A stretch of DNA of 64,000 nt from Haliotis rufescens (taxonomy: Eukaryota), in contig NW_025963890.1 in the NCBI RefSeq assembly GCF_023055435.1, positions 17,484,001-17,548,000 on the forward strand, written 5' to 3'. The notes below the pieces were generated by a model. The model was given only the letters and a program-made list of their open reading frames with translations, was not told the origin of the DNA and searched no databases. The position numbers and the translations under genes are program-made. Shown here piece after piece: positions 1 through 64,000 of the stretch; positions within the stretch are counted from its first letter, which is position 1, and the number at the start of each line of letters is the position of its first letter.

Positions 1-579
1 CTTGAACTTGATCCCTTCAGACAAAATATTGGATAATAAGTTACAGTTTACCTTTTACTGCTAAACTAAGTCTATTTGATAAAATACAAGGGATTCTGCC
101 TAGCCATACAATATTGATTTGGACTCAGACTGCTGTGTACATTCTGAGGGTTTATAAGAATCATGAGTAGATCCAGGATTTAAAAAAAGGAGTTAGGGCA
201 GGGGTGTGTTCCACTCTGGCTATTTGTAACTCAAATACGGGCAGTTCCCACCCAAAACACTTCCCCAAGACTCACAAACACTTCATGTAAACCACTGTTA
301 ATAAATTTACGGAATTCATTTTACATCCAAATCAACATGTTATCATGGTAGGAAAGGCACATAAAGAATGTCAATGAGATGTAAAAAATACAGAGAACCC
401 ACATTTTCTAATAATGTTTACAAGTTCAAGGTACACAAGGCCCCCTACATTCAACATCTTAGCCCCTAAAGCATGCAGTGTTTGAAAATCAGTACAGGAG
501 CCATGATACACTATGCCTCATCACACTAAAATACCAACGTGTAGGTACAGAATCTACTGAAGCGTAATTAGAATTGTAC

Positions 580-604
580 CTTGAACATAAGTGCTCGCAT
601 TCAT
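580..604 (-). CDS. Coding exon 1 (MNASTYVQ) of a seventh gene copy; exons 2-3 would lie left of the window
   Basis: GCCACCATG...CAAG|gtacaa matches the other copies, and 1-579 matches intron 1 of the other copies. Confidence 0.7.
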
Positions 605-1040
605 GGTGGCAGGTTCAAGAATTACAATAAAGTATAGGAAAATAACGCTTTCAGAACAGCCAAGTGCAGATGTAGCATCAAAAATGGCGTCGATGTAACA
701 TCAAAGTGACAACCGTCGTCAAGGAGGACATGCAGTCTCGTAAGATCACGCGATATTACAAAATAAAGTTAAACTGGCTCCCGACCTTATTTGCGCTTGC
801 ACTGGGGTGTTGGAGACGGAGCTCGGCTGTATTTTAAGGAGAGAAGTTAAGTCGCGCCATCATATAAATGGAGCAAAATAATTAATTATGAGCTGAACTA
901 ATTCCTCCAGGCACGATTCTGGGTGTTACTAGTTACTATTCAACCAGCAGCTTGTAAGGGTCCGTCAAATTTAAGGTACGACAGTGACTATAATCATACT
1001 ATGACTATTTTCATAACCAGCAATATGAAGGGTGCTAGGA
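605..1040 (-). promoter_or_regulatory. Putative promoter/5'UTR of the tandem gene; homologous blocks lie upstream of every copy
   Basis: Block conserved directly upstream of the ATG in all seven copies, richer in CpG than its flanks, with a YY1-like AAAATGGCG motif. Confidence 0.4.
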
Positions 1041-1136
1041 TTTATTCTGACCGGGACCTCACGGGGACTGGTATATCGAGATGACAGGTACCATCAGCAG
1101 ACCCTGCATGGTTGTTGGTACACTAGTTTCAGGTCA

Positions 1137-1300
1137 TGAGTGAGTGAGTATGGTTTTACGCCGCTTTTAGCAATATTCCAACAATATCACGGCGGGGGAC
1201 AACAGAAATGGGCTTCACACATTGTGCCGATGTTGGGAATCGACCCCGGGTCTTCAGCGTGACGAGCCAACGCTTTAACCACTAGGCTACTTCACCGCCC
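1137..1300 (-). mobile_element. tRNA-derived SINE with (ACTC)n tail; orthologous insertions at ~26250-26518 and ~32650-32913
   Basis: Minus strand has A-box-like TAGCCTAGTGG, B-box-like GGTCGATTCC and tail AAACCATACTCACTCACTCA. Confidence 0.8.
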
Positions 1301-1564
1301 CTTCAGGTCACGATCAGGTCATGCCCAGGGGCATGATCAACAATACTTGTCTTATGGAGTACACTGACTTGCTTGAACAGGATTGACATGACTTTACCCG
1401 AATAAAACACTTAAAACATTAAGTAGGAGACAGCTTTCATATTAGCTTTTTTCATTAAAGAAAAGATATTACATGGGGAAAATATCATGATATGAATATT
1501 TCAGTTTAAGAAATATAAATTAATGTAGAGGCTTCGTTAAAAATTCAAAACTGTCAATCAATGA

Positions 1565-2544
1565 ATGGACATTCCTTAAACAAGGTTTTTATGAGAGGTT
1601 TGCACCTGTTTAAGTTGCTTCAATTAGAAGTTCAGTTTATTCATTATGATTGGTATTGTAATAACTAAATTGGCATAATTACAAAGGTAAATCTTTCAAC
1701 CTTTAAAAATTAAATCAACTTAGAAAGTTTGATGTCTCATTCAGCTTTCAATCTTTTCCTGCAGCCATGATGTTCACAAGATGTCCTGGGAGGTTGTTAA
1801 CAAGCTGTATGGAGTAGCTGGGACTGGGAGACGCTGCAACATCCTGCTCGTGATAGATTTGATTCTGTCTTTGCCAGCTGCAACTGCAGAATGTGAAAGG
1901 GGATTCTCCCACATGAAAATTATAAAATCTCAATTCAGAAATAACCTGAAGAGTTCATCTATTACATTGTTGATGACAAGACAGCTACATTCTAATCATT
2001 CTAATGATTTACTACCTGATGAAGCCATCCACAAGTGGAACAAGTCCCATCATAGGAGGCCAGACTTCATGGACTATAAAAAGACTGTGCCAGAGCAGCT
2101 GAAAGAATCCCTTGAACAACTTGACCAATAAGACGAAGAAAATGATGATGCCATTGCAAGAGCAGCTGTTACCACGGATATTGCTACTAGATATCAAGAT
2201 TCTGACTATGAGTCAGACTTCAGTGACCTCGTTGAAGGAAGTGACAATCACAATCACACTGACAGTGATATGTACATTGATTGAAAGTCATGAGGCCCTA
2301 TTTAGGAATAAGGATACTTACATGATGTATTCTAGGATATTAAACACAAACCTGACCTATAAAGTGTTTGCTATTTCTTTTCTTGCGTTACTTCATGTTC
2401 AATGAATTCGATTTAAAGTTTTAATTAAATTATCCTGAGAAACATATGATTATAGTGGGCAGGCAGGTTTTGGTCAGGGCTGGCAAGTATTTCAGCTAGT
2501 CAGTCCTGTGGTCTGGCTGAAATTTTTGGGAGTTTCATACCCTG
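1565..2544 (+). mobile_element. hAT transposon 3' remnant with C-terminal dimerisation domain (ORF 1781-2131)
   Basis: LILSLPAATAECERGFSHMKIIKSQFRNNL matches the hAT dimerisation motif. Ends in TIR-like TTTCATACCCTG. Flanked by TCAATGA at 1558-1564 and 2545-2551. Absent from the other units. Confidence 0.85.
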
Positions 2545-2565
2545 TCAATGATCGATAAGTAATTA

Positions 2566-3987
2566 GAATAAGAGGCCCATAAGGCCTGTATCGCTCACCT
2601 GGATATTGACGCAATCATTACAAAATATACATTTGCATTGTACACGTGTATAATACTGCAAATATTTCGTAATTTTGACTCTGTCAGTATTTAAAATTGG
2701 TGGGTGGCAAATCTGACAGCATAAACGTGTATTTATGTAGATACAAATGTGGCACAAAAATCTGAGCCGTTTCCATGTTATGATCCCGGATATATCATAT
2801 TAAAGGTATTATTCTCTTCATAACAAACATATGTATACAATGCATCTGTTTGTTATAGGGTGGGGATAATATCGGTTTGCATGTAATGGTCAAGGTTTTA
2901 ACTCCTTTGGGAGTGCCAGACAGATGAACAGAAGGGCCAGTCCTGGTAGCATATGTGCAATCCTCTCATTATACTCTCAATTGTACATATGGTTTATACG
3001 GTGGGGATCTTAACTGTGTCCAAGTTATAAACTCTTTTTAGCCCCGCCCCTTAGTCCCCGGGGGTGGGGGTAGGGTTCAGCCCCTCCATTTCTCCAATTT
3101 GAATCCCCATCATTGGAGAATGCTTCCATCCAAATATGATTGATAACTATCTCTTAGTTCCAGAGAGGAAGTCGTCTGAAGCAATATGGCCGATTTACCC
3201 CCATTTCGCCCCGCCCCTCAGCCTCTTGGGGGGTGATCAGCCCTTTCATTTGTACAATTTTGAATTCTCTCCACCGGAGAATGCTTCCAACAATATATGG
3301 TTGATATCTATCTCTTAGTTCAAGAGAAGAAGTCGTTTAAAACAATTACGCCAAATTACCCCTATTTGGCCACGCCCCTCAGGGGGTTGGGGGTTGCGTC
3401 CCAGCCCCTCCATTTGTACAATGTTGAATTCTCACCACCCGAGAATGCTTCCAACCAAATATGGTTGATATCTATCTCATAGTTCCAGAGAAGAAGTCGT
3501 TTAAAGCAATATAACCAAATTACCCCTATTTGGCCCCGCCCCTCAGCAGTTTTGGGGGTGTCAGCCCAACCATTTGTACAGTTTTGAATTCTCACCACCG
3601 GAGAATGCTTCCAAACAAATATGGTTGATATCTATCTCTTAGTTCTTAGTTCTAGCCAAATTACCCCTATTTGGCCCCGTCCCTCAGCGATGTCAGCCCC
3701 ACCATTTGTACAATATTGAATCCCCAACACCTAGGGATGCTTCCAGTCTAATTTTGTTAATTTCCAATTAGTGAAAATTGTTTGATAGGCATTACTTAGA
3801 AGTTGACGGATGACAAGATAGACACAATTTTATGGATAACAACTTGGCAGTATTAAAGAAGTTGTTATCCATAAAATTGTGTCTATCTTCCAATTAGTGG
3901 TTCAGAAGAAGAAGTCGTTTGAATAAATTGTTGACGTACGGACGACGGACGACGGAGGCCAGGGTATGGCATGAGCTCACCTTGGTC
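2566..3987 (+). mobile_element. Helentron/HINE-like non-autonomous element with internal ~120-bp tandem repeats
   Basis: 5' end AATAAGAGGCCCATAAGGCCTGTATCGCTCACCTGG, repeated CCCCGCCCCTCAG...GAATGCTTCC units, GACG microsatellite, truncated 3' GCTCACCTTGGTC. Confidence 0.65.
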
Positions 3988-4388
3988 GGGTGGTCGACTG
4001 TTCGGCTCGGAGTCAGTATACCGTGTCTGAATGGGGTGTCAATGTTAAACTGCGGCATGTTATCTCAGTGGATTATAATTAGCACTGTAAAACCGACGAG
4101 TTCAAGCAGCCACGCAGCACACACACACCTGCATGAACGTCGCTATATGCGCGACGTTAAACCCCATTTCACCTCACCTCACCTCACCTCACCAAGGTAA
4201 TATCCATGTTGAAATGTATGGATGAAATGTGATAGGCGTTGCATCATAACCGTTTAGCCGAGTTCTTGCATCTATTCCAATCAATGTCAGGATGTTATGA
4301 CAAAATGTTCCCAAGCCTCCAAATTATTATTGTCCACACTGAACCATGAACACAGATTGCCAGAGATGGATACGTTCCTTCTCAACAG

Positions 4389-4536
4389 GAGGCGGTGGGT
4401 AGTCTATTGTTTAAAGGGTTAGCTCCTCATGCCGAAGACCCAGGTTCAATTGCCTACATGGGTACGTGTGCATATCTGGTGTCCCCCGCACTGATATTTG
4501 TGGAATATTGCTGAAAACGGCGTAACTCACTCATTC
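4389..4536 (+). mobile_element. tRNA-derived SINE shared by units (also ~9597, ~28629, ~35035, ~57614)
   Basis: tRNA-like head GGTAGTCTATTG...CCAGGTTCAATT and tail GGAATATTGCTGAAAACGGCGTAA-(CTCA)n. Confidence 0.7.
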
Positions 4537-5217
4537 GTTTTAAATTCATTTTAAATGTTTGATTTGTATCCTGGGCCTACCAGGAACAGCCTGGTTGTCA
4601 AAGATGAAACATATTGCAACTGTACCAAAATGTAGACCATTTAGTCAATAAGAAATGTTGCAACCAGAGGATTTATTCATCTTCGTCACTCTGTGTGTTC
4701 ATGGTACAGTGTGTGCGTGCGTGCGTGCGTGCGTGTAACAATTGTTTGGAACCTTGGAAACACAATGCTGTGGGGCCATGACATTAATCCGGTGTTGGAA
4801 AGAACTCCACAAAATGATTTGTGGTACAACGTCTGCCACACTCCATGCATTAATTTCCCATGGTGGTCAGAAGTTATGTATTGCTCGTGGTACAACTTTC
4901 TACTCCATGATTTGATTATTACCAAACATTTTGCAAGTAATATTTCCTAAATATTGTAACAAATGCCTCAAGAGTCCTAAAGGAGGACTCACTAATTCAT
5001 GAGTTTCACATATTTATTATCCTAAAAACACTTGTGTGAAGATTAAGTAATGCCCGTGTAAACTGCTCAGTATGTGAGTGGATGTGGCGTTTGGAATGTT
5101 AATTTCTTTCCAGAATTAAATAGGTTAAACACCTGTTCAAATGGTGCACCTGCGTGCCGTCCCAGATGTAGCAGCTGTTTATGGACTACATGTGTGATCA
5201 CCATGCGTTAGTCTAGA

Positions 5218-5476
5218 GTGAGTGAGTGAGTGAATTGGGTTTAACGCCGCTTTTAACAGTATTCCAGTTATATCATGGCGTGTCAGCCCGAATTGATGCA
5301 GGTCTGAGACGTTTACCACTTCGGGGAAACCCACGAGCACGGGTATGGTGCTGACAAACCTAGAAACATAATCGGGGCGAACCGGGATTCTAACCCACAA
5401 GCATAGGTTTCTGGCGTGCCCAAGGGACGCAACTCTGCACAGCGAATCGCGGCGCCTTAGTAGACGACTGCGCCAC
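5218..5476 (-). mobile_element. SINE downstream of exon 3 with 14-bp target-site duplication
   Basis: TSD TGCGTTAGTCTAGA at 5204-5217 and 5477-5490; (ACTC)n tail; empty site in copy E at ~49119-49132. Confidence 0.9.
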
Positions 5477-5695
5477 TGCGTTAGTCTAGAACATAGCCAG
5501 AAAATGAACCAATCAAAACAAAACAAAATGTTGTAACAAATAATGTATTTCATTAACATAAAGTATATAGCCAAAAACAAACAGAGATAGATTTTATGTA
5601 TTTCCCAAATATTGTAACAAATGCCTCAAAAGTCCTAAAATGATTCATAAATGTTTTGTATATAAGTATATACATATGTGTTCAGAGTTCACTGC

Positions 5696-6092
5696 CTAAT
5701 CATCCTTCTTCTTAAACACACTCTTGACTCTTCTGAAGAAGTTGGCCACCCTGGATAGCAAGGCCTTCAGGAAGGAGTGGGTTGGCTGGATGATCTCCTC
5801 ATCCACGAGATCTACTTCAACAAAGTCAGTGTCGTCCACGATGTACTGACCAGCGATAGTGAGGGACACAGAAGGGACAGTGCTGGGGCGAAGGGTCTGT
5901 GGGACGGGCAGGTGAGACAAGTGGGCAGGGATGGTCAGGGACTTTGAAGTGGGTTGCTATAGATAGGGAGGTAGTGGAAAGAATGGAATGTGAGGAAAGA
6001 ATATTATGTAGATGGAAAAGGTTATTCAATCATTGAATTTTATTGCAGCAAAAAAAGGATTATGGTGGTAAAGATAGAAAAGGCGATAAATA

Positions 6093-6128
<36 letters not shown>

Positions 6129-7412
6129 GATACTGAAAGGTAGATAATTTGTTTGTTGTTTAAAAACGCCGCAATCAGCAGTACTCAAGCTACATGACGG
6201 CGGTCTGTAAACAATCGAGTCTGGGCTAGACAATCCAGTGATTGACATGATGAGCATCTATAGTAAAGATGATGACATGAAGGATATTCTTGGAAATACA
6301 AATGTGACAAACTTCGCAGAATTACCGAAGCCTTTGAACCAAACTACTCTCAACATTCATAATAGGTTTTTATTAATTGCACACTGTTGGAAGGTAGGAA
6401 AATAGTATAAACATTCAGTTACGGCTTTATGAAAACAGGGACCAGTACACAGAGGTGGGTGTTCCACATATTGGTGAAAACTCATGGAAGTACTAAACAG
6501 GCATTGCTAAAGACAAGCCTTTAGGACACCTACATGGCAAGGGGCAGGATAAGTCAGTTTGGACAGAGGCTGGAGGAACCAGATCATCCGATCAACTGTG
6601 GGGAAACAGAAGAATAAACATACAGGGTATTAAACACCCAGAATGTATGTTGCTGGTCCCTAACCTTTGGCTGGTGACTAGTAAATAATATATCATTTTG
6701 CAGTTAATAAATTATTTGTGCTGACAGATAGATGGTATATCGCTAAGCTTTTAGGGGTTCCCCTTTTCCAGAATGTTCCAGTTTTATGTTGGATAAAGGG
6801 TACTTGAAATAACCAATAAAGGGCAGCTAGCCTAGACACTGCAAAGTATATCTCCCTGTTACTTTATACCTTTCACTGCTAAACTAAGTCTATTTGATAA
6901 AATACAAGGGATTCAGCCTAGCCATACAATATTGATTTGGGCTCAGAGTTTATAAGAAATCATGGGCAGATCCAGGTTTATAAAAGTGGGGGATAGGGGA
7001 TGTTCCACTTGGGCTATTTGTAACTTCAGTGGGGGCAGTTCCCACCCAAAAGACTACCCCAAGACTCACAAACATTTCATATAAACCACTGTTAATAAAT
7101 TTACGGAATTCATTTTACAACCAAATCAACATGTTATCATGGTAGGAAAGGCGCATAAAGAATGTCATGAGTTGTAAAAAATACAGAGAACCCACATTTT
7201 ATTATAATGTTTACAAGTTCAAGGTACACAAAGGGCCCTGCATCTTAAGCCCCTAAAGCATGCAAAGTGTTTGTGGTTCAGTACAGGAATCATGACAGAT
7301 CATAAACATGATGATACACACTACCTCATGACACTAATATACCAACATGTAGGTACGGAATCTACTGAAGCGTAATTAGAATTGTACCTTGAATATAAGT
7401 GCTCGCATTCAT
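5696..7412 (-). CDS. Three-exon orphan gene, copy A: join(7412..7388, 6595..6534, 5956..5696); 115 aa MNASTYIQVDRMIWFLQPLSKLTYPAPCHQPTSKSLTIPAHLSHLPVPQ...RVANFFRRVKSVFKKKDD
   Basis: Start context GCCACCATG. Donor CAAG|gtacaa (phase 1), acceptor ttcttctgtttccccacag|, donor CAT|gtaggt (phase 0), acceptor ctacctccctatctatag|. Exons of 25+62+261 nt join into one open frame ending in TAG. Confidence 0.78.
6148..6260 (-). mobile_element. 5'-truncated SINE-like repeat in intron 2, present in all six complete gene copies
   Basis: (AAAC)n tail; same family as the longer copies at ~8045-8735 and ~40055-40245. Confidence 0.7.
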
Positions 7413-8271
7413 GGTGGCAGGTTCAAGAATTGCAATTAAGGACAGGAAAATAACGCTTTCAGACAAGCAAAGTGCAGATGTAGCATGAAAAATGGCGTCG
7501 ATGTAACATCAAAGTGACAACCGTCGTCAAGGAAGACATGAAGTCTCGTAAGATCACGCGATATTACAAAAAAGCGTCAACTGGCTCCCGACTTCATTTG
7601 CGATTGCACTTGGGTGTTATAGAGAGGAGCTCGGCTGTATTTTAAGGAGTGAAGTTAAGTCGCGCCATCATTTAAATGGAGCAAAATTAATTATGAGCTG
7701 AAATAATTCCCCCAGGCACGATTCTGGGTGTTACTAGTTACTATTCAACCAGCAGCTTGTAAGGGTCAGTCAAATTTATGGTACGACAGTGACTATAATC
7801 ATACTATGACTATTTTCATAACCAGCAATATGAAGGGTGCTAGGATTTATTCTGACCGGGACCTCACGGGGACTGGTATATCGAGATGACAGGTGCCATC
7901 ATCAGACCCTGCATGGTTGTTGGTACACTAGTTTCAGGTCATCACCAGGGGCATGTTCAACAATACTTGTCTACTGGAGTACTCTGACTTGCTAAAACAG
8001 GATTGACATGCATGACATAACCATAACAAACCACTTAAAACATAAGTTGTTGTTTAAGGCCACACTCAGCAATATTCCAGCTATATGACGGTGGTCTGTA
8101 AATAATCGAGTCTGGACCAGACAATCCAGTGATTGACATCATGAACATCGATCCATGCCATTGGGATACGATGACATGCATCAACCAAGTCAGCGAGTCT
8201 GACCACCCGATGCCGTTTGTCACCTCTTACGAAAAGCATAGTCGCCTTTTACGGCAAGTATGTGTTGCTTA

Positions 8272-8697
8272 TAGGGCTGGGACGGGCAACTCGGGTACTC
8301 GGGTCGGGTGGGTACGGAGAAGGACCTGGGTACCCACAGGACTACCCGGACCCGTGGTTATCACGTGATATATTGTTTCGTGACAAAAATTCACTATATA
8401 ACTGCATAGTTACATGACAATTTTAAGTATCTAATGTTCGCATTTCTTTATGACTATGAACACACTCCTTCTGACATATATATGTTTAAACAAAGCTAAA
8501 ACTTCAGTCAACATCAGTGTATGCATGACAACATCGTTTTATACGTGTATCTATACATTTTGCAAGGGCTACTGTCAAACTATTCCTAATTGGACATTTT
8601 GTACCTTTCTTTTGACACCAACAGCGGGTACCCGGGTAGGGTCGAGTAAAAGGGGTGTGGGTACCCGGGTAGTAAATTTGGACTCGTCCCAGCCCTA
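8272..8697. mobile_element. hAT-type MITE nested in a SINE-like repeat (~8045-8735)
   Basis: TIRs TAGGGCTGGGACG / CGTCCCAGCCCTA; 8-bp TSD GTTGCTTA / GTTGCTAA; subterminal CGGGTA motifs. Confidence 0.85.
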
Positions 8698-9116
8698 GTT
8701 GCTAAAGACCTATTCTACTCCGGACCTTCATGGGTTAAAACATTAAGTAGGAGACAGCTAAGAATATATAATCTTTAACATCTTATTGATATTTTATCAG
8801 ATTATCAGATATTATTTCATTAAAGAAAAGATGTTATATGAAGAAAAAAAATATCATGATATGAACATTTCAGATTAAGAAATATAAATTAATGTTGGGG
8901 CTTCGTTAAAAATTTAAAACTGTTAAACAATGATCGATAAGAAATTAGAATAAATACTTATTTTTTTCCAAGCATTCTTTCTTACATCTGTTACGTAAAT
9001 AGTAAAAAAGTGAAACGTAATTTCAAATGATTTGATAGTTTATTATAACGGTAAAGTATAGAGGATATTTGTCCTTTCTTATCAAATAACATGTTTATCT
9101 CATGGAGTGGCGTGAC

Positions 9117-9418
9117 CGAAAGACCGGATCCGTGGTTTGGTGGATAGAGCGTCTGCCCCGAGAGAGGAAGGTGAGTGGTTCGATCTCAAGCCGCATCATA
9201 CCAAAGACGTTAAAAGATGGTAAAACAACGACTGGTCGGCTCGGAGTCAGTATACTGTGTCTGAATGGGGTGTCAATGTTAAACTGCGGCATGTTATCTC
9301 AGTGGACTAGCACTGTAAAACTGGCTAGTTCAAGCAGCCACGCACGCACACACACATGTGCATGAACGTCACTATGTGCGCGACGTTAAACCCCATTTCA
9401 CCTCACCTCACCTCACCA
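9117..9418 (+). mobile_element. tRNA-headed SINE with (CCTCA)n tail; only its 3' half remains in HINE-bearing units
   Basis: Head GTGGTTTGGTGGATAGAGCG...GGTTCGATCTC, then CATACCAAAGACGTTAAAAGATGG. The 3' half recurs at ~3995, ~28253, ~34660 and ~57220. Confidence 0.7.
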
Positions 9419-11827
9419 AGGTGATATCCATGAGGAAATGTATGGATGAAATATGATAGGCGTTGCATCATAACCGCATCTATTCCAATCAATGTCAGGA
9501 TGTTATGACAAAATGTTCCCAAGCCTACAAAATATTACTGTCCACACTGAACCATGAACCCAGACTGCCAGAGATGGATACTCTCCTTCTCAACAGGGGG
9601 TGGTGGGTAGTTTATTGTTTAAAGGGTTAGCTCCTCATGCCGAAGATCCAGGTTCAATTGCCTACATGGGTACATGTGTGAAGCGCATTTCTGGTGCCCC
9701 CCGAACCGATATTCGTGGAATATTGCCGAAAACGGCGCAACACCGTACTCACTCACTAATTCGTTATAAATTCATTTTTAATGTTTGACTTCTATCCTTC
9801 TATTTCCTAAATATTGTCACAAATGCCCCATGAGTCCTAATGGAGGAGTCACTAACTCATGAGTTTCCCATATTTATTGCCCTAAAAAACCTAGTGTGAA
9901 GATTAAGTAATGTCCATGTAAACTGCTCAGTATGTGGGTGGATGGGATGTTTGGAATGTCAATTTCTTTCCGGAATTAGATAGGTTTAACACCTGATCAA
10001 ATGATGCACCTGCATGCCTTTGTGAGAAAGTGAATTGATGATAAAAAAATTTCCATGGTCAAAGGGAAGTAACTCTTTGGATGGGTGCGCTACCACCCAA
10101 AGGTCAACTGACGTTGTGCATCGGGAGCCGGGAACCAGCTTATGGACCACTACAAGTGTTGCCCTTGATGTATGAATATCACACTTTTAAAAATTAAGTA
10201 GATTTTGTATACGTTCCTATGTCTATGTTGTAGTATCGCCGAGCAGGCTACATCATATGCATGCATTTCAGGTTGTACAGCGGTACGCGAAATGTGAAGG
10301 TCTTATGCAACGTAAACTTGACGGTAGTCTCAATGTTGTGAATATTGACAGCAACACATGGAAGTATTTGTCAGATATATAACTGAGAGCAATGAGAAAT
10401 TTTTTCAAGAAATTGTATGAGAAACAGGCACTGTAAAATTATGTCACCAACTCGATATCAAAATAAAATGTTCAAAATAAAAGAAATGGAAATCTCTGAA
10501 ATCTGTTTGATTATTTAAGAGTTAATTGATGCATGTTGTATATAAACGGATTTTATGTATGAATGGTGGCTGTTTGTTGCCAAATACTACCATGATTATA
10601 TTTCAATATGATCAATGAAAGATATATATTATTTTGGCCTTTTTTTAAATTTTACAAAGTAGAAAAAAATAATTTTCAGACACAGAGGACCCTATATATT
10701 AGATCTAGTTAAAAATACACATTCAAGAGTATTTGTACCAACTACAATTTTTTATAAAATAAAACATATATTCATTCTTATTTTCAATCTCTATAATGTT
10801 GATTGTAGTAACATTGCAGTGTCTACATCCAGTTTGCACTGACAATAATCATATGATTGTAACACTGATAAAGCTGATTCTTAACTTCATTAGGCCTGGC
10901 TTTTTATGTTTCCTTGTTCTAAACTGATGTTTCAGATTCCAACATAAACAAATTATTAATGTTATTCTTTTTTCTCTTCACACAAACAGATATCTGCATT
11001 GCAAATGAGTCTTATTTTTTCATTAATATCTTGGAATACTTGTGCATGTGTACTAGTATTTGATTACACATGCATGACTTTTTAGCAGTCATTTGTTTCT
11101 GAACTGAATATTATGCCAATAAAGATAAGTAACATAAAAAGAACTCTGGTATTATTTCATGTTTGGAGAATCAATCAATTTCATTGTTAAAACATTTTTA
11201 ATTTCTTACATACCGGTAAGTTACTTTGATCTTCATAAGATGAAAATAGATCTAAATTAAATTGAGGAGGATTAAATTATGCAGTCTTATTCATTTCAGC
11301 CAGTCTGTCTAAAATCCGGTCCTATTTTTCAGGCAATAATAAATGAATGAAAATTTAAGAAAAAATATGCCTTACCTGAGTGAATCAGTCAATATGCATA
11401 TTGACTGAAATTTTCAGTCAAAATACATATTGGGCCTGATTATAGACACTGACTGTAACATATGTAAGTATAATCTGTTATATGCAAAAACAAATAACAT
11501 AAATAAATCCAATTATCTACATGGAATGACTGTGGGGTTCAATTTGCATTTATTTAACCATCAGAAGATTTGATAATAAACTTTCATATTCATATTTTCA
11601 TATAAATATACTTTATACTACAGGTGTCTTGAAGTACTGTTGAATGAAAATCAGGATACTTAGATACAGCAGGATAGTGTGTGGGTTTGTATGGGAAATA
11701 GTTTGTCAACATTAAAATAAATATAATGTTACTAAAACAAGAAGAAAAAACACATGTTATAAGGGGCAGAATGACATGGGTAAATCTCTTATTTCAAAGA
11801 ATGATGGCTGGTATGTATATTGCAAAT

Positions 11828-13272
11828 GAGTAACTGAGTGCTAAATAGATGCATGGTAGATGTTCATTTGGCCTATTTCTAAAAAAAATAATATACATTT
11901 AAATATTCAGATGCAACTTTAATTTTGATATAAAAAGATACATTTAAAATCAGTTGTTTTATTATTGTGAACGGTATTTCTTCTTAAGATATTTGTAAAG
12001 GCACGGATGTATACTTACTATATAGATCATTGGTAAAGGCCTGTCAAAGATGTCTGTGTGCTGCAAATGTTGGCGTATCACTAATTTTATTACATTGAAA
12101 TCCATGGTAGTATTTGTTGAGATTTGAATGCTTGAATTGTTGTGGGAAATAACACAAAGGCTGATAAATAAAATGAGTTTGAATTATTTCATCGATGCAA
12201 TATGTTAGCCCAGACTGACTAATGTCTCGCTGTTTTCTGACGTAGAAAATACCGTGGCAATGTACCATTTTTCATGACGTTTTTCCCGCTATATTCCAAA
12301 GTGACAATTCGTCTTGTAGTTGAAGACTCAATAAATGTTGATATTATAGACTAATAATCACTACAAAATATGTGCTAGTTAAAAATATTCAGTTGTAAAC
12401 GACCATTTTTGAACGCAGGTGCAACAGGATAACTCTTTAGCTTGGCTCCGTCTCTACATGTCCGTCGTTGTCTCAGCGCGCATTGATCCGGGAACCAGAC
12501 CGGAAGCGACAGTTTGGACCGTCGCTTATATCATTTCAAAAGGAGAGTTATTGCCCTTTGGAACAAAAAGATCGCCCATTCTAAAGGTAGGCCCAATCGA
12601 GTAACTGAGTGCTTATAGATGCATAGAAGATTTTCATTTGGCATATTTCTAAAAAAAATAGTACAAATTTAAATATTCAGATGCAACTTTAATTTTGATA
12701 TAAAAAGTAACAACGTTATATCTTCTTAAAATATTTGTAAAGGCACGGATGTATACTTACTTTATAGATCATTGGTAAAGGCCTAGGCCCGTCAAAGATG
12801 TCTGTGTGCTGCAAATGTAGGCTTATCACTTATTAAATTGAAGTCCATGGTGGTATTTGTTGAGATTTGAATGCTTCGAATTGTGGTGGGAAATAACACA
12901 TGCAATATATTAGCCCAGACTGACAGAATCATTCTGAGAATGCCTCGCTGTTTTCTGACGTAGAAAATACCTTGGCAATCTACTGCTTTTTCATGACGTT
13001 TTTCCCGCTATCTTCCATAGTGACAATTCGTCTTGTAGTTGAAGACTCAACAAATGTTGATATTATAAACTAATAATCACTACAAAATATCTGCTAGTTA
13101 AAACAATTCAGTTAAAAACGACCGTTTTTGAACGAAGGTGCAACAGGGTAACTCTTCAGCTTGGCTTCGTCTCTACATGTCAATATTTGTCGCAGCGCGC
13201 ATTGATCCGGGAACCAGACCGTCGCTTATATCATTTCAAAAGGAGAGTTATTGCCCCTTGGAACAAAAATCG
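11828..13272. repeat. ~770-bp tandem duplication inside an unidentified 3.2-kb insertion (~10144-13375) in the 5' LTR
   Basis: GAGTAACTGAGTGCT at 11828 and 12599 begins two colinear, diverged blocks. Confidence 0.85.
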
Positions 13273-13759
13273 CAAGCTCCTTCCCAGCGCGTGACACTTC
13301 GTTACACTCTCGGTAACATAGTATAGAGAGCTCCGCGAACGGGCCATCGCTGTGAGGAGCTCACAAAAATCGCCCATTGGGGGGTATGCCGTTGGAAAAT
13401 AAATGGTGACCTGACATCTCTCTCTCTGTTTTAGGTATGTATGCATTAATATTGGTCGAAATAAGGCCGCCTTGTATCACATATTGCAAATAACAATGCT
13501 AGGACATAGGTTGTAGGTATTCTATTAGAAGTAGCATCGTATATTTGTTATATTTTCGATTTATCGAGCCAAGCAAAAACCTAGTGGTTAGCGTTAGACG
13601 TTCCGTCATTGACAGATTGTGTTTTCACTTTTTGACTATTAAAGGAATGTGATTCCCATTTTCGGTATGGGAATAGGATTCTAATAGTTTTGGTTCAGGA
13701 ATAGAATAGTTGTTTTGATCTTTAAAGATTAAGTATTCACCAACGCTGTTTAAACTCTG

Positions 13760-14033
13760 AGGGGGCACGGGTGGCCCAGTCGTCTATAGAGGCGCCGCGA
13801 TTCGCTGTGCAGAGTTGCGTCCCTTGGGCATGCCAGAAACCTATGATTGTGGGTTCGAATCCCCGTTCGCCCCCTATTATGTTTCTAGGTTCGCAACACC
13901 ATACCCGTGCTCGTGGGTTTCACCAAAGTGGTAAACGTCTTAGACCAGCATCACTTCGGGCTTTCCTCCCACATTAAGGGGATATAACAGGAATACTGTT
14001 AAAAGCGGCGTTTAACCCAACTCACTCAGTCAA
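13760..14033 (+). mobile_element. SINE inserted in the gypsy 5' LTR
   Basis: TSD TTAAACTCTG at 13750-13759 and 14034-14043; same family as 5218-5476. Confidence 0.85.
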
Positions 14034-14231
14034 TTAAACTCTGGTTATCACCTATTTTCGTGGGTCACGTGACCGCATCAGCTAGATTCAGGGGAAGTAA
14101 CTCTCATCTTGTTACGTTCCTGAAAGCACATGTCCTGGTCACTGAGGATCGAACATTTTTGTTATTGTTTTGATTTTGAATTATGACCGTTCAATGCAAT
14201 CTTTTCCATTATATTCAATTAGTAACTGCTG

Positions 14232-15646
14232 CTGAAAGGCAAAAGAAATGTCATGTGGATGTATCATATAAATATCTTTATTTTTAAATGCTTATATATG
14301 TAAGTAAAGACATCGGAGAAAGTCAGTGTTTAACCCACATGAAATTAACAGTCTGGGGAATGTTTTTGCTAATTGTGAATTTGGGGAGGCAACAGAAGAC
14401 ATCACAGCTGGGGGGTTCAAAATCAGTACCTGGTGTGGCCACCACGGGCGTTGACTACAGCCACACATCTCATGTACATGGAGTGGACTAGCCTGTTGTT
14501 GAAGGCCATTGGGATATGGGCCCATATCCTCAGGAACGCTACACACAGTTCTGCTGCAGTTGTCGGCCTTGGGTGTACGCCGTTGAGTCGGCGTTGGATC
14601 TCATACCACAAGTGTTCAGTGGGATTCAAATCCGGACTGAGGACAGGCCAAGGCATGATTTGGATGTTGTGCTGCTGGAAGAAGTCCCTGGTGACTCTGG
14701 CAGTGTGGGGACGGGCGTTGTCTTGCTGAAAGGTGTGGTTTTGATGACGGGCAAAAAAAAGGTACGATATGGGGTCTGAGGACTTGGTCAATGTAGCAGA
14801 GAGCTGTGATGCCATTACCCCTGCCTGGACTAATATTCTGAAAGATCACAGGTACCACTATCTGGTTCAGTCTGATTCCACCCCAAACAATGATGCTTGG
14901 GCCGCCCCACGGGTCTCCATAACACAAGCATCAGCATAACGTTCGCCCATCCTTCGCCAGACCCTGAAAGAAAGATGATTCTTCTCCATTGCTGTTGACG
15001 CCAATTTTGATGCTGCCTGGCCCATTGCAGTTGGGCCTGTTGGTGACGATCTCTCAGGATGGGTACACGAGCAGGACAGTGGCACGAGATCTTGTTTGCA
15101 GTTAGGCGACGTCGGACTGTGCGAACCGATCATGAACCGATCATGTCTGGGAGTAGTGACTCCAGGACGACCACTACGCGGTCGGTCGTCGGTGGTGTTG
15201 TTGGTGTTGTGGCGATGTTGCAAACGATATATTGTTCTGACATTGACATTGAATGCATTTGCAACGAACTGTGCACTCTGGCCTGCTTGCAGTCTTCCGA
15301 TCGCTTGTTGTCTCTCATTTCCTGATAATCTTGGCATGGCTGATGAAGCGAAATAACGAAAGCCAGCTTAACAGTTTTGGGTGTCTTTTATACCCATACC
15401 ATCCACGAGATGCACGTGCATCATGTTTTTGGCAAGACCTTTCCGCAACTGAGTCCAATTGCTTTTTTGTAGGCTGCGTTTGGGCAAAGCACTCCATTTT
15501 AAACTCAATTTTTAAATGGACTTTAAGGCAACAAAAAGAAGCAGTAGAATGATAAATGAGTTTATTGACCACAGAACATGTAACTGCCAGTGTCTGTTAA
15601 GTTTTATCAGTATTTTCAGAAGTGATGTTTCTTTTGACCTTCAGTG
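14232..15646 (-). mobile_element. Tc1-family transposon with frameshifted transposase (15337..14423)
   Basis: HTH region DRPRSGRP, catalytic FQQDNARPH and SPDLNPTEHLW. Imperfect TIRs CTGAAAGGCAAAAGAAA / TTTCTTTTGACCTTCAGTG followed by TA. Confidence 0.92.
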
Positions 15647-16295
15647 TATATGTAATAAGTTGGCATTGTTGAACTATTATTCTATTTACATGTAACAGAC
15701 TTGAATGTCCAAATATGTAATCAATGATCGGTCAAATTATGCATATTGTTGCATTAAATACACAATCCGGAAGTAATGTTTTTTGATTAAGCCTAATGGC
15801 ATCGTGTAAACGTGACTATTTGCATGTATTATTTCCATTATGAGAATTGTTTTTTCTTGCTAAAACTTGTACCAGAAACAGTCATTTTTGTATAATATGT
15901 ATGAAGGCTGTTTATGCAAGTAGTATTCTAAATACTGTATTCCGGTTACAGGTGTGTATTATGATTATTGTAGACATCTTGTATGTTGAGACTGATGTAT
16001 CAGCAGTAGCTTTCATGCAGTATTGTGTTGTTGTTAAACGGTTACATTGAAGTTCACAAGTTGCTTTAAGTGATTATACCCAGTAGGTCATTATGTTTCC
16101 TAGAAAAGTGTCACTAGGTAAACTATTTCTGATATGTGTTCAGATGCATTCCATTGCACATTGTTATTGAGACTTTGGGCTATATGCTGTTGGAAAATAA
16201 ATGGTGACCTGACATCTCTCTCTCCCTCTCTGTTTTAGGGTATATTGTTGTGAGGCTGACAACTTGGCGAGCGTGCAAGGATCAGCATATGCTGC

Positions 16296-19200
16296 TTGAA
16301 GTCCACTACGACAATATTGAAGATGTCAGAGACAGAGTGGAGCATCAAATCCCGGATGTTCAGTCTGGATGTTGGTGTGTTGACAGAATCGCTGGAGTGG
16401 CTTGGAATACCTGTCAAGGCTGGTACCGACAAATCACCGTGTTTGACAACTTTAGAATCCTATATGGTAGAATGTCGTTATGATCCAAGCATTGGGGGAA
16501 AAGAAAATGCAGCTATTACCAGCTGCTGTACCTGAAACGTCAAAGACCACATCACCGCCAACAATTGTGAGGGTAGCAGATGTTAAGGAGTTCAAGATTC
16601 ATGGGTCTGTCATCAAGCAAGGAATAGGTTTCATCAATTTGATATGACAGATTGAGGCTGGAGAAGAAAGTGGTTACAGTACTGTTGAGATTATTGATGG
16701 TGTTCTTCGAGTCATTCAACCAACAGAGTCACTGAGGGGATACATTGAAGGAAAGGCTGATCTTAGTTTACCCATTCTCAGGAAGCTTCTCCAAACAGTC
16801 TATGAGGAAAAATCTGTGGCAAAACTTTATCAGGACCTTAGTTGTGGTGTTCAAGAGGAAAAAGAAGAAACTTTAGATTTTGTTTGGAGGATTCTTGACT
16901 TGAGTCAGAAAATAAATTTCTCCTGCAAAGAGGATGGATCTGATATAAGGTATGACAAGAACCTGATGATAAGTATGACCCTGAGAACAATACTCACTGG
17001 CTTGAGAGACGCCATTATTGCACAAGAATTGAGGAACACTCTGTCATCTAATCCTCTGGATCATGAGATAATTGGTCAGGTTGGCGCTGCGGTCTGCCGA
17101 GAAGGAGCGGAGAAGGAAGAGCACACGTGTTGCTGATGTTAGGTCTGTAGTGTTTGAAGAATCAAAGGATGAAACAAGTGAACTGTTAGGCGACAGTGAA
17201 TGGCTGTCAAGGCTGCCAATGGGGAGAACACACCCTTTGAAGGATGGGTTGAAGTATCATTCGAACTGATGAAGGAAACCACTGATGGGAAATTGTCTGT
17301 TCCATTTTTAGTTACTGCGATGTCCAGCATCACTACCCCAATCATAGGTATTAATGTGATCGAGCAATATCTCTTCAGTCATGCAGAGTGCAGCAGAGTC
17401 AATGTCATGCAATCAGGGCTGTCAGCAATTAGGAAAGAAAAACTGGAAGCTGTAGTTAAGCTGTTGCAAGAGGAGCGACCTGATGCAATATGTGACTTTC
17501 ACAGTGGAAGACCAGTATTACGTGTCAAAGCTGGTCAAGTGTTACAAGTGAAGTTCATAGTCGCCACTAATGTAAGTGAACCCACCACTGTCTTATTGGA
17601 ACCAAACATTAAGGAACCTTGGCCTGATGGACTGAAGATTCAAGGATCGCTTCTTAGGTTGAAGAGATTCACCCAAACAAACATTCCGGTAACATTAATG
17701 AACTGTACTAGTCATGACATTAAAGTTCACAGCAGGACATGTCTTGGTACGCTGCAGCAAGTGAGATCTGTTATACCATTACAAGGTGAGAACGAGCCAG
17801 ATCTTGACCTGAATTTAGATGATATCCTGGTATCAGATAAAGACATCAGACACCACAAGCATACAAGAGCACTGGCATCCCCCAGTAGACTTAAGTGATG
17901 ATTTATGTGAGGAACAACATGAAATGATCAAGCAGATGTTATATGAAGAGTCAGATGTGTTCAGTAAGACATGATGATATTGGGACAATAACTGATTTGA
18001 AAATGGACATTCAACTTACTGATGATGTACCTGACAGAAGTCATATGTGTCCATACCAAGTCATAGTACTCGAGCCCTCTAGTTTGTGTCAGAAGAAAGG
18101 ACTCGAGTCTGAGACTATGTGTTGACAATCGGGCACTCAATAGTGAGACAGTCTGTGACAGGCACCCTCTACCATGCATACAGTTTGGGTGGAAACCAAT
18201 GGTTTATCTTGCTTGATCAGGGGAAGGCCTATCACCAGGGCTTCATCAAGGAAAGTTGTAGACCATATACTGCTTTTATTAGTCCTTGGGGGGGCTATAT
18301 GAATGGACATGCATTCCTTTTGGTTTAACTGGAGCACCAAGTGCATTCAAGCGCTTCATGAACACTTGCTGACAAGGGCTGGGGGACACTATTTGTATTC
18401 CCTATCTTGATGGTGTTACAGTCTTCAGCAAATATTTTTCACAACATGTAGTAGATGTAAGGAATGTCTTGCAACGGTTAAAGGAATCTGGGGTTAAACT
18501 TAAACCTCGTAAGTGCAATCTATTTAAGAAACAGGTGCGCTATCTTGGACACATTGTCTCAGAACATGGTATTCAGATGGACCCAAGAGTGAGTGAGTAT
18601 GGTTTTAAATGGTCTTCACACATTGTACCCATGTCAGAAATCGAACCCCAGTCTTCAGCGTGACGAGCGATCGCTTTAACCACTAGGCTACCCAACCACA
18701 CCCGATGGACCCAAGAGACAAGGAAGCTATTCTTAACCTCAAATCTACCCAACAAGCTACAGTGAGAGACGTGAGAAGACTATTAGGATTCATTGATTAC
18801 TACAGTAAATACATTCCAGATTACTCTCGCAGAGCAGTGCTTATTCGAACTGCTGTGTTGTTCCAACTCCAATACTGTAGACAAAGGTGTGAAGGTGCGA
18901 TGGAAAAAGAAAAATCGTCAGTTGTCCTCAAGTCACAAAACCACATGGACAGATAAACATAACCAGATTCTGCATGGTCTCATAGATGACTTGTTAACTG
19001 AAAAGGTGATGGCTTACCCTGACTGGGAAAAAGAGTTTGTATTGCATGTTGATGCCTCTCAAGAAGGACTGGGTGCCATTCTGTATCAGTCACAGGAAAT
19101 TAGAAAATTAGCTGTTGTTGCATATGGATCACGATCACCGTCTCCAGTAGAAAAGAACTACCATGCTCATTCAGGGAAGTTGGAGTTTCTTGCTCTAAAA

Positions 19201-21506
19201 TGGGCAATAACAGAATGGTTCAGGGACTATTTGTACTATGCACCCATCTTCACAGTCTTTAGTGACAACAACCCTCTGACTTATATTCTTACTTCAGCTA
19301 AGCTGGATGGTACCAGACACAGATAGGTAGCAGAATTGGGTGACTATAAATTTTCAATTAAATACAAGCCTGTGAAGAAGAACTCTGTTGCAGATGGACT
19401 GAGCAGAATTCCATCAGATATTGACAAGTATATGTCTGAGTGTGTCTGTGAAATAATTCAAGAATCAATTGAAATGTCAAATCAGGTTACCAATGCTAGG
19501 GAAGAGGGTGACATTGTCTGGATTTCATCAATTACTGATGACCATACTTGTCTTTCTGAAGTTGTCTCCTCTTCCGGCTGCAAGCCTACTTTCCATTGTT
19601 TTAGTGCTGAACAAGACGATGAACACATCAGACCAGTATTGAAAAACAAACAGAAGAAAAGGACACCCAATAGAATGACTAAACACAGGACAGAAACTAT
19701 GGACCTGTTCCGGGAATGGAGGAAACTCTTTCTTAATATGGATGGCGTTCTGTGTAGAACAGTGTTGTATGGCAGTGAAGAAAGGACTCAAATAGTACTT
19801 CCCCAGCAACTTAGAGCACTTGTGTTAAAAGAACTTCACAATGAAATGGGGTACGTTGATTCAGAAAGAGTTGTGGCACTGGTGAGAGAGAGATTATTTG
19901 GTCTCGCATGCAAGCTGATGTTGAATGTTATGTCACTAAGGAATGCACTTGTCTCAAAGACCGCACGCCAACAATTCCAACAAAAGCACCCCTGAAACCA
20001 ATATCAACATCTGCACCCTTTCAATTGGTGTCTATCCACTTTCTTCATTTGGAAAGAAGCACAGGTGGCTATAAGTACATTTTAGTTGTCTGCGACCACA
20101 TTACTAGATTTGCACAAGCATATGCAACGCGAAACAAGTGAAGACTGCTGCAGAGAAAATTTTCAAAAACATTGTGCTCAAATTTGGGTTTCCAGACAAA
20201 CTGCACCATGATCAAGGCGCAGAATTTGATGAAAAGCTTTTTCATCATCTGCAGAAATATTGTCGCAAGGCGAGAACAACTCCGTATCATCCAGAGGGGA
20301 ATGGACAGGTAGAACGCTTCAACAGAACTTTGTTGGGTATGCTTCGTACCTTTCCCAGCAAAATGAAAAGTAACTAGAAAGATCATTTAAATAAAGTAGT
20401 CCAAGCAATACAACTGCATGCGAAATGATGCCACCGGTTACTCACCTTTCTTTCTACTCTTTGGGCAATCACCTAGTACCAGTGGACCTAATGTTTGGAC
20501 TTGGTAACAAAGATTTAAACAGTGATCCTAACAAATATGTGAACCAGTGGCGACAATGCATGCAACAAGCATATGATCAAGCAAATGTGATTGCCGATGA
20601 GAATGCATGAAAGGGAAAGAAGCAATATGATAAAGAAACATGTCTGAAAGAGGTGGTCCGGCAAAGTTGAAATCTTATTGGGAACCAAAGATTCACATTG
20701 TGAATAAGTCATTTGTGGGTAAAAGTCCTGTATATGAAGTGAGACCTGAAGATGGAATTGGAAGGACTAGAGTTCTACACAGAAACATGTTGCTTCCTTG
20801 TGATGGACTTCCAGTTGACAAGATTGTTGACAGAGCAAAAGCCCACAAAGCTGGAACTCAAACGCTCCGGATGAAAAAGCACATTGTCGATTATGAGCAG
20901 TCAGGGACGGACAGTGATTCTTCAGAAGGCAGTGGCCAAGTGGAGATCGATGTGAAGGAAGTTCATCCTGAGAAGCATTTTGCTGCGTCAGAAAATGCCA
21001 ATGAAACACAACACCCAGTATCAAGTCGGTCGACGGATCATGGTTCTAGTAGTGTTGAGGATCAAGATGATACTGATGTGAGTGCAAGTGAGCAGTCACT
21101 AGATGGTGACAATTCTGTGAGGACCTGTGACCAAATAGATCTACAGCTACAATCAACAGAGAGTGAGGAAGAGTCCACAGATTTTCATTATGCCGATGAT
21201 GAAGCAGAGGTGAGGAAGTCACAACGACGAAAGAAATGTCCTGTCAAACTGACATATGCCACACTAGGAAACCCAACTGAAAACAAACATGAACCTTTTG
21301 CGACTTGCATGTCCTGTGGTACCTGTTTCATGGTATTACCCATACCAAATACTGTTAACACCAGTGATACATTACCCATGGTTCCATCCAGAGAGACCTT
21401 TACAAGTGATGACCTAACATTGAAACTTCACTATGAGCACAATGGTACGACCTTAATATGTATGGGTTGCCTTATGGGAAGAGACATCCAAGTTTGTTGT
21501 ATTTAG
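16296..21506 (+). pseudogene. gag-pol pseudogene of gypsy copy 1
   Basis: Fragments PIIGINVI (protease), [10 protein letters not shown] and VKLKPRKC (RT), [11 protein letters not shown]...DNNPL (RNase H), HHDQGAEF...[19 protein letters not shown] (integrase); many frameshifts and stops. Confidence 0.93.
18590..18703 (-). mobile_element. Internally deleted SINE inserted in gypsy RT
   Basis: 14-bp TSD GATGGACCCAAGAG (18576-18589, 18704-18717); absent at the equivalent site of gypsy copy 2 (~44201). Confidence 0.9.
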
Positions 21507-22519
21507 TACAGTCTGAAGTACAAAAGGTATTTCCACTTAGAATAACATTATGTAACAGTAAAAGGTTTGCAGTATTGTTTGACTGGACGTCTAGCAGAAT
21601 TGTTGCCTTCAGTGTCAAATATCGTAATAAATGTTCACTACAGGTTGTACACTTTGAAAGTGGTATTTTGCTGCCACTGAGGAACTTATTTGCCACTGAG
21701 GAACTTATTTCTTAATATTTTAAGTAGTTCTTTCTGTTAATATGTTTTCAAAACTATTGTTGAAGTTGTATTTGTAGTTCGCATACATATCTGTTGAAAA
21801 GTCGGGCCGATATTTTTTTTTATGGGGGGCAAATGTAAGAAAGTGAAATAATGATAATGTCCATGGTCAAAGGGAAGTAACTCTTTGGATGGGTGCGCTA
21901 CCACCCGAAGGTCAACTGACCAATCAAAATTGCCGGTTTGCTTTGGGCTGTATGCCGTTGGAAAATAAATAGTGACCTGACATCTCTCTCTCTCCCTGTT
22001 TTAGGAATGTATGCATTAATATTGGTCGAAATAAGGCCGTCTTGTATCACATATTGTAGATAACAATGCTAGGACATAGGTTGTAGGTATTCTGTCAGAG
22101 GTAGCATCGTACATTTGTTGTATTTTTGATTTATCGAGCCAAGCAGAAACCTCACGGTTAGCGTTAGACGTTCCGTCATTGACTGATTGTGTTTCAGAGG
22201 CCTTTGACTATTAAAGGAATGTAATTCCCATTTTCGGTATGGGAATAGAATTCTAATAGTTTTGGTTCAGGAATAGAATAGTTGTTTTAACTTTTAACAT
22301 TAAATATTCGCCAATGCTTTTTAAACTCTGGTTGTCACCCATTTTCGGGGGTCAGTGACCGCATTAGCTAGATTCAGGGGAAGTAACCCTTATCTTGTTA
22401 CATTCCTGAAAGCTCATGTCCTTGTCATGTTTGTTATTGTTTTGATTTTGAATTATGACCGCTCAATTCAGTCTTTTTTATTGTATTCAGTTAGTAACTG
22501 CTGCTGTATTATATATGTA

Positions 22520-22887
22520 CCATATTCGACATGATAAGGACCCAGGGCACTCTCATAATTTGAAATAGGAGACTCTTATTAGAATACAATTTTTGTGGAT
22601 TAAAAAAACACATTTGAAAGATCCTAAATTTCGTGGTTTATGCTGACAGCCTTAAATGATACAAAAGAAAAGTCTGTGTGTATTATACACAACAGATATA
22701 TTTTTCCAGAATTTAATTGCCCATAATTAAGGGTGCATATAATACACAGGTGTGTATTATACACGAATAAAAAAGTCTTGTGTACATTAGGGAATTGGAA
22801 GGAATTGGGATTGTTCGCTAGCCAATATATTAGCAAATACCGCCATGGGTGCTTATAAGAGCGGGGTGCTTATTAGGCCGAATACGG
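22520..22887. mobile_element. TA-flanked MITE (Tc1/mariner/pogo-like) in the 3' LTR of gypsy copy 1
   Basis: TA|CCATATTCG...CGAATACGG|TA; absent from both 5' LTRs. Confidence 0.75.
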
Positions 22888-23975
22888 TAATAAGTTGGCA
22901 TTGTTGTACTATTATTCTATTTACATGTAACAGACTTGAATGTCCAAATATGTAATCAGTGATTGGTCAGATTATGCATATTGTTGCATTAAATACACAA
23001 TCCGGAAGTAATGTCTTTTTATAAAGCCTAATGGAATAGTGTAAAAGTTTTCCTTGGAGCCTTGGAAACACAATGCTGTGTGGCCATGACATTAATCCGG
23101 TGTCGGAAAGAACTCGACAAAATGATTTGTGGTACATTTTGTGGTACAACGTCTGCCACACTCCATGCATTAATTCCCCATGGTGGTCAGAAGTTATGTA
23201 TTATTCGTGGTACAACTTTCTACTCCATGATTTGTTTATTACCAAACATTTTGCAAGTAATATATTTCCTAAATATTGTAATGAATGCGCCAACAGTCCT
23301 AAAGGAGGACTCACTCACATATTCATGAGTTTCACATATTTTCTTATCCTAAAAAATCTCCTGTGAAGATTAAGTAATGTCCAGTCAGTATGTGAGTGGA
23401 TGTGACGTTCAGAATGTTAATTTCTTTCCAGAATTAAATAGGTTAAACACCTGTTCAAATGGTGCACCTGCGTGCCGTCGCAGATGTAGCAGCTGTTTAT
23501 GGACTACATGTGTGATCACCATGCATTAGTGAGTGAGTGAGTTGGGTTTAACGCCGCTTTTAACTGAATTCCAGTTATGTCACAGCATGTCAGCTTAATG
23601 TGGGAGGAAAGTGATGCAGGTCTGAGACGTTTACCGCTTTGGTGAAACCCACAAGCACGGGTATGGTTTTGACAAACCTAGAAACATAATCGGGGCGAAC
23701 CAGGATTTGAACCCACAAGCATAGGTTTTTGGCGTGCCCAAGGGACGCAACTCTGGACAGCGAATCGCCTTAGTACTGGGCCACTGCGTCAAATCAAAAC
23801 AAAACAAAATGTTGTAACAAATAATGTATTTCATTAACATAAAGGAAATAGCCAAACCAAACAGAGATAGATTTTATGTATTTCCCAAATATTGTAACAA
23901 ATGCCTCAACAGTCCTAAAATGATTCAAAAATGTTTTGTATATAAGTATATACATATGTGTTCAGAGTTCACTGC

Positions 23976-25725
23976 CTAATCATCCTTCTTCTTAAACACA
24001 CTCTTGACTCTTCTGAAGAAGTTGGCCACCCTAGATAGCAAGGCCTTCAGGAAGGAGTGGGTTGGCTGGATGATCTCCTCATCCACGAGATCTACTTCAA
24101 CAAAGTCAGTGTCGTCCACGATGTACTGACCAGCGATAGTGAGGGACACAGAAGGGACAGTGCTGGGGCGAAGGGTCTGTGGGACGGGCAGGTGAGACAA
24201 GTGGGCAGGGATGGTCAGGGACTTTGAAGTGGGTTGCTATAGATAGGGAGGTAGTGGAAAGAATGGAATGTGAGGAAAGAATATTATGTAGATGGAAAAG
24301 GTTATACAATCATTGAATTCTATTGCAGCAAATAAAAGATTATGGTGGTAAAGACAGAAAAGGTGTGACAAAAGAAACAAGGTAAATAAAGATGATATAT
24401 AGTAGATACCGAAAGGTAAATATTTGTTTGTTGTTTAAAAACGCCGCACTCAGCAGTATTCCAGCTACATGACGGCGGTCTGTAAACAATCGAGTCTTGA
24501 CTAGACAATCCAGTGATTGACATCATGAGCATCTATAGTAAAGATGATGACTTGAATGATATTCTTGGAAATACAAATGTGACAAACTTTACAGAATTAC
24601 TGAAGCCTTTGAACCAAAGTACTCTTAACATTCGTAATAGGGTTATATTAATTGCATACAGTTGGTTTAAGGTAGGAAAACAGTATAAACATTCAGTTAC
24701 AGCTTTATGAAAACAGAGACCAGTACATAGAAGTGTTCAACATATCGGTGAAAACTCATGGAAGTGCTAAACAGGCATTGTTAAAGACAACCCTTTATGA
24801 CACCTACATGGCAAGGGGCAGGATAAGTCAGTTGGGACAGAGGCTTGAGGAACCAGATCATCCGATCAACTATGGGGAAACAGAAGAATACACATACAGG
24901 TATTAAACACCCAGAATGTATGTTGCTGGTTCCTAATCTTTGGGTGATGACTAGTAAATTATATATCATTTTGCAGTTAATAAATTATTTGTGCTGACCG
25001 ATAGGTTGTATATAGCTAAGCTTTTAGGGGTTCCTCTTTTCCAAAATGTTCCAGTTTTATGTTGGATAAAGGGTAGATCTAATTGTAATAACTAAGGGCA
25101 GCTAGCCTAGACACTGCAAAGTATATCTCCCTGTTACTTTATAACTTGAACCCCTCAGACAATATAAGGGATAATAAGTTACAGTTTACCTTTCACTGCT
25201 AAACTAAGTCTATTTGCTAAAATACAAGGGATTTTGCCTAGCCATACAATACTGATTTGGGCTCAGACTGCTGTGTCAGTTCTTAGAGTTTATAAGAAAT
25301 CATGGGCAGATCCAGGTTTATAAAAAAGGGAGTGGGGGACAGGGGATGTTCCACTTGGGCTATTTGTAACTTCAGTAGGGGCAGTTCCCACCCAAAAAAC
25401 TTCCCCAAGACTCACAAACTCTTCATGTAAACCACTGATAATACATTTACATTGTTCATTTTACATCCAAATCAACATGTTACCATGGTAGGAAAGGCGC
25501 ATAAAGAATGTCATGAGATGTAAAAGACACAAGAACCCACATTTTATTATAATGTTTACAAGTTCAAGGTATACAAAGGTCCCTGCATTCAACAACTTAA
25601 GCCCCTAAAGCATGCAGTGTTTGAAGATACACACTACCTCATCACACTAATACACCAACGTGTAGGTACGGAATCTACTGAAGCGTAATTAGAATTGTAC
25701 CTTGAACATAAGTGCTCGCATTCAT
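23976..25725 (-). CDS. Three-exon orphan gene, copy B: join(25725..25701, 24869..24808, 24236..23976); 115 aa
   Basis: Same exon lengths and splice dinucleotides as copy A. Exon 2 reads VDRMIWFLKPLSQLTYPAPCH. Start context GTCATCATG. Confidence 0.78.
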
Positions 25726-26356
25726 GATGACAGGTTCAGGAATTGCAATTAAGGACAGGAAAATAACGCTTTCAGAACAGCCAAGTGCAGATGTAGCATT
25801 AAAAATGGCGTTGATGTAACATCAAAGTGACAACCGTCGTCAAGGAAGACATGAAGTCTCGTAAAATCACGCGATATTACAAAATAAAGTTAACTGGCTC
25901 TCGAATTCATTTACGCTTGCACTGGGGTGTTAGAGACGGAGCTCGGCTGTATTTTGAGGAGAGAAGTTTAGTCGCGCCATCATATAAATGAAGCAAGATT
26001 AATTATGAGCTGAAATAATTCCTCCAGGCACGATTCTGGGTGGTACTCGTTACTATTAAACCAGCAGCTTGTAAGGGTCCGTCAAATTTATGGCACGACA
26101 GTGACTAAAATCATACTATGGCTATTTTCATAACCAGCAATATAAGGGGTGCTCAGGATTTATTCTGACCGGGACCTCACGGGGACAGGTATATCGAGAT
26201 GACAGGTACCATCAGCCGACCCTGCATGGTTGGTACACTAGTTTCAGGTCATGAGTATGGTTTTACGCCGCTTTTAGCATTATTCCAGCAATATCACGGC
26301 TGGGGACAACAGAAATGGGCTTCACACATTGTGCCCATGTTTGGAATCGACCCCAG

Positions 26357-26463
26357 GACCCTGTTCCACAAAGCGATCTTAGCGCTAAGTCGATCGGAAC
26401 TCACTTTCTTTAACACTGACTTACGACAGTCATAGCGATAAGATTGCTTTGTGGAACGGGGTC
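26357..26463. mobile_element. 107-bp fold-back MITE (PIF/Harbinger-like) inside a SINE; second copy at 32755-32861
   Basis: ~30-bp inverted arms GACCCTGTTCCACAAAGC.../...GCTTTGTGGAACGGGGTC; 3-bp CAG duplication; empty site at ~1245. Confidence 0.8.
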
Positions 26464-26784
26464 CAGGTCTTCAGCGTGACGAGCCAACGCTTTAACCACT
26501 AGGCTACCCTACCGCCCCTTGAGGTCACTATCAGGTCATAACCAGGGGCATGTTCAACAATACTTTTGTTATGGAGTACATTGACTTGCTTGAACAGGAT
26601 TAACATGACTTTACCCGAACAAAACACTTAAAACATTAAGTAGAAGACAGCTTTCATATTAGCCTTTTTCATTAAAGAAAAGATATTACATGGGGAAAAA
26701 TATCAGGATATGAATATTTTAATTTAAGAAATATAAATTAATGTTGAAGCTTCGTTAAAAATTCAAAAATTCGATAAGTAATTA

Positions 26785-28245
26785 GAATAAGAGGCCCATA
26801 GGGCCTGTATCGCTCACCTGGATATTGACGCAATCATGACAAAATATACATTTGCATTGTACATGTATATAATACTCCAAATATTTCGTAATTTTGATTC
26901 TGTCAGCATTTAATATGGGTGGATGGCCAATCTGACAGCATAAACGTGTATTTATCTAGATACAAATGTGGCATAAAGATCTGAACCGTTTCCATGTTAT
27001 GATCCAGGATATATCATATTTAAGGTATTATTCTCTTCATAACAAACAAATGTATACAATGTATCTGTTTATTATAGGCTGGGGATAACATCGGTTTGCA
27101 AGTTATGGTCAAGATTTCAACTCCTTTGGGAGTGCCGGACAGATGAACAGAAGGGCAAGTCCTTGTAGCATATGTGCATTCCTCTCATTATACTCTCAAT
27201 TGTACATATGGTTATACGGTAGGAATCTTAACTGTGTCCAAGTTATAAACTCTTTTTAGCCCCGCCCCTTAGTCCCCGGGGTAGGGGGTAGGGTTCAGCC
27301 CCTCCATTTCTCCAATTTGAATCCCCACCATTGGAGAATACTTCCATCCAAATATGGTTAAAAACTATCTCTTAGTACCAGAGAGGAAGTCGTCTGAAGC
27401 AATATAGCCAAACTACCCCTATTTCGCCCCGCCCCTCAGCCTCTTAGGGGATGATCAGCCCTTCCATTTGTACAATTTTGAATTCTCACCACCAGAGAAT
27501 GCTTCCAACAATATATGGTTGATATCTATCTCTTAGTTCTAGAGAAGAAGTCGTTTAAAGTAATATGGCCAAATTACGCCTATTTCGCCCCGCCCCTCAG
27601 GCTCTTCAGGGGTGATCAGCCCTACCATTTGTACAATTTTGAATTCTCACCACCCACCGGGGAATGCTTCCAACAATATATGGTTGATATCTATCTCTCA
27701 GTTCAAGAGAAGAAGTTATTTAAAACAATAACGCCAAATTACTCCTATTTGGCCCCGCCCCTCACTAGTTTGGGTGGGGGTGGGATGTCAGCCCCACCAT
27801 TTGTACACCTAGGGATGCTTCCAGTCTAATTTTGTTAATTTCCAACTAGTAGTTCAGAAGAAGTTTAAAACGATAACGCCAAATTACTATTTGGCCACGC
27901 CCCTAAGCCCCTTAGGGTGTGATCAGCCCCTCCAATTGTACAGTTTTGAATCCTCACAACCGGAGAATGCTTCCACCCAAATATGATTGATATCTATCTC
28001 TTAGTTCTGGAGAAGAAGTCGTTTAAAGCAATATAGCCAAATAACGCCTATTTGGCCCCGCCCCTCAGCCCCTGGGGGAGCCCCACCATTTGTACAATTT
28101 TGTAATCCCACCACCTAGGGATGCTTCCAGTCTTATTTTGTTAATGTCCAACTAGTGGTTCAGAAGAAGAAGTCGTTTGAATAAATTGTTGACGGATGAT
28201 AGACGGACGACGGACGCCACGGTATGGCATAAGCTCACCTTGGTC
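26785..28245 (+). mobile_element. HINE-like element, second copy
   Basis: Same termini and internal repeats as 2566-3987. Confidence 0.65.
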
Positions 28246-30338
28246 GGGTGGTCGACTGGTCGGCTCGGAGACAGTATACCGTGTCTGAATGGGTGTCAGT
28301 GTTAAACTGCGGCATGTTATCTGTGGACTAGCACTGTAAAACCGGCTAGTTCAAGGCAGCCACGCACGCACACACACACGTGCACGAACGTATGCGCGAC
28401 GTTAAACCCCATTTCACCTCACCTCACCTTACCAAGGTGATATCCATGTTGAAATGTATGGATGAAATATGATAGGCGTTGCATCATAACCGTTTAGCCG
28501 AGTCCTTGCATCTATTCCAATCAATGTCATGATGTTATGACAAAATGTTCCCAAGCCTCCAAAATATTATTGGCAACACTGAACCATGAACACAGACTGC
28601 CAGAGATGGATACGCTCCTTCTCAACAGAAGGCGGTGGGTAGTCTATTGGTTAAAGGGTTAGCTCCTCATGCCGAAGACCCAGGTTCAATTGCCTACATG
28701 GGTACATGTGTGAAGCGCATATCTGGTGTCCCCCGCACTGATATTCGTGGAATATTGCTGAAAAAGGCGTAACACCGTACTCACTCACTCATTCGTTTTA
28801 AATTCATTTTACATGTTTGATTTGTATCCTGGGCCTACCAGGAATAGCCTGGTTGTCAAAGATGAAACATATTGCAACTGTACCAAAATGTAGACCATTT
28901 AGTCAACAAGAAATGTTGCAACCAGAGGATGTATTCATCTTCGTCAGCCTGTATGTTCATGGTACAGTGTTCATTGTACATTGTGTGCGTGCGTGTAACA
29001 ATTGTTTGGAACCTTGGAAACACAATGCTGTGGGGCCATGACATTAATCCAGTGTCGGAAAGAACTCCACAAAATGATTTGTGGTACAACGCCTGCCACA
29101 CTCCATGCATTAATTTCCCATGGTGGTCAGAAGTTATGTATTGCTCGTGGTACAACTTTCTACTCCATGATTTGATTATTACCAAACATTTTGCAAGTAA
29201 TATATTTCCTAAATATTGTAATAAATGCCTCAAGAGTCCAAAGGAGGACTCACTAATTCATGAGTTTCACATATTTATTATCCTAAAAACACTTGTGTGA
29301 AGATTAAGTAATGCCCGTGTAAACTGCCCAGTATGTGAGTGGATGTGACGTTTGGAATGTTAATTTCTTTCCAGAATTAAATAGGTTAAACACCTGTTCA
29401 AATGGTGCACCTGCGTGCCGTCCCAGATGTAGCAGCTGTTTATGGACTACATGTGTGATCACCATGCGTTAGTCTAGAGTGAGTGAGTGAGTTGGGTTTA
29501 ACGCCGCTTTTACCAGTATTCCAGTTATATCACGGCGTGTCAGCTTAATGTGGGAGGAAAGCCCGAAGTGATGCAGGTCTGAGACGTTTACCACTTCGGG
29601 GAAACCCACGAGCACGGGTATGGTGCTGACAAACCTAGAAACATAATCGGGGCGAATAGGGATTCTAACCACAATCATAGGTTTCTGACGTGCCCAAGGG
29701 ACGCAACTCTGCACAGCGAATCGCGGCGCCTTTATAGACGACTTGGCCACCCGTGCCCCCTCAGAGTTTAAACAGCGTTGGTGAATACTTAATGTTAAAA
29801 GATCAGAACAACTATTCTATTCCTGAACCAAAACTATTAGAATCTTATTCCCATACCTAAAATGGGAATCACATTCCTTTAATAGTCAAAAAGTAAAAAT
29901 ACAATCTGTCCATGACGGAACGTCCAACGCTAACCACGAGTTTTTTGCTTGGCTCGATCAATCGAAATACAACAAATATACGATGCTACCTCTGATAGAA
30001 TACCTACAACCTACTTCTTGGCATTGTTATCTGCAATATGTGATACAAGACGGCCTTATTTCGACCAATATTAATGCATACATACCTAAAAGAGAGAGAG
30101 AGAGATGTCAGGTCATAGTCTAGAACATAGACAGAAAATAGCAGAAAAGGAACAAATCAAAACAAAACAAAATGTTGTAACAAATAATGTATTTCATTAA
30201 CATAAAGGAAATAGCCAAAACAAACAGAGATAGATTTTATGTATTTCCCAAATATTGTAACAAATGCCTCAACAGTCCTAAAATGATTCATAAATGTTTT
30301 GTATATAAGTATATACATATGTGTTCAGAGTTCACTGC

Positions 30339-32120
30339 CTAATCATCCTTCTTCTTAAACACACTCTTGACTCTTCTGAAGAAGTTGGCCACCCTAGATA
30401 GCAAGGCCTTCAGGAAGGAGTGGGTTGGCTGGATGATCTCCTCATCCACGAGATCTACTTCAACAAAGTCAGTGTCGTCCATGATGTACTGACCAGCGAT
30501 AGTGAGGGACACAGAAGGGACAGTGCTGGGGCTAAGGGTCTGTGGGACGGGCAGGTGAGACAAGTGGGCAGGGATGGTCAGGGACTTTGAAGTGGGTTGC
30601 TATAGATAGGGAGGTAGTGGAAAGAATGGAATGTGAGGAAAGAATATTATGTAGATGGAAAAGGTTATTCAATCATTGAATTTTTACTGCAGCAAATAAA
30701 AGATTATGGTGGTAAAGACAGAAAAGGGTATGACAAAAGAAACAAGGTAAATAAAGATGATATATAGTAGATACCGAAAGGTAAATATTTGTTTGTTGTT
30801 TAAAAACGCCGCACTCAGCAGTATTCCAGCTACATGACGGCAGCTGTAAACAATCGAGTCTTGACTAGGCAATCCAGTGATTGACATGATGAGCATCTAT
30901 AGTAAAAATGATGACTTGAAGGATATTCTTGGAAATACAAATGTGACAAACTTTACAGAATTACTGAAGCCTTTGAACCAAAGTACTCTCAACATTCGTA
31001 ATAGGGTTATATTAATTGCATACAGTTGGTTTCAGGTAGGAAAACAGTATAAACATTCAGTTACAGCTTTATGAAAACAGACCAGTACACAGAAGTGGGT
31101 GTTCGACATATCAGTGAAAACTCATGGAAGTGCTAAACAGGCATTGCTAAAGACAAGCCTTCAGGACACCTACATGGCAAGGGGCAGGATAAGTCAGTTG
31201 GGACAGAGGCTGGAGGAACCAGATCATCTGATCAACTGTGGGGAAAAAGAGGAATAAACATACAGGGTACTAAACACCCAGAATGTATGTTGCTGGTTCC
31301 TACTCTTTGGCTGGTGACTAGTAAATTATATATGTATTATTTTGCGGTTAATAAATTATTTGTGCTGACAGATAGGTGGTATATCGCTAAGCTTTTAGGG
31401 GTTCCCCTTTTCCAAAATGTTCCAGTTTTATGTTGGATAACGGGTAGATCTAATTGTAATAACCAAGGGCAGCTAGCCTAGACACTGCAAAGTATATCTC
31501 CCTGTTACTTTATAACTTGAACCCCTCAGACAAAATATGGGATAAGTTACAGTTTACCTTTCACTGCTAAACTAAGTCTATTTGCTAAAATACAAGGGAT
31601 TCAGCCAAGCCATACAATATTGATTTGGGCTCAGACTGCTGTGTCAGTTCTGAGAGTTTATAAGAAATCATGGGCAGATACAGGTTTATAAAAAAGGGAG
31701 TGGGGGACAGGGGATGTTCCACTTGGGCTATTTGTAACTTCAATACGGGCAGTTCCCACACAAAAGACTACCCCAAGACTCACAAACACTTCATGTAAAC
31801 CAATGATAATACATTTACAGAATTCATTTTACAACCAAATCAACATGTTACCATAGTAGGAAAGGCGCATAAAGAATGCCATGAGATGTAAAAGACACAA
31901 GAACCTACATTTTATTATAATGTTTACAAGTTCAAGGTATACAAAGGTCCCTGCATTCAACATCTTAAGCCCCTAAAGCATGCAGTGTTTGAAGATCAGC
32001 ACAGGAGCCATGATACACACTACAGACTGTACCTCATCACACTAAAATACCAACGTGTAGGTACAGAATCTACTGAAGCGTAATTAGAATTGTACCTTGA
32101 ACATAAGTGCTCGCATTCAT
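30339..32120 (-). CDS. Three-exon orphan gene, copy C: join(32120..32096, 31235..31174, 30599..30339); 115 aa
   Basis: Same exon structure. Substitutions R>Q in exon 2, R>S and V>M in exon 3. No indels or stops. Confidence 0.77.
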
Positions 32121-33192
32121 GATGACAGGTTCAGGAATTGCAATAAAGGATAGGAAAATAACGCTTTCAGAACAGCCAAGTGCAGATGTAGCATCAAAAA
32201 TGGCGTCGATGTAACATCAAAGTGACAACCGTCGTCAAGGAAGACATGAAGTCTCGTAAAATCACGCGATATTACAAAATAAAGTTAACTGGCTCTCGAA
32301 TTCATTTGCGCTTGCACTGGGGTGTTAGAGACGGAGCTCGGCCGTATTTTGTTGAGGAGAGAAGTTTAGTCGCGCCATCATATAAATGAAGCAAGATTAA
32401 TTATGAGCTGAAATAATTCCTCCAGGCACGATTCTGGGTGGTACTCGTTACTATTAAACCAGCAGCTTGTAAGGGTCCGTCAAATTTATGGCACGACAGT
32501 GACTAAAATCATACAATGGCTATTTTCATAACCAGCAATATAAGGGGTGCTCGGGATTTATTCTGACCGGGACCTCACGGGGACTGGTATATCGAGATGA
32601 CAGGTACCATCAGCCGACCCTGCATGGTTGGTACACTAGTTTCGGGTCATGAGTATGGTTTTACGCCGCTTTTAGCATTATTCCAGCAATATCACGGCTG
32701 GGGACAACAGAAATGGGCTTCAAACATTGTGCCCATGTTTGGAATCGACCCCAGGACCCTGTTCCACAAAGCGATCTTAGCGCTAAGTCGATCGGAACTC
32801 ACTTTCCTTAACACTGACTTACGACAGTCATAGCGCTAAGATTGCTTTGTGGAACGGGGTCCAGGTCTTCAGCGTGACGAGCCAACGCTTTAACCACTAT
32901 ACCCTACCGCCCCTTCAGGTCACGATCAGGTCATAACCAGGGGCATGTTCAACAATACTTTTCTTATGGAGTACATTGACTTGCTTGAACAGGATTGACA
33001 TGAATTTACCCAAACAAAACACTTAAAACATTAAGTAGGAGACAGCTTTCATATTAGCCTTTTTCATTACAGAAAAGATATTACATGGGGAAAAATATCA
33101 TGATATGAATATTTTAATTTAGGAAATATAAATTAATGTTGAAGCTTCGTTAAAAATTCAAAACTGGTAATCAATGATCGATAAGTAATGAG

Positions 33193-34652
33193 AATAAGAG
33201 GCCCATAGGGCCTGTATCGCTCACCTGGATATTGACGCAATCATGACAAAATATACATTTGCATTGTACATGTATATAATACTCCAAATATTTCGTAATT
33301 TTGATTTTGTCAGCATTTAATATGGGTGGATGGCCAATCTGACAGCATAAACGTGTATTTATCTAGATACAAATGTGGCATAAAGATCTGAACCGTTTCC
33401 ATGTTATGATCCAGGATAAATCATATTTAAGGTATTATTCTCTTCATAACAAACCAATGTATACAATGTATCTGTTTATTATAGGGTGGGGATAATATCG
33501 GTTTGCAAGTTATGGTCAAGATTTCCACTCCTTTGGGAGCGCCGGACAGATGAACAGAAGGGCAAGTCCTTGCAGCATATGTGCATTCCTCTCATTGTTC
33601 TCTCAATTGTACATATGGTTATACGGTTGGGATCTTAACTGTGTCCAAGTTATAAACTCTTTTTAGCCCCGCCCCTTAGTCCTCCGGGGTAGGGGTAGGG
33701 TTCAGCCCCTCCATTTCTCCAATTTGAATCCCCACCATTGGAGAATACTTCCATCCAAATATGGTTAAAAACTATCTCTTTGTACCAGAGAGGAAGTCTT
33801 CTGAAGCAATATAGCCAAACTACCCCTATTTCGCCCCGCCCCTCAGCCTCTTGGGGGATGATCAGCCCTTCCATTTGTACAATTTTGAATTCTCACCACC
33901 AGAGAATGCTTCCAACAATATATGGTTGATATCTATCTCTTAGTTCTAGAGAAGAAGTCGTTTAAAGTAATATGGCCAAATTACGCCTATTTCGCCCCGC
34001 CCCTCAGGCTCTTCAGGGGTGATCAGCCCTACCATTTGTACAATTTTGAATTCTCACCACCCACCGGGGAATGCTTCCAACAATATATGGTTGATATCTA
34101 TCTCTCAGTTCAAGAGAAGAAGTTATTTAAAACAATAACGCCAAATTACTCCTATTTGGCCCCGCCCCTCACTAGTTTGGGTGGGGGTGGGATGTCAGCC
34201 CCACCATTTGTACACCTAGGGATGCTTCCAGTCTAATTTTGTTAATTTCCAACTAGTGGTTCAGAAGAAGTTTAAAACGATAACGCCAAATTACTATTTG
34301 GCCACGTCCCTAAGCCCCTTAGGGTGTGATCAGCCCCTCCAATTGTACAGTTTTGAATCCTCACAACCGGAGAATGCTTCCACCCAAATATGATTGATAT
34401 CTATCTCTTAGTTCTGGAGAAGAAGTCGTTTAAAGCAATATAGCCAAATAACGCCTATTTGGCCCCGCCCCTCAGCCCCTGGGGGAGCCCCACCATTTGT
34501 ACAATTTTGTAATCCCACCACCTAGGGATGCTTCCAGTCTTATTTTGTTAATGTCCAACTAGTGGTTCAGAAGAAGAAGTCGTTTGAATAAATTGTTGAC
34601 GGATGATAGACGGACGACGGACGCCACGGTATGGCATAAGCTCACCTTGGTC
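33193..34652 (+). mobile_element. HINE-like element, third copy
   Basis: Near-identical to 26785-28245. Confidence 0.65.
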
Positions 34653-36746
34653 GGGTGGTCGACTGGTCGGCTCGGAGACAGTATACCGTGTCTGAATGGG
34701 TGTCAGTGTTAAACTGCGGCATGTTATCTGTGGACTAGCACTGTAAAACCGGCTAGTTCAAGGCAGCCACGCACGCACACACACACGTGCACGAACGTAT
34801 GCGCGACGTTAAACCCCATTTCACCTCACCTCACCTTACCAAGGTGATATCCATGTTGAAATGTATGGATGAAATATGATAGGCGTTGCATCATAACCGT
34901 TTAGCCGAGTTCTTGCATCTATTCCAATCAATGTCATGATGTTATGACAAAATGTTCCCAAGCCTCCAAAATATTATTGGCAACACTGAACCATGAACAC
35001 AGACTGCCAGAGATGGATACGCTCCTTCTCAACAGGAGGCGGTGGGTAGTCTATTGGTTAAAGGGTTAGCTCCTCATGCCGAAGACCCAGGTTCAATTGC
35101 CTACATGGGTACATGTGTGAAGCGCATATCTGGTGTCCCCCGCACTGATATTCGTGGAATATTGCTGAAAAAGGCGTAACACCGTACTCACTCACTCATT
35201 CGTTTTAAATTCATTTTACATGTTTGATTTGTATCCTGGGCCTACCAGGAATAGCCTGGTTGTCAAAGATGAAACATATTGCAACTGTACCAAAATGTAG
35301 ACCATTTAGTCAACAAGAAATGTTGCAACCAGAGGATGTATTCATCTTCGTCAGCCTGTATGTTCATGGTACAGTGTTCATTGTACATTGTGTGCGTGCG
35401 TGTAACAATTGTTTGGAACCTTGGAAACACAATGCTGTGGGGCCATGACATTAATCCAGTGTCGGAAAGAACTCCACAAAATGATTTGTGGTACAACGCC
35501 TGCCACACTCCATGCATTAATTTCCCATGGTGGTCAGAAGTTATGTATTGCTCGTGGTACAACTTTCTACTCCATGATTTGATTATTACCAAACATTTTG
35601 CAAGTAATATATTTCCTAAATATTGTAACAAATGCCTCAAGAGTCCTAAAGGAGGACTCACTCATTCATGAGTTTCACATATTTATTATCCTAAAAACAC
35701 TTGTGTGAAGATTAAGTAATGCCCGTGTAAACTGCCCAGTATGTGAGTGGATGTGATGTTTGGAATGTTAATTTCTTTCCAGAATTAAATAGGTTGAAAC
35801 ACCTGTTCAAATGGTGCACCTGCGTGCCGTCCCAGATGTAGCAGCTGTTTATGGACTACATGTGTGATTACCATGCGTTAGTCTAGAGTGAGTGAGTGAG
35901 TTGGGTTTAACGCCGCTTTTACCAGTATTCCAGTTATATCACGGCGTGTCAGCTTAATGTGGGAGGAAAGCCCGAAGTGATGCAGGTCTGAGACGTTTAC
36001 CACTTCGGGGAAACCCACGAGCACGGGTATGGTGCTGACAAACCTAGAAACATAATCGGGGCGAACAGGGATTCGAACCACAATCATAGGTTTCTGACGT
36101 GCCCAAGGGACGCAACTCCGCACAGAGAATCGCGGCGCCTTTATAGACGACTGGGCCACCCGTGCCCCCTCAGAGTTTAAACAGCGTTGGTGAATACGTA
36201 ATGTTAAAAGATCAGATCAACTATTCTATTCCTGAACCAAAACTATTAGAATCTTATTCCCACATAAAAATGGGAATCACATTCCTTTAATAGTCAAACA
36301 GTGAAAACACAATCTGTCCATGACGGAACGTCCAACGCTAACCACGAGTTTTTTGCTTGGCTCGATCAATCGAAAATACAACAAATATACGATGCTACCT
36401 CTGATAGAATACCTACAACCTACTTCTTGGCATTGTTATCTGCAATATGTGATACAAGACGGCCTTATTTCGACCAATATTAATGCATACATACCTAAAA
36501 CAGAGAGAGAGATGTCAGGTCATAGTCAAGAACATAGACAGAAAATAGCAGAAAAGGAACAAATCAAAACAAAACAAAATGTTGTAACAAATAATGTATT
36601 TCATTAACATAAAGGAAATAGCCAAAACAAACAGAGATAGATTTTTATGTATTTCCCAAATATTGTAACAAATGCCTCAACAGTCCTAAAATGATTCATA
36701 AATGTTTTGTATATAAGTATATACATATGTGTTCAGAGTTCACTGC

Positions 36747-37439
36747 CTAATCATCCTTCTTCTTAAACACACTCTTGACTCTTCTGAAGAAGTTGGCCAC
36801 CCTAGATAGCAAGGCCTTCAGGAAGGAGTGGGTTGGCTGGATGATCTCCTCATCCACGAGATCTACTTCAACAAAGTCAGTGTCGTCCACGATGTACTGA
36901 CCAGCGATAGTGAGGGACACAGAAGGGACAGTGCTGGGGCTAAGGGTCTGTGGGACGGGCAGGTGAGACAAGTGGGCAGGGATGGTCAGGGACTTTGAAG
37001 TGGGTTGCTATAGACAGGGAGGTAGTGGAAAGAATGGAATGTGAGGAATGTATATTATGTAGATGGAAAAACATAGAAAAGGTGTGAAAAAAGAAACAAG
37101 GTAAATATATATATATAAAATGATTTGGATACACTTTCCTTATATCATTTTGCAACTCTGAGTTTCACGCACCCATGTTATTACGTACGATCATCAGGCA
37201 TAATGAAACATGATTTTTAGTTTAACCCTTTCTTTTTTGCTCGGCTTGGGGGTTTACCATGGCGACAGGTGAAAATGAGCTCGCTTCTTTTGTTTAGCTT
37301 GTTGGATGTTAGCGTGAAACTTAGCACGTTAGCATGGGTGCATGAAACTCAGAGTTGCAAAATGATATAAGGAAAGTGTATCCAAATCTGTATTTATGCT
37401 CTACTTGTATTGAGCACTCTCTTCTGCAATTGGATCGTA

Positions 37440-37515
<76 letters not shown>

Positions 37516-38606
37516 GTAGATACCGAAAGGTAGATAATTTGTTTGTTGTTTAAAAACGCCACTCAGCAGTATTGCAGCTACATGACGGCGGTCTGTAAAC
37601 AGTCGAGTCTGGACTAGACAATCCAGTGATTGACATCATGAGCATCTATAGTATAGAGATGATGACATGAAGGATATTCTTGGAAATACAAATGTGACAA
37701 ACTTCGCAGAATTACTGAAGCCTTTGAACCAAAGTACTCTCAACATTCATAATAGGGTTTTATTAATTGCATACTGTTGGTTTAAGGTAGGAATATAGTA
37801 TAAACATTCAGTTACAGCTTTATAAAAACAGGGACCAGTACACAGAGGTGTTCCACATATCGGTGAAAACTCATGGAAGTGCTAAACAGGCATTGTTAAA
37901 GACAAGCCTTTATGACACCTACATGGCAAGGGGCAGGATAAGTCAGTTGGGACAGAGGCTGGAGGAACCAGATCATCCGATCAACTGTGGGGAAACAGAA
38001 GAATAAACATACAGGGTATTAAACGCCCAGAATGTATGTTGCTGGTCCCTAACCTTTGGCTGGTGACTAGTAAATAATATATCATTTTGCAGTTAATAAA
38101 TTATTTGTGCGGACAGATAGGTGGTATATCGCTAAGCTTTTAGGGGTTCCCCTTTTCCAAAATGTTGCAGGGGTGTGTTCCACTTGGGCTATTTGTAACT
38201 TCAATACGGGCAGTTCCCACACAAAAGACTACCCCAAGACTCACAAACACTTTATGTAAACCACCTATATTAATACATTTACGGAATTCATTTTACAACC
38301 AAATCAACATGTTATCATGGTAGGAATGGTGCATAAAGAATGTCGTGAGATGTAAAAAGAACACCAGAACCCATGTTTTCTTATAATGTTTACAAGTTCA
38401 AGGTACACAAAGGGCCCTGCATTCAACATCTTAAGCCCCCAAAGTATCAAAGTGTTTGTGGTTCAGTACAGGAGTCATGATAGATCGTAAACATGATGAT
38501 ACACACTGCCTCATCACACTAATACACCAACAATGGCAACATGTAGGTACGGAATCTACTGAAGCGTAATTAGAATTGTACCTTGAACATAAGTGCTCGC
38601 ATTCAT
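36747..38606 (-). CDS. Three-exon orphan gene, copy D: join(38606..38582, 37984..37923, 37007..36747); 115 aa
   Basis: Exons and splice sites are intact despite a fold-back insertion, a (GT)n tract and deletions in the introns. Confidence 0.77.
37122..37388. mobile_element. Fold-back element in intron 2 of copy D
   Basis: 56-bp near-perfect inverted arms at 37122-37177 and 37333-37388. Confidence 0.8.
37442..37508. repeat. (GT)n microsatellite
   Basis: Uninterrupted TG run seen directly. Confidence 0.97.
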
Positions 38607-41600
38607 GGTGGCAGGTTCAAGAATTGCAATTAAGGATAGGAAAAAAACGCTTTCAGAACAGCAAAGTGCAGATGTAGCATCAAAAATGGCGTCGATGTAA
38701 CATCAAAGTGACAACCGTTGTCAAGGAAGACACAAAGTCTCGTAAAATCACGCGATATTACAAAATAACGTCAACTGGCTCCCGACCTTATTTGCGCTTG
38801 CACTGGGGTGTTAGAGACGGAGCTCGGCTGTATTTTGAGGAGATTAGTTAAAGTCGCGCCATCATATAAATGGAGCAAATCTAATTATGAGCTGAATTAA
38901 TTCCTCCAGGCACGATTCTAGGTGTTACTAGTTACTATTCAACTAGCAGCTTGTAAGGGTCCGTCAAATTTATGGAACGACAGTGCCTATAATCATACTA
39001 TGACTATTTTCATAACCAGCAATATAAGGGATGCGGTGAAGGCCAAAACGACACCTCAGGAAAACGCCACTGATTTCTCGGGCGTAGTAGTAGTAGTATA
39101 TATGTATTTATTTACAGGTTTTATTATGTTATGTTGTAGTATATATGATTTATTTATATTATTTATATTGTCATTTTCTTGTTTTCCACAGTTATTCACA
39201 GTACTTCCACATTTGAATATCTTCACACCTTGTTCACAAGACTGGCCCATTAACCACAGAGCATTAATTGTGTCAGTAGTCAGTAACTGAGTCAGAGTGA
39301 GGTCCTCATCTTTGTATGTCTGCCCCACGTCGAATATCTCGTGGAGGTGGAGATGTGGAGGACTTCCTCATGTTGGCCCTGAGTTCTTCCTCACATTAGC
39401 GAAGACGCTTATTTCTAACGTAAACGTGTTTTAAGGCGATTAACATTTCAAAATTATTTGTTTTTGCAAGTGACCAAAGAGTTTAATTTCATTTATTTTA
39501 TTTATTTTTATTTTAAGCATGTGATGATTTCACAATATGTTTAGTTGCGCCTCCCAATCACAGTCGGCAAGTAAATTGAAGTAGAGGCTAATTTCTAATG
39601 TAAACTTGTTTTAACATGTTACAATTATTTGTGTTTACCGGAACCCCACGGGGACTGGTATATCGAGATGTCAGGTACCATCAGCCGACCCTGCATGGTT
39701 GGTACACTAGTTTCAGGTCATGACCATGGGCATGTTCAACAATAGTTGTCTACTGGAGTACTCTGACTTGCTTAAACAGGGTTGACATTACCTAACCAAG
39801 GTCGTAGTTAACTTTTTTTTTGACAGGGAGGGCAAATATTTGTACAAGTTTGACTTGTCCCAAACTTGATTCAAATAAAACTGTTTTCTACCGGCTGGCT
39901 ACGGCACTGCTAACCCGAACAAAACACTTAAAACATTAATAATATATACTGAACAACAAAAGTTCCTGTGACATTGAATAAGATTTAATGCAAAGTTATG
40001 TGTTTTTTTACCAAATCTGAAACCATTTCAGATAAAAGACTCCTGTAATTTTGTTTGTTTTGTTTGTTTGTTTGTTGTTTTACGCCGCACTCCAGCTATA
40101 TGAAGGCGGTCTGTAAATAATCGAGTCTGGACCAGACAATCCAGTGATTAATATCATGAGCATCGATCCACGCAATTGGGATCGATGACATGCGTCAACC
40201 AAGTCAGTGAGCCTGACCACCCGATCCCGTTAGTCGCCTTTTACCGCTGAAAACGGCGTAACACCGTACTCACTCACTCATTCGTTATAAATTCATTTTT
40301 AATGTTTGATTTCTATCCCTCTATTTCCTAAATATTGTAGCAAATGCCCCAAGAGTCCTAAATGGGCACTCACTAATTCATGAGTTTCACATATTTATTG
40401 CCCTAAAAAACCTAGTGTGAAGATTAGTAATGTCCGTGTAAACTGCTCAGTATGTGAGTGGATGTGATGTTTGGAATGTTAATTTCTTTCCAGAATTAAA
40501 AATGTTGAACACCTGATCAAATGGTGCACCTGCATGTCTTTGTGAGAAAGTTACATGATGATAATGTCCATGGTCAAAGGGAAGTAACTCTTTGGATAGG
40601 TGCGCTACCACCCAAAGGTCAACTGACGTTGCGCATAGGGAGCCGGGAACCAGCTTATTGGGATGTATGCCGTTGGAAAATATATGGTGACCTTACATCT
40701 CTCTCTCTCTGTTTTAGGTATGTATGCATTAATATTGGTCGAAATAGGCCGTCTTGTATCACATATTGTAGATAACAATGCCAGGAAAAAGGTTGTGGGT
40801 ATTCTGTCAGAGGTAGCATCGTATATTTGCTGTATTTTCGATTTATCGAGCCAAGCAGAAACCTCGTGGTTAGCGTTAGGCGTTCCGTCATTGACTGATT
40901 GTTTTTCACTTTTTGACTATTCAAGAAATGTTATTCCCAATTTAGGAATGGGAATAGAATTTTAATAGTTTTGGTTCAGGAATAGAATAGTTGTTTTGAT
41001 CTTGTAACATAAAATTTTCGCCAACGCTGTTTAAACTCTGGTTGTCACCTATTTTCGGGGGTCACGTGACCGCATGAGCTAGATTCAGGGGAAGTAACCC
41101 TCATCTTGTTACGTTCCTGACAGCACAATCATGTACTGGTCATTGAGGAACATGTTTGTTATTGTGTTGATTTTGAATTATGACCGTTCAATGCAATCTT
41201 TTCCATTGTATTTAATGAGTTACTGCTGCTGTATTAAATATGTAATAAGTTGGCATTGTTGAACTATTATTCTATTTACATGTAACAGACTTGAATGTCC
41301 AAATATGTAATCAATGATCGGTCAAATTATGCATATTGTTGCATTAAATACGAAATCCGGAAGTAATGTTTTTTTTATTAAGCCTAATGGTATAGTGTAA
41401 AAGTGACTATTTGCATGTATTATTTCCATTATGAGAATCGTTTTTTCTTGCTAAAACTTGTAATAGATATAGTAATTTTTGTATAATATGTATGAAGGCT
41501 GTTTATGCAAGTAGTATTCTAAATACTGTATTCCTGTGACAGGTGTGTATTATGATTATTGTAGACATCTTGAATGTTGAGACTGATGTATCAGCAGTAG

Positions 41601-41858
41601 CTAAACAGTTACATTGAAGTTCACAAGTTGATTTAAGTAAGTATACCTGGTAGGTCATTATGTTCCTGGAAAAATGTCACCAGGTAAACTATTTCTGATA
41701 TGTGTTCAGATGTATTCCGTTGTGCATTGTGATTGAGACTTTGGGGCTGTATGCCGTTGGAAAATAAATGGTGACCTGACATCTCTCTCTCTCTGTTTTA
41801 GGGTATATTGTTGTGAGGCTGACAACTTGGCGAGCGTGCCAGGATCAGCATATGTTGC

Positions 41859-44800
41859 TTGAAGTCCACCACGACAATATTGAAGATGTCAGAGACAGAG
41901 TGGAGCATCAAATCCCGGATGTTCAGTCTGGATGTTGGTGTGTTGACAGAATCGCTGGAGCAGCTTGGAATACCTGTCAAGGCTGGTATCGACAAATCAA
42001 CGTGTTTGACAACTTTAGAATCCTATAATGTCGTAATGATCCAAGCAATGGGGGAAAAGGAAATGCACCCCTACCAGCTGCTGTAGCTGAAAAGCAAAGA
42101 GGTTCCTGTCATGAACCCAAGACCGTGACCACATCACCGCCAACAATTGTGAGGGTAGCAGATGTTAAGGAGTTCAAGATTCATGAATCTGTCATGAAGC
42201 AAGAAATAGGTTTCATCAACTTGATATGACTGAGGCAGGAGAAGAAAGGGGTTACAGTACTGTTGAGATTATTGATGGTGTTCTTCGAGCCATTCCACCA
42301 TCAGAGTTACTGAGGTGATACATTGAAGGAAAGGCTGATCGTAGTTTACCCATTTTCAGGAAGCTTCTCCGAACAGTCTCTGAGGAAAAATCTGCGACAA
42401 AACTTTATCAGGAACTTAGTTGTGGTGTTCAAGGGGAAAACGAAGAAACTTTAGATTTGGTTCGGAGGATTCTTGACTTGAGTCAAAAATAAATTTCTCC
42501 TGCAAAGAGGATGGATCTGATATAAGGTATGACCAGAACCTGATGATAAGTATGACCCTGAGAACAATACACACTGGCTTGAGAGACGCCATTATTGCAC
42601 AAGAATTGAGGAACACTCTGTCATCTAATCCTCTGGATCATGAGATCATTGGTCAGGTTGGCGCTGCTGCGTCTGCCGAGAAGGAGCGGAAAAGGAAGAG
42701 CACACGTGTTGCTGATGTTAGGTCTGTAGTGTTTGAGGAATCAAAGGATGAAACAAGTGAACTGTTAGGCGACAGTGAACTGGCTGTCTAGGCTGCCAAT
42801 GGGGAGAACATACCCTTTGAAGGATGTGTCGAAGTATCATTCGAACTGATGAAGGGAACCACTGATCAGAAATTTTCTTTTCCATTTTTAGTTACTAAGA
42901 TGTCCAGCATCACTACCCCAATCATAGGTATTAATGTGATCGAGCAATATCTCTTCAGTCATGCAGAGTGTAGCAGAGTCAATGTCATACAATCAGGACT
43001 GCCAGCAATTAGGAAAGAAAAACTGGAAGCTGTAGTTAAGCTGTTGCAAGAGGAGCGACCTGATGCAATATGTGACTTTCACAGTGAAAGACCAGTATTA
43101 CTTGTCAAAGCTGGTCAAGTGTTACAAGGGAAGTTCATAGTCGCCACTAATGTAAGTGAACCCACCACTGTCTTGTTGGAACCAAACATTAAGGAACCTT
43201 GGCCTGTTGGACTGAAGATTCAAGGATCGCTTCTTAGGTTGAAGAGATTCACCAAAACAAACATTCCGGTAATGTTAATGAACTGTACTAGTCATGACAT
43301 TAAAGTTCACAGCAGGTCATGTCTTGGTACACTGCATCAAGTGAGATCTGTCATACCATTACAAGGTGAGAACGAGCCAGATCCTGCCCAGAATTTAGAT
43401 GATATCCTGGAATCAGATAAAGACATCAGACACCACAAGCATACAAGAGCACTGGCATCCCCCAGTAGACTTAAGTGGTGATTTATGTGAGGAACAACAT
43501 GAAATGATCAAGCAGATGTTATATGAAGAGTCAGATGTGTTCAGTAAGACATGATGATATTGGGACAATAACTGATTTGAAAATGGACATTCAACTCACT
43601 GATGATGTACCTGTACAGAAGTTGTATGTGTCCATACCGATGCCTCTTTACAAAGAAGTTAAAGATTATCAAGAAGACCTTATAAACAAGGGATGGGTAC
43701 GACACTTGAAGTCATATTACTTGAGCCCTCTAGTTTGTGTCAGAAGAAAGGACTCGAGTCTGAGACTAAGTGTTGACACCCTCTACCACGCATACAGGAT
43801 GCCCTTGACAGTTTGAGTGGAAACCAATGGTTTACCTTGCTTGATCAGGGGAAGGCCTATCACCAGGGCTTATCAAGGAAAGTTGTAGACCATATACTGC
43901 TTTTATAAGTCCTTGGGGGCTATATGAATGGACACGCATTCCTTTTGGTTTAACTGGAGCACCAAGTGCATTCAAGCGCTTCATGAACACTTGCTTACAA
44001 GGGCTGAGGGACACTATTTGTATTCCCTTTCTTGATGATGTTACAGTCTTCAGCAAAGATTTTTCACAACATGTAGAAGATGTAAGGACTGTCTTGCAAC
44101 GGTTAAAGGAATCTGGGGTTAAACTAAAACCTCGTAAGTGCAATCTATTTAAGAAACAGGTGCGCTACCTTGGACACATTGTCTCAGAACATGGCATTCA
44201 GATGGACCCAAGAGACAAGGAAGCTGTTCTTAATCTCAAATCTATCCAACCAGCTACAGTGGGAGATGTGAGGAGACTATTAGGATTCATTGGTAACTAC
44301 CGTAAATACATTCCAGATTACTCTCGCAGAGCACAGTGCTTATTCGAACTGCTGTGTTGTTCCGACTCCAATACTGTAGACAAAGGTGTGAAGGTGCGAT
44401 GGGAAAAGAATGGTCAGTTGTCCTCAAGTCACAAAATCACATGGACAGATGAACATAAACAGATTCTGCATGGTATCATAGATGACTTGTTAACTGAAAA
44501 GGTGATGGCTTACCCTGACTGGGAGAAAGAGTTTGTATTGCATGTTGATGCCTCTCAAGAAGGACTGGGTGCCATTCTGTATCAGTCACAGGAAAATAGA
44601 AAATTAGCTGTTGTTGCATATGGATCACGATCACCGTCTCCAGCAGAATAGAACTACCATGCTCGTTCAGGGAAGTTGGAGTTTCTTGCTCTAAAATGGG
44701 CAATAACAGAACGGTTCAGGGACTATTTGTACTATGCACCCATCTTCACAGTCTTTAGTGACAACAACCCTCTGACTTATATTCTTCCTTCAGCTTAGTT

Positions 44801-47062
44801 GGATGGTACCAGACACAGATGGGTAGCAAAATTGGCTGACTATAAATTTTCAATTAAATACAAGCCTGGGAAGAAGAACTTTGATGCAGATAGACTGAGC
44901 AGAATGCCATCAGATATTGACCAGTATATGTTTGAGTGTGTCTGTGAAATAAATCAAGAAGCAATTGAAATGTCAAATCAGGTTACCAATGCTAGGGAAG
45001 AGGGTGACATTGTCTGGATTTCATCAATCACTGATGACCATACTTGTCTTTCTGAAGTTGTCTCCTCTTCCAGCTGCAAGCCTACTTTCCATTGTTTTAG
45101 TGCTGAGGACATCAACAAGACGATGAACACATCAGACCAGTATTGAAAAGCAAACAGAAGAAAAGGAAACCCAATAGGATGACTAAACACAGGACAGAAA
45201 CCATGGACCTGGAAGAAACTCTGTCTTAATACGGATAGCGTTCTGTGTAGAAGAACAGTGTTGTAGTGAAGAAAGGACTCAAATAGTACTTCCCTAGCAA
45301 TTTAGGGCAGCAATTTAGGGCACTTGTGTTAAAAGAACTTCACAATGAAATGGGGCACGTTGGTTCAGAAAGAGTTGTGGCACTGGTGAGAGAGAGATTC
45401 TATTGGCACAGGCAAGCGAATGTCGAACGTTATGTCACTAAGGAATGCACTTGTCTCAAAGACCGCACGCCAACAATTCCAACAAAAGCACCACTGAAAC
45501 CAATATCAACATCTGCATCCTTTCAACTGGTGTCTATTGACTTTCCTCATTTGGAAAGAAGCACAGGTGGCTATAAGTACATTTTAGTTGTGTGCGACCA
45601 CTTTACTAGATTTGCACAAGCATATGCATCGCGAAACAAATCAGCGAAGACTGCTGCAGAGAAAATTTTCAAAGACTCAAATTTTGGTTTCCAGCCAAAC
45701 TGCACCATGATCAAGGTGCAGAATTTGAAAATCAGCTCTTTCATCATCTGCAGAAATATTGTCGCATGGCCAGATCGAGAACAACTCTGTATCATCCGGA
45801 GGGGAATGGACAGGTAGAATGCTCCAAAAAAACATTGTTGGGTATGCTTCGTACCTTGCCCAGCCAAATGAAAAGAAACTGGAAAGATCATTTAAATAAA
45901 GTAGTCCATGCATACAACTGCACTCGAAATGATGCTACCAGTTACTCACCTTTCTGTCTACTCTTTGGGCGATCACCTCGTACCAGTGGACCTAATGTTT
46001 GGACTTGGTAACAAGATTTAAACAGTGATCCTAACAAATATGTGAACCAGTGGCGACAATGCATGCAACAAGCATATGATCAAGCAAATGTGATTGCCGA
46101 TGAGAATGCATGAAAGGGAAAGAAGCAATATGATAAGGAGAGAAGCACTACTTTGATGACTGGTGATCTCATGCTTTTGAGAAACATGTCTGAAAGAGGT
46201 GGTCCGGCAAAGTTGAAATCTTATTGGGAACCAAAGATTCACATTGTGAATAAGCAATTAGTGGGTGACAGTCCTGTATATGAAGTGAGACCTGAAGGTG
46301 GAATTGGATGGACTAGAGTTCTACACAGAAACAAGGTGCTTCCTTGTGATGGACGTCCAGTTGACAAGATTGTTGACAGAGCAAAAGCCCAGAAAGCTGG
46401 AACTCAAACGCTCCGGATGAAAAAGCACATTGTCGATTATGAGCACTCAGGGACGGACAGTGATTCTTCAGAAGGCAGTGGCCAAGTGGAGATCGATGTG
46501 AAGGAAGTTCATCCTGAGAAGCATTTTGCTGCGTCAGAAAATGCCAATGAAACACACAACACCCAGTATCAAGTCGGTCGACGGATCATGGTTCTAATAG
46601 TGTTGAGGATCGAGATGATACTGATGTGAGTGCAAGTGAGCAGTCACCAGATGGTGACAATTCTGTGAGGACCTGTGACCAAATAGATCTACAGCTACAA
46701 TCAACAGAGAGTGAGGAAGAGTCCACAGATTTTCATTATGCCGATGATGAAGCAGAGGTGAGGAAGTCACAACGACGAAAGAAATGTCCAGTCAAACTGA
46801 CATATGCCACAAAGCCAACTGAATGTGAACAGAAAACAAACCTGAACCTTTTCGACTTGCACCGTGGTACCTGTTTCATGGTATTACCCATACCAAGTAC
46901 TGTTAACACCAGTGATACATAACCCATGGTTCCATCCAGAGAGACCTTTACAAGTGATGAATGAACTAACATTGAAACTTCACTATGAGCACAATGGTAC
47001 GACCTTAATATTTTAGGTATGGGTTGCCTTATGGGAAGAGACATCCAAGTTTGTTGTATTTA
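41859..47062 (+). pseudogene. gag-pol pseudogene of gypsy copy 2
   Basis: RT core IPFLDDV, RNase [12 protein letters not shown], integrase zinc finger LHNEMGH...CTC; multiple stops and frameshifts. Confidence 0.93.
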
Positions 47063-48056
47063 GTACAGTCTGAAGTACAAAAGGTATTTCCACTTAGAAT
47101 AACTATGTGTAACAGTAAAAGGTTTGCAGTATTCTTTGACTGGACGTCTAGCAGTATTGTTGCCTTCAGTGTCAAATATCATGATGTATGTAAAACTACA
47201 GGTTGTACACTTTGAAAGTGGTATTTTGCTGCCACTGAGGAACTTACGTCTTAATAATTTAAGCAGCGCTTACTGTTAATATGTTTTCAAAACTGTTGTT
47301 GAAGGTGTATTTGTAGTTCGCATACATATCTGTTGAAATGTCGGGATCACATTTTTTTATGGGGGGCAAATGTAAGAAAGTGAAATAATGATAATGTCCA
47401 TGGTCAAAGGGAAGTTACTCTTTGGGTGGGTGCGCTACCACCCAAAGGTCAACTGACCAATCAAAATTGCCTGTTTACTTTGGGCTGTATGCTGTTGGAA
47501 AATAAATGGTGACCTGACATCTCTCTCTCTCCCTGTTTTAGGTATGTATGCAATAATATTGGTCGAAATAAGGCCGTCTTGTATCACATATTGTAGATAA
47601 CAATGCTAGGACATAGGTTGTAGGTATTCTCTCAGAGGTAGCATCGTATATTTATTGTATTTTCGATTTATCGAGCCAAGCAGAAACCTCGTGGTTAGCG
47701 TTAGACGTTCGGTCATTGACAGATTGTGTTTCACAGGCTTTTTTATTATTAATGGAATGTGATTCCCATTTTCGGTATGGGAATAGAATTCTAATAGTTT
47801 TGGTTCAGGAATAGAATAGTTGTTTTGAACTTTTAACATTAAATATTCGCCAATGCTTTTTAAACTCTGGTTGTCACCTATTTTCGGGGGTCAGTGACCG
47901 CATTAACTAGATTCAGGGGAAGTAACCCTTATCTTGTTACATTCCCTAAAGCACATCCTTGTCATGTTTGTTATTGTTTTGATTTTGAATTATGACCGCT
48001 CCATGCAGTCTTTTTTATTGTATTCAGTTAGTAACTGCTGCTGTATTATATATGTA

Positions 48057-48422
48057 CCATATTCGACGTGATAAGGACCCAGGGCACTCTCATAATTAGA
48101 AATAGGTGACTCTTACTAGAATAAAATTTTGGTGGATTAAAAAAACACAGTTGAAAGATCGTAAATTTCGTGGTTTATGCTGACAGCCTGAAATGATACA
48201 AAAGAAAAGTCTGTTTGTATTATACACGACAGATATATTTTTCTAGAATTTAATTGCCCATAATTATGGGTGCATATAACACACGTGTGTATTATACAGG
48301 AATAAATAAGTCTTGTGTATATTGATCAATTGGAAGGAATTGCGATTGTTCACTAGCCAATATATTAGCAAATACCGCCATGGGCGCTTATTAGAGCAAG
48401 GTGCTTATTAGACCGAATACGG
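48057..48422. mobile_element. Same MITE in the 3' LTR of gypsy copy 2
   Basis: Same termini and same LTR position as 22520-22887. Confidence 0.75.
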
Positions 48423-49341
48423 TAATAAGTTAACATTGTTGAACTTTTATTCTATTTACATGTAACAGACTTGAATGTCCAAATATGTAATCATAGATAG
48501 GTAAAATTATGCATATTGTTGCATTAAATACACAATCCAGAAGTAATGGTTTTTGATTAAGCCTAATGGTATAGTGTAAAAGTGACTATTTGCATGTATT
48601 ATTTCCATTATGAGAATCGTTTTTTCTTGCTAAAACTTGTAATAGATATAGTAATTTTTGTATAATATGTATGAAGGCTGTTTATGCAAGTAGTATTCTA
48701 AATACTGTATTCCTGTGACAGGTGTGTATTATGATTATTGTAGACATCTTGAATGTTGAGACTGATGTATCAGCAGTAGCTAAACAGTTACATTGAAGTT
48801 CACAAGTTGATTTAAGTAAGTATACCTGGTAGGTCATTATATTTCCTGGAAAAATGTCACCAGGTAAACTATTTCTGATATGTGTTCAGATGTATTCCGT
48901 TGCGCATTGTGATTGAGACTTTGGGGCTGTATGCCTTGGGAAATAAATGGTGACCTGACATCTCTCTCTCTCTCTGTTTTAGGGTATATTGTTGTGAGGC
49001 TGACAACTTGGCGAGCGTGCCAGGATCAGCATATGTTGCTTGAAGTCCACCACGACAACATTGAAGATGTCAGAGACAGAGTGGAGCAATTGCTTATGGA
49101 CTACAAGTGTGATCACCATGCGTTAGTCTAGAACATAGCCAGAAAATAGCAGAAAAGGAGCAACTAAACAAACAAAATGTTGTAACAAATAATGTATTTC
49201 ATTAACATAAAGAAAACAGCCAAAAAAAACAGATGAATTTTATGTATTTCCTAAATATTGTAACAAATGCCTCAACAGTCCTAAAATGATTCATAAATGT
49301 TTTGTATATAAGTATATACATATGTGTTTAGAGTTCACTGC

Positions 49342-51117
49342 CTAATCATCCTTCTTCTTAAACACACTCTTGACTCTTCTGAAGAAGTTGGCCACCCTGG
49401 ATAGCAAGGCCTTCAGGAAGGAGTGGGTTGGCTGGATGATCTCCTCATCCACGAGATCTACTTCAACAAAGTCAGTGTCGTCCACGATGTACTGACCAGC
49501 GATAGTGAGGGACACAGAAGGGACAGTGCTGGGGCGAAGGGTCTGTGGGACGGGCAGGTGAGACAAGTGGGCAGGGATGGTCAGGGACTTTGAAGTGGGT
49601 TGCTATAGATAGGGAGGTAGTGGAAAGAATGGAATGTGAGGAATGAATATTATGTAGATGGAAAAAGTTAGTCAATCATTGAATTTTATTGCAGCAAATA
49701 AAAGATTATGGTGGTAAAGACAGAAAAGGTGTGAAAAAAGAAACAAGGTAAATAAAGATGATATAAATAGTAGATACCGAAAGGTAGATAATGCAAAGGG
49801 AAGGTAGATTGTTTGTTTGTTTGTTGTTTAAAAACGTTGCACTCAGCAATATTCCAGCTACATTACGGTGGTCTGTAAATAATCAAGTCTGGGCTAAGAC
49901 AATCCAGTGATTGACATCATGAGCATTGATAGTAAAGATGTTGACATGAAGGATATTCTTGGAAATACAAATGTGACAAACTTTACAGAATTATTGAAGC
50001 CTTTGAACCAAAGTACTCTCAACATTCATAATAGGGTTTTATTAATTGCATACTGTTGGTTTAAGGTAGGAATATAGTATAAACATTCAGTTACAGCTTT
50101 ATAAAAACAGGGACCAGTACACAGAGGTGTTCCACATTTCGGTGAAAACTCATGGAAGTGCTAAACAGGCATTGTTAAAGACAAGCCTTTAGGACACCTA
50201 CATGGCAAGGGGCTTGATAAGTCAGTTGGGACAGAGGCTGGAGGAACCAGATCATCCGATCAACTGTGGGGAAAAAGAGGAATAAACATACAGGGTATTA
50301 AACACCCAGAATGTATGTTGCTGGTTCCTAATCTTTGGGTGATGACTAGTAAATTATATATCATTTTGCAGTTTATAAATTATTTATGCTGACAGATAGG
50401 TGGTATATATAGCTTAGCTTTTAGGGGTTCCCCTTTTACAAAATGTTCCATTTTTATGTTGGATAAAGAGTAATGGTAATAATCACTGCAAAGTATATCT
50501 CCCTGTTACGTTATGACTTGAGCCCCTCAGACAAAATATGGGATAATAAGTTACAGTTTACCTTTTACTGCTAAACTAAGTCTATTTGCTAAAATACAAG
50601 GGATTCCGCCTAACCATACAATATTGATTTGGACTCAGACTGCAGTGTACATTCTGAGAGTATATAAGAAATCATGAGCAGATCCAGGATTTAAAAAAAA
50701 GGGAGTGGGGGCAGGGGTGTGTTCCACTTGGGCTATTTGTAACTTCAGTAGGGGCAGTTCCCACACAAATCACTTCCCCAAGACTCACAAACACTTCATG
50801 TAAACCACTGTTAAAATACATATACGGATTTCATTTTACAACCAAATCAACATGTTACCATGGTAGGAAAGGCGCATAAATAATGTCATGAGATGTAAAA
50901 GACACAAGAACCTACATTTTATTATAATGTTTACAAGTTCAAGGTATACAAAGGTCCCTGCATTCAACATCTTAGCCCCTAAAGCATGCAGTGTTTGAAG
51001 ATCAGTACAGGAGCCATGATACACTCCCCCTCATCACACTAAAATACCAACATGTAGGTACAGAATCTACTGAAGCGTAATTAGAATTGTACCTTGAACA
51101 TAAGTGCTCGCATTCAT
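49342..51117 (-). CDS. Three-exon orphan gene, copy E: join(51117..51093, 50263..50202, 49602..49342); 115 aa
   Basis: Same exon structure with GCCACCATG start. Exon 2 ends TYQAPCH. Confidence 0.78.
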
Positions 51118-51590
51118 GGTGGCAGGTTCAAGAATTGCAATAAAGGATAGGAAAAAAACGCTTTCAGAACAGCCAAGTGCAGATGTAGCATCAAAAATGG
51201 CGTCGATGTAACGTCAAAGTGACAACCGTCGTCAAGGAAGACATGAAGTCTCGTAAAATCGCGCGATATTACAAAATAAAGTTAACTGGCTCCCGACTTC
51301 ATTTGCGCTTGCACTGGGGTGTTATAGAGAAGGAGCTCGGCTGTATTTTAAGGAGAGAAGTTAAGTCGCGCCATCATATAAATGAAGCAAAATTAATTAT
51401 GAGCTGAATTAATTCCTCCAGGCACGATTCTGGGTGTTACTAGTTACTATTCAACCAGCAGCTTGTAAGGGTCCGTCAAATTTATGGTACGACAGTGACT
51501 ATAATCATACTATGGCAATTTTCATAACCAGCAATATATGGGGTGCTCAGGATTTTTTTCTGACCGGGACCTCACGGAGACTGGTATATC

Positions 51591-54500
51591 AATCTGTTTA
51601 TTTGTACTTGAGGCCTCGGGCCCATATAGAAAGTATACAAAGTATACAAAAATACAAATTTTCCATCAAGGTGATGGTGGTTCATCATACTTATACACGT
51701 ATATTCAATGATAACATAGTGTACAGTAATTATTGATAACATGCTCTCCTTACAAGTGAAGCTTTACAGAATTTTAGCAAGTTTTCTACTATAGCTGGAT
51801 CATAATCATTCATTAAATTAACAAAACATTTGGATGTGCATTTCCTTAAATATTTCTCTGGTACAAAAAGATTTCTCAAATGATTAAAACATGGACATTT
51901 CATTATTATGTGGAATTCATCCTCTAACTCATTTAAATTACAATTCTGACAGATTCGTTTACTTTTTTTTAACATTTTTCCATCTTCCAACATTTATGTA
52001 AATTTTTGCACCTCCAGTTCTTAAAAGAGCTAAGTATCTTCTATGCATTAAATATGTTTTGCAATACACATATGGTTCACCATTTAATGAAAATTTGTAT
52101 TTACTGTAATTATCGAATCTTGTACTTTCTCTTAATTTTGCTTGCCACTCTTGAAAAGAAATATCTCTTAATCTAAGTTTAATCATGCTTATTAAATAAT
52201 CAATATTACCAACACCTTGAGAGACCTATCAAACATAAAGATTCTCTAACATTTGTTACCCAATTTCTCCTATCACATTCATCTAAGTGTTTTAACATAT
52301 TATACGACTTTTTTGGTATTCTATCATCTGACGTGTATTAATCTTAGCCAATATTTTATACATTGCACAAATGAATCAACATATAACGGGTATCTACCAC
52401 ATTCTCCTACAGCCATAGCATTTGGAGTTTGTGACGTAAACCAAGAAATCTTTAACATGCATAAATCTGAATTTTCTCAAGTGGATCAAATGTATTGGTG
52501 CCCCAAATATCTGCACCGTATAATAAAATAGGCTTAATCTTTACATCAAATATTTTAAAGAATATGTCATAAGACAAGCACCCAAGTTCATTTAATGATC
52601 TTAAAATTTCATAAAGTGCTAATTTACCTTTTTGGCATGTGTATTTCACTGTTTTTATCATATTTATATTTGAGTAAAACATAACACCAAAATATTTATA
52701 GTGTTTTACTATTTCGATATTTTGGTTATTAAAAGTCCATCGTTCGTGTTTTTTCAAAATTCCATATTTTCTAAATACCACTATTTTTGTTTTGTCTAAA
52801 TTAACTGTCAATTTCCATTTGTTACAATACTTATTGAGAGTATTTAATTGGTTTTGTTAACCTGAAATCGTATCTGAAAACAATACAATATCATCTGCAA
52901 ATAAAAGTATCAACAATTCTATATATTCAGGAAAATGTTGTACACCTCTAACGTTTTCGTGGTCTAAAGTATGAACGAGTTCGTTTATATACAGAGAAAA
53001 TAATAAGGGGCTAAAAACACACCCTTGTTTTAAACCTATGTGAGATTCAAATATATCTGAAAATTGTCCATTAGACTTTACGGTATTTCTAACCTTTTCA
53101 TACACAGATTTAATAGCATTAAACATATTTCCTAATAGACCTATATGTTCCAAGAGATATAATAAATATTTTGTATCTACTGAATCAAACGCTTTTTTAA
53201 AATCTACGAAAGCGACGTAGAATCTACCTTTACGCTTAGACAAATGCTTGTCGATTAGAGCATTCAAAACAAAAATATTATCAGAAGTAGAGTAACCTTC
53301 GCGAAAGCCAGCTTGTTCCTCCGATATTTTCTTAGAAATATTTGCCCAAATTGTTAATCTATTATTAATGATTGATGTATAGAGTTTGCTTAATACATTC
53401 ATTAAAGTGATGCCCCTATAGTTATCTGGCTTTGTTTTGTCACCACTCTTATGCAGAGGAAGAATTATACCTATGTTCCACGGATCCGGAAAAAGACCAT
53501 TTTTAAAGAGATAACTAAATAAATCAAGGAGATAAGGAATAAAGTAACATTGTCCTGCTTTCACATATTCCCCTAAAATTTGATCTAAACCTGGCGCTTT
53601 CACATTTTTCATCATTGCGTATTTCCCTGTTATAATCATCATCAAAATTCATTTCATATTTGTTTGACATACAAATGTTAATATCACAATCAATCTCTAT
53701 GTGGTCACTATGCAGTGTTGAAAAATGATCAAACCAATCCGTTATCTTTATATTACATGGAGTATGTTGATACCGACGACTTCTAATTTTTCGCCAAAAA
53801 GTTTTTCCGTCTTGTTTTACTAAATTATCTAGATAACTTACAGTCTGTTTTCTAAACGTGATCTGTTTTTCTCTCCGTAAAGCCTATTTCTTACCGATCT
53901 ATATTTTCTAAAGTTAACAGTTGTTCTTTGGCAACGTAGTTTTCTAAGCGCACGTCTCTCTTCTTTTCTTCCCTTTCTGCATTCGTTATCAAACCACGAC
54001 TTTTGGCTTATATCGTTTCGACATTTAACAGTTTTACGGAAACAACTACTTGCTTTACGAATTACATTTGTAAAAATTTCAATTGATTCGTTAACATTAT
54101 GTTGTATGATAGATTGAGTATATTCTATTTGGTTAAAAGATTCGTTAGATGATATATTCAAAGCAAACTCCCCTGCTTTATCATCACTCCATATATTTTG
54201 TTCCATATAACTGGTCGACTTCTCATCAAATGATCCTATTGTTTTCATAACTATGATATTGGTAGATGACTAGATTCGGTCCTATTTTCAACATTACATT
54301 ATTTTACATAATCATTATTTTCTATAGACGTTAAACAATAATCATCTAAACTACTCCCGCAACTCCCATTAAATGTAAAACTACTTGTCTTAGACTCAGT
54401 GCCATGTCTCCCACTGAGAATATAAATACTTAGGGATACGCAGAGATCAATTAAAGATTTTCCGAAAGTATTAATGACGTTATCCTCGGATATCCTTTCA

Positions 54501-56035
54501 TCCATCTCTATCTTATCTACGAGGGCCATTCAATATATAACCAGCCTAAGCTATTTATCAGATCTTAACGGTTGCATGTTTGTCACGTGCTGTGCACCAA
54601 TGTATGTCACGTGCATAGACAAAGTTTCACTGAGGAAATTGTATTTGAAGTCACACACGTGATCTATAAAGATGGCAAGGGTAGATTCTGCCAAATTTTC
54701 GTCAAAGGTTAAATACAGGGCTGCTATTAGGTACCTCTACTTAAAAGGGAAACCGGGAAAGGAGATACATGATGAATTGTCAGATGTTTATGGTGACAGT
54801 GCACCTTCGTATGCACAAGTCAAATTCTGGGTTGCAGAATTTAAGAGGGGTCGGGTGAACCTGGAAGATGAGCCACGCCCTGGCAGGCCTGTAGAGGTGA
54901 CCAATTACCAAACCATTTAAGCTGTGAGACAACTGGTTGTCAAAGACAGGCGAATGAAGGTGTCAGAAATGGCCAAGGCCTTGGACATTTCAGAGGGAAG
55001 TGTCCATACCATTTTGCATGATCGTCTGGGTGTGAGGAAGCTGTCTGCCCGATGGGTCCCGAAATGTCTGAGTGATGATCAGAAGGCTGTACGTGCGTCA
55101 ATGTGTCAGGCACTTTTGACGCAATGCAGTCGGGATGCAGACAACTTTATGGAGAGAATTGTTACTGGTGATGAAACCTGGGTACACCACTTTGACCCAG
55201 AAACCAAAGAACAGAGTAAGCAGTGGACTTGCTTTGCTTCACCCTGTCCCCACAAGTTTAAGACTCAACCATCGGCTGGCAAAGTCATGGCAACCATCTT
55301 TTGGGATACCAAAGGGGTCTTGCTCATTGACTACTTGCCACGTGGCCAGACTATTACTGGAGAGTACTACTCCGATCTCCTGGACCGTTTGCCGACTGCT
55401 ATTCTTGCCAAACGTCGTGGAAAGATCACAAAAGCTGTGCTGCTCCAACATGATAAAGCCAGAGTGCACACCTGTCGACTTGCGGTTGCCACAGTGAAGT
55501 GGAACGGGTTCAAAGTATTGCCTCATCCACCTTACTCACCAGACCTGGCACCAAGCGACTACTTTCTCTTCCCAAACTTGAAGAAAGAACTGCGTGGACG
55601 TCATTTCCGGTCCGATGATGAACTCACGACAGCAGTGGAGGGGTGGTTACACAAACAACCCCATGGTTTCTATCAAAACGGGCTTTTAGCTCTCACACAT
55701 CGCTGGACAAAGTGCATAAACCTCAATGGTGGTTATGTGGAAAAAGAAGAAGTGAGGAGCAGTAGCAATAGGTTAGGCTGGTTATATATTGAATGGCCCT
55801 CGTACATCATCTCGCTCTGTACTATCTGCTAGAGTAGGAAACACTTCCTGTAAATTACCTGTTCTAGCATTCAAATCACCTATCAATAATATAGGATCAT
55901 ATCTAAACTTAATAGCTTGGTCTAAAAGTAACTCTTCTAATTCAATAATACCATTTTTCTCAAGTTTGTTGTCATAATATCTGGAATATTGTGGTGGTAT
56001 ATATGTACATCCATACAACACGTCACGATTATGAC
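51591..56035 (-). mobile_element. 5'-truncated, degraded non-LTR retrotransposon (RTE-X/CR1-group-like ORF2)
   Basis: Endonuclease ILLIGDLNARTG; RT NYRGITL, QAGFREG, FVDFKKAFDSV, GLKQGC, LLFADD; C-terminal RICQNC...EDEFH...C; 3' end with GGGCCCGAGGCC and AATAAA. Confidence 0.9.
54520..55802 (+). mobile_element. mariner (DD34D) transposon nested in the LINE; transposase from 54672 with one in-frame stop at 54918-54920
   Basis: Perfect 30-bp TIRs CGAGGGCCATTCAATATATAACCAGCCTAA with TA flanks; motifs WVPKCL, TGDETW, HDKARVH, YSPDLAPSDY. Confidence 0.96.
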
Positions 56036-56135
56036 AAAATATCATGATATGAATATTTAAATGTAAGAAATATAAATTAATGTTGAAGCTTCGTTAAAAA
56101 TTCAAAACTTGTAATCAATGATCGATAAGTAATTA

Positions 56136-57217
56136 GAACAAGAGGCCCACAGGGCCTGTATCGCTCACCTGGATATTGACAAAATATACATTTGCATTGT
56201 ATATGTATATAATACTCCAAATATTTCGTAATTTTGATTCTGTCAGCATTTAATATGGGTGGATGGCAAATCTGACAGCATGAACGTGTACTCGTATCTA
56301 TCTAGATACAAATGTGGCATAAAGATCTGAACCGTTTCCATGTTATGATCCAGGATAAATCATATTAAAGGTATTGTCATAGCGACTGATTTACGACACC
56401 CATTGTCTGAAGAACATTTAATTGCAAAGGTTCATTACCCTGGAGCCGTGACATCTTTATGCCTTGAAAGACTTAATTGCTGTCATTTATAAGATACTAA
56501 TCCTATTTGTTAATCCCCATTTTTGTGTACATCGTCCGTCTGCCATCCTGAACGAGATGTGCAAGTATGTCACTGATGATTTACTGTTTACATTTATATT
56601 TATTACTTACTAAATGTCAGGTGACCTTGGCTATATAAGCCTTGGTCCAGAGAGGAGAGAAAGAAAGGTCTAACCCTAGGGTTAGGCTGGGTGCTCGGGG
56701 CACCAAGACAACAACCACAACAACTATGTGCTGACCTGGCACAAAGTGTCTTTTGTATGTATATATCTACATGTATAAAGTAAAACTGTATATACCGCAA
56801 GCCATCGTCTCCAAGTTGTCACTTCCTACAGGAACCATACGTCAGATCAGACAATTAACGCCAAATTACTCCTATTTGGCAACGCCCCTCCATTTGTACA
56901 ATTTTGAATTCTCACCACCCGAGAATGCTTCCAACCAAATATGGTTGATATTCTCTTAGTTCCAGAGAAGTCGTTTGAAGCAATATAGCCAAATTACCCC
57001 TATTTGGCCCCACCCCTCAGCAGTTTAGGGGCGGGTGGGGATGGGATGTCAGCCCCACCATTTGTACAATTTTGAATCCCCACCACCTAGGGATGCTTCC
57101 AGTCTAATTTTGTTAATTTCCAACTAGTGGTTCAGAAGAAGAAGTCGTTTGAATAAATTGTTGACGGATGACAGACGGACGACGGACGCCACGGTATGGC
57201 ATAAGCTCACCTTGGTC
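56136..57217 (+). mobile_element. HINE-like element, fourth copy, interrupted and internally deleted
   Basis: Same termini; carries the 56375-56853 insertion. Confidence 0.6.
56375..56853 (+). mobile_element. Probable solo LTR of an unrelated family
   Basis: TGTC...GACA termini, internal TATATAA and AGTAAA; absent from the other HINE copies; no TSD because of an adjacent deletion. Confidence 0.55.
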
Positions 57218-58931
57218 GGGTGGTCGGCTCGGAGTCAGTATACTGTGTCTGAATGGGGTGTCAATGTTAAACTGCGGCATTTTTTCTCAGTGGACTAGCA
57301 CTGTAAAACCGGCTAGTTCAAGCAGCCCATACGCACACACACACACACACACACACACGTGCATGAACGTCGCAATATGCACGACGTTAAACCCCATTTC
57401 ACCTCACCTCACCTCACCAAGGTGATATCCATGTTGAAATGTATGGATGAAATATGATAGGCGTTGCATCATAACCGTTTAGCCGAGTTCTTGCATCTAT
57501 TCCAATCAATGTCATGATGTTATGACTAGATGTTCCAAAGCCTCCAAAATATTATTGTCCACACTGAACCATGAACACAGACTGCCAGAGATGGATACGC
57601 TCCTTCTCAACAGGAGGCGGTGGGTAGCCTATTGGTTAAAGGCTTAGCTCCTCATGCCGAAGACCCAGGTTCAATTGCCTACATGGGTACATGTGTGAAG
57701 CGCATATCTGGTGTCCCCCGCACTGATATTCGTTGAATATTGCTGAAAACGACGTAACACCGTACTCACTCATTCGTTTTTAATTCATTTTACATGTTTG
57801 ATTTGTATCCTGGGCCTACCAGGAATAGCCTGGTTGTCAAAGATGAAACATATTGCAACTGTACCAAAATGTAAACCATTTAGTCAACAGAGATGTTGCA
57901 ACCAGAGGATGTATTCATCTTCGTCAGCCTGTATGTTCATGGTACATTGTGTGCGTGCGTGCGTGCGTGTAACAATTGTTTGGAACCTTGGAAACACAAT
58001 GCTGTGGGGCCATGACATTAATCCAGTGTCGGAAAGAACTCCACAAAATGATTTGTGGTACAACGCCTGCCACACTCCATGCATTAATTTCCCATAGTGG
58101 TCAGAAGTTATGTATTGTTCGTGGTACAACTTTCTACTCCATGATTTGATTATTACCAAACATTTTGCAAGTAATATATTTCCTAAATATTGTAACAAAT
58201 GCCTCAAGAGTCCTAAAAGAGGACTCACTAATTCATGAGTTCCACATATTTATTATCCTAAAAACACTTGTGTGAAGATTAAGTAATGCCAGTGTAAACT
58301 GCCCAGTATGTGAGTGGATGTGACGTTTGGAATGTTAATTTCTTTCCAGAATTAAATAGGTCAAACACCTGTTCAAATGGTGCACCTGAGTGCCGTCCCA
58401 GATGTAGCAGCTGTTTATGGACTACGTGTGTGAGACTAGAGTGAGTGAGTGAGTTGGGTTTAACGCCAGTATTCCAGTTATATCACGGCGTATCAGCTTA
58501 ATGTGGGAGGAAAGGCCGAAGTGATGCAGGTCTCAGACGTTTACCACTTCGGTGAAACCCACGAGCACGGGTATGGTGCTGACAAACCTAGAAACATAAT
58601 CGGGGCGAACAGGGATTCGAACCCACAATCATAGGTTTCTGGCGTGCCCAAGGGACGCAACTGCACAGCGAATCCCGGCGCCTTTATAGACGACTGGGCC
58701 ACTGCGTTAGTCTAGAACATAGCCAGAAAATAGCAGAAAAGGAACCAATCAAAACAAAACAAAATGTTGTTACAAATAATGTATTTCATTAACATAAAGT
58801 AAATAGCCAAAAACAAACAGAGATAGATTTTATGTATTTCCCAAATATTGTAACAAATGCCTCAACAGTCCTAAAATGATTCATAAATGTTTTGTATATA
58901 AGTATATACATATGTGTTCAGAGTTCACTGC

Positions 58932-60670
58932 CTAATCATCCTTCTTCTTAAACACACTCTTGACTCTTCTGAAGAAGTTGGCCACCCTAGATAGCAAGGC
59001 CTTCAGGAAGGAGTGCGTTGGCTGGATGATCTCCTCATCCACGAGATCTACTTCAACAAAGTCAGTGTCGTCCACGATGTACTGACCAGCGATAGTGAGG
59101 GACACAGAAGGGACAGTGCTGGGGCGAAGGGTCTGTGGGACGGGCAGGTGGGACAAGTGGGCAGGGATGGTCAGGGACTTTGAAGTGGGTTGCTATAGAT
59201 AGGGAGGTAGTGGAAAGAATGGAATGTGATGAATGAATATTATGTAGATGGAAAAGGTTATACAATCATTGAATTTTATTGCAGCAAATAAAAGATTATG
59301 GTGGTAAAGACAGAAAAGGTGTGACAAAAGAAACAAGGTAAATAAAGATGATATATATAGTAGATACCGAAAGGTAGATAATTTGTTTGTTGTTTAAAAA
59401 CGCTGCAATCAGCAGTATTCCAGCTACATGACGGCGGTCTGTAAACAATCGAGTCTGGAATGGACAATCCAGTGATTGACATGATGAGCATCTATAGTAA
59501 AGATGATGACTTGAAGGATATTCTTGGAAATACAAATGTGACAAACAGAATTACTGAAGTCGTTGAACCAAAGTACTCTCAACATTCATAATAGGGTTTT
59601 ATTAATTGCATACTGTTGGTTTAAGGTAGGAATATAGTATAAACATTCAGTTACAGCTTTATAAAAACAGGGACCAGTACACAGAGGTGTTCCACATTTA
59701 GGTGAAAACTCATGGAAGTGCTAAACGGGCATTGTTAAAGACAACCCTTTATGACACCTACATGGCAAGGGGCAGGATAAGTCAGTTGGGACAGAGGCTG
59801 GAGGAACCAGATCATCCGATCAACTGTGGGGAAACAGAAGAATAAACATACAGGGTATTAAACATCCAGAATATATGTTGCTGGTCCCTAACCTTTGGCT
59901 GTTGACTAGTTAATAATATATCATTTTGCAGTTAATAAATTATTTGTGCTGACAGATAGGTTGTATATAGCGAAGCTTTTAGGGGTTCTCCTTTTCCAAA
60001 ATGTTCCAGTTTTATGTTGGATAAAGGGTAATTGAACTTGAACTTGAACCCCCCAGATAAAATATAGGATAATAAGTTACAGTTTACCTTTCACTGCTAA
60101 ACTAATTCTATCTGATAAAATACAAGGGGTTCCGCCTAGCCATACAATATTGATTTGGACTCAGACTGCTGTGTACATTCTGAGAGTTTATAAGAAATCA
60201 TGAGCAGTTTCAGGATTTTAAAAAAAGGGAGTGGGGGCAGGGGTGTGTTCCACTTGGGCTATTTGTAACTTCAGTAGGGGCACTTCCCACCCAAAACACT
60301 ACCAAAGACTCACACACACTTCATGTAAACCACCGTTAATAAATTAACGAAATTAATTTTACAACCAAATGAACATGTTATCATGGTAGGAACGGCGCAT
60401 AAAGAATGTCGTGAGATGTAAAAAAAACAAACCCAACAGAACCCACATTTTCTAATAATGTTTACAAGTTCAAGGTACACAAAGGGCCCTGCATTCAACA
60501 TCTTAAGCCCCTAAAGCATGCAAAGTGTCTGTGGTTCAGTACAGGAATCATGACAGATCATAAACATGATGATACACACTACCTCATGACAGTAATATAC
60601 CAACATGTAGGTACGGAATCTACTGAAGCGTAGTTAGAATTGTACCTTGAACATAAGTGCTCGCATTCAT
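58932..60670 (-). CDS. Three-exon orphan gene, copy F: join(60670..60646, 59823..59762, 59192..58932); 115 aa
   Basis: Same exon structure with GACACCATG start. Its private exon-3 changes are synonymous. Confidence 0.78.
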
Positions 60671-61977
60671 GGTGTCAGGTTCAAGAATTGCAATAAAGGA
60701 TAGGAAAATAACGCTTTCAGACAAGCAAAGTGCAGATGTAGCATGAAAAATGGCGTCGATGTAACATCAAAGTGACAACCGTCGTCAAGGAAGACATGAA
60801 GTCTCGTACAATCACGCGATATTACAAAAAGTTAACTGGCTCCCGACTTCATTTGCGCTTGCACTGGGGTGTTAAGAGACGGAGCTCGGCTGTATTTCAA
60901 GAGAGTAGTTTTGTCGCGCCATCATATAAATGAAGCAAATTTAATTATGAGTTGAATTAATACCTCCAGTCACGATTCTGGGTGTTGCTAGTTACTGGTC
61001 AGCCAGCAGCTTGTAAGGGTCCGTCAAATTTAAGGTATGACAGTAACTATAATCATATGGTTGTTTTTGGTTTTGTTACAAGTTAAGACTTGCTCACATT
61101 CTGTTTGGTCTGTTATATCACATCATGCACTTCTAAACTCTAGTGTTCCCCATTCCCCTTCTCTAGACGACTCACAGAATCTCCCTACATGCACCTTTCT
61201 CTGAAACCTGGCAGAGGCAATGGGGATATGTTATGACGCTTCGTGTGTTTTGGTAAGGTTAATATGCAAATCAACTCAATCATGTAACCATGAGGGGTTG
61301 TCTTTCACGAAAAGAGTGAGAGAGTTAAAATTTATTGTCGCATCGGCATTATTGCCGCCATATAGCGACGAGAACATTATTGATATATGTACAATTAAAT
61401 CACGAATACAAAGTTATATTTAAAAACAAATTTTGTCAAACATATTGGGCAAAATATCATTTACTGTTTGAAACACGGGCTATAAGCCACCAGCAACCAC
61501 AGCTAAGCCACTTCGCTGAGGATCATGGGGCCTTACGGTGCCTCAGTTTGATTACATCATGGTAAATAACGCTCTTTCACTTCGCAGAAATGCACGGTTA
61601 AACCCCATATATAACACTTCAGCTAAAACAAGGATTTCACGAGCAGAATCAGATAGGGCCATTCGGAAACAACGGGTTCGTAGGATGATTCGAAATATAT
61701 TTCTCTTTGGAACTCCTTTGGGGGAGCCATAAAACAAAGTGCCTCAAGTGTTAGGTTGTACATATTGAACACAGACCTAAGAAAGGTTTTAATTTTTCAA
61801 TTTTAAATGAGCAGGGGAAGCCTATTTGGATGAGCATGGCGGTGTAAGCAAGGCTGGAGAGTCAGTTGTGGAACATATAGCTTCCCAAACGAGAATGGAT
61901 GAGAAGTCATCTTGCCTTGAAGCAGCCTTGACCTCACATCCTTAGTATTGTGTCTACGCAAAACGTTTCATAACCTT

Positions 61978-62013
61978 TGGCGTGGCGTGGCGTGGCGTGG
62001 CGTGGCGTGGCGT
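61978..62013. repeat. (TGGCG)n microsatellite
   Basis: About 7 tandem pentamers. Confidence 0.9.
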
Positions 62014-64000
62014 GAGCTAGACTAACATTTAGTCCCAGAAATATAGTTATCTTATCCAAAAATATATATCCACAAAATATAGAATATAAACAAATGGAGC
62101 CCCAAACAATGCTTAATTTCATTGTAGAGCTGAGGCAATGTAGACTTGCCAAATCATTCTAGACTGGAGTTGGATATATTTTTTATATATTGTCTTGGGC
62201 TAGAACTCAACATAATCGAAATACACTCATGCGTTTTTCCTTGTCTTAGCTTCTTGGCTGAACTCTTTGATTTGATCACGGGATAACAATAATGGCGCCT
62301 CTCTCGTCGACCACTTAAATTATGCCTTGTATTATGACATTGAATCATGGAATTAAATATTTTGGCAAGATAGACAATATATTTAGATATCAATATTATT
62401 TGACTTTAACAACTGGGCATTTTGCTTTCGAAGTTTATTGACATAAATACAGAAAACACTCACACTTAAACAACCGAATCAAGGTTTCTCAAACTCCTTC
62501 TCGAGTTACATCACAGAGGTCAGTAAAATATAATGTTTTATTCATATTTATTCAGCTGATTAGATATCATTTCATTAAGAAAAATATATAGTAATAAAAT
62601 ATCATATGAATATTTCAGTTAAAGAAAGATATAAATTAATGTTAGGGTTTTCGCCAAAAGTTTAAACCTAATGATCGATCAGGAAAAATACATATATTAA
62701 ATAAGTCCAAACCAGTTGTGTGGAAGGATATTACAGGTGTGAGGGTCTCATCACCAGAACGTACAGTCATGGTACCTATCTGATGCTCACAGGAGCACGG
62801 CAGCAATCTCATTAAAATCTGAAACGATACCTGTATCAACCCTGTTGTGTCAATAACACAGGTAAACACCCATATAACAGCATCAACAACACAAATATCA
62901 TCGAAATCTAGATTCTTTATTCAGCAGACATTTAGTATATGACAGCTTTACATAGTACTGTTATAAGTAACAACAAGTAACAACTTTAAAAGATCAAAGC
63001 GTTAAATGATGTTAAAAAAGTAACGTCAAATAGGCTCTCTAAATACAGGAGGTATCTCAGGTTATCACAAAACAACATCAAACAGTAAGTGGTTAGGGCA
63101 TGATCCGTGATCCTTGAACATTGCTTGGGTTCTTTTGTTTGTTTTTACTGCAGCAAATACAAAGAATATCACATGGTCGGTCGCATTCATCTTGTTACGT
63201 GTTAGAAGAAAGCCAAAAGTGACGCAGGTTTTGTTTGTTTGTTTGTTTGCTGCGTATTTGATGAAACCCACGAACGATAACAACGGATCACACTCGGGGC
63301 GAATTTTGGATTCGAACTCAGGCACAGATAAAGACAGAACCATGGACACCTAATACGTAAGGGTTCATGACAGAACTCAGCAAAGTGAGTTGCAACGCCT
63401 TATAGTACTGGACCACTTGGTTCTAGTAACAGGATCATAGTCAGGGGTGTAATAAACTATGTCGTATTTCAATTAGGAGCACTGCGGGACAACCTTAAAC
63501 TATATCAATTATCAACATATACCCATCAACAGTCTCAAACCTTTAGGCAGAAGTTTCAAAATACAAAACTGAAATAGTCTCCAAATGACGCATCCCTCAC
63601 ATCGACACTTATTTTCTTGAGTGTTAATATATCAATATCGTCCTGAATCACCTCCAAATAAGTTTCCGTTAACTGCAAACTTGCGGTTACGTTTTACTAG
63701 CTGTTTGCTATGACAATAAACTTATATTACGCCATATTACGGATCAACCTCACAGAAATGTGCATTCCAATGTATTAATAGGCAATAATTATCTTGCGGT
63801 TCCAGTATAACACCAATAGTTCAGATCGAAAACAAGAACCGGTGGTTGTTTCGTGGAAGCCGCCATCTTGTTTTCCAAAACCCGTCAAGTTTTCGATCTG
63901 GAATCCTTCTTCAAAGTTCAGGATAATGAAACGTATTTGGAGGTGATTCAGGAAGACATTGATATATTGATGTTCCTTGATAAAGATATGATAAATGAGT

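What the first reader, a model, noticed from the sequence alone, without database searches (positions are those of the whole stretch)
580..60670. Hidden tandem family of at least seven three-exon genes encoding an unrecognised 115-aa protein
Seen: the recurring 74-aa ORF (TTG pseudo-start) is the tail of a 261-nt terminal exon. Two small upstream exons (25 and 62 nt) have phase-compatible GT-AG junctions and a Kozak-type ATG. All are preserved in six complete copies, with no indel or stop in any exon, while introns and spacers carry many indels and transposon insertions. Consensus: MNASTYVQVDRMIWFLQPLSQLTYPAPCHQPTSKSLTIPAHLSHLPVPQTLRPSTVPSVSLTIAGQYIVDDTDFVEVDLVDEEIIQPTHSFLKALLSRVANFFRRVKSVFKKKDD. 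I do not recognise the family. Inference: a lineage-specific, amplified gene family, and the most likely novel system in this window.
Basis: partly seen in the sequence, partly recalled or inferred. Interest (0 to 1): 0.9.

Follow-up and report, generated by a model that had tools for sequence, protein, structure and literature searches.

The report
Abalone-only tandem small-protein gene family
Seven tandem copies of a real three-exon gene encode a 115-residue, mostly disordered protein found only in abalones; RefSeq already lists these genes as 'uncharacterized protein', so the family is genuine and unstudied but not hidden.

Summary
Six complete copies and a seventh that starts in the window lie on the minus strand. 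Each has exons of 25, 62 and 261 nt, GT-AG borders, and no indel or stop in any exon. Introns are full of indels and vary about ten times more than exon 3.

The genome is red abalone (Haliotis rufescens). The genes are not hidden: RefSeq proteins named 'uncharacterized protein LOC1241387xx / LOC12538203x' match copies c4, c5 and c6 over all 115 residues. They match c1, c2 and c3 over the C-terminal 104-107 residues.

Diverged paralogues keep the three exons, the splice sites and an open frame, with dN/dS 0.19-0.63. Homologues turned up only in four Haliotis species, plus one unnamed 503-bp ENA contig. The family belongs to a superfamily with at least 85 loci in this genome, mostly in tandem arrays. 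It has no Pfam, PDB or literature match.

The protein is predicted to be disordered except for a C-terminal basic amphipathic helix. An invariant acidic F-x-x-V/I motif lies just before that helix. Function is unknown. My guess, at about one in four, is a docking adaptor built from short motifs. RNA evidence here was inconclusive.

Verdict: a real, already annotated, taxonomically restricted gene family of moderate interest.

The parts
580..604 (-). copy c0, exon 1 only (ATG plus 22 nt); its exons 2 and 3 lie left of the window on the same contig
5696..7412 (-). copy c1: exon 1 7388-7412, exon 2 6534-6595, exon 3 5696-5956 (stop included)
   Evidence: RefSeq protein P0021 equals its last 104 residues
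23976..25725 (-). copy c2: exons 25701-25725, 24808-24869, 23976-24236
   Evidence: P0013 shares its last 107 residues but uses another 5' exon
30339..32120 (-). copy c3: exons 32096-32120, 31174-31235, 30339-30599
   Evidence: P0023 (104 aa) matches from the internal Met
36747..38606 (-). copy c4: exons 38582-38606, 37923-37984, 36747-37007; (TG)33 microsatellite in intron 2
   Evidence: full-length identity to P0024
49342..51117 (-). copy c5: exons 51093-51117, 50202-50263, 49342-49602
   Evidence: full-length identity to P0019
58932..60670 (-). copy c6: exons 60646-60670, 59762-59823, 58932-59192; its product equals the family consensus
   Evidence: full-length identity to P0012; contigs laid
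5813..5836 (-). acidic F-x-x-V motif of copy c1 (residues 69-76); the Phe, and the Leu five residues after it, are invariant in the whole superfamily
5705..5776 (-). C-terminal basic amphipathic helix of copy c1 (about residues 89-112)
   Evidence: AlphaFold helix 89-112; hydrophobic moment 0.6-0.7
7413..7800 (-). conserved 5' flank of copy c1 (5' UTR and presumed promoter), with a block about 95-115 nt before the ATG kept in diverged paralogues
30339..36746 (-). one whole repeat unit of 6.4 kb (gene plus repeat-rich spacer); 96.9% identical end to end to the previous unit, 85-93% to the others

Best explanation
The array is seven tandem paralogues of a genuine protein-coding gene of red abalone. 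Each gene has three exons and encodes 115 residues. The array arose by repeated duplication of a whole 6.4-kb unit, and transposons later inserted into the spacers. The exons, above all exon 3, are held nearly constant by purifying selection, possibly helped by local gene conversion. The genes are already in RefSeq as 'uncharacterized protein'. They belong to a superfamily seen only in Haliotis, with at least 85 loci in this genome. The product has no signal peptide and no membrane span. It is predicted to be disordered apart from a C-terminal basic amphipathic helix. Just before that helix sits a strongly acidic stretch holding an invariant Phe-x-x-Val/Ile motif. Everything up to here is shown or well supported. 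The mechanism is inferred only, at about one chance in four. On that reading it is a small cytosolic adaptor made of short linear motifs. The basic helix would dock it on a membrane surface or on a helix-binding partner. The acidic aromatic motif would recruit a second protein by strand addition, with an Atg8/LC3-type protein as the obvious candidate. High copy number would then serve dosage.
For: Structure and copy number. Exons versus introns: (p = 1e-12). Identity to RefSeq proteins of H. rufescens; contig C112 is 79,745,701 bases long, the same length as the contig recorded for those proteins. Coding constraint: four diverged paralogues keep the ATG, the GT-AG sites and an open frame. Overall dN/dS is 0.19-0.63, and 0.07-0.42 in residues 56-115. 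For the most diverged pair, synonymous versus nonsynonymous changes give p = 3e-8. The same three-exon plan, with a 25-nt exon 1, occurs in remote subfamilies. The exon-3 product is 94-95% identical in H. rubra. Range: only Haliotis among 5.8 billion clustered and 1.84 billion representative proteins. Protein features: helix 89-112 is the only confident element. Hydrophobic moment is 0.44-0.76 across subfamilies, there is no span-like hydrophobic stretch, and net charge is -8 for residues 56-89 and +6 for 90-115. F74, L79 and S97 are invariant in 45 sequences.
Against: No run on record as RNA holds the gene. No joint at the model introns was among those listed. Contigs in three runs pass unspliced through the exon 3 acceptor. 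So transcription and splicing rest on RefSeq models and on evolutionary conservation, not on reads seen here. Within the array, all changes in exons 1-2 are nonsynonymous, and dN/dS for that part reaches 0.9-1.3 in some pairs, so the N-terminus is weakly constrained. Synonymous diversity in exon 3 (about 0.02, my count) is below intron diversity. Gene conversion or RNA-level constraint therefore adds to protein-level selection. Nothing tested here supports the proposed partners. The motif classes named are short and common.
Confidence: 0.8

Rival explanations
1. The protein is a precursor of a cationic helical host-defence peptide. The acidic segment would neutralise the basic C-terminal helix until it is released, and tandem amplification would give high output, as for other mollusc antimicrobial peptide families.
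For: Charge is -8 next to +6, and the terminal helix is strongly amphipathic. The only confident structure is that helix. The genes are tandemly amplified and evolve fast at the N-terminus.
Against: There is no N-terminal hydrophobic signal sequence and no span. No dibasic or other evident processing site lies between the acidic part and the helix. The acidic motif is as conserved as the helix, which is unusual for a mere pro-piece.
Confidence: 0.1
2. It is an ampliconic germline or early-embryo gene family. The copies would be kept numerous and near-identical for dosage or intragenomic conflict, with the biochemical role secondary.
For: There are many near-identical copies in several arrays on different chromosomes. 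Homogeneity centred on the exons exceeds what protein-level selection alone predicts. The family is restricted to one genus.
Against: No expression data could be obtained. Copies of different species share identical exon-3 products, which fits plain purifying selection as well. This reading does not exclude the adaptor model.
Confidence: 0.12
3. It is not a working protein gene. The conserved blocks would be kept alike by gene conversion or an RNA-level role, and the open frame and the RefSeq models would be by-products of ab initio prediction.
For: Spliced RNA was not shown here. UTR-like flanks of exon 3 are as conserved as the coding part. Changes in exons 1-2 are all nonsynonymous within the array.
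Against: dN/dS is well below 1 between paralogues with dS up to 0.5. Frame, start codon and splice sites are retained in subfamilies only 35-45% identical in protein. There is no Rfam match.
Confidence: 0.05
4. It is a gene carried or spread by a transposable element.
For: The spacers are full of transposon pieces, and the family sits on many contigs.
Against: There is no Pfam or transposon domain in the product. Copies form head-to-tail arrays with 6-7.5 kb spacing rather than dispersed insertions. Contig depth over the gene is tens to hundreds, against 100,000 or more for the neighbouring SINE-like repeats.
Confidence: 0.03

Closest known systems
RefSeq 'uncharacterized protein' genes of Haliotis rufescens (LOC124138760, LOC124138761, LOC124138763, LOC124138764, LOC125382034, LOC125382035) and their relatives in H. 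cracherodii, H. rubra and H. asinina
   Same: These are the same genes. Three proteins are identical over 115 residues and three over the last 104-107 residues. The three-exon coding structure is the same.
   Different: Nothing differs in sequence. RefSeq gives no family name, domain or function.
LIR/AIM-bearing Atg8-binding adaptors, such as the acidic F-type motifs of optineurin or FUNDC1 (from my own knowledge)
   Same: An aromatic-x-x-aliphatic core is preceded and followed by acidic residues and lies in a disordered region. The core is kept in all subfamilies.
   Different: No homology to any known adaptor, and no evidence of binding. The motif class is short and frequent by chance.
Anionic-propiece / cationic-helix antimicrobial peptide precursors (from my own knowledge)
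   Same: An acidic segment sits next to a basic amphipathic helix of about 24 residues. The gene family is tandemly amplified and taxon-restricted.
   Different: No signal peptide and no processing site.
Ampliconic, taxonomically restricted multi-copy gene arrays of animals (from my own knowledge)
   Same: Near-identical copies in head-to-tail arrays, amplified as whole units and restricted to one genus.
   Different: Tissue of expression and any link to the germline are unknown.

Membership tests
Annotated Haliotis 'uncharacterized protein' family (RefSeq) | Sequence identity of the predicted product to the database proteins | tested here: met
   c4 = P0024, c5 = P0019 and c6 = P0012 over 115 residues; c1, c3 and c2 over 104, 104 and 107 residues
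Annotated Haliotis 'uncharacterized protein' family (RefSeq) | Same genome record | tested here: met
   The window contig is 79,745,701 bases long, the same length as the contig recorded for the H. rufescens proteins
Protein-coding gene under selection | dN/dS below 1 and an intact frame in diverged paralogues | tested here: met
   omega is 0.19-0.63; all four diverged paralogues are intact
Protein-coding gene under selection | Spliced transcripts across both introns | tested here: inconclusive
   One contig leaves the genome exactly at the exon 1 donor, with 28 further letters, as a 31-mer graph would give for an exon 1 to exon 2 junction. No joint was listed, and contigs run through the exon 3 acceptor
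LIR/AIM Atg8-binding proteins | Core [W/F/Y]-x-x-[L/I/V] with acidic flanks in a disordered region | tested here: met
   F-V-E-V, F-V-E-I or F-V-D-I in all subfamilies, with the Phe invariant; disorder
LIR/AIM Atg8-binding proteins | Physical binding to an Atg8-family protein | not testable with these tools
   Needs pull-down or calorimetry with abalone GABARAP/LC3 and motif mutants
Secreted cationic antimicrobial peptide precursors | N-terminal signal peptide | tested here: not met
   Best 19-residue Kyte-Doolittle mean is 0.75 and lies mid-protein; the N-terminus is polar
Secreted cationic antimicrobial peptide precursors | Cationic amphipathic mature peptide next to an anionic part | tested here: met
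   Hydrophobic moment up to 0.70; charge +6 beside -8
Transposable-element protein | Match to a transposase, reverse transcriptase or other TE domain | tested here: not met
   No Pfam family for exon 3 or for 11 full-length members
Any Pfam, PDB or Rfam family | Significant profile match | tested here: not met
   Pfam best E = 0.14; PDB best E = 0.75; Rfam none

The most novel reading that the evidence does not exclude
The abalone-only superfamily (at least 85 loci here, with no relative elsewhere among 1.84 billion representative proteins) would be a young, massively amplified class of motif-based adaptors. Its invariant acidic F-x-x-V/I motif would bind Atg8-family proteins. Its basic amphipathic helix would tether it to membranes. 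That would make it a lineage-specific regulator or receptor of selective autophagy, or of another membrane-trafficking step, kept in high dosage by tandem arrays.
Probability: 0.1. Interest if true: 0.6.

Novelty: new member of a known kind. Interest (0 to 1): 0.3.

Why it matters
The array is a clean example of a taxonomically restricted gene family. It is intact, under selection and amplified to dozens of copies, yet it has no domain, structure, paper or name. For abalone biology (aquaculture, conservation genomics) it marks a large block of expressed-looking genes of unknown role. For gene-origin studies it offers a family whose birth, intron-exon plan and expansion can be traced within one genus. 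It is not a new kind of system. The gene models are already public, so the value lies in defining the family and proposing tests, not in discovery of the locus.

Tried and rejected
1. Complex prediction of residues 56-92 of P0012 with a full-length GABARAP (P0193, an insect protein used as proxy because the abalone gene is split into exons). The score was 0.13 against a mark of 0.34, so no verdict. It counts neither for nor against binding.
2. Pfam on exon 3 and on 11 members: nothing apart from MitoNEET_N at E = 0.14, which is noise.
3. PDB profile search: only transferrin receptor at E = 0.75, noise.
4. ESM Atlas: no usable hit for P0001; scores of 0.77 for P0067 are in the chance range.
5. 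Rfam and tRNA scans: nothing.
6. Paper searches by topic and by twelve LOC identifiers: nothing relevant.
7. The profile hit to a catfish granulin (P0031) is a low-complexity false positive.
8. The profile search of the genome seemed to extend exon 3 upstream to profile position 13. This is the polypyrimidine tract read in frame, and it ends in the TAG of the acceptor, so it was rejected as coding.
9. Exon-over-intron depth in the laid contigs was rejected as evidence of RNA. Exon words are shared by about 20 paralogues, so they are deeper in DNA as well.
It was rerun reading the protein from file.
12. My first typed DNA pattern was a wrong guess at the codons and found nothing.
13. The joined 115-aa model was never sent to a search tool. 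Exon 3 was searched by reference, and after that only database proteins were used. Exons were joined only inside local scripts, to check the frame, compute dN/dS and compare with RefSeq proteins.
Full report
**What is in the sequence**

The ORF list shows the same 74-aa TTG-start ORF six times on the minus strand.
- The 261-nt block occurs six times at 98.9-100% identity.
- The 62-nt block occurs six times at 95-100%.
- The 25-nt ATG block occurs seven times; the extra one is at 580-604.

In every copy exon 1 starts at an ATG in a CCACC or CATC context and ends before GTACAA. Exon 2 follows a pyrimidine tract plus CAG or TAG and ends before GTAGGTG. Exon 3 follows TATAG. The phases add up to a 115-codon frame. 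The seventh copy is complete: its exons 2 and 3 lie just left of the window on the same contig and are intact. A genome-wide search places exactly seven exon-3 copies in this array.

**Is it more than chance or recent duplication?**

I aligned the six gene bodies with 600-nt flanks.
- The exons have no gapped column. The introns have 367 of 902 and 501 of 1000 gapped columns.
- Nucleotide diversity is 0.013, 0.027 and 0.008 for exons 1-3, against 0.083 and 0.062 for the introns.
- Exon 3 versus introns, by variable columns, gives p = 1e-12.

The whole 6.4-kb unit is repeated. Units c2 and c3 are 96.9% identical from end to end. The others are 85-93% identical, yet exon 3 stays at 98.9% or more.

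A sliding profile shows one very sharp conserved block. It covers exon 3 plus about 40 nt of intron and about 80 nt of 3' flank. A second block covers exon 1 plus about 200 nt upstream. Exon 2 stands out only weakly.

Within the array all six differences in exons 1-2 change the residue. Exon 3 has three silent and two replacing differences. So the array alone does not prove protein-level selection.

**Test with diverged copies**

The genome holds further copies on five other contigs and elsewhere on this contig, at 83-99% identity. I fetched four diverged ones, L001, L002, L003 and L005.
- All four keep the three exons in order, the ATG, the donor and acceptor sites, and an open frame of 111-115 codons.
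- Their introns are only 71-79% identical over the alignable part.
- Nei-Gojobori dN/dS is 0.19-0.63 over the whole frame, 0.07-0.42 for residues 56-115, and 0.3-1.3 for the part encoded by exons 1-2.
- For the most diverged pair, dS is 0.53 and dN is 0.10, with p = 3e-8 for silent versus replacing changes.

The gene is therefore protein-coding and constrained. Constraint is strong in the C-terminal half and weak at the N-terminus.

**It is already annotated**

Searching exon 3 by reference returned 115-aa 'uncharacterized protein' entries. They come from Haliotis cracherodii, H. rubra, H. rufescens and H. asinina. Cluster members include H. rufescens LOC124138760, -61, -63, -64 and LOC125382034 and -35. 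These lie on a contig of 79,745,701 bases, which is exactly the length of the window's contig. So the window is red abalone.

Matches between the window copies and RefSeq proteins:

| Copy | RefSeq protein | Extent of identity |
|---|---|---|
| c4 | P0024 | all 115 residues |
| c5 | P0019 | all 115 residues |
| c6 | P0012 | all 115 residues |
| c1 | P0021 | from the Met inside exon 2 (104 residues) |
| c3 | P0023 | from the Met inside exon 2 (104 residues) |
| c2 | P0013 | last 107 residues, with another 5' exon |

**Range and size of the family**

A profile of eleven members was scored against 1.84 billion representative proteins. It found only abalone proteins, one unnamed 503-bp ENA contig, and a spurious granulin. 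A second profile search added more abalone subfamilies at 34-46% identity.

In the window's genome the profile hits about 85 exon-3-like loci, which is a lower bound. Most lie in arrays with 6-7.5 kb spacing on many contigs. Remote subfamilies use the same plan of three exons, a 25-nt exon 1 and a GTAGGTG donor after exon 2. The structure therefore predates the expansion.

**The protein**

Pfam, PDB, the Atlas, Rfam and the literature gave nothing. AlphaFold, with 11 and then 45 sequences, predicts disorder throughout (mean pLDDT 55 and 63). The exception is a helix at 89-112.
- That helix has a hydrophobic moment of 0.6-0.7. The matching segment reaches 0.44-0.76 in the other subfamilies.
- No stretch is hydrophobic enough for a signal peptide or a membrane span.
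- Residues 56-89 carry net charge -8 and residues 90-115 carry +6.
- Across 45 sequences the invariant positions are F74, L79 and S97. F15, L42, L45, P46, S90, L96, R98 and R105 are nearly invariant.
- F74 heads a core F-V-E-V (F-V-E-I or F-V-D-I elsewhere) that sits between acidic runs.

**How it may work**

This part is inferred, not shown. A disordered protein whose only conserved features are short motifs and one amphipathic basic helix most likely acts by docking. The helix would bind a membrane surface or a helix-binding partner. The acidic aromatic motif would bind a second protein. The motif fits the LIR/AIM pattern of Atg8-binding proteins; that comparison rests on my own knowledge. 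I give this adaptor reading about one chance in four.

The rivals are a host-defence peptide precursor (weakened by the lack of a signal peptide), an ampliconic germline family (untestable here), a non-coding conserved block (contradicted by dN/dS), and a transposon gene (no support).

**RNA evidence**

No run on record as RNA holds the gene. Fourteen small runs are only guessed to be RNA. I laid the contigs of four of them on copy c6.
- Contigs cover introns as well as exons.
- No joint at the model introns is among the fifteen listed; 99 more are not shown.
- Contigs in X3, X7 and X9 run through the exon 3 acceptor.
- In X2 one 771-letter contig matches 60646-60848 and has exactly 28 further letters beyond the exon 1 donor.
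- Two other X2 contigs end at 59825 and start at 59796.

The X2 geometry is what a 31-mer graph gives if exon 1 is joined to exon 2 alongside the unspliced form. The depths of 10.4 and 6.3 add up to roughly the 15.5 of the shared contig. This is my inference, not a listed joint, and a C/T difference between paralogues at the same base blurs it. Higher depth on exons is no evidence either, because exon words are shared by about twenty copies. Splicing therefore remains to be shown by reads.

- The joined model was not sent to any search tool. Exon 3 was searched by reference, and afterwards only database proteins were used.
- The complex prediction gave no verdict and is listed only under Tried and rejected.

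**Verdict**

This is a real, already annotated, abalone-restricted, tandemly amplified family of small disordered proteins of unknown function. It is a new member of a known kind of thing, a taxonomically restricted multi-copy gene family, and is of moderate interest.

Noticed in passing
window 15648-23048 and 40541-49088: Two copies of one LTR retrotransposon family on the + strand. They have RT and RNase H domains, and the pol frame is split into many ORFs. They are about 90% identical to each other over 7.4 kb, with roughly 690-bp terminal repeats. They sit in the c1-c2 and c4-c5 spacers and account for the longer spacing there.
   Followed up: partly
window 14423-15337 (-), 54672-55832 (+), 51730-54248 (-), 1781-2131 (+): Other transposon pieces: a Tc1-like DDE_3 transposase with an HTH domain, a mariner-type transposase (Transposase_1), a LINE-type reverse transcriptase next to it, and a hAT dimerisation fragment.
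   Followed up: partly
window 58460-58690 and 59370-59560: Short elements with contig depth of 100,000 to over a million in all four runs laid, and with many internal joints. They are probably SINE-like repeats. One lies just downstream of copy c6 and one inside its intron 2.
   Followed up: no
window 3061-3645, 27295-27764, 33702-34171: Tandem repeats of 161-164 bp (about 3 copies each) that form part of every spacer unit.
   Followed up: no
window 7413-7800 and the matching flanks of the other copies: The upstream 300 nt are better conserved between diverged paralogues (77-85%) than the introns are (71-79%). One block about 95-115 nt before the ATG is nearly invariant in 15 genes. It is followed by a CGCCATTTT-type element that resembles a YY1 site; that resemblance is from memory and untested.
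   Followed up: partly
window exon 3 of all copies: Silent-site diversity in exon 3 (about 0.02) is three to four times lower than intron diversity. The sharp conserved block runs past the coding part on both sides. This suggests local gene conversion or RNA-level constraint on top of protein selection.
   Followed up: partly
G000 C490:1.88-1.96 Mb, C57:4.24-4.30 Mb and 0.43-0.55 Mb, C66:0.05-0.27 Mb, C523:1.39-1.56 Mb, C13:21.6 Mb: Large tandem arrays of remote subfamilies of the same superfamily, with up to ten copies at about 7-kb spacing. All are annotated only as uncharacterized proteins.
   Followed up: partly
L008 2074-2120 (G000 C223): One paralogue has a 15-nt in-frame deletion in exon 2. 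This matches the 110-aa RefSeq protein P0018.
   Followed up: no

Follow-up and report, generated by a model that had tools for sequence, protein, structure and literature searches.

An acidic LIR/FIR-like motif and a predicted amphipathic helix in an abalone multigene family: a candidate adaptor for ATG8-coated membranes

The window analysed in this work is a stretch of 64,000 nucleotides from Haliotis rufescens that carries six complete copies of a three-exon abalone gene. The exons of 25, 62, and 261 nt are joined across GT-AG introns and give an open product of 115 amino acids in all six complete copies. The acidic motif DDTDFVEV is always located in the last exon. It is coded on the minus strand (5836-5813 in copy 1), and the five identical copies start at the higher of the two motif coordinates listed for each of them in Table 1. 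The first-pass annotation had reported this motif as identical in the six complete copies, which was reproduced, and its numbering of F74 and V77 was right.

The gene is regarded as real because of the open product in the six copies, the intron-1 joint, and the matching NCBI models of Haliotis relatives. Intron 1 of copy 1 is skipped exactly (6595|7388) by contigs from three of the four sequencing runs, whose RNA status was only guessed; no listed run is recorded as RNA. The intron-2 joint is not among the joints listed in any of these four runs. In length, exon structure, and junctions, the window gene agrees with the NCBI models of Haliotis relatives. An alternative intron-2 donor located 4 nt further gives a short frame without the motif, and it was rejected because the motif frame is used by all NCBI models and is conserved in the family.

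The six copies diverge by 1.2% in coding sequence and by 6.6-7.7% in introns, and the synonymous sites also vary little. This low coding divergence against the higher intron divergence could be a sign of gene conversion or of constrained exons. The variable codons among the window copies (seven non-synonymous and three synonymous) are uninformative on selection.

Several repeated elements are interspersed with the gene copies. Two related Gypsy-type LTR retrotransposons that are about 90% identical and match the RT RNase H family of Pfam lie at 41242-49088 and 15648-23048. The second one has 669-bp terminal repeats that are 96.9% alike, and the reading frames of both are broken into pieces. 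Both elements sit directly beyond the 3' end of a gene copy; joint duplication of element and gene is therefore a possibility. A reverse-transcriptase fragment (52857-53645, minus strand) and a Tc1/mariner-type transposase (54924-55832, plus strand) are both located between gene copies 5 and 6. A tandem repeat of 161-164 bp occurs in several array units (3061-3645, 27295-27764, and 33702-34171). Intron 2 of copy 1 contains a short repeat of very high copy number (6140-6260) that is SINE-like by appearance and for which all four runs show a summed contig depth of more than 100,000.

Table 1. Coordinates of the gene copies and of the features of copy 1 in the window.
Feature	Position	Strand	Basis or remark
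Acidic LIR/FIR-like motif, copy 1, residues 70-77	5813..5836	-	F74 at 5824-5822, V77 at 5815-5813; best-conserved 8-mer of the family
L79, motif position +5	5807..5809	-	Invariant in 48/48 relatives
Second conserved block, residues 58-63, S-V-S-[LV]-x-I	5855..5872	-	Family alignment
Cationic amphipathic helix (predicted), residues 90-110	5714..5776	-	AlphaFold helix 91-112 and hydrophobic moment
Exon 3, copy 1, residues 30-115 and stop	5696..5956	-	Sequence and gene structure
Exon 2, copy 1, 62 nt	6534..6595	-	Acceptor used in the intron-1 joint
Exon 1, coding part, copy 1, 25 nt, ATG at 7412	7388..7412	-	Donor used in the intron-1 joint
Gene copy 2	23976..25725	-	Motif 24093-24116
Gene copy 3	30339..32120	-	Motif 30456-30479
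Gene copy 4	36747..38606	-	Motif 36864-36887
Gene copy 5	49342..51117	-	Motif 49459-49482
Gene copy 6	58932..60670	-	Motif 59049-59072
Exon 1 of a seventh copy	580..604	-	Remaining exons would fall past the left edge of the window

The invariance of the motif in the six copies had been offered as an argument for a LIR. The invariance itself stands, but it carries no weight because nearly all of exon 3 is equally invariant: 84 of its 86 residues and 63 of its 79 8-mers are unchanged across the copies, as are 108 of the 115 residues of the protein. The bare core [WFY]xx[LIV] turns up in 96% of 20,000 shuffles of the 115-residue protein. A core that has at least two upstream acids and is free of G, P, K, and R is found in 7.7% of the whole-protein shuffles and in 27% of shuffles restricted to residues 66-86. 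The full motif pattern appears in 0.005% and 0.5% of shuffles, but these rates are given no weight, since the pattern had been fitted to the motif once it was known.

Apart from one unnamed ENA protein, the protein searches returned only Haliotis proteins annotated as 'uncharacterized', and neither the protein nor the profile searches gave a named relative from another genus. The profile search yielded 17 clusters with 73 member sequences. Exon 3 gave five matches when compared with 1.84 billion representatives. Pfam holds no family for exon 3, and the 11-member alignment gave only two weak matches below the cut-off. The ESM Atlas gave no usable match for exon 3 or for the full protein. No cargo-binding domain was found with Pfam, the PDB sequence search, or the ESM Atlas, and no longer or fused forms of the family were present among 8000 scored candidates, which is a weak negative result. 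The one PDB match, at E=1.1, was judged to be chance, and one of the five exon-3 matches, a bacterial Calx-beta repeat protein (P0028), is a chance acidic match and was dropped before all family counts.

The counts that follow are based on 48 fetched family proteins, from which P0028 and the window's own exon were left out. These proteins split into several deep branches in a tree whose bootstrap is not fully settled, and pairwise identity in the family falls to about 34%. The pattern D-x-x-F-x-E-[V/I]-x-L is present in all 48. In a weighted alignment of 19 sequences, DDTDFVEV tops the list of 108 8-mers, as FVEV does that of the 4-mers. Residues 70-79 hold four of the nine columns that are invariant in the 19 sequences (P=0.003), and the corresponding value with five deep representatives is P=0.04. 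For residues 70-77 alone, the values are P=0.016 with the 19 sequences and P=0.094 with the five deep representatives. None of the 41 columns of the linker (residues 16-56) is invariant. The depth of this conservation test is limited because the named relatives all belong to one genus, Haliotis.

Among the deep representatives, a second block (residues 57-63) is as conserved as the motif, with four of its seven columns invariant (P=0.009), and it is not accounted for by a LIR. Its S-V-S-[LV]-x-I segment (5855-5872, minus strand) lies 11-16 residues upstream of the motif Phe and contains two invariant serines. The segment could be a phosphorylation site, a self-association beta-strand, or a second docking motif. 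The calcineurin PxIxIT motif was considered for residues 57-62 and rejected as it fits only 23 of the 48 proteins. In one subfamily (P0031, P0046, P0047, and P0049), His replaces Asp at -1 of the motif, and +4 is Leu or Pro. Judged from these substitutions, the subfamily could have a shifted selectivity for ATG8 or FIP200.

The canonical LIR core [W/F/Y]-x-x-[L/I/V] (PMC6499816) is found in all 48 family proteins. The 19 aligned sequences all have two to three acids at -1 to -4, an acid occupies -1 in 44 of the 48 proteins, and the core is free of G, P, K, and R, in line with the LIR rule of upstream acidic or phosphorylatable residues and a core without these four residues (PMC7615515). The GABARAP motif is given as (W/F)-(V/I)-X-V in the same source. 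The window core fits it, and the strict GABARAP type with Val at +3 is found in only 28 of the 48. Conservation of FxxV in relatives had been named as a check on the LIR reading; Phe and an aliphatic [V/I] at +3 are kept in 48/48, but Val itself occupies +3 in only 29/48, with Ile in the other 19/48. Leu is present at +5 in 48/48 and an acid at +7 in 30/48. The FIR consensus [DEST]-[DEST]-hydrophobic-x-x-[ILV] (PMC7615515) is found in 42/48. The examples of ULK1 and ATG13 that had been cited for the motif agree with PMC6499816, which describes Val at +1 and Met at +2. Calls of LIRs from patterns or sequence only contain many false positives (PMC5119064, PMC12582063). The xLIR hexamer pattern does not match the window motif, where Thr at -2 lies outside the pattern, and the site was matched in 1 of the 19 sequences; this pattern is a predictor and not a requirement.

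The protein is predicted to be largely disordered. The first-pass annotation had described a Pro/Ser/Thr-rich, probably disordered linker upstream of the motif, and this agrees with a P/S/T content of 47% in residues 16-60 and with the lack of predicted secondary structure there (block pLDDT 50-67). Residues 1-90 have no predicted structure, which fits an accessible LIR, weakly so as the alignment has only 11 rows. From the same shallow 11-row alignment, AlphaFold predicted a single helix at residues 91-112 (mean pLDDT 60.9, pTM 0.21). The best 18-mer has a hydrophobic moment of 0.61-0.68 and a charge of +3 to +6 in 20 of the 20 sequences. No transmembrane segment was detected, since the highest 19-residue Kyte-Doolittle mean is at most 1.25 in 19 of the 20 sequences and 0.75 in the window protein; the one exception above 1.25 is a C-terminal extension in one model. 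The membrane-type helix that had been proposed downstream of the motif is thus retained as a predicted cationic and amphipathic helix, but not as a transmembrane one. By prediction, it is a surface-binding amphipathic helix and not a transmembrane anchor. A simple hydropathy scan found no hydrophobic core of a signal peptide near the N-terminus (best 8-residue mean 0.75-1.74). The charge is -8 in residues 70-84 against +6 in residues 90-115, and the net charge is 0.

Several known systems resemble the motif. SAMM50 has a crystallised LIR in which FVEV follows acids (PMC8160579). The same holds for RVFV NSs, whose Glu pairs with R28 of GABARAP (PMC10986958), and DS-FVEI of OPTN is a dual LIR/FIR (PMC7615515). 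The abalone family has both the FVEV and the FVEI cores after an acidic flank. However, SAMM50 and OPTN are large and folded and have known routes for cargo, and Leu at +5 is absent from SAMM50. In SCOC, the Asp at -3 and the Leu at +5 contact GABARAP (PMC8202330), and both residues are invariant in the abalone family. SCOC also shares with the abalone motif the Phe, an aliphatic residue at +3, and acids at +7 and +8, but it is a Golgi coiled-coil protein with Thr/Asn at +1/+2. The LIR reading of the motif is favoured by its rank as the best-conserved segment of the family and by the validated FVEV of SAMM50 and NSs; it is qualified because other proteins use this motif class to bind the FIP200 Claw and the TFIIH p62 PH domain. 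Judged from sequence, the motif probably binds ATG8 in one role or another.

The closest likeness to the whole layout is the yeast protein Hab1, a cargo-hitchhiking receptor, in which an amphipathic helix (3-15) and an AIM (35-38) jointly bind only lipidated Atg8 (Atg8-PE) and which carries ribosomes into bulk autophagosomes (PMC11294605). Both proteins are small and have an amphipathic helix near an F-[IV]-x-[IV] Atg8 motif, and no transmembrane segment is noted for Hab1 in the cited sections. The order of the elements is reversed in the abalone protein, where the motif comes first and the helix is C-terminal, and the gap between helix and motif is about 20 residues in Hab1 and about 12 in the abalone protein. 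The abalone family also differs in being animal and multicopy, and its ATG8 binding is putative. Ribosomes are the cargo of Hab1. No fungal match was obtained in the protein searches with the abalone family that would indicate sequence homology to Hab1. The abalone protein would be a convergent, mirror-image version of Hab1.

We propose, with a probability of about 0.45 that the full mechanism is correct, that the abalone protein may be a Hab1-like adaptor for ATG8-coated membranes. The acidic motif would dock on ATG8/GABARAP while the amphipathic helix would grip the neighbouring lipid surface. By comparison with known LIR structures, F74 and V77 would fill the two hydrophobic pockets of ATG8, D71/D73 and E76 would pair with basic residues, and L79 would pack on the edge of pocket 2. 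A preference for lipidated, membrane-attached ATG8 is suggested by the analogy with Hab1 only. By the same analogy, the protein may carry itself, and cargo bound by residues 1-65, into autophagosomes as they form, and the variable N-terminal half may serve for cargo or for self-association. In the broadest version of this proposal, abalones independently evolved the first animal 'hitchhiking' adaptors and amplified them to dozens of genes in several subfamilies, where the LIR and the amphipathic helix read ATG8-lipidated membranes and the variable N-terminal halves load subfamily-specific cargo; we consider this version rather unlikely. The family is a natural animal candidate for a lipidated-ATG8 adaptor and is small enough for peptide tests. 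If the adaptor reading is true, it would also be a case in which a farmed mollusc has amplified an autophagy adaptor as a tandem gene family specific to its lineage.

The first-pass annotation had read the motif and the helix as the minimal layout of a selective-autophagy receptor. The motif and the predicted helix are both present, but a transmembrane anchor is not; with its amphipathic helix, the arrangement suits a Hab1-type adaptor no less well than an organelle-anchored receptor. The family is not to be filed as a selective-autophagy receptor. An organelle-bound receptor of this type, whose helix parks on lipid droplets, mitochondria, or ER while the motif brings in ATG8, and perhaps FIP200, for degradation of the organelle, is unlikely. 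It would share the conservation of the motif in 48/48 proteins, and the frequent FIR consensus (42/48) together with the dual LIR/FIR of OPTN (PMC7615515) would suit it, as would the localisation of the Hab1 helix alone to ER and other membranes (PMC11294605). Against this, 19 of the 20 sequences stay at or below the Kyte-Doolittle mean of 1.25, and about 12 residues between motif and helix make a short tether.

We also find it improbable that the motif does serve for docking but binds something other than ATG8, such as the TFIIH p62 PH domain, the FIP200 Claw alone, or a basic beta-edge domain such as SUMO. UVSSA binds the p62 PH domain through acids followed by F408, V409, E410, and V411 (PMC5727438), and FVEV of RVFV NSs binds both p62 and LC3/GABARAP (PMC10986958). 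Both share the F-V-E-V core after acids in a disordered region with the abalone protein. GABARAP binding depends only weakly on position +2 (PMC6499816), yet E76 at this position is invariant, which hints at another partner and fits the E410 contact of UVSSA. The basic C-terminus could furthermore serve as a nuclear signal. However, the Phe of UVSSA follows an unbroken run of eight acids, whereas a run of five or more is found in 0 of the 48 abalone proteins; the acidic strings that bind the p62 PH domain are polymorphic (PMC5727438). The +3 position is Ile in 19/48, the invariant Leu at +5 has a precedent with ATG8 and none was found for the p62 PH domain in the cited sections, and the conserved amphipathic helix nearby points to membranes. 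If the motif serves another partner, it would still be the functional core of an uncharacterised family with 73 catalogued sequences.

Defence genes are often tandemly expanded. The helix could accordingly be imagined as a membrane-disrupting defence peptide, with the acidic segment as an anionic pro-piece that keeps it neutralised before cleavage. The opposite charges of the two segments, the strong amphipathicity, and a tandem expansion that has given 17 clusters with 73 member sequences fit this picture. It is nevertheless very unlikely, as the hydropathy scan found no hydrophobic signal-peptide core, no Pfam antimicrobial family was matched, and a pro-piece needs charge and not invariant F, E, and L at fixed spacing. 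Scarcely any credence is left for a coincidental LIR match in a young, recently amplified orphan gene, which the frequency of bare cores in shuffles and the 1.2% coding divergence of the window copies would allow, but against which the motif is kept across branches of 34-47% identity beside a linker with no invariant column, and which is weakened by D-x-x-F-x-E-[V/I]-x-L in 48/48.

Comparing the Hab1-like adaptor reading with the literature, the motif and the helix-plus-AIM principle are already known, and the family, its expansion, and the animal setting appear to be undescribed. The Hab1 paper proposes that eukaryotes other than yeast may have adaptors specific for lipidated ATG8, and the mammalian examples cited in the sections considered are engineered sensors only (PMC11294605). 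No abalone LIR study was present among the 20 papers listed of 1,455 matches, and no paper was found that names the searched NCBI gene numbers, the search covering the papers proper; these genes may be listed in expression tables of supplements.

ATG8-like sequences were also encountered outside the abalone genome. An animal-type GABARAP is located in a metagenome contig (L179:105-455, minus strand). In addition, 66 contigs of the viral collection (L001-L066), many of them labelled as giant-virus bins, match the ATG8 motif. Host contamination is possible for these contigs, and most of them have a complete intronless ATG8-like reading frame.
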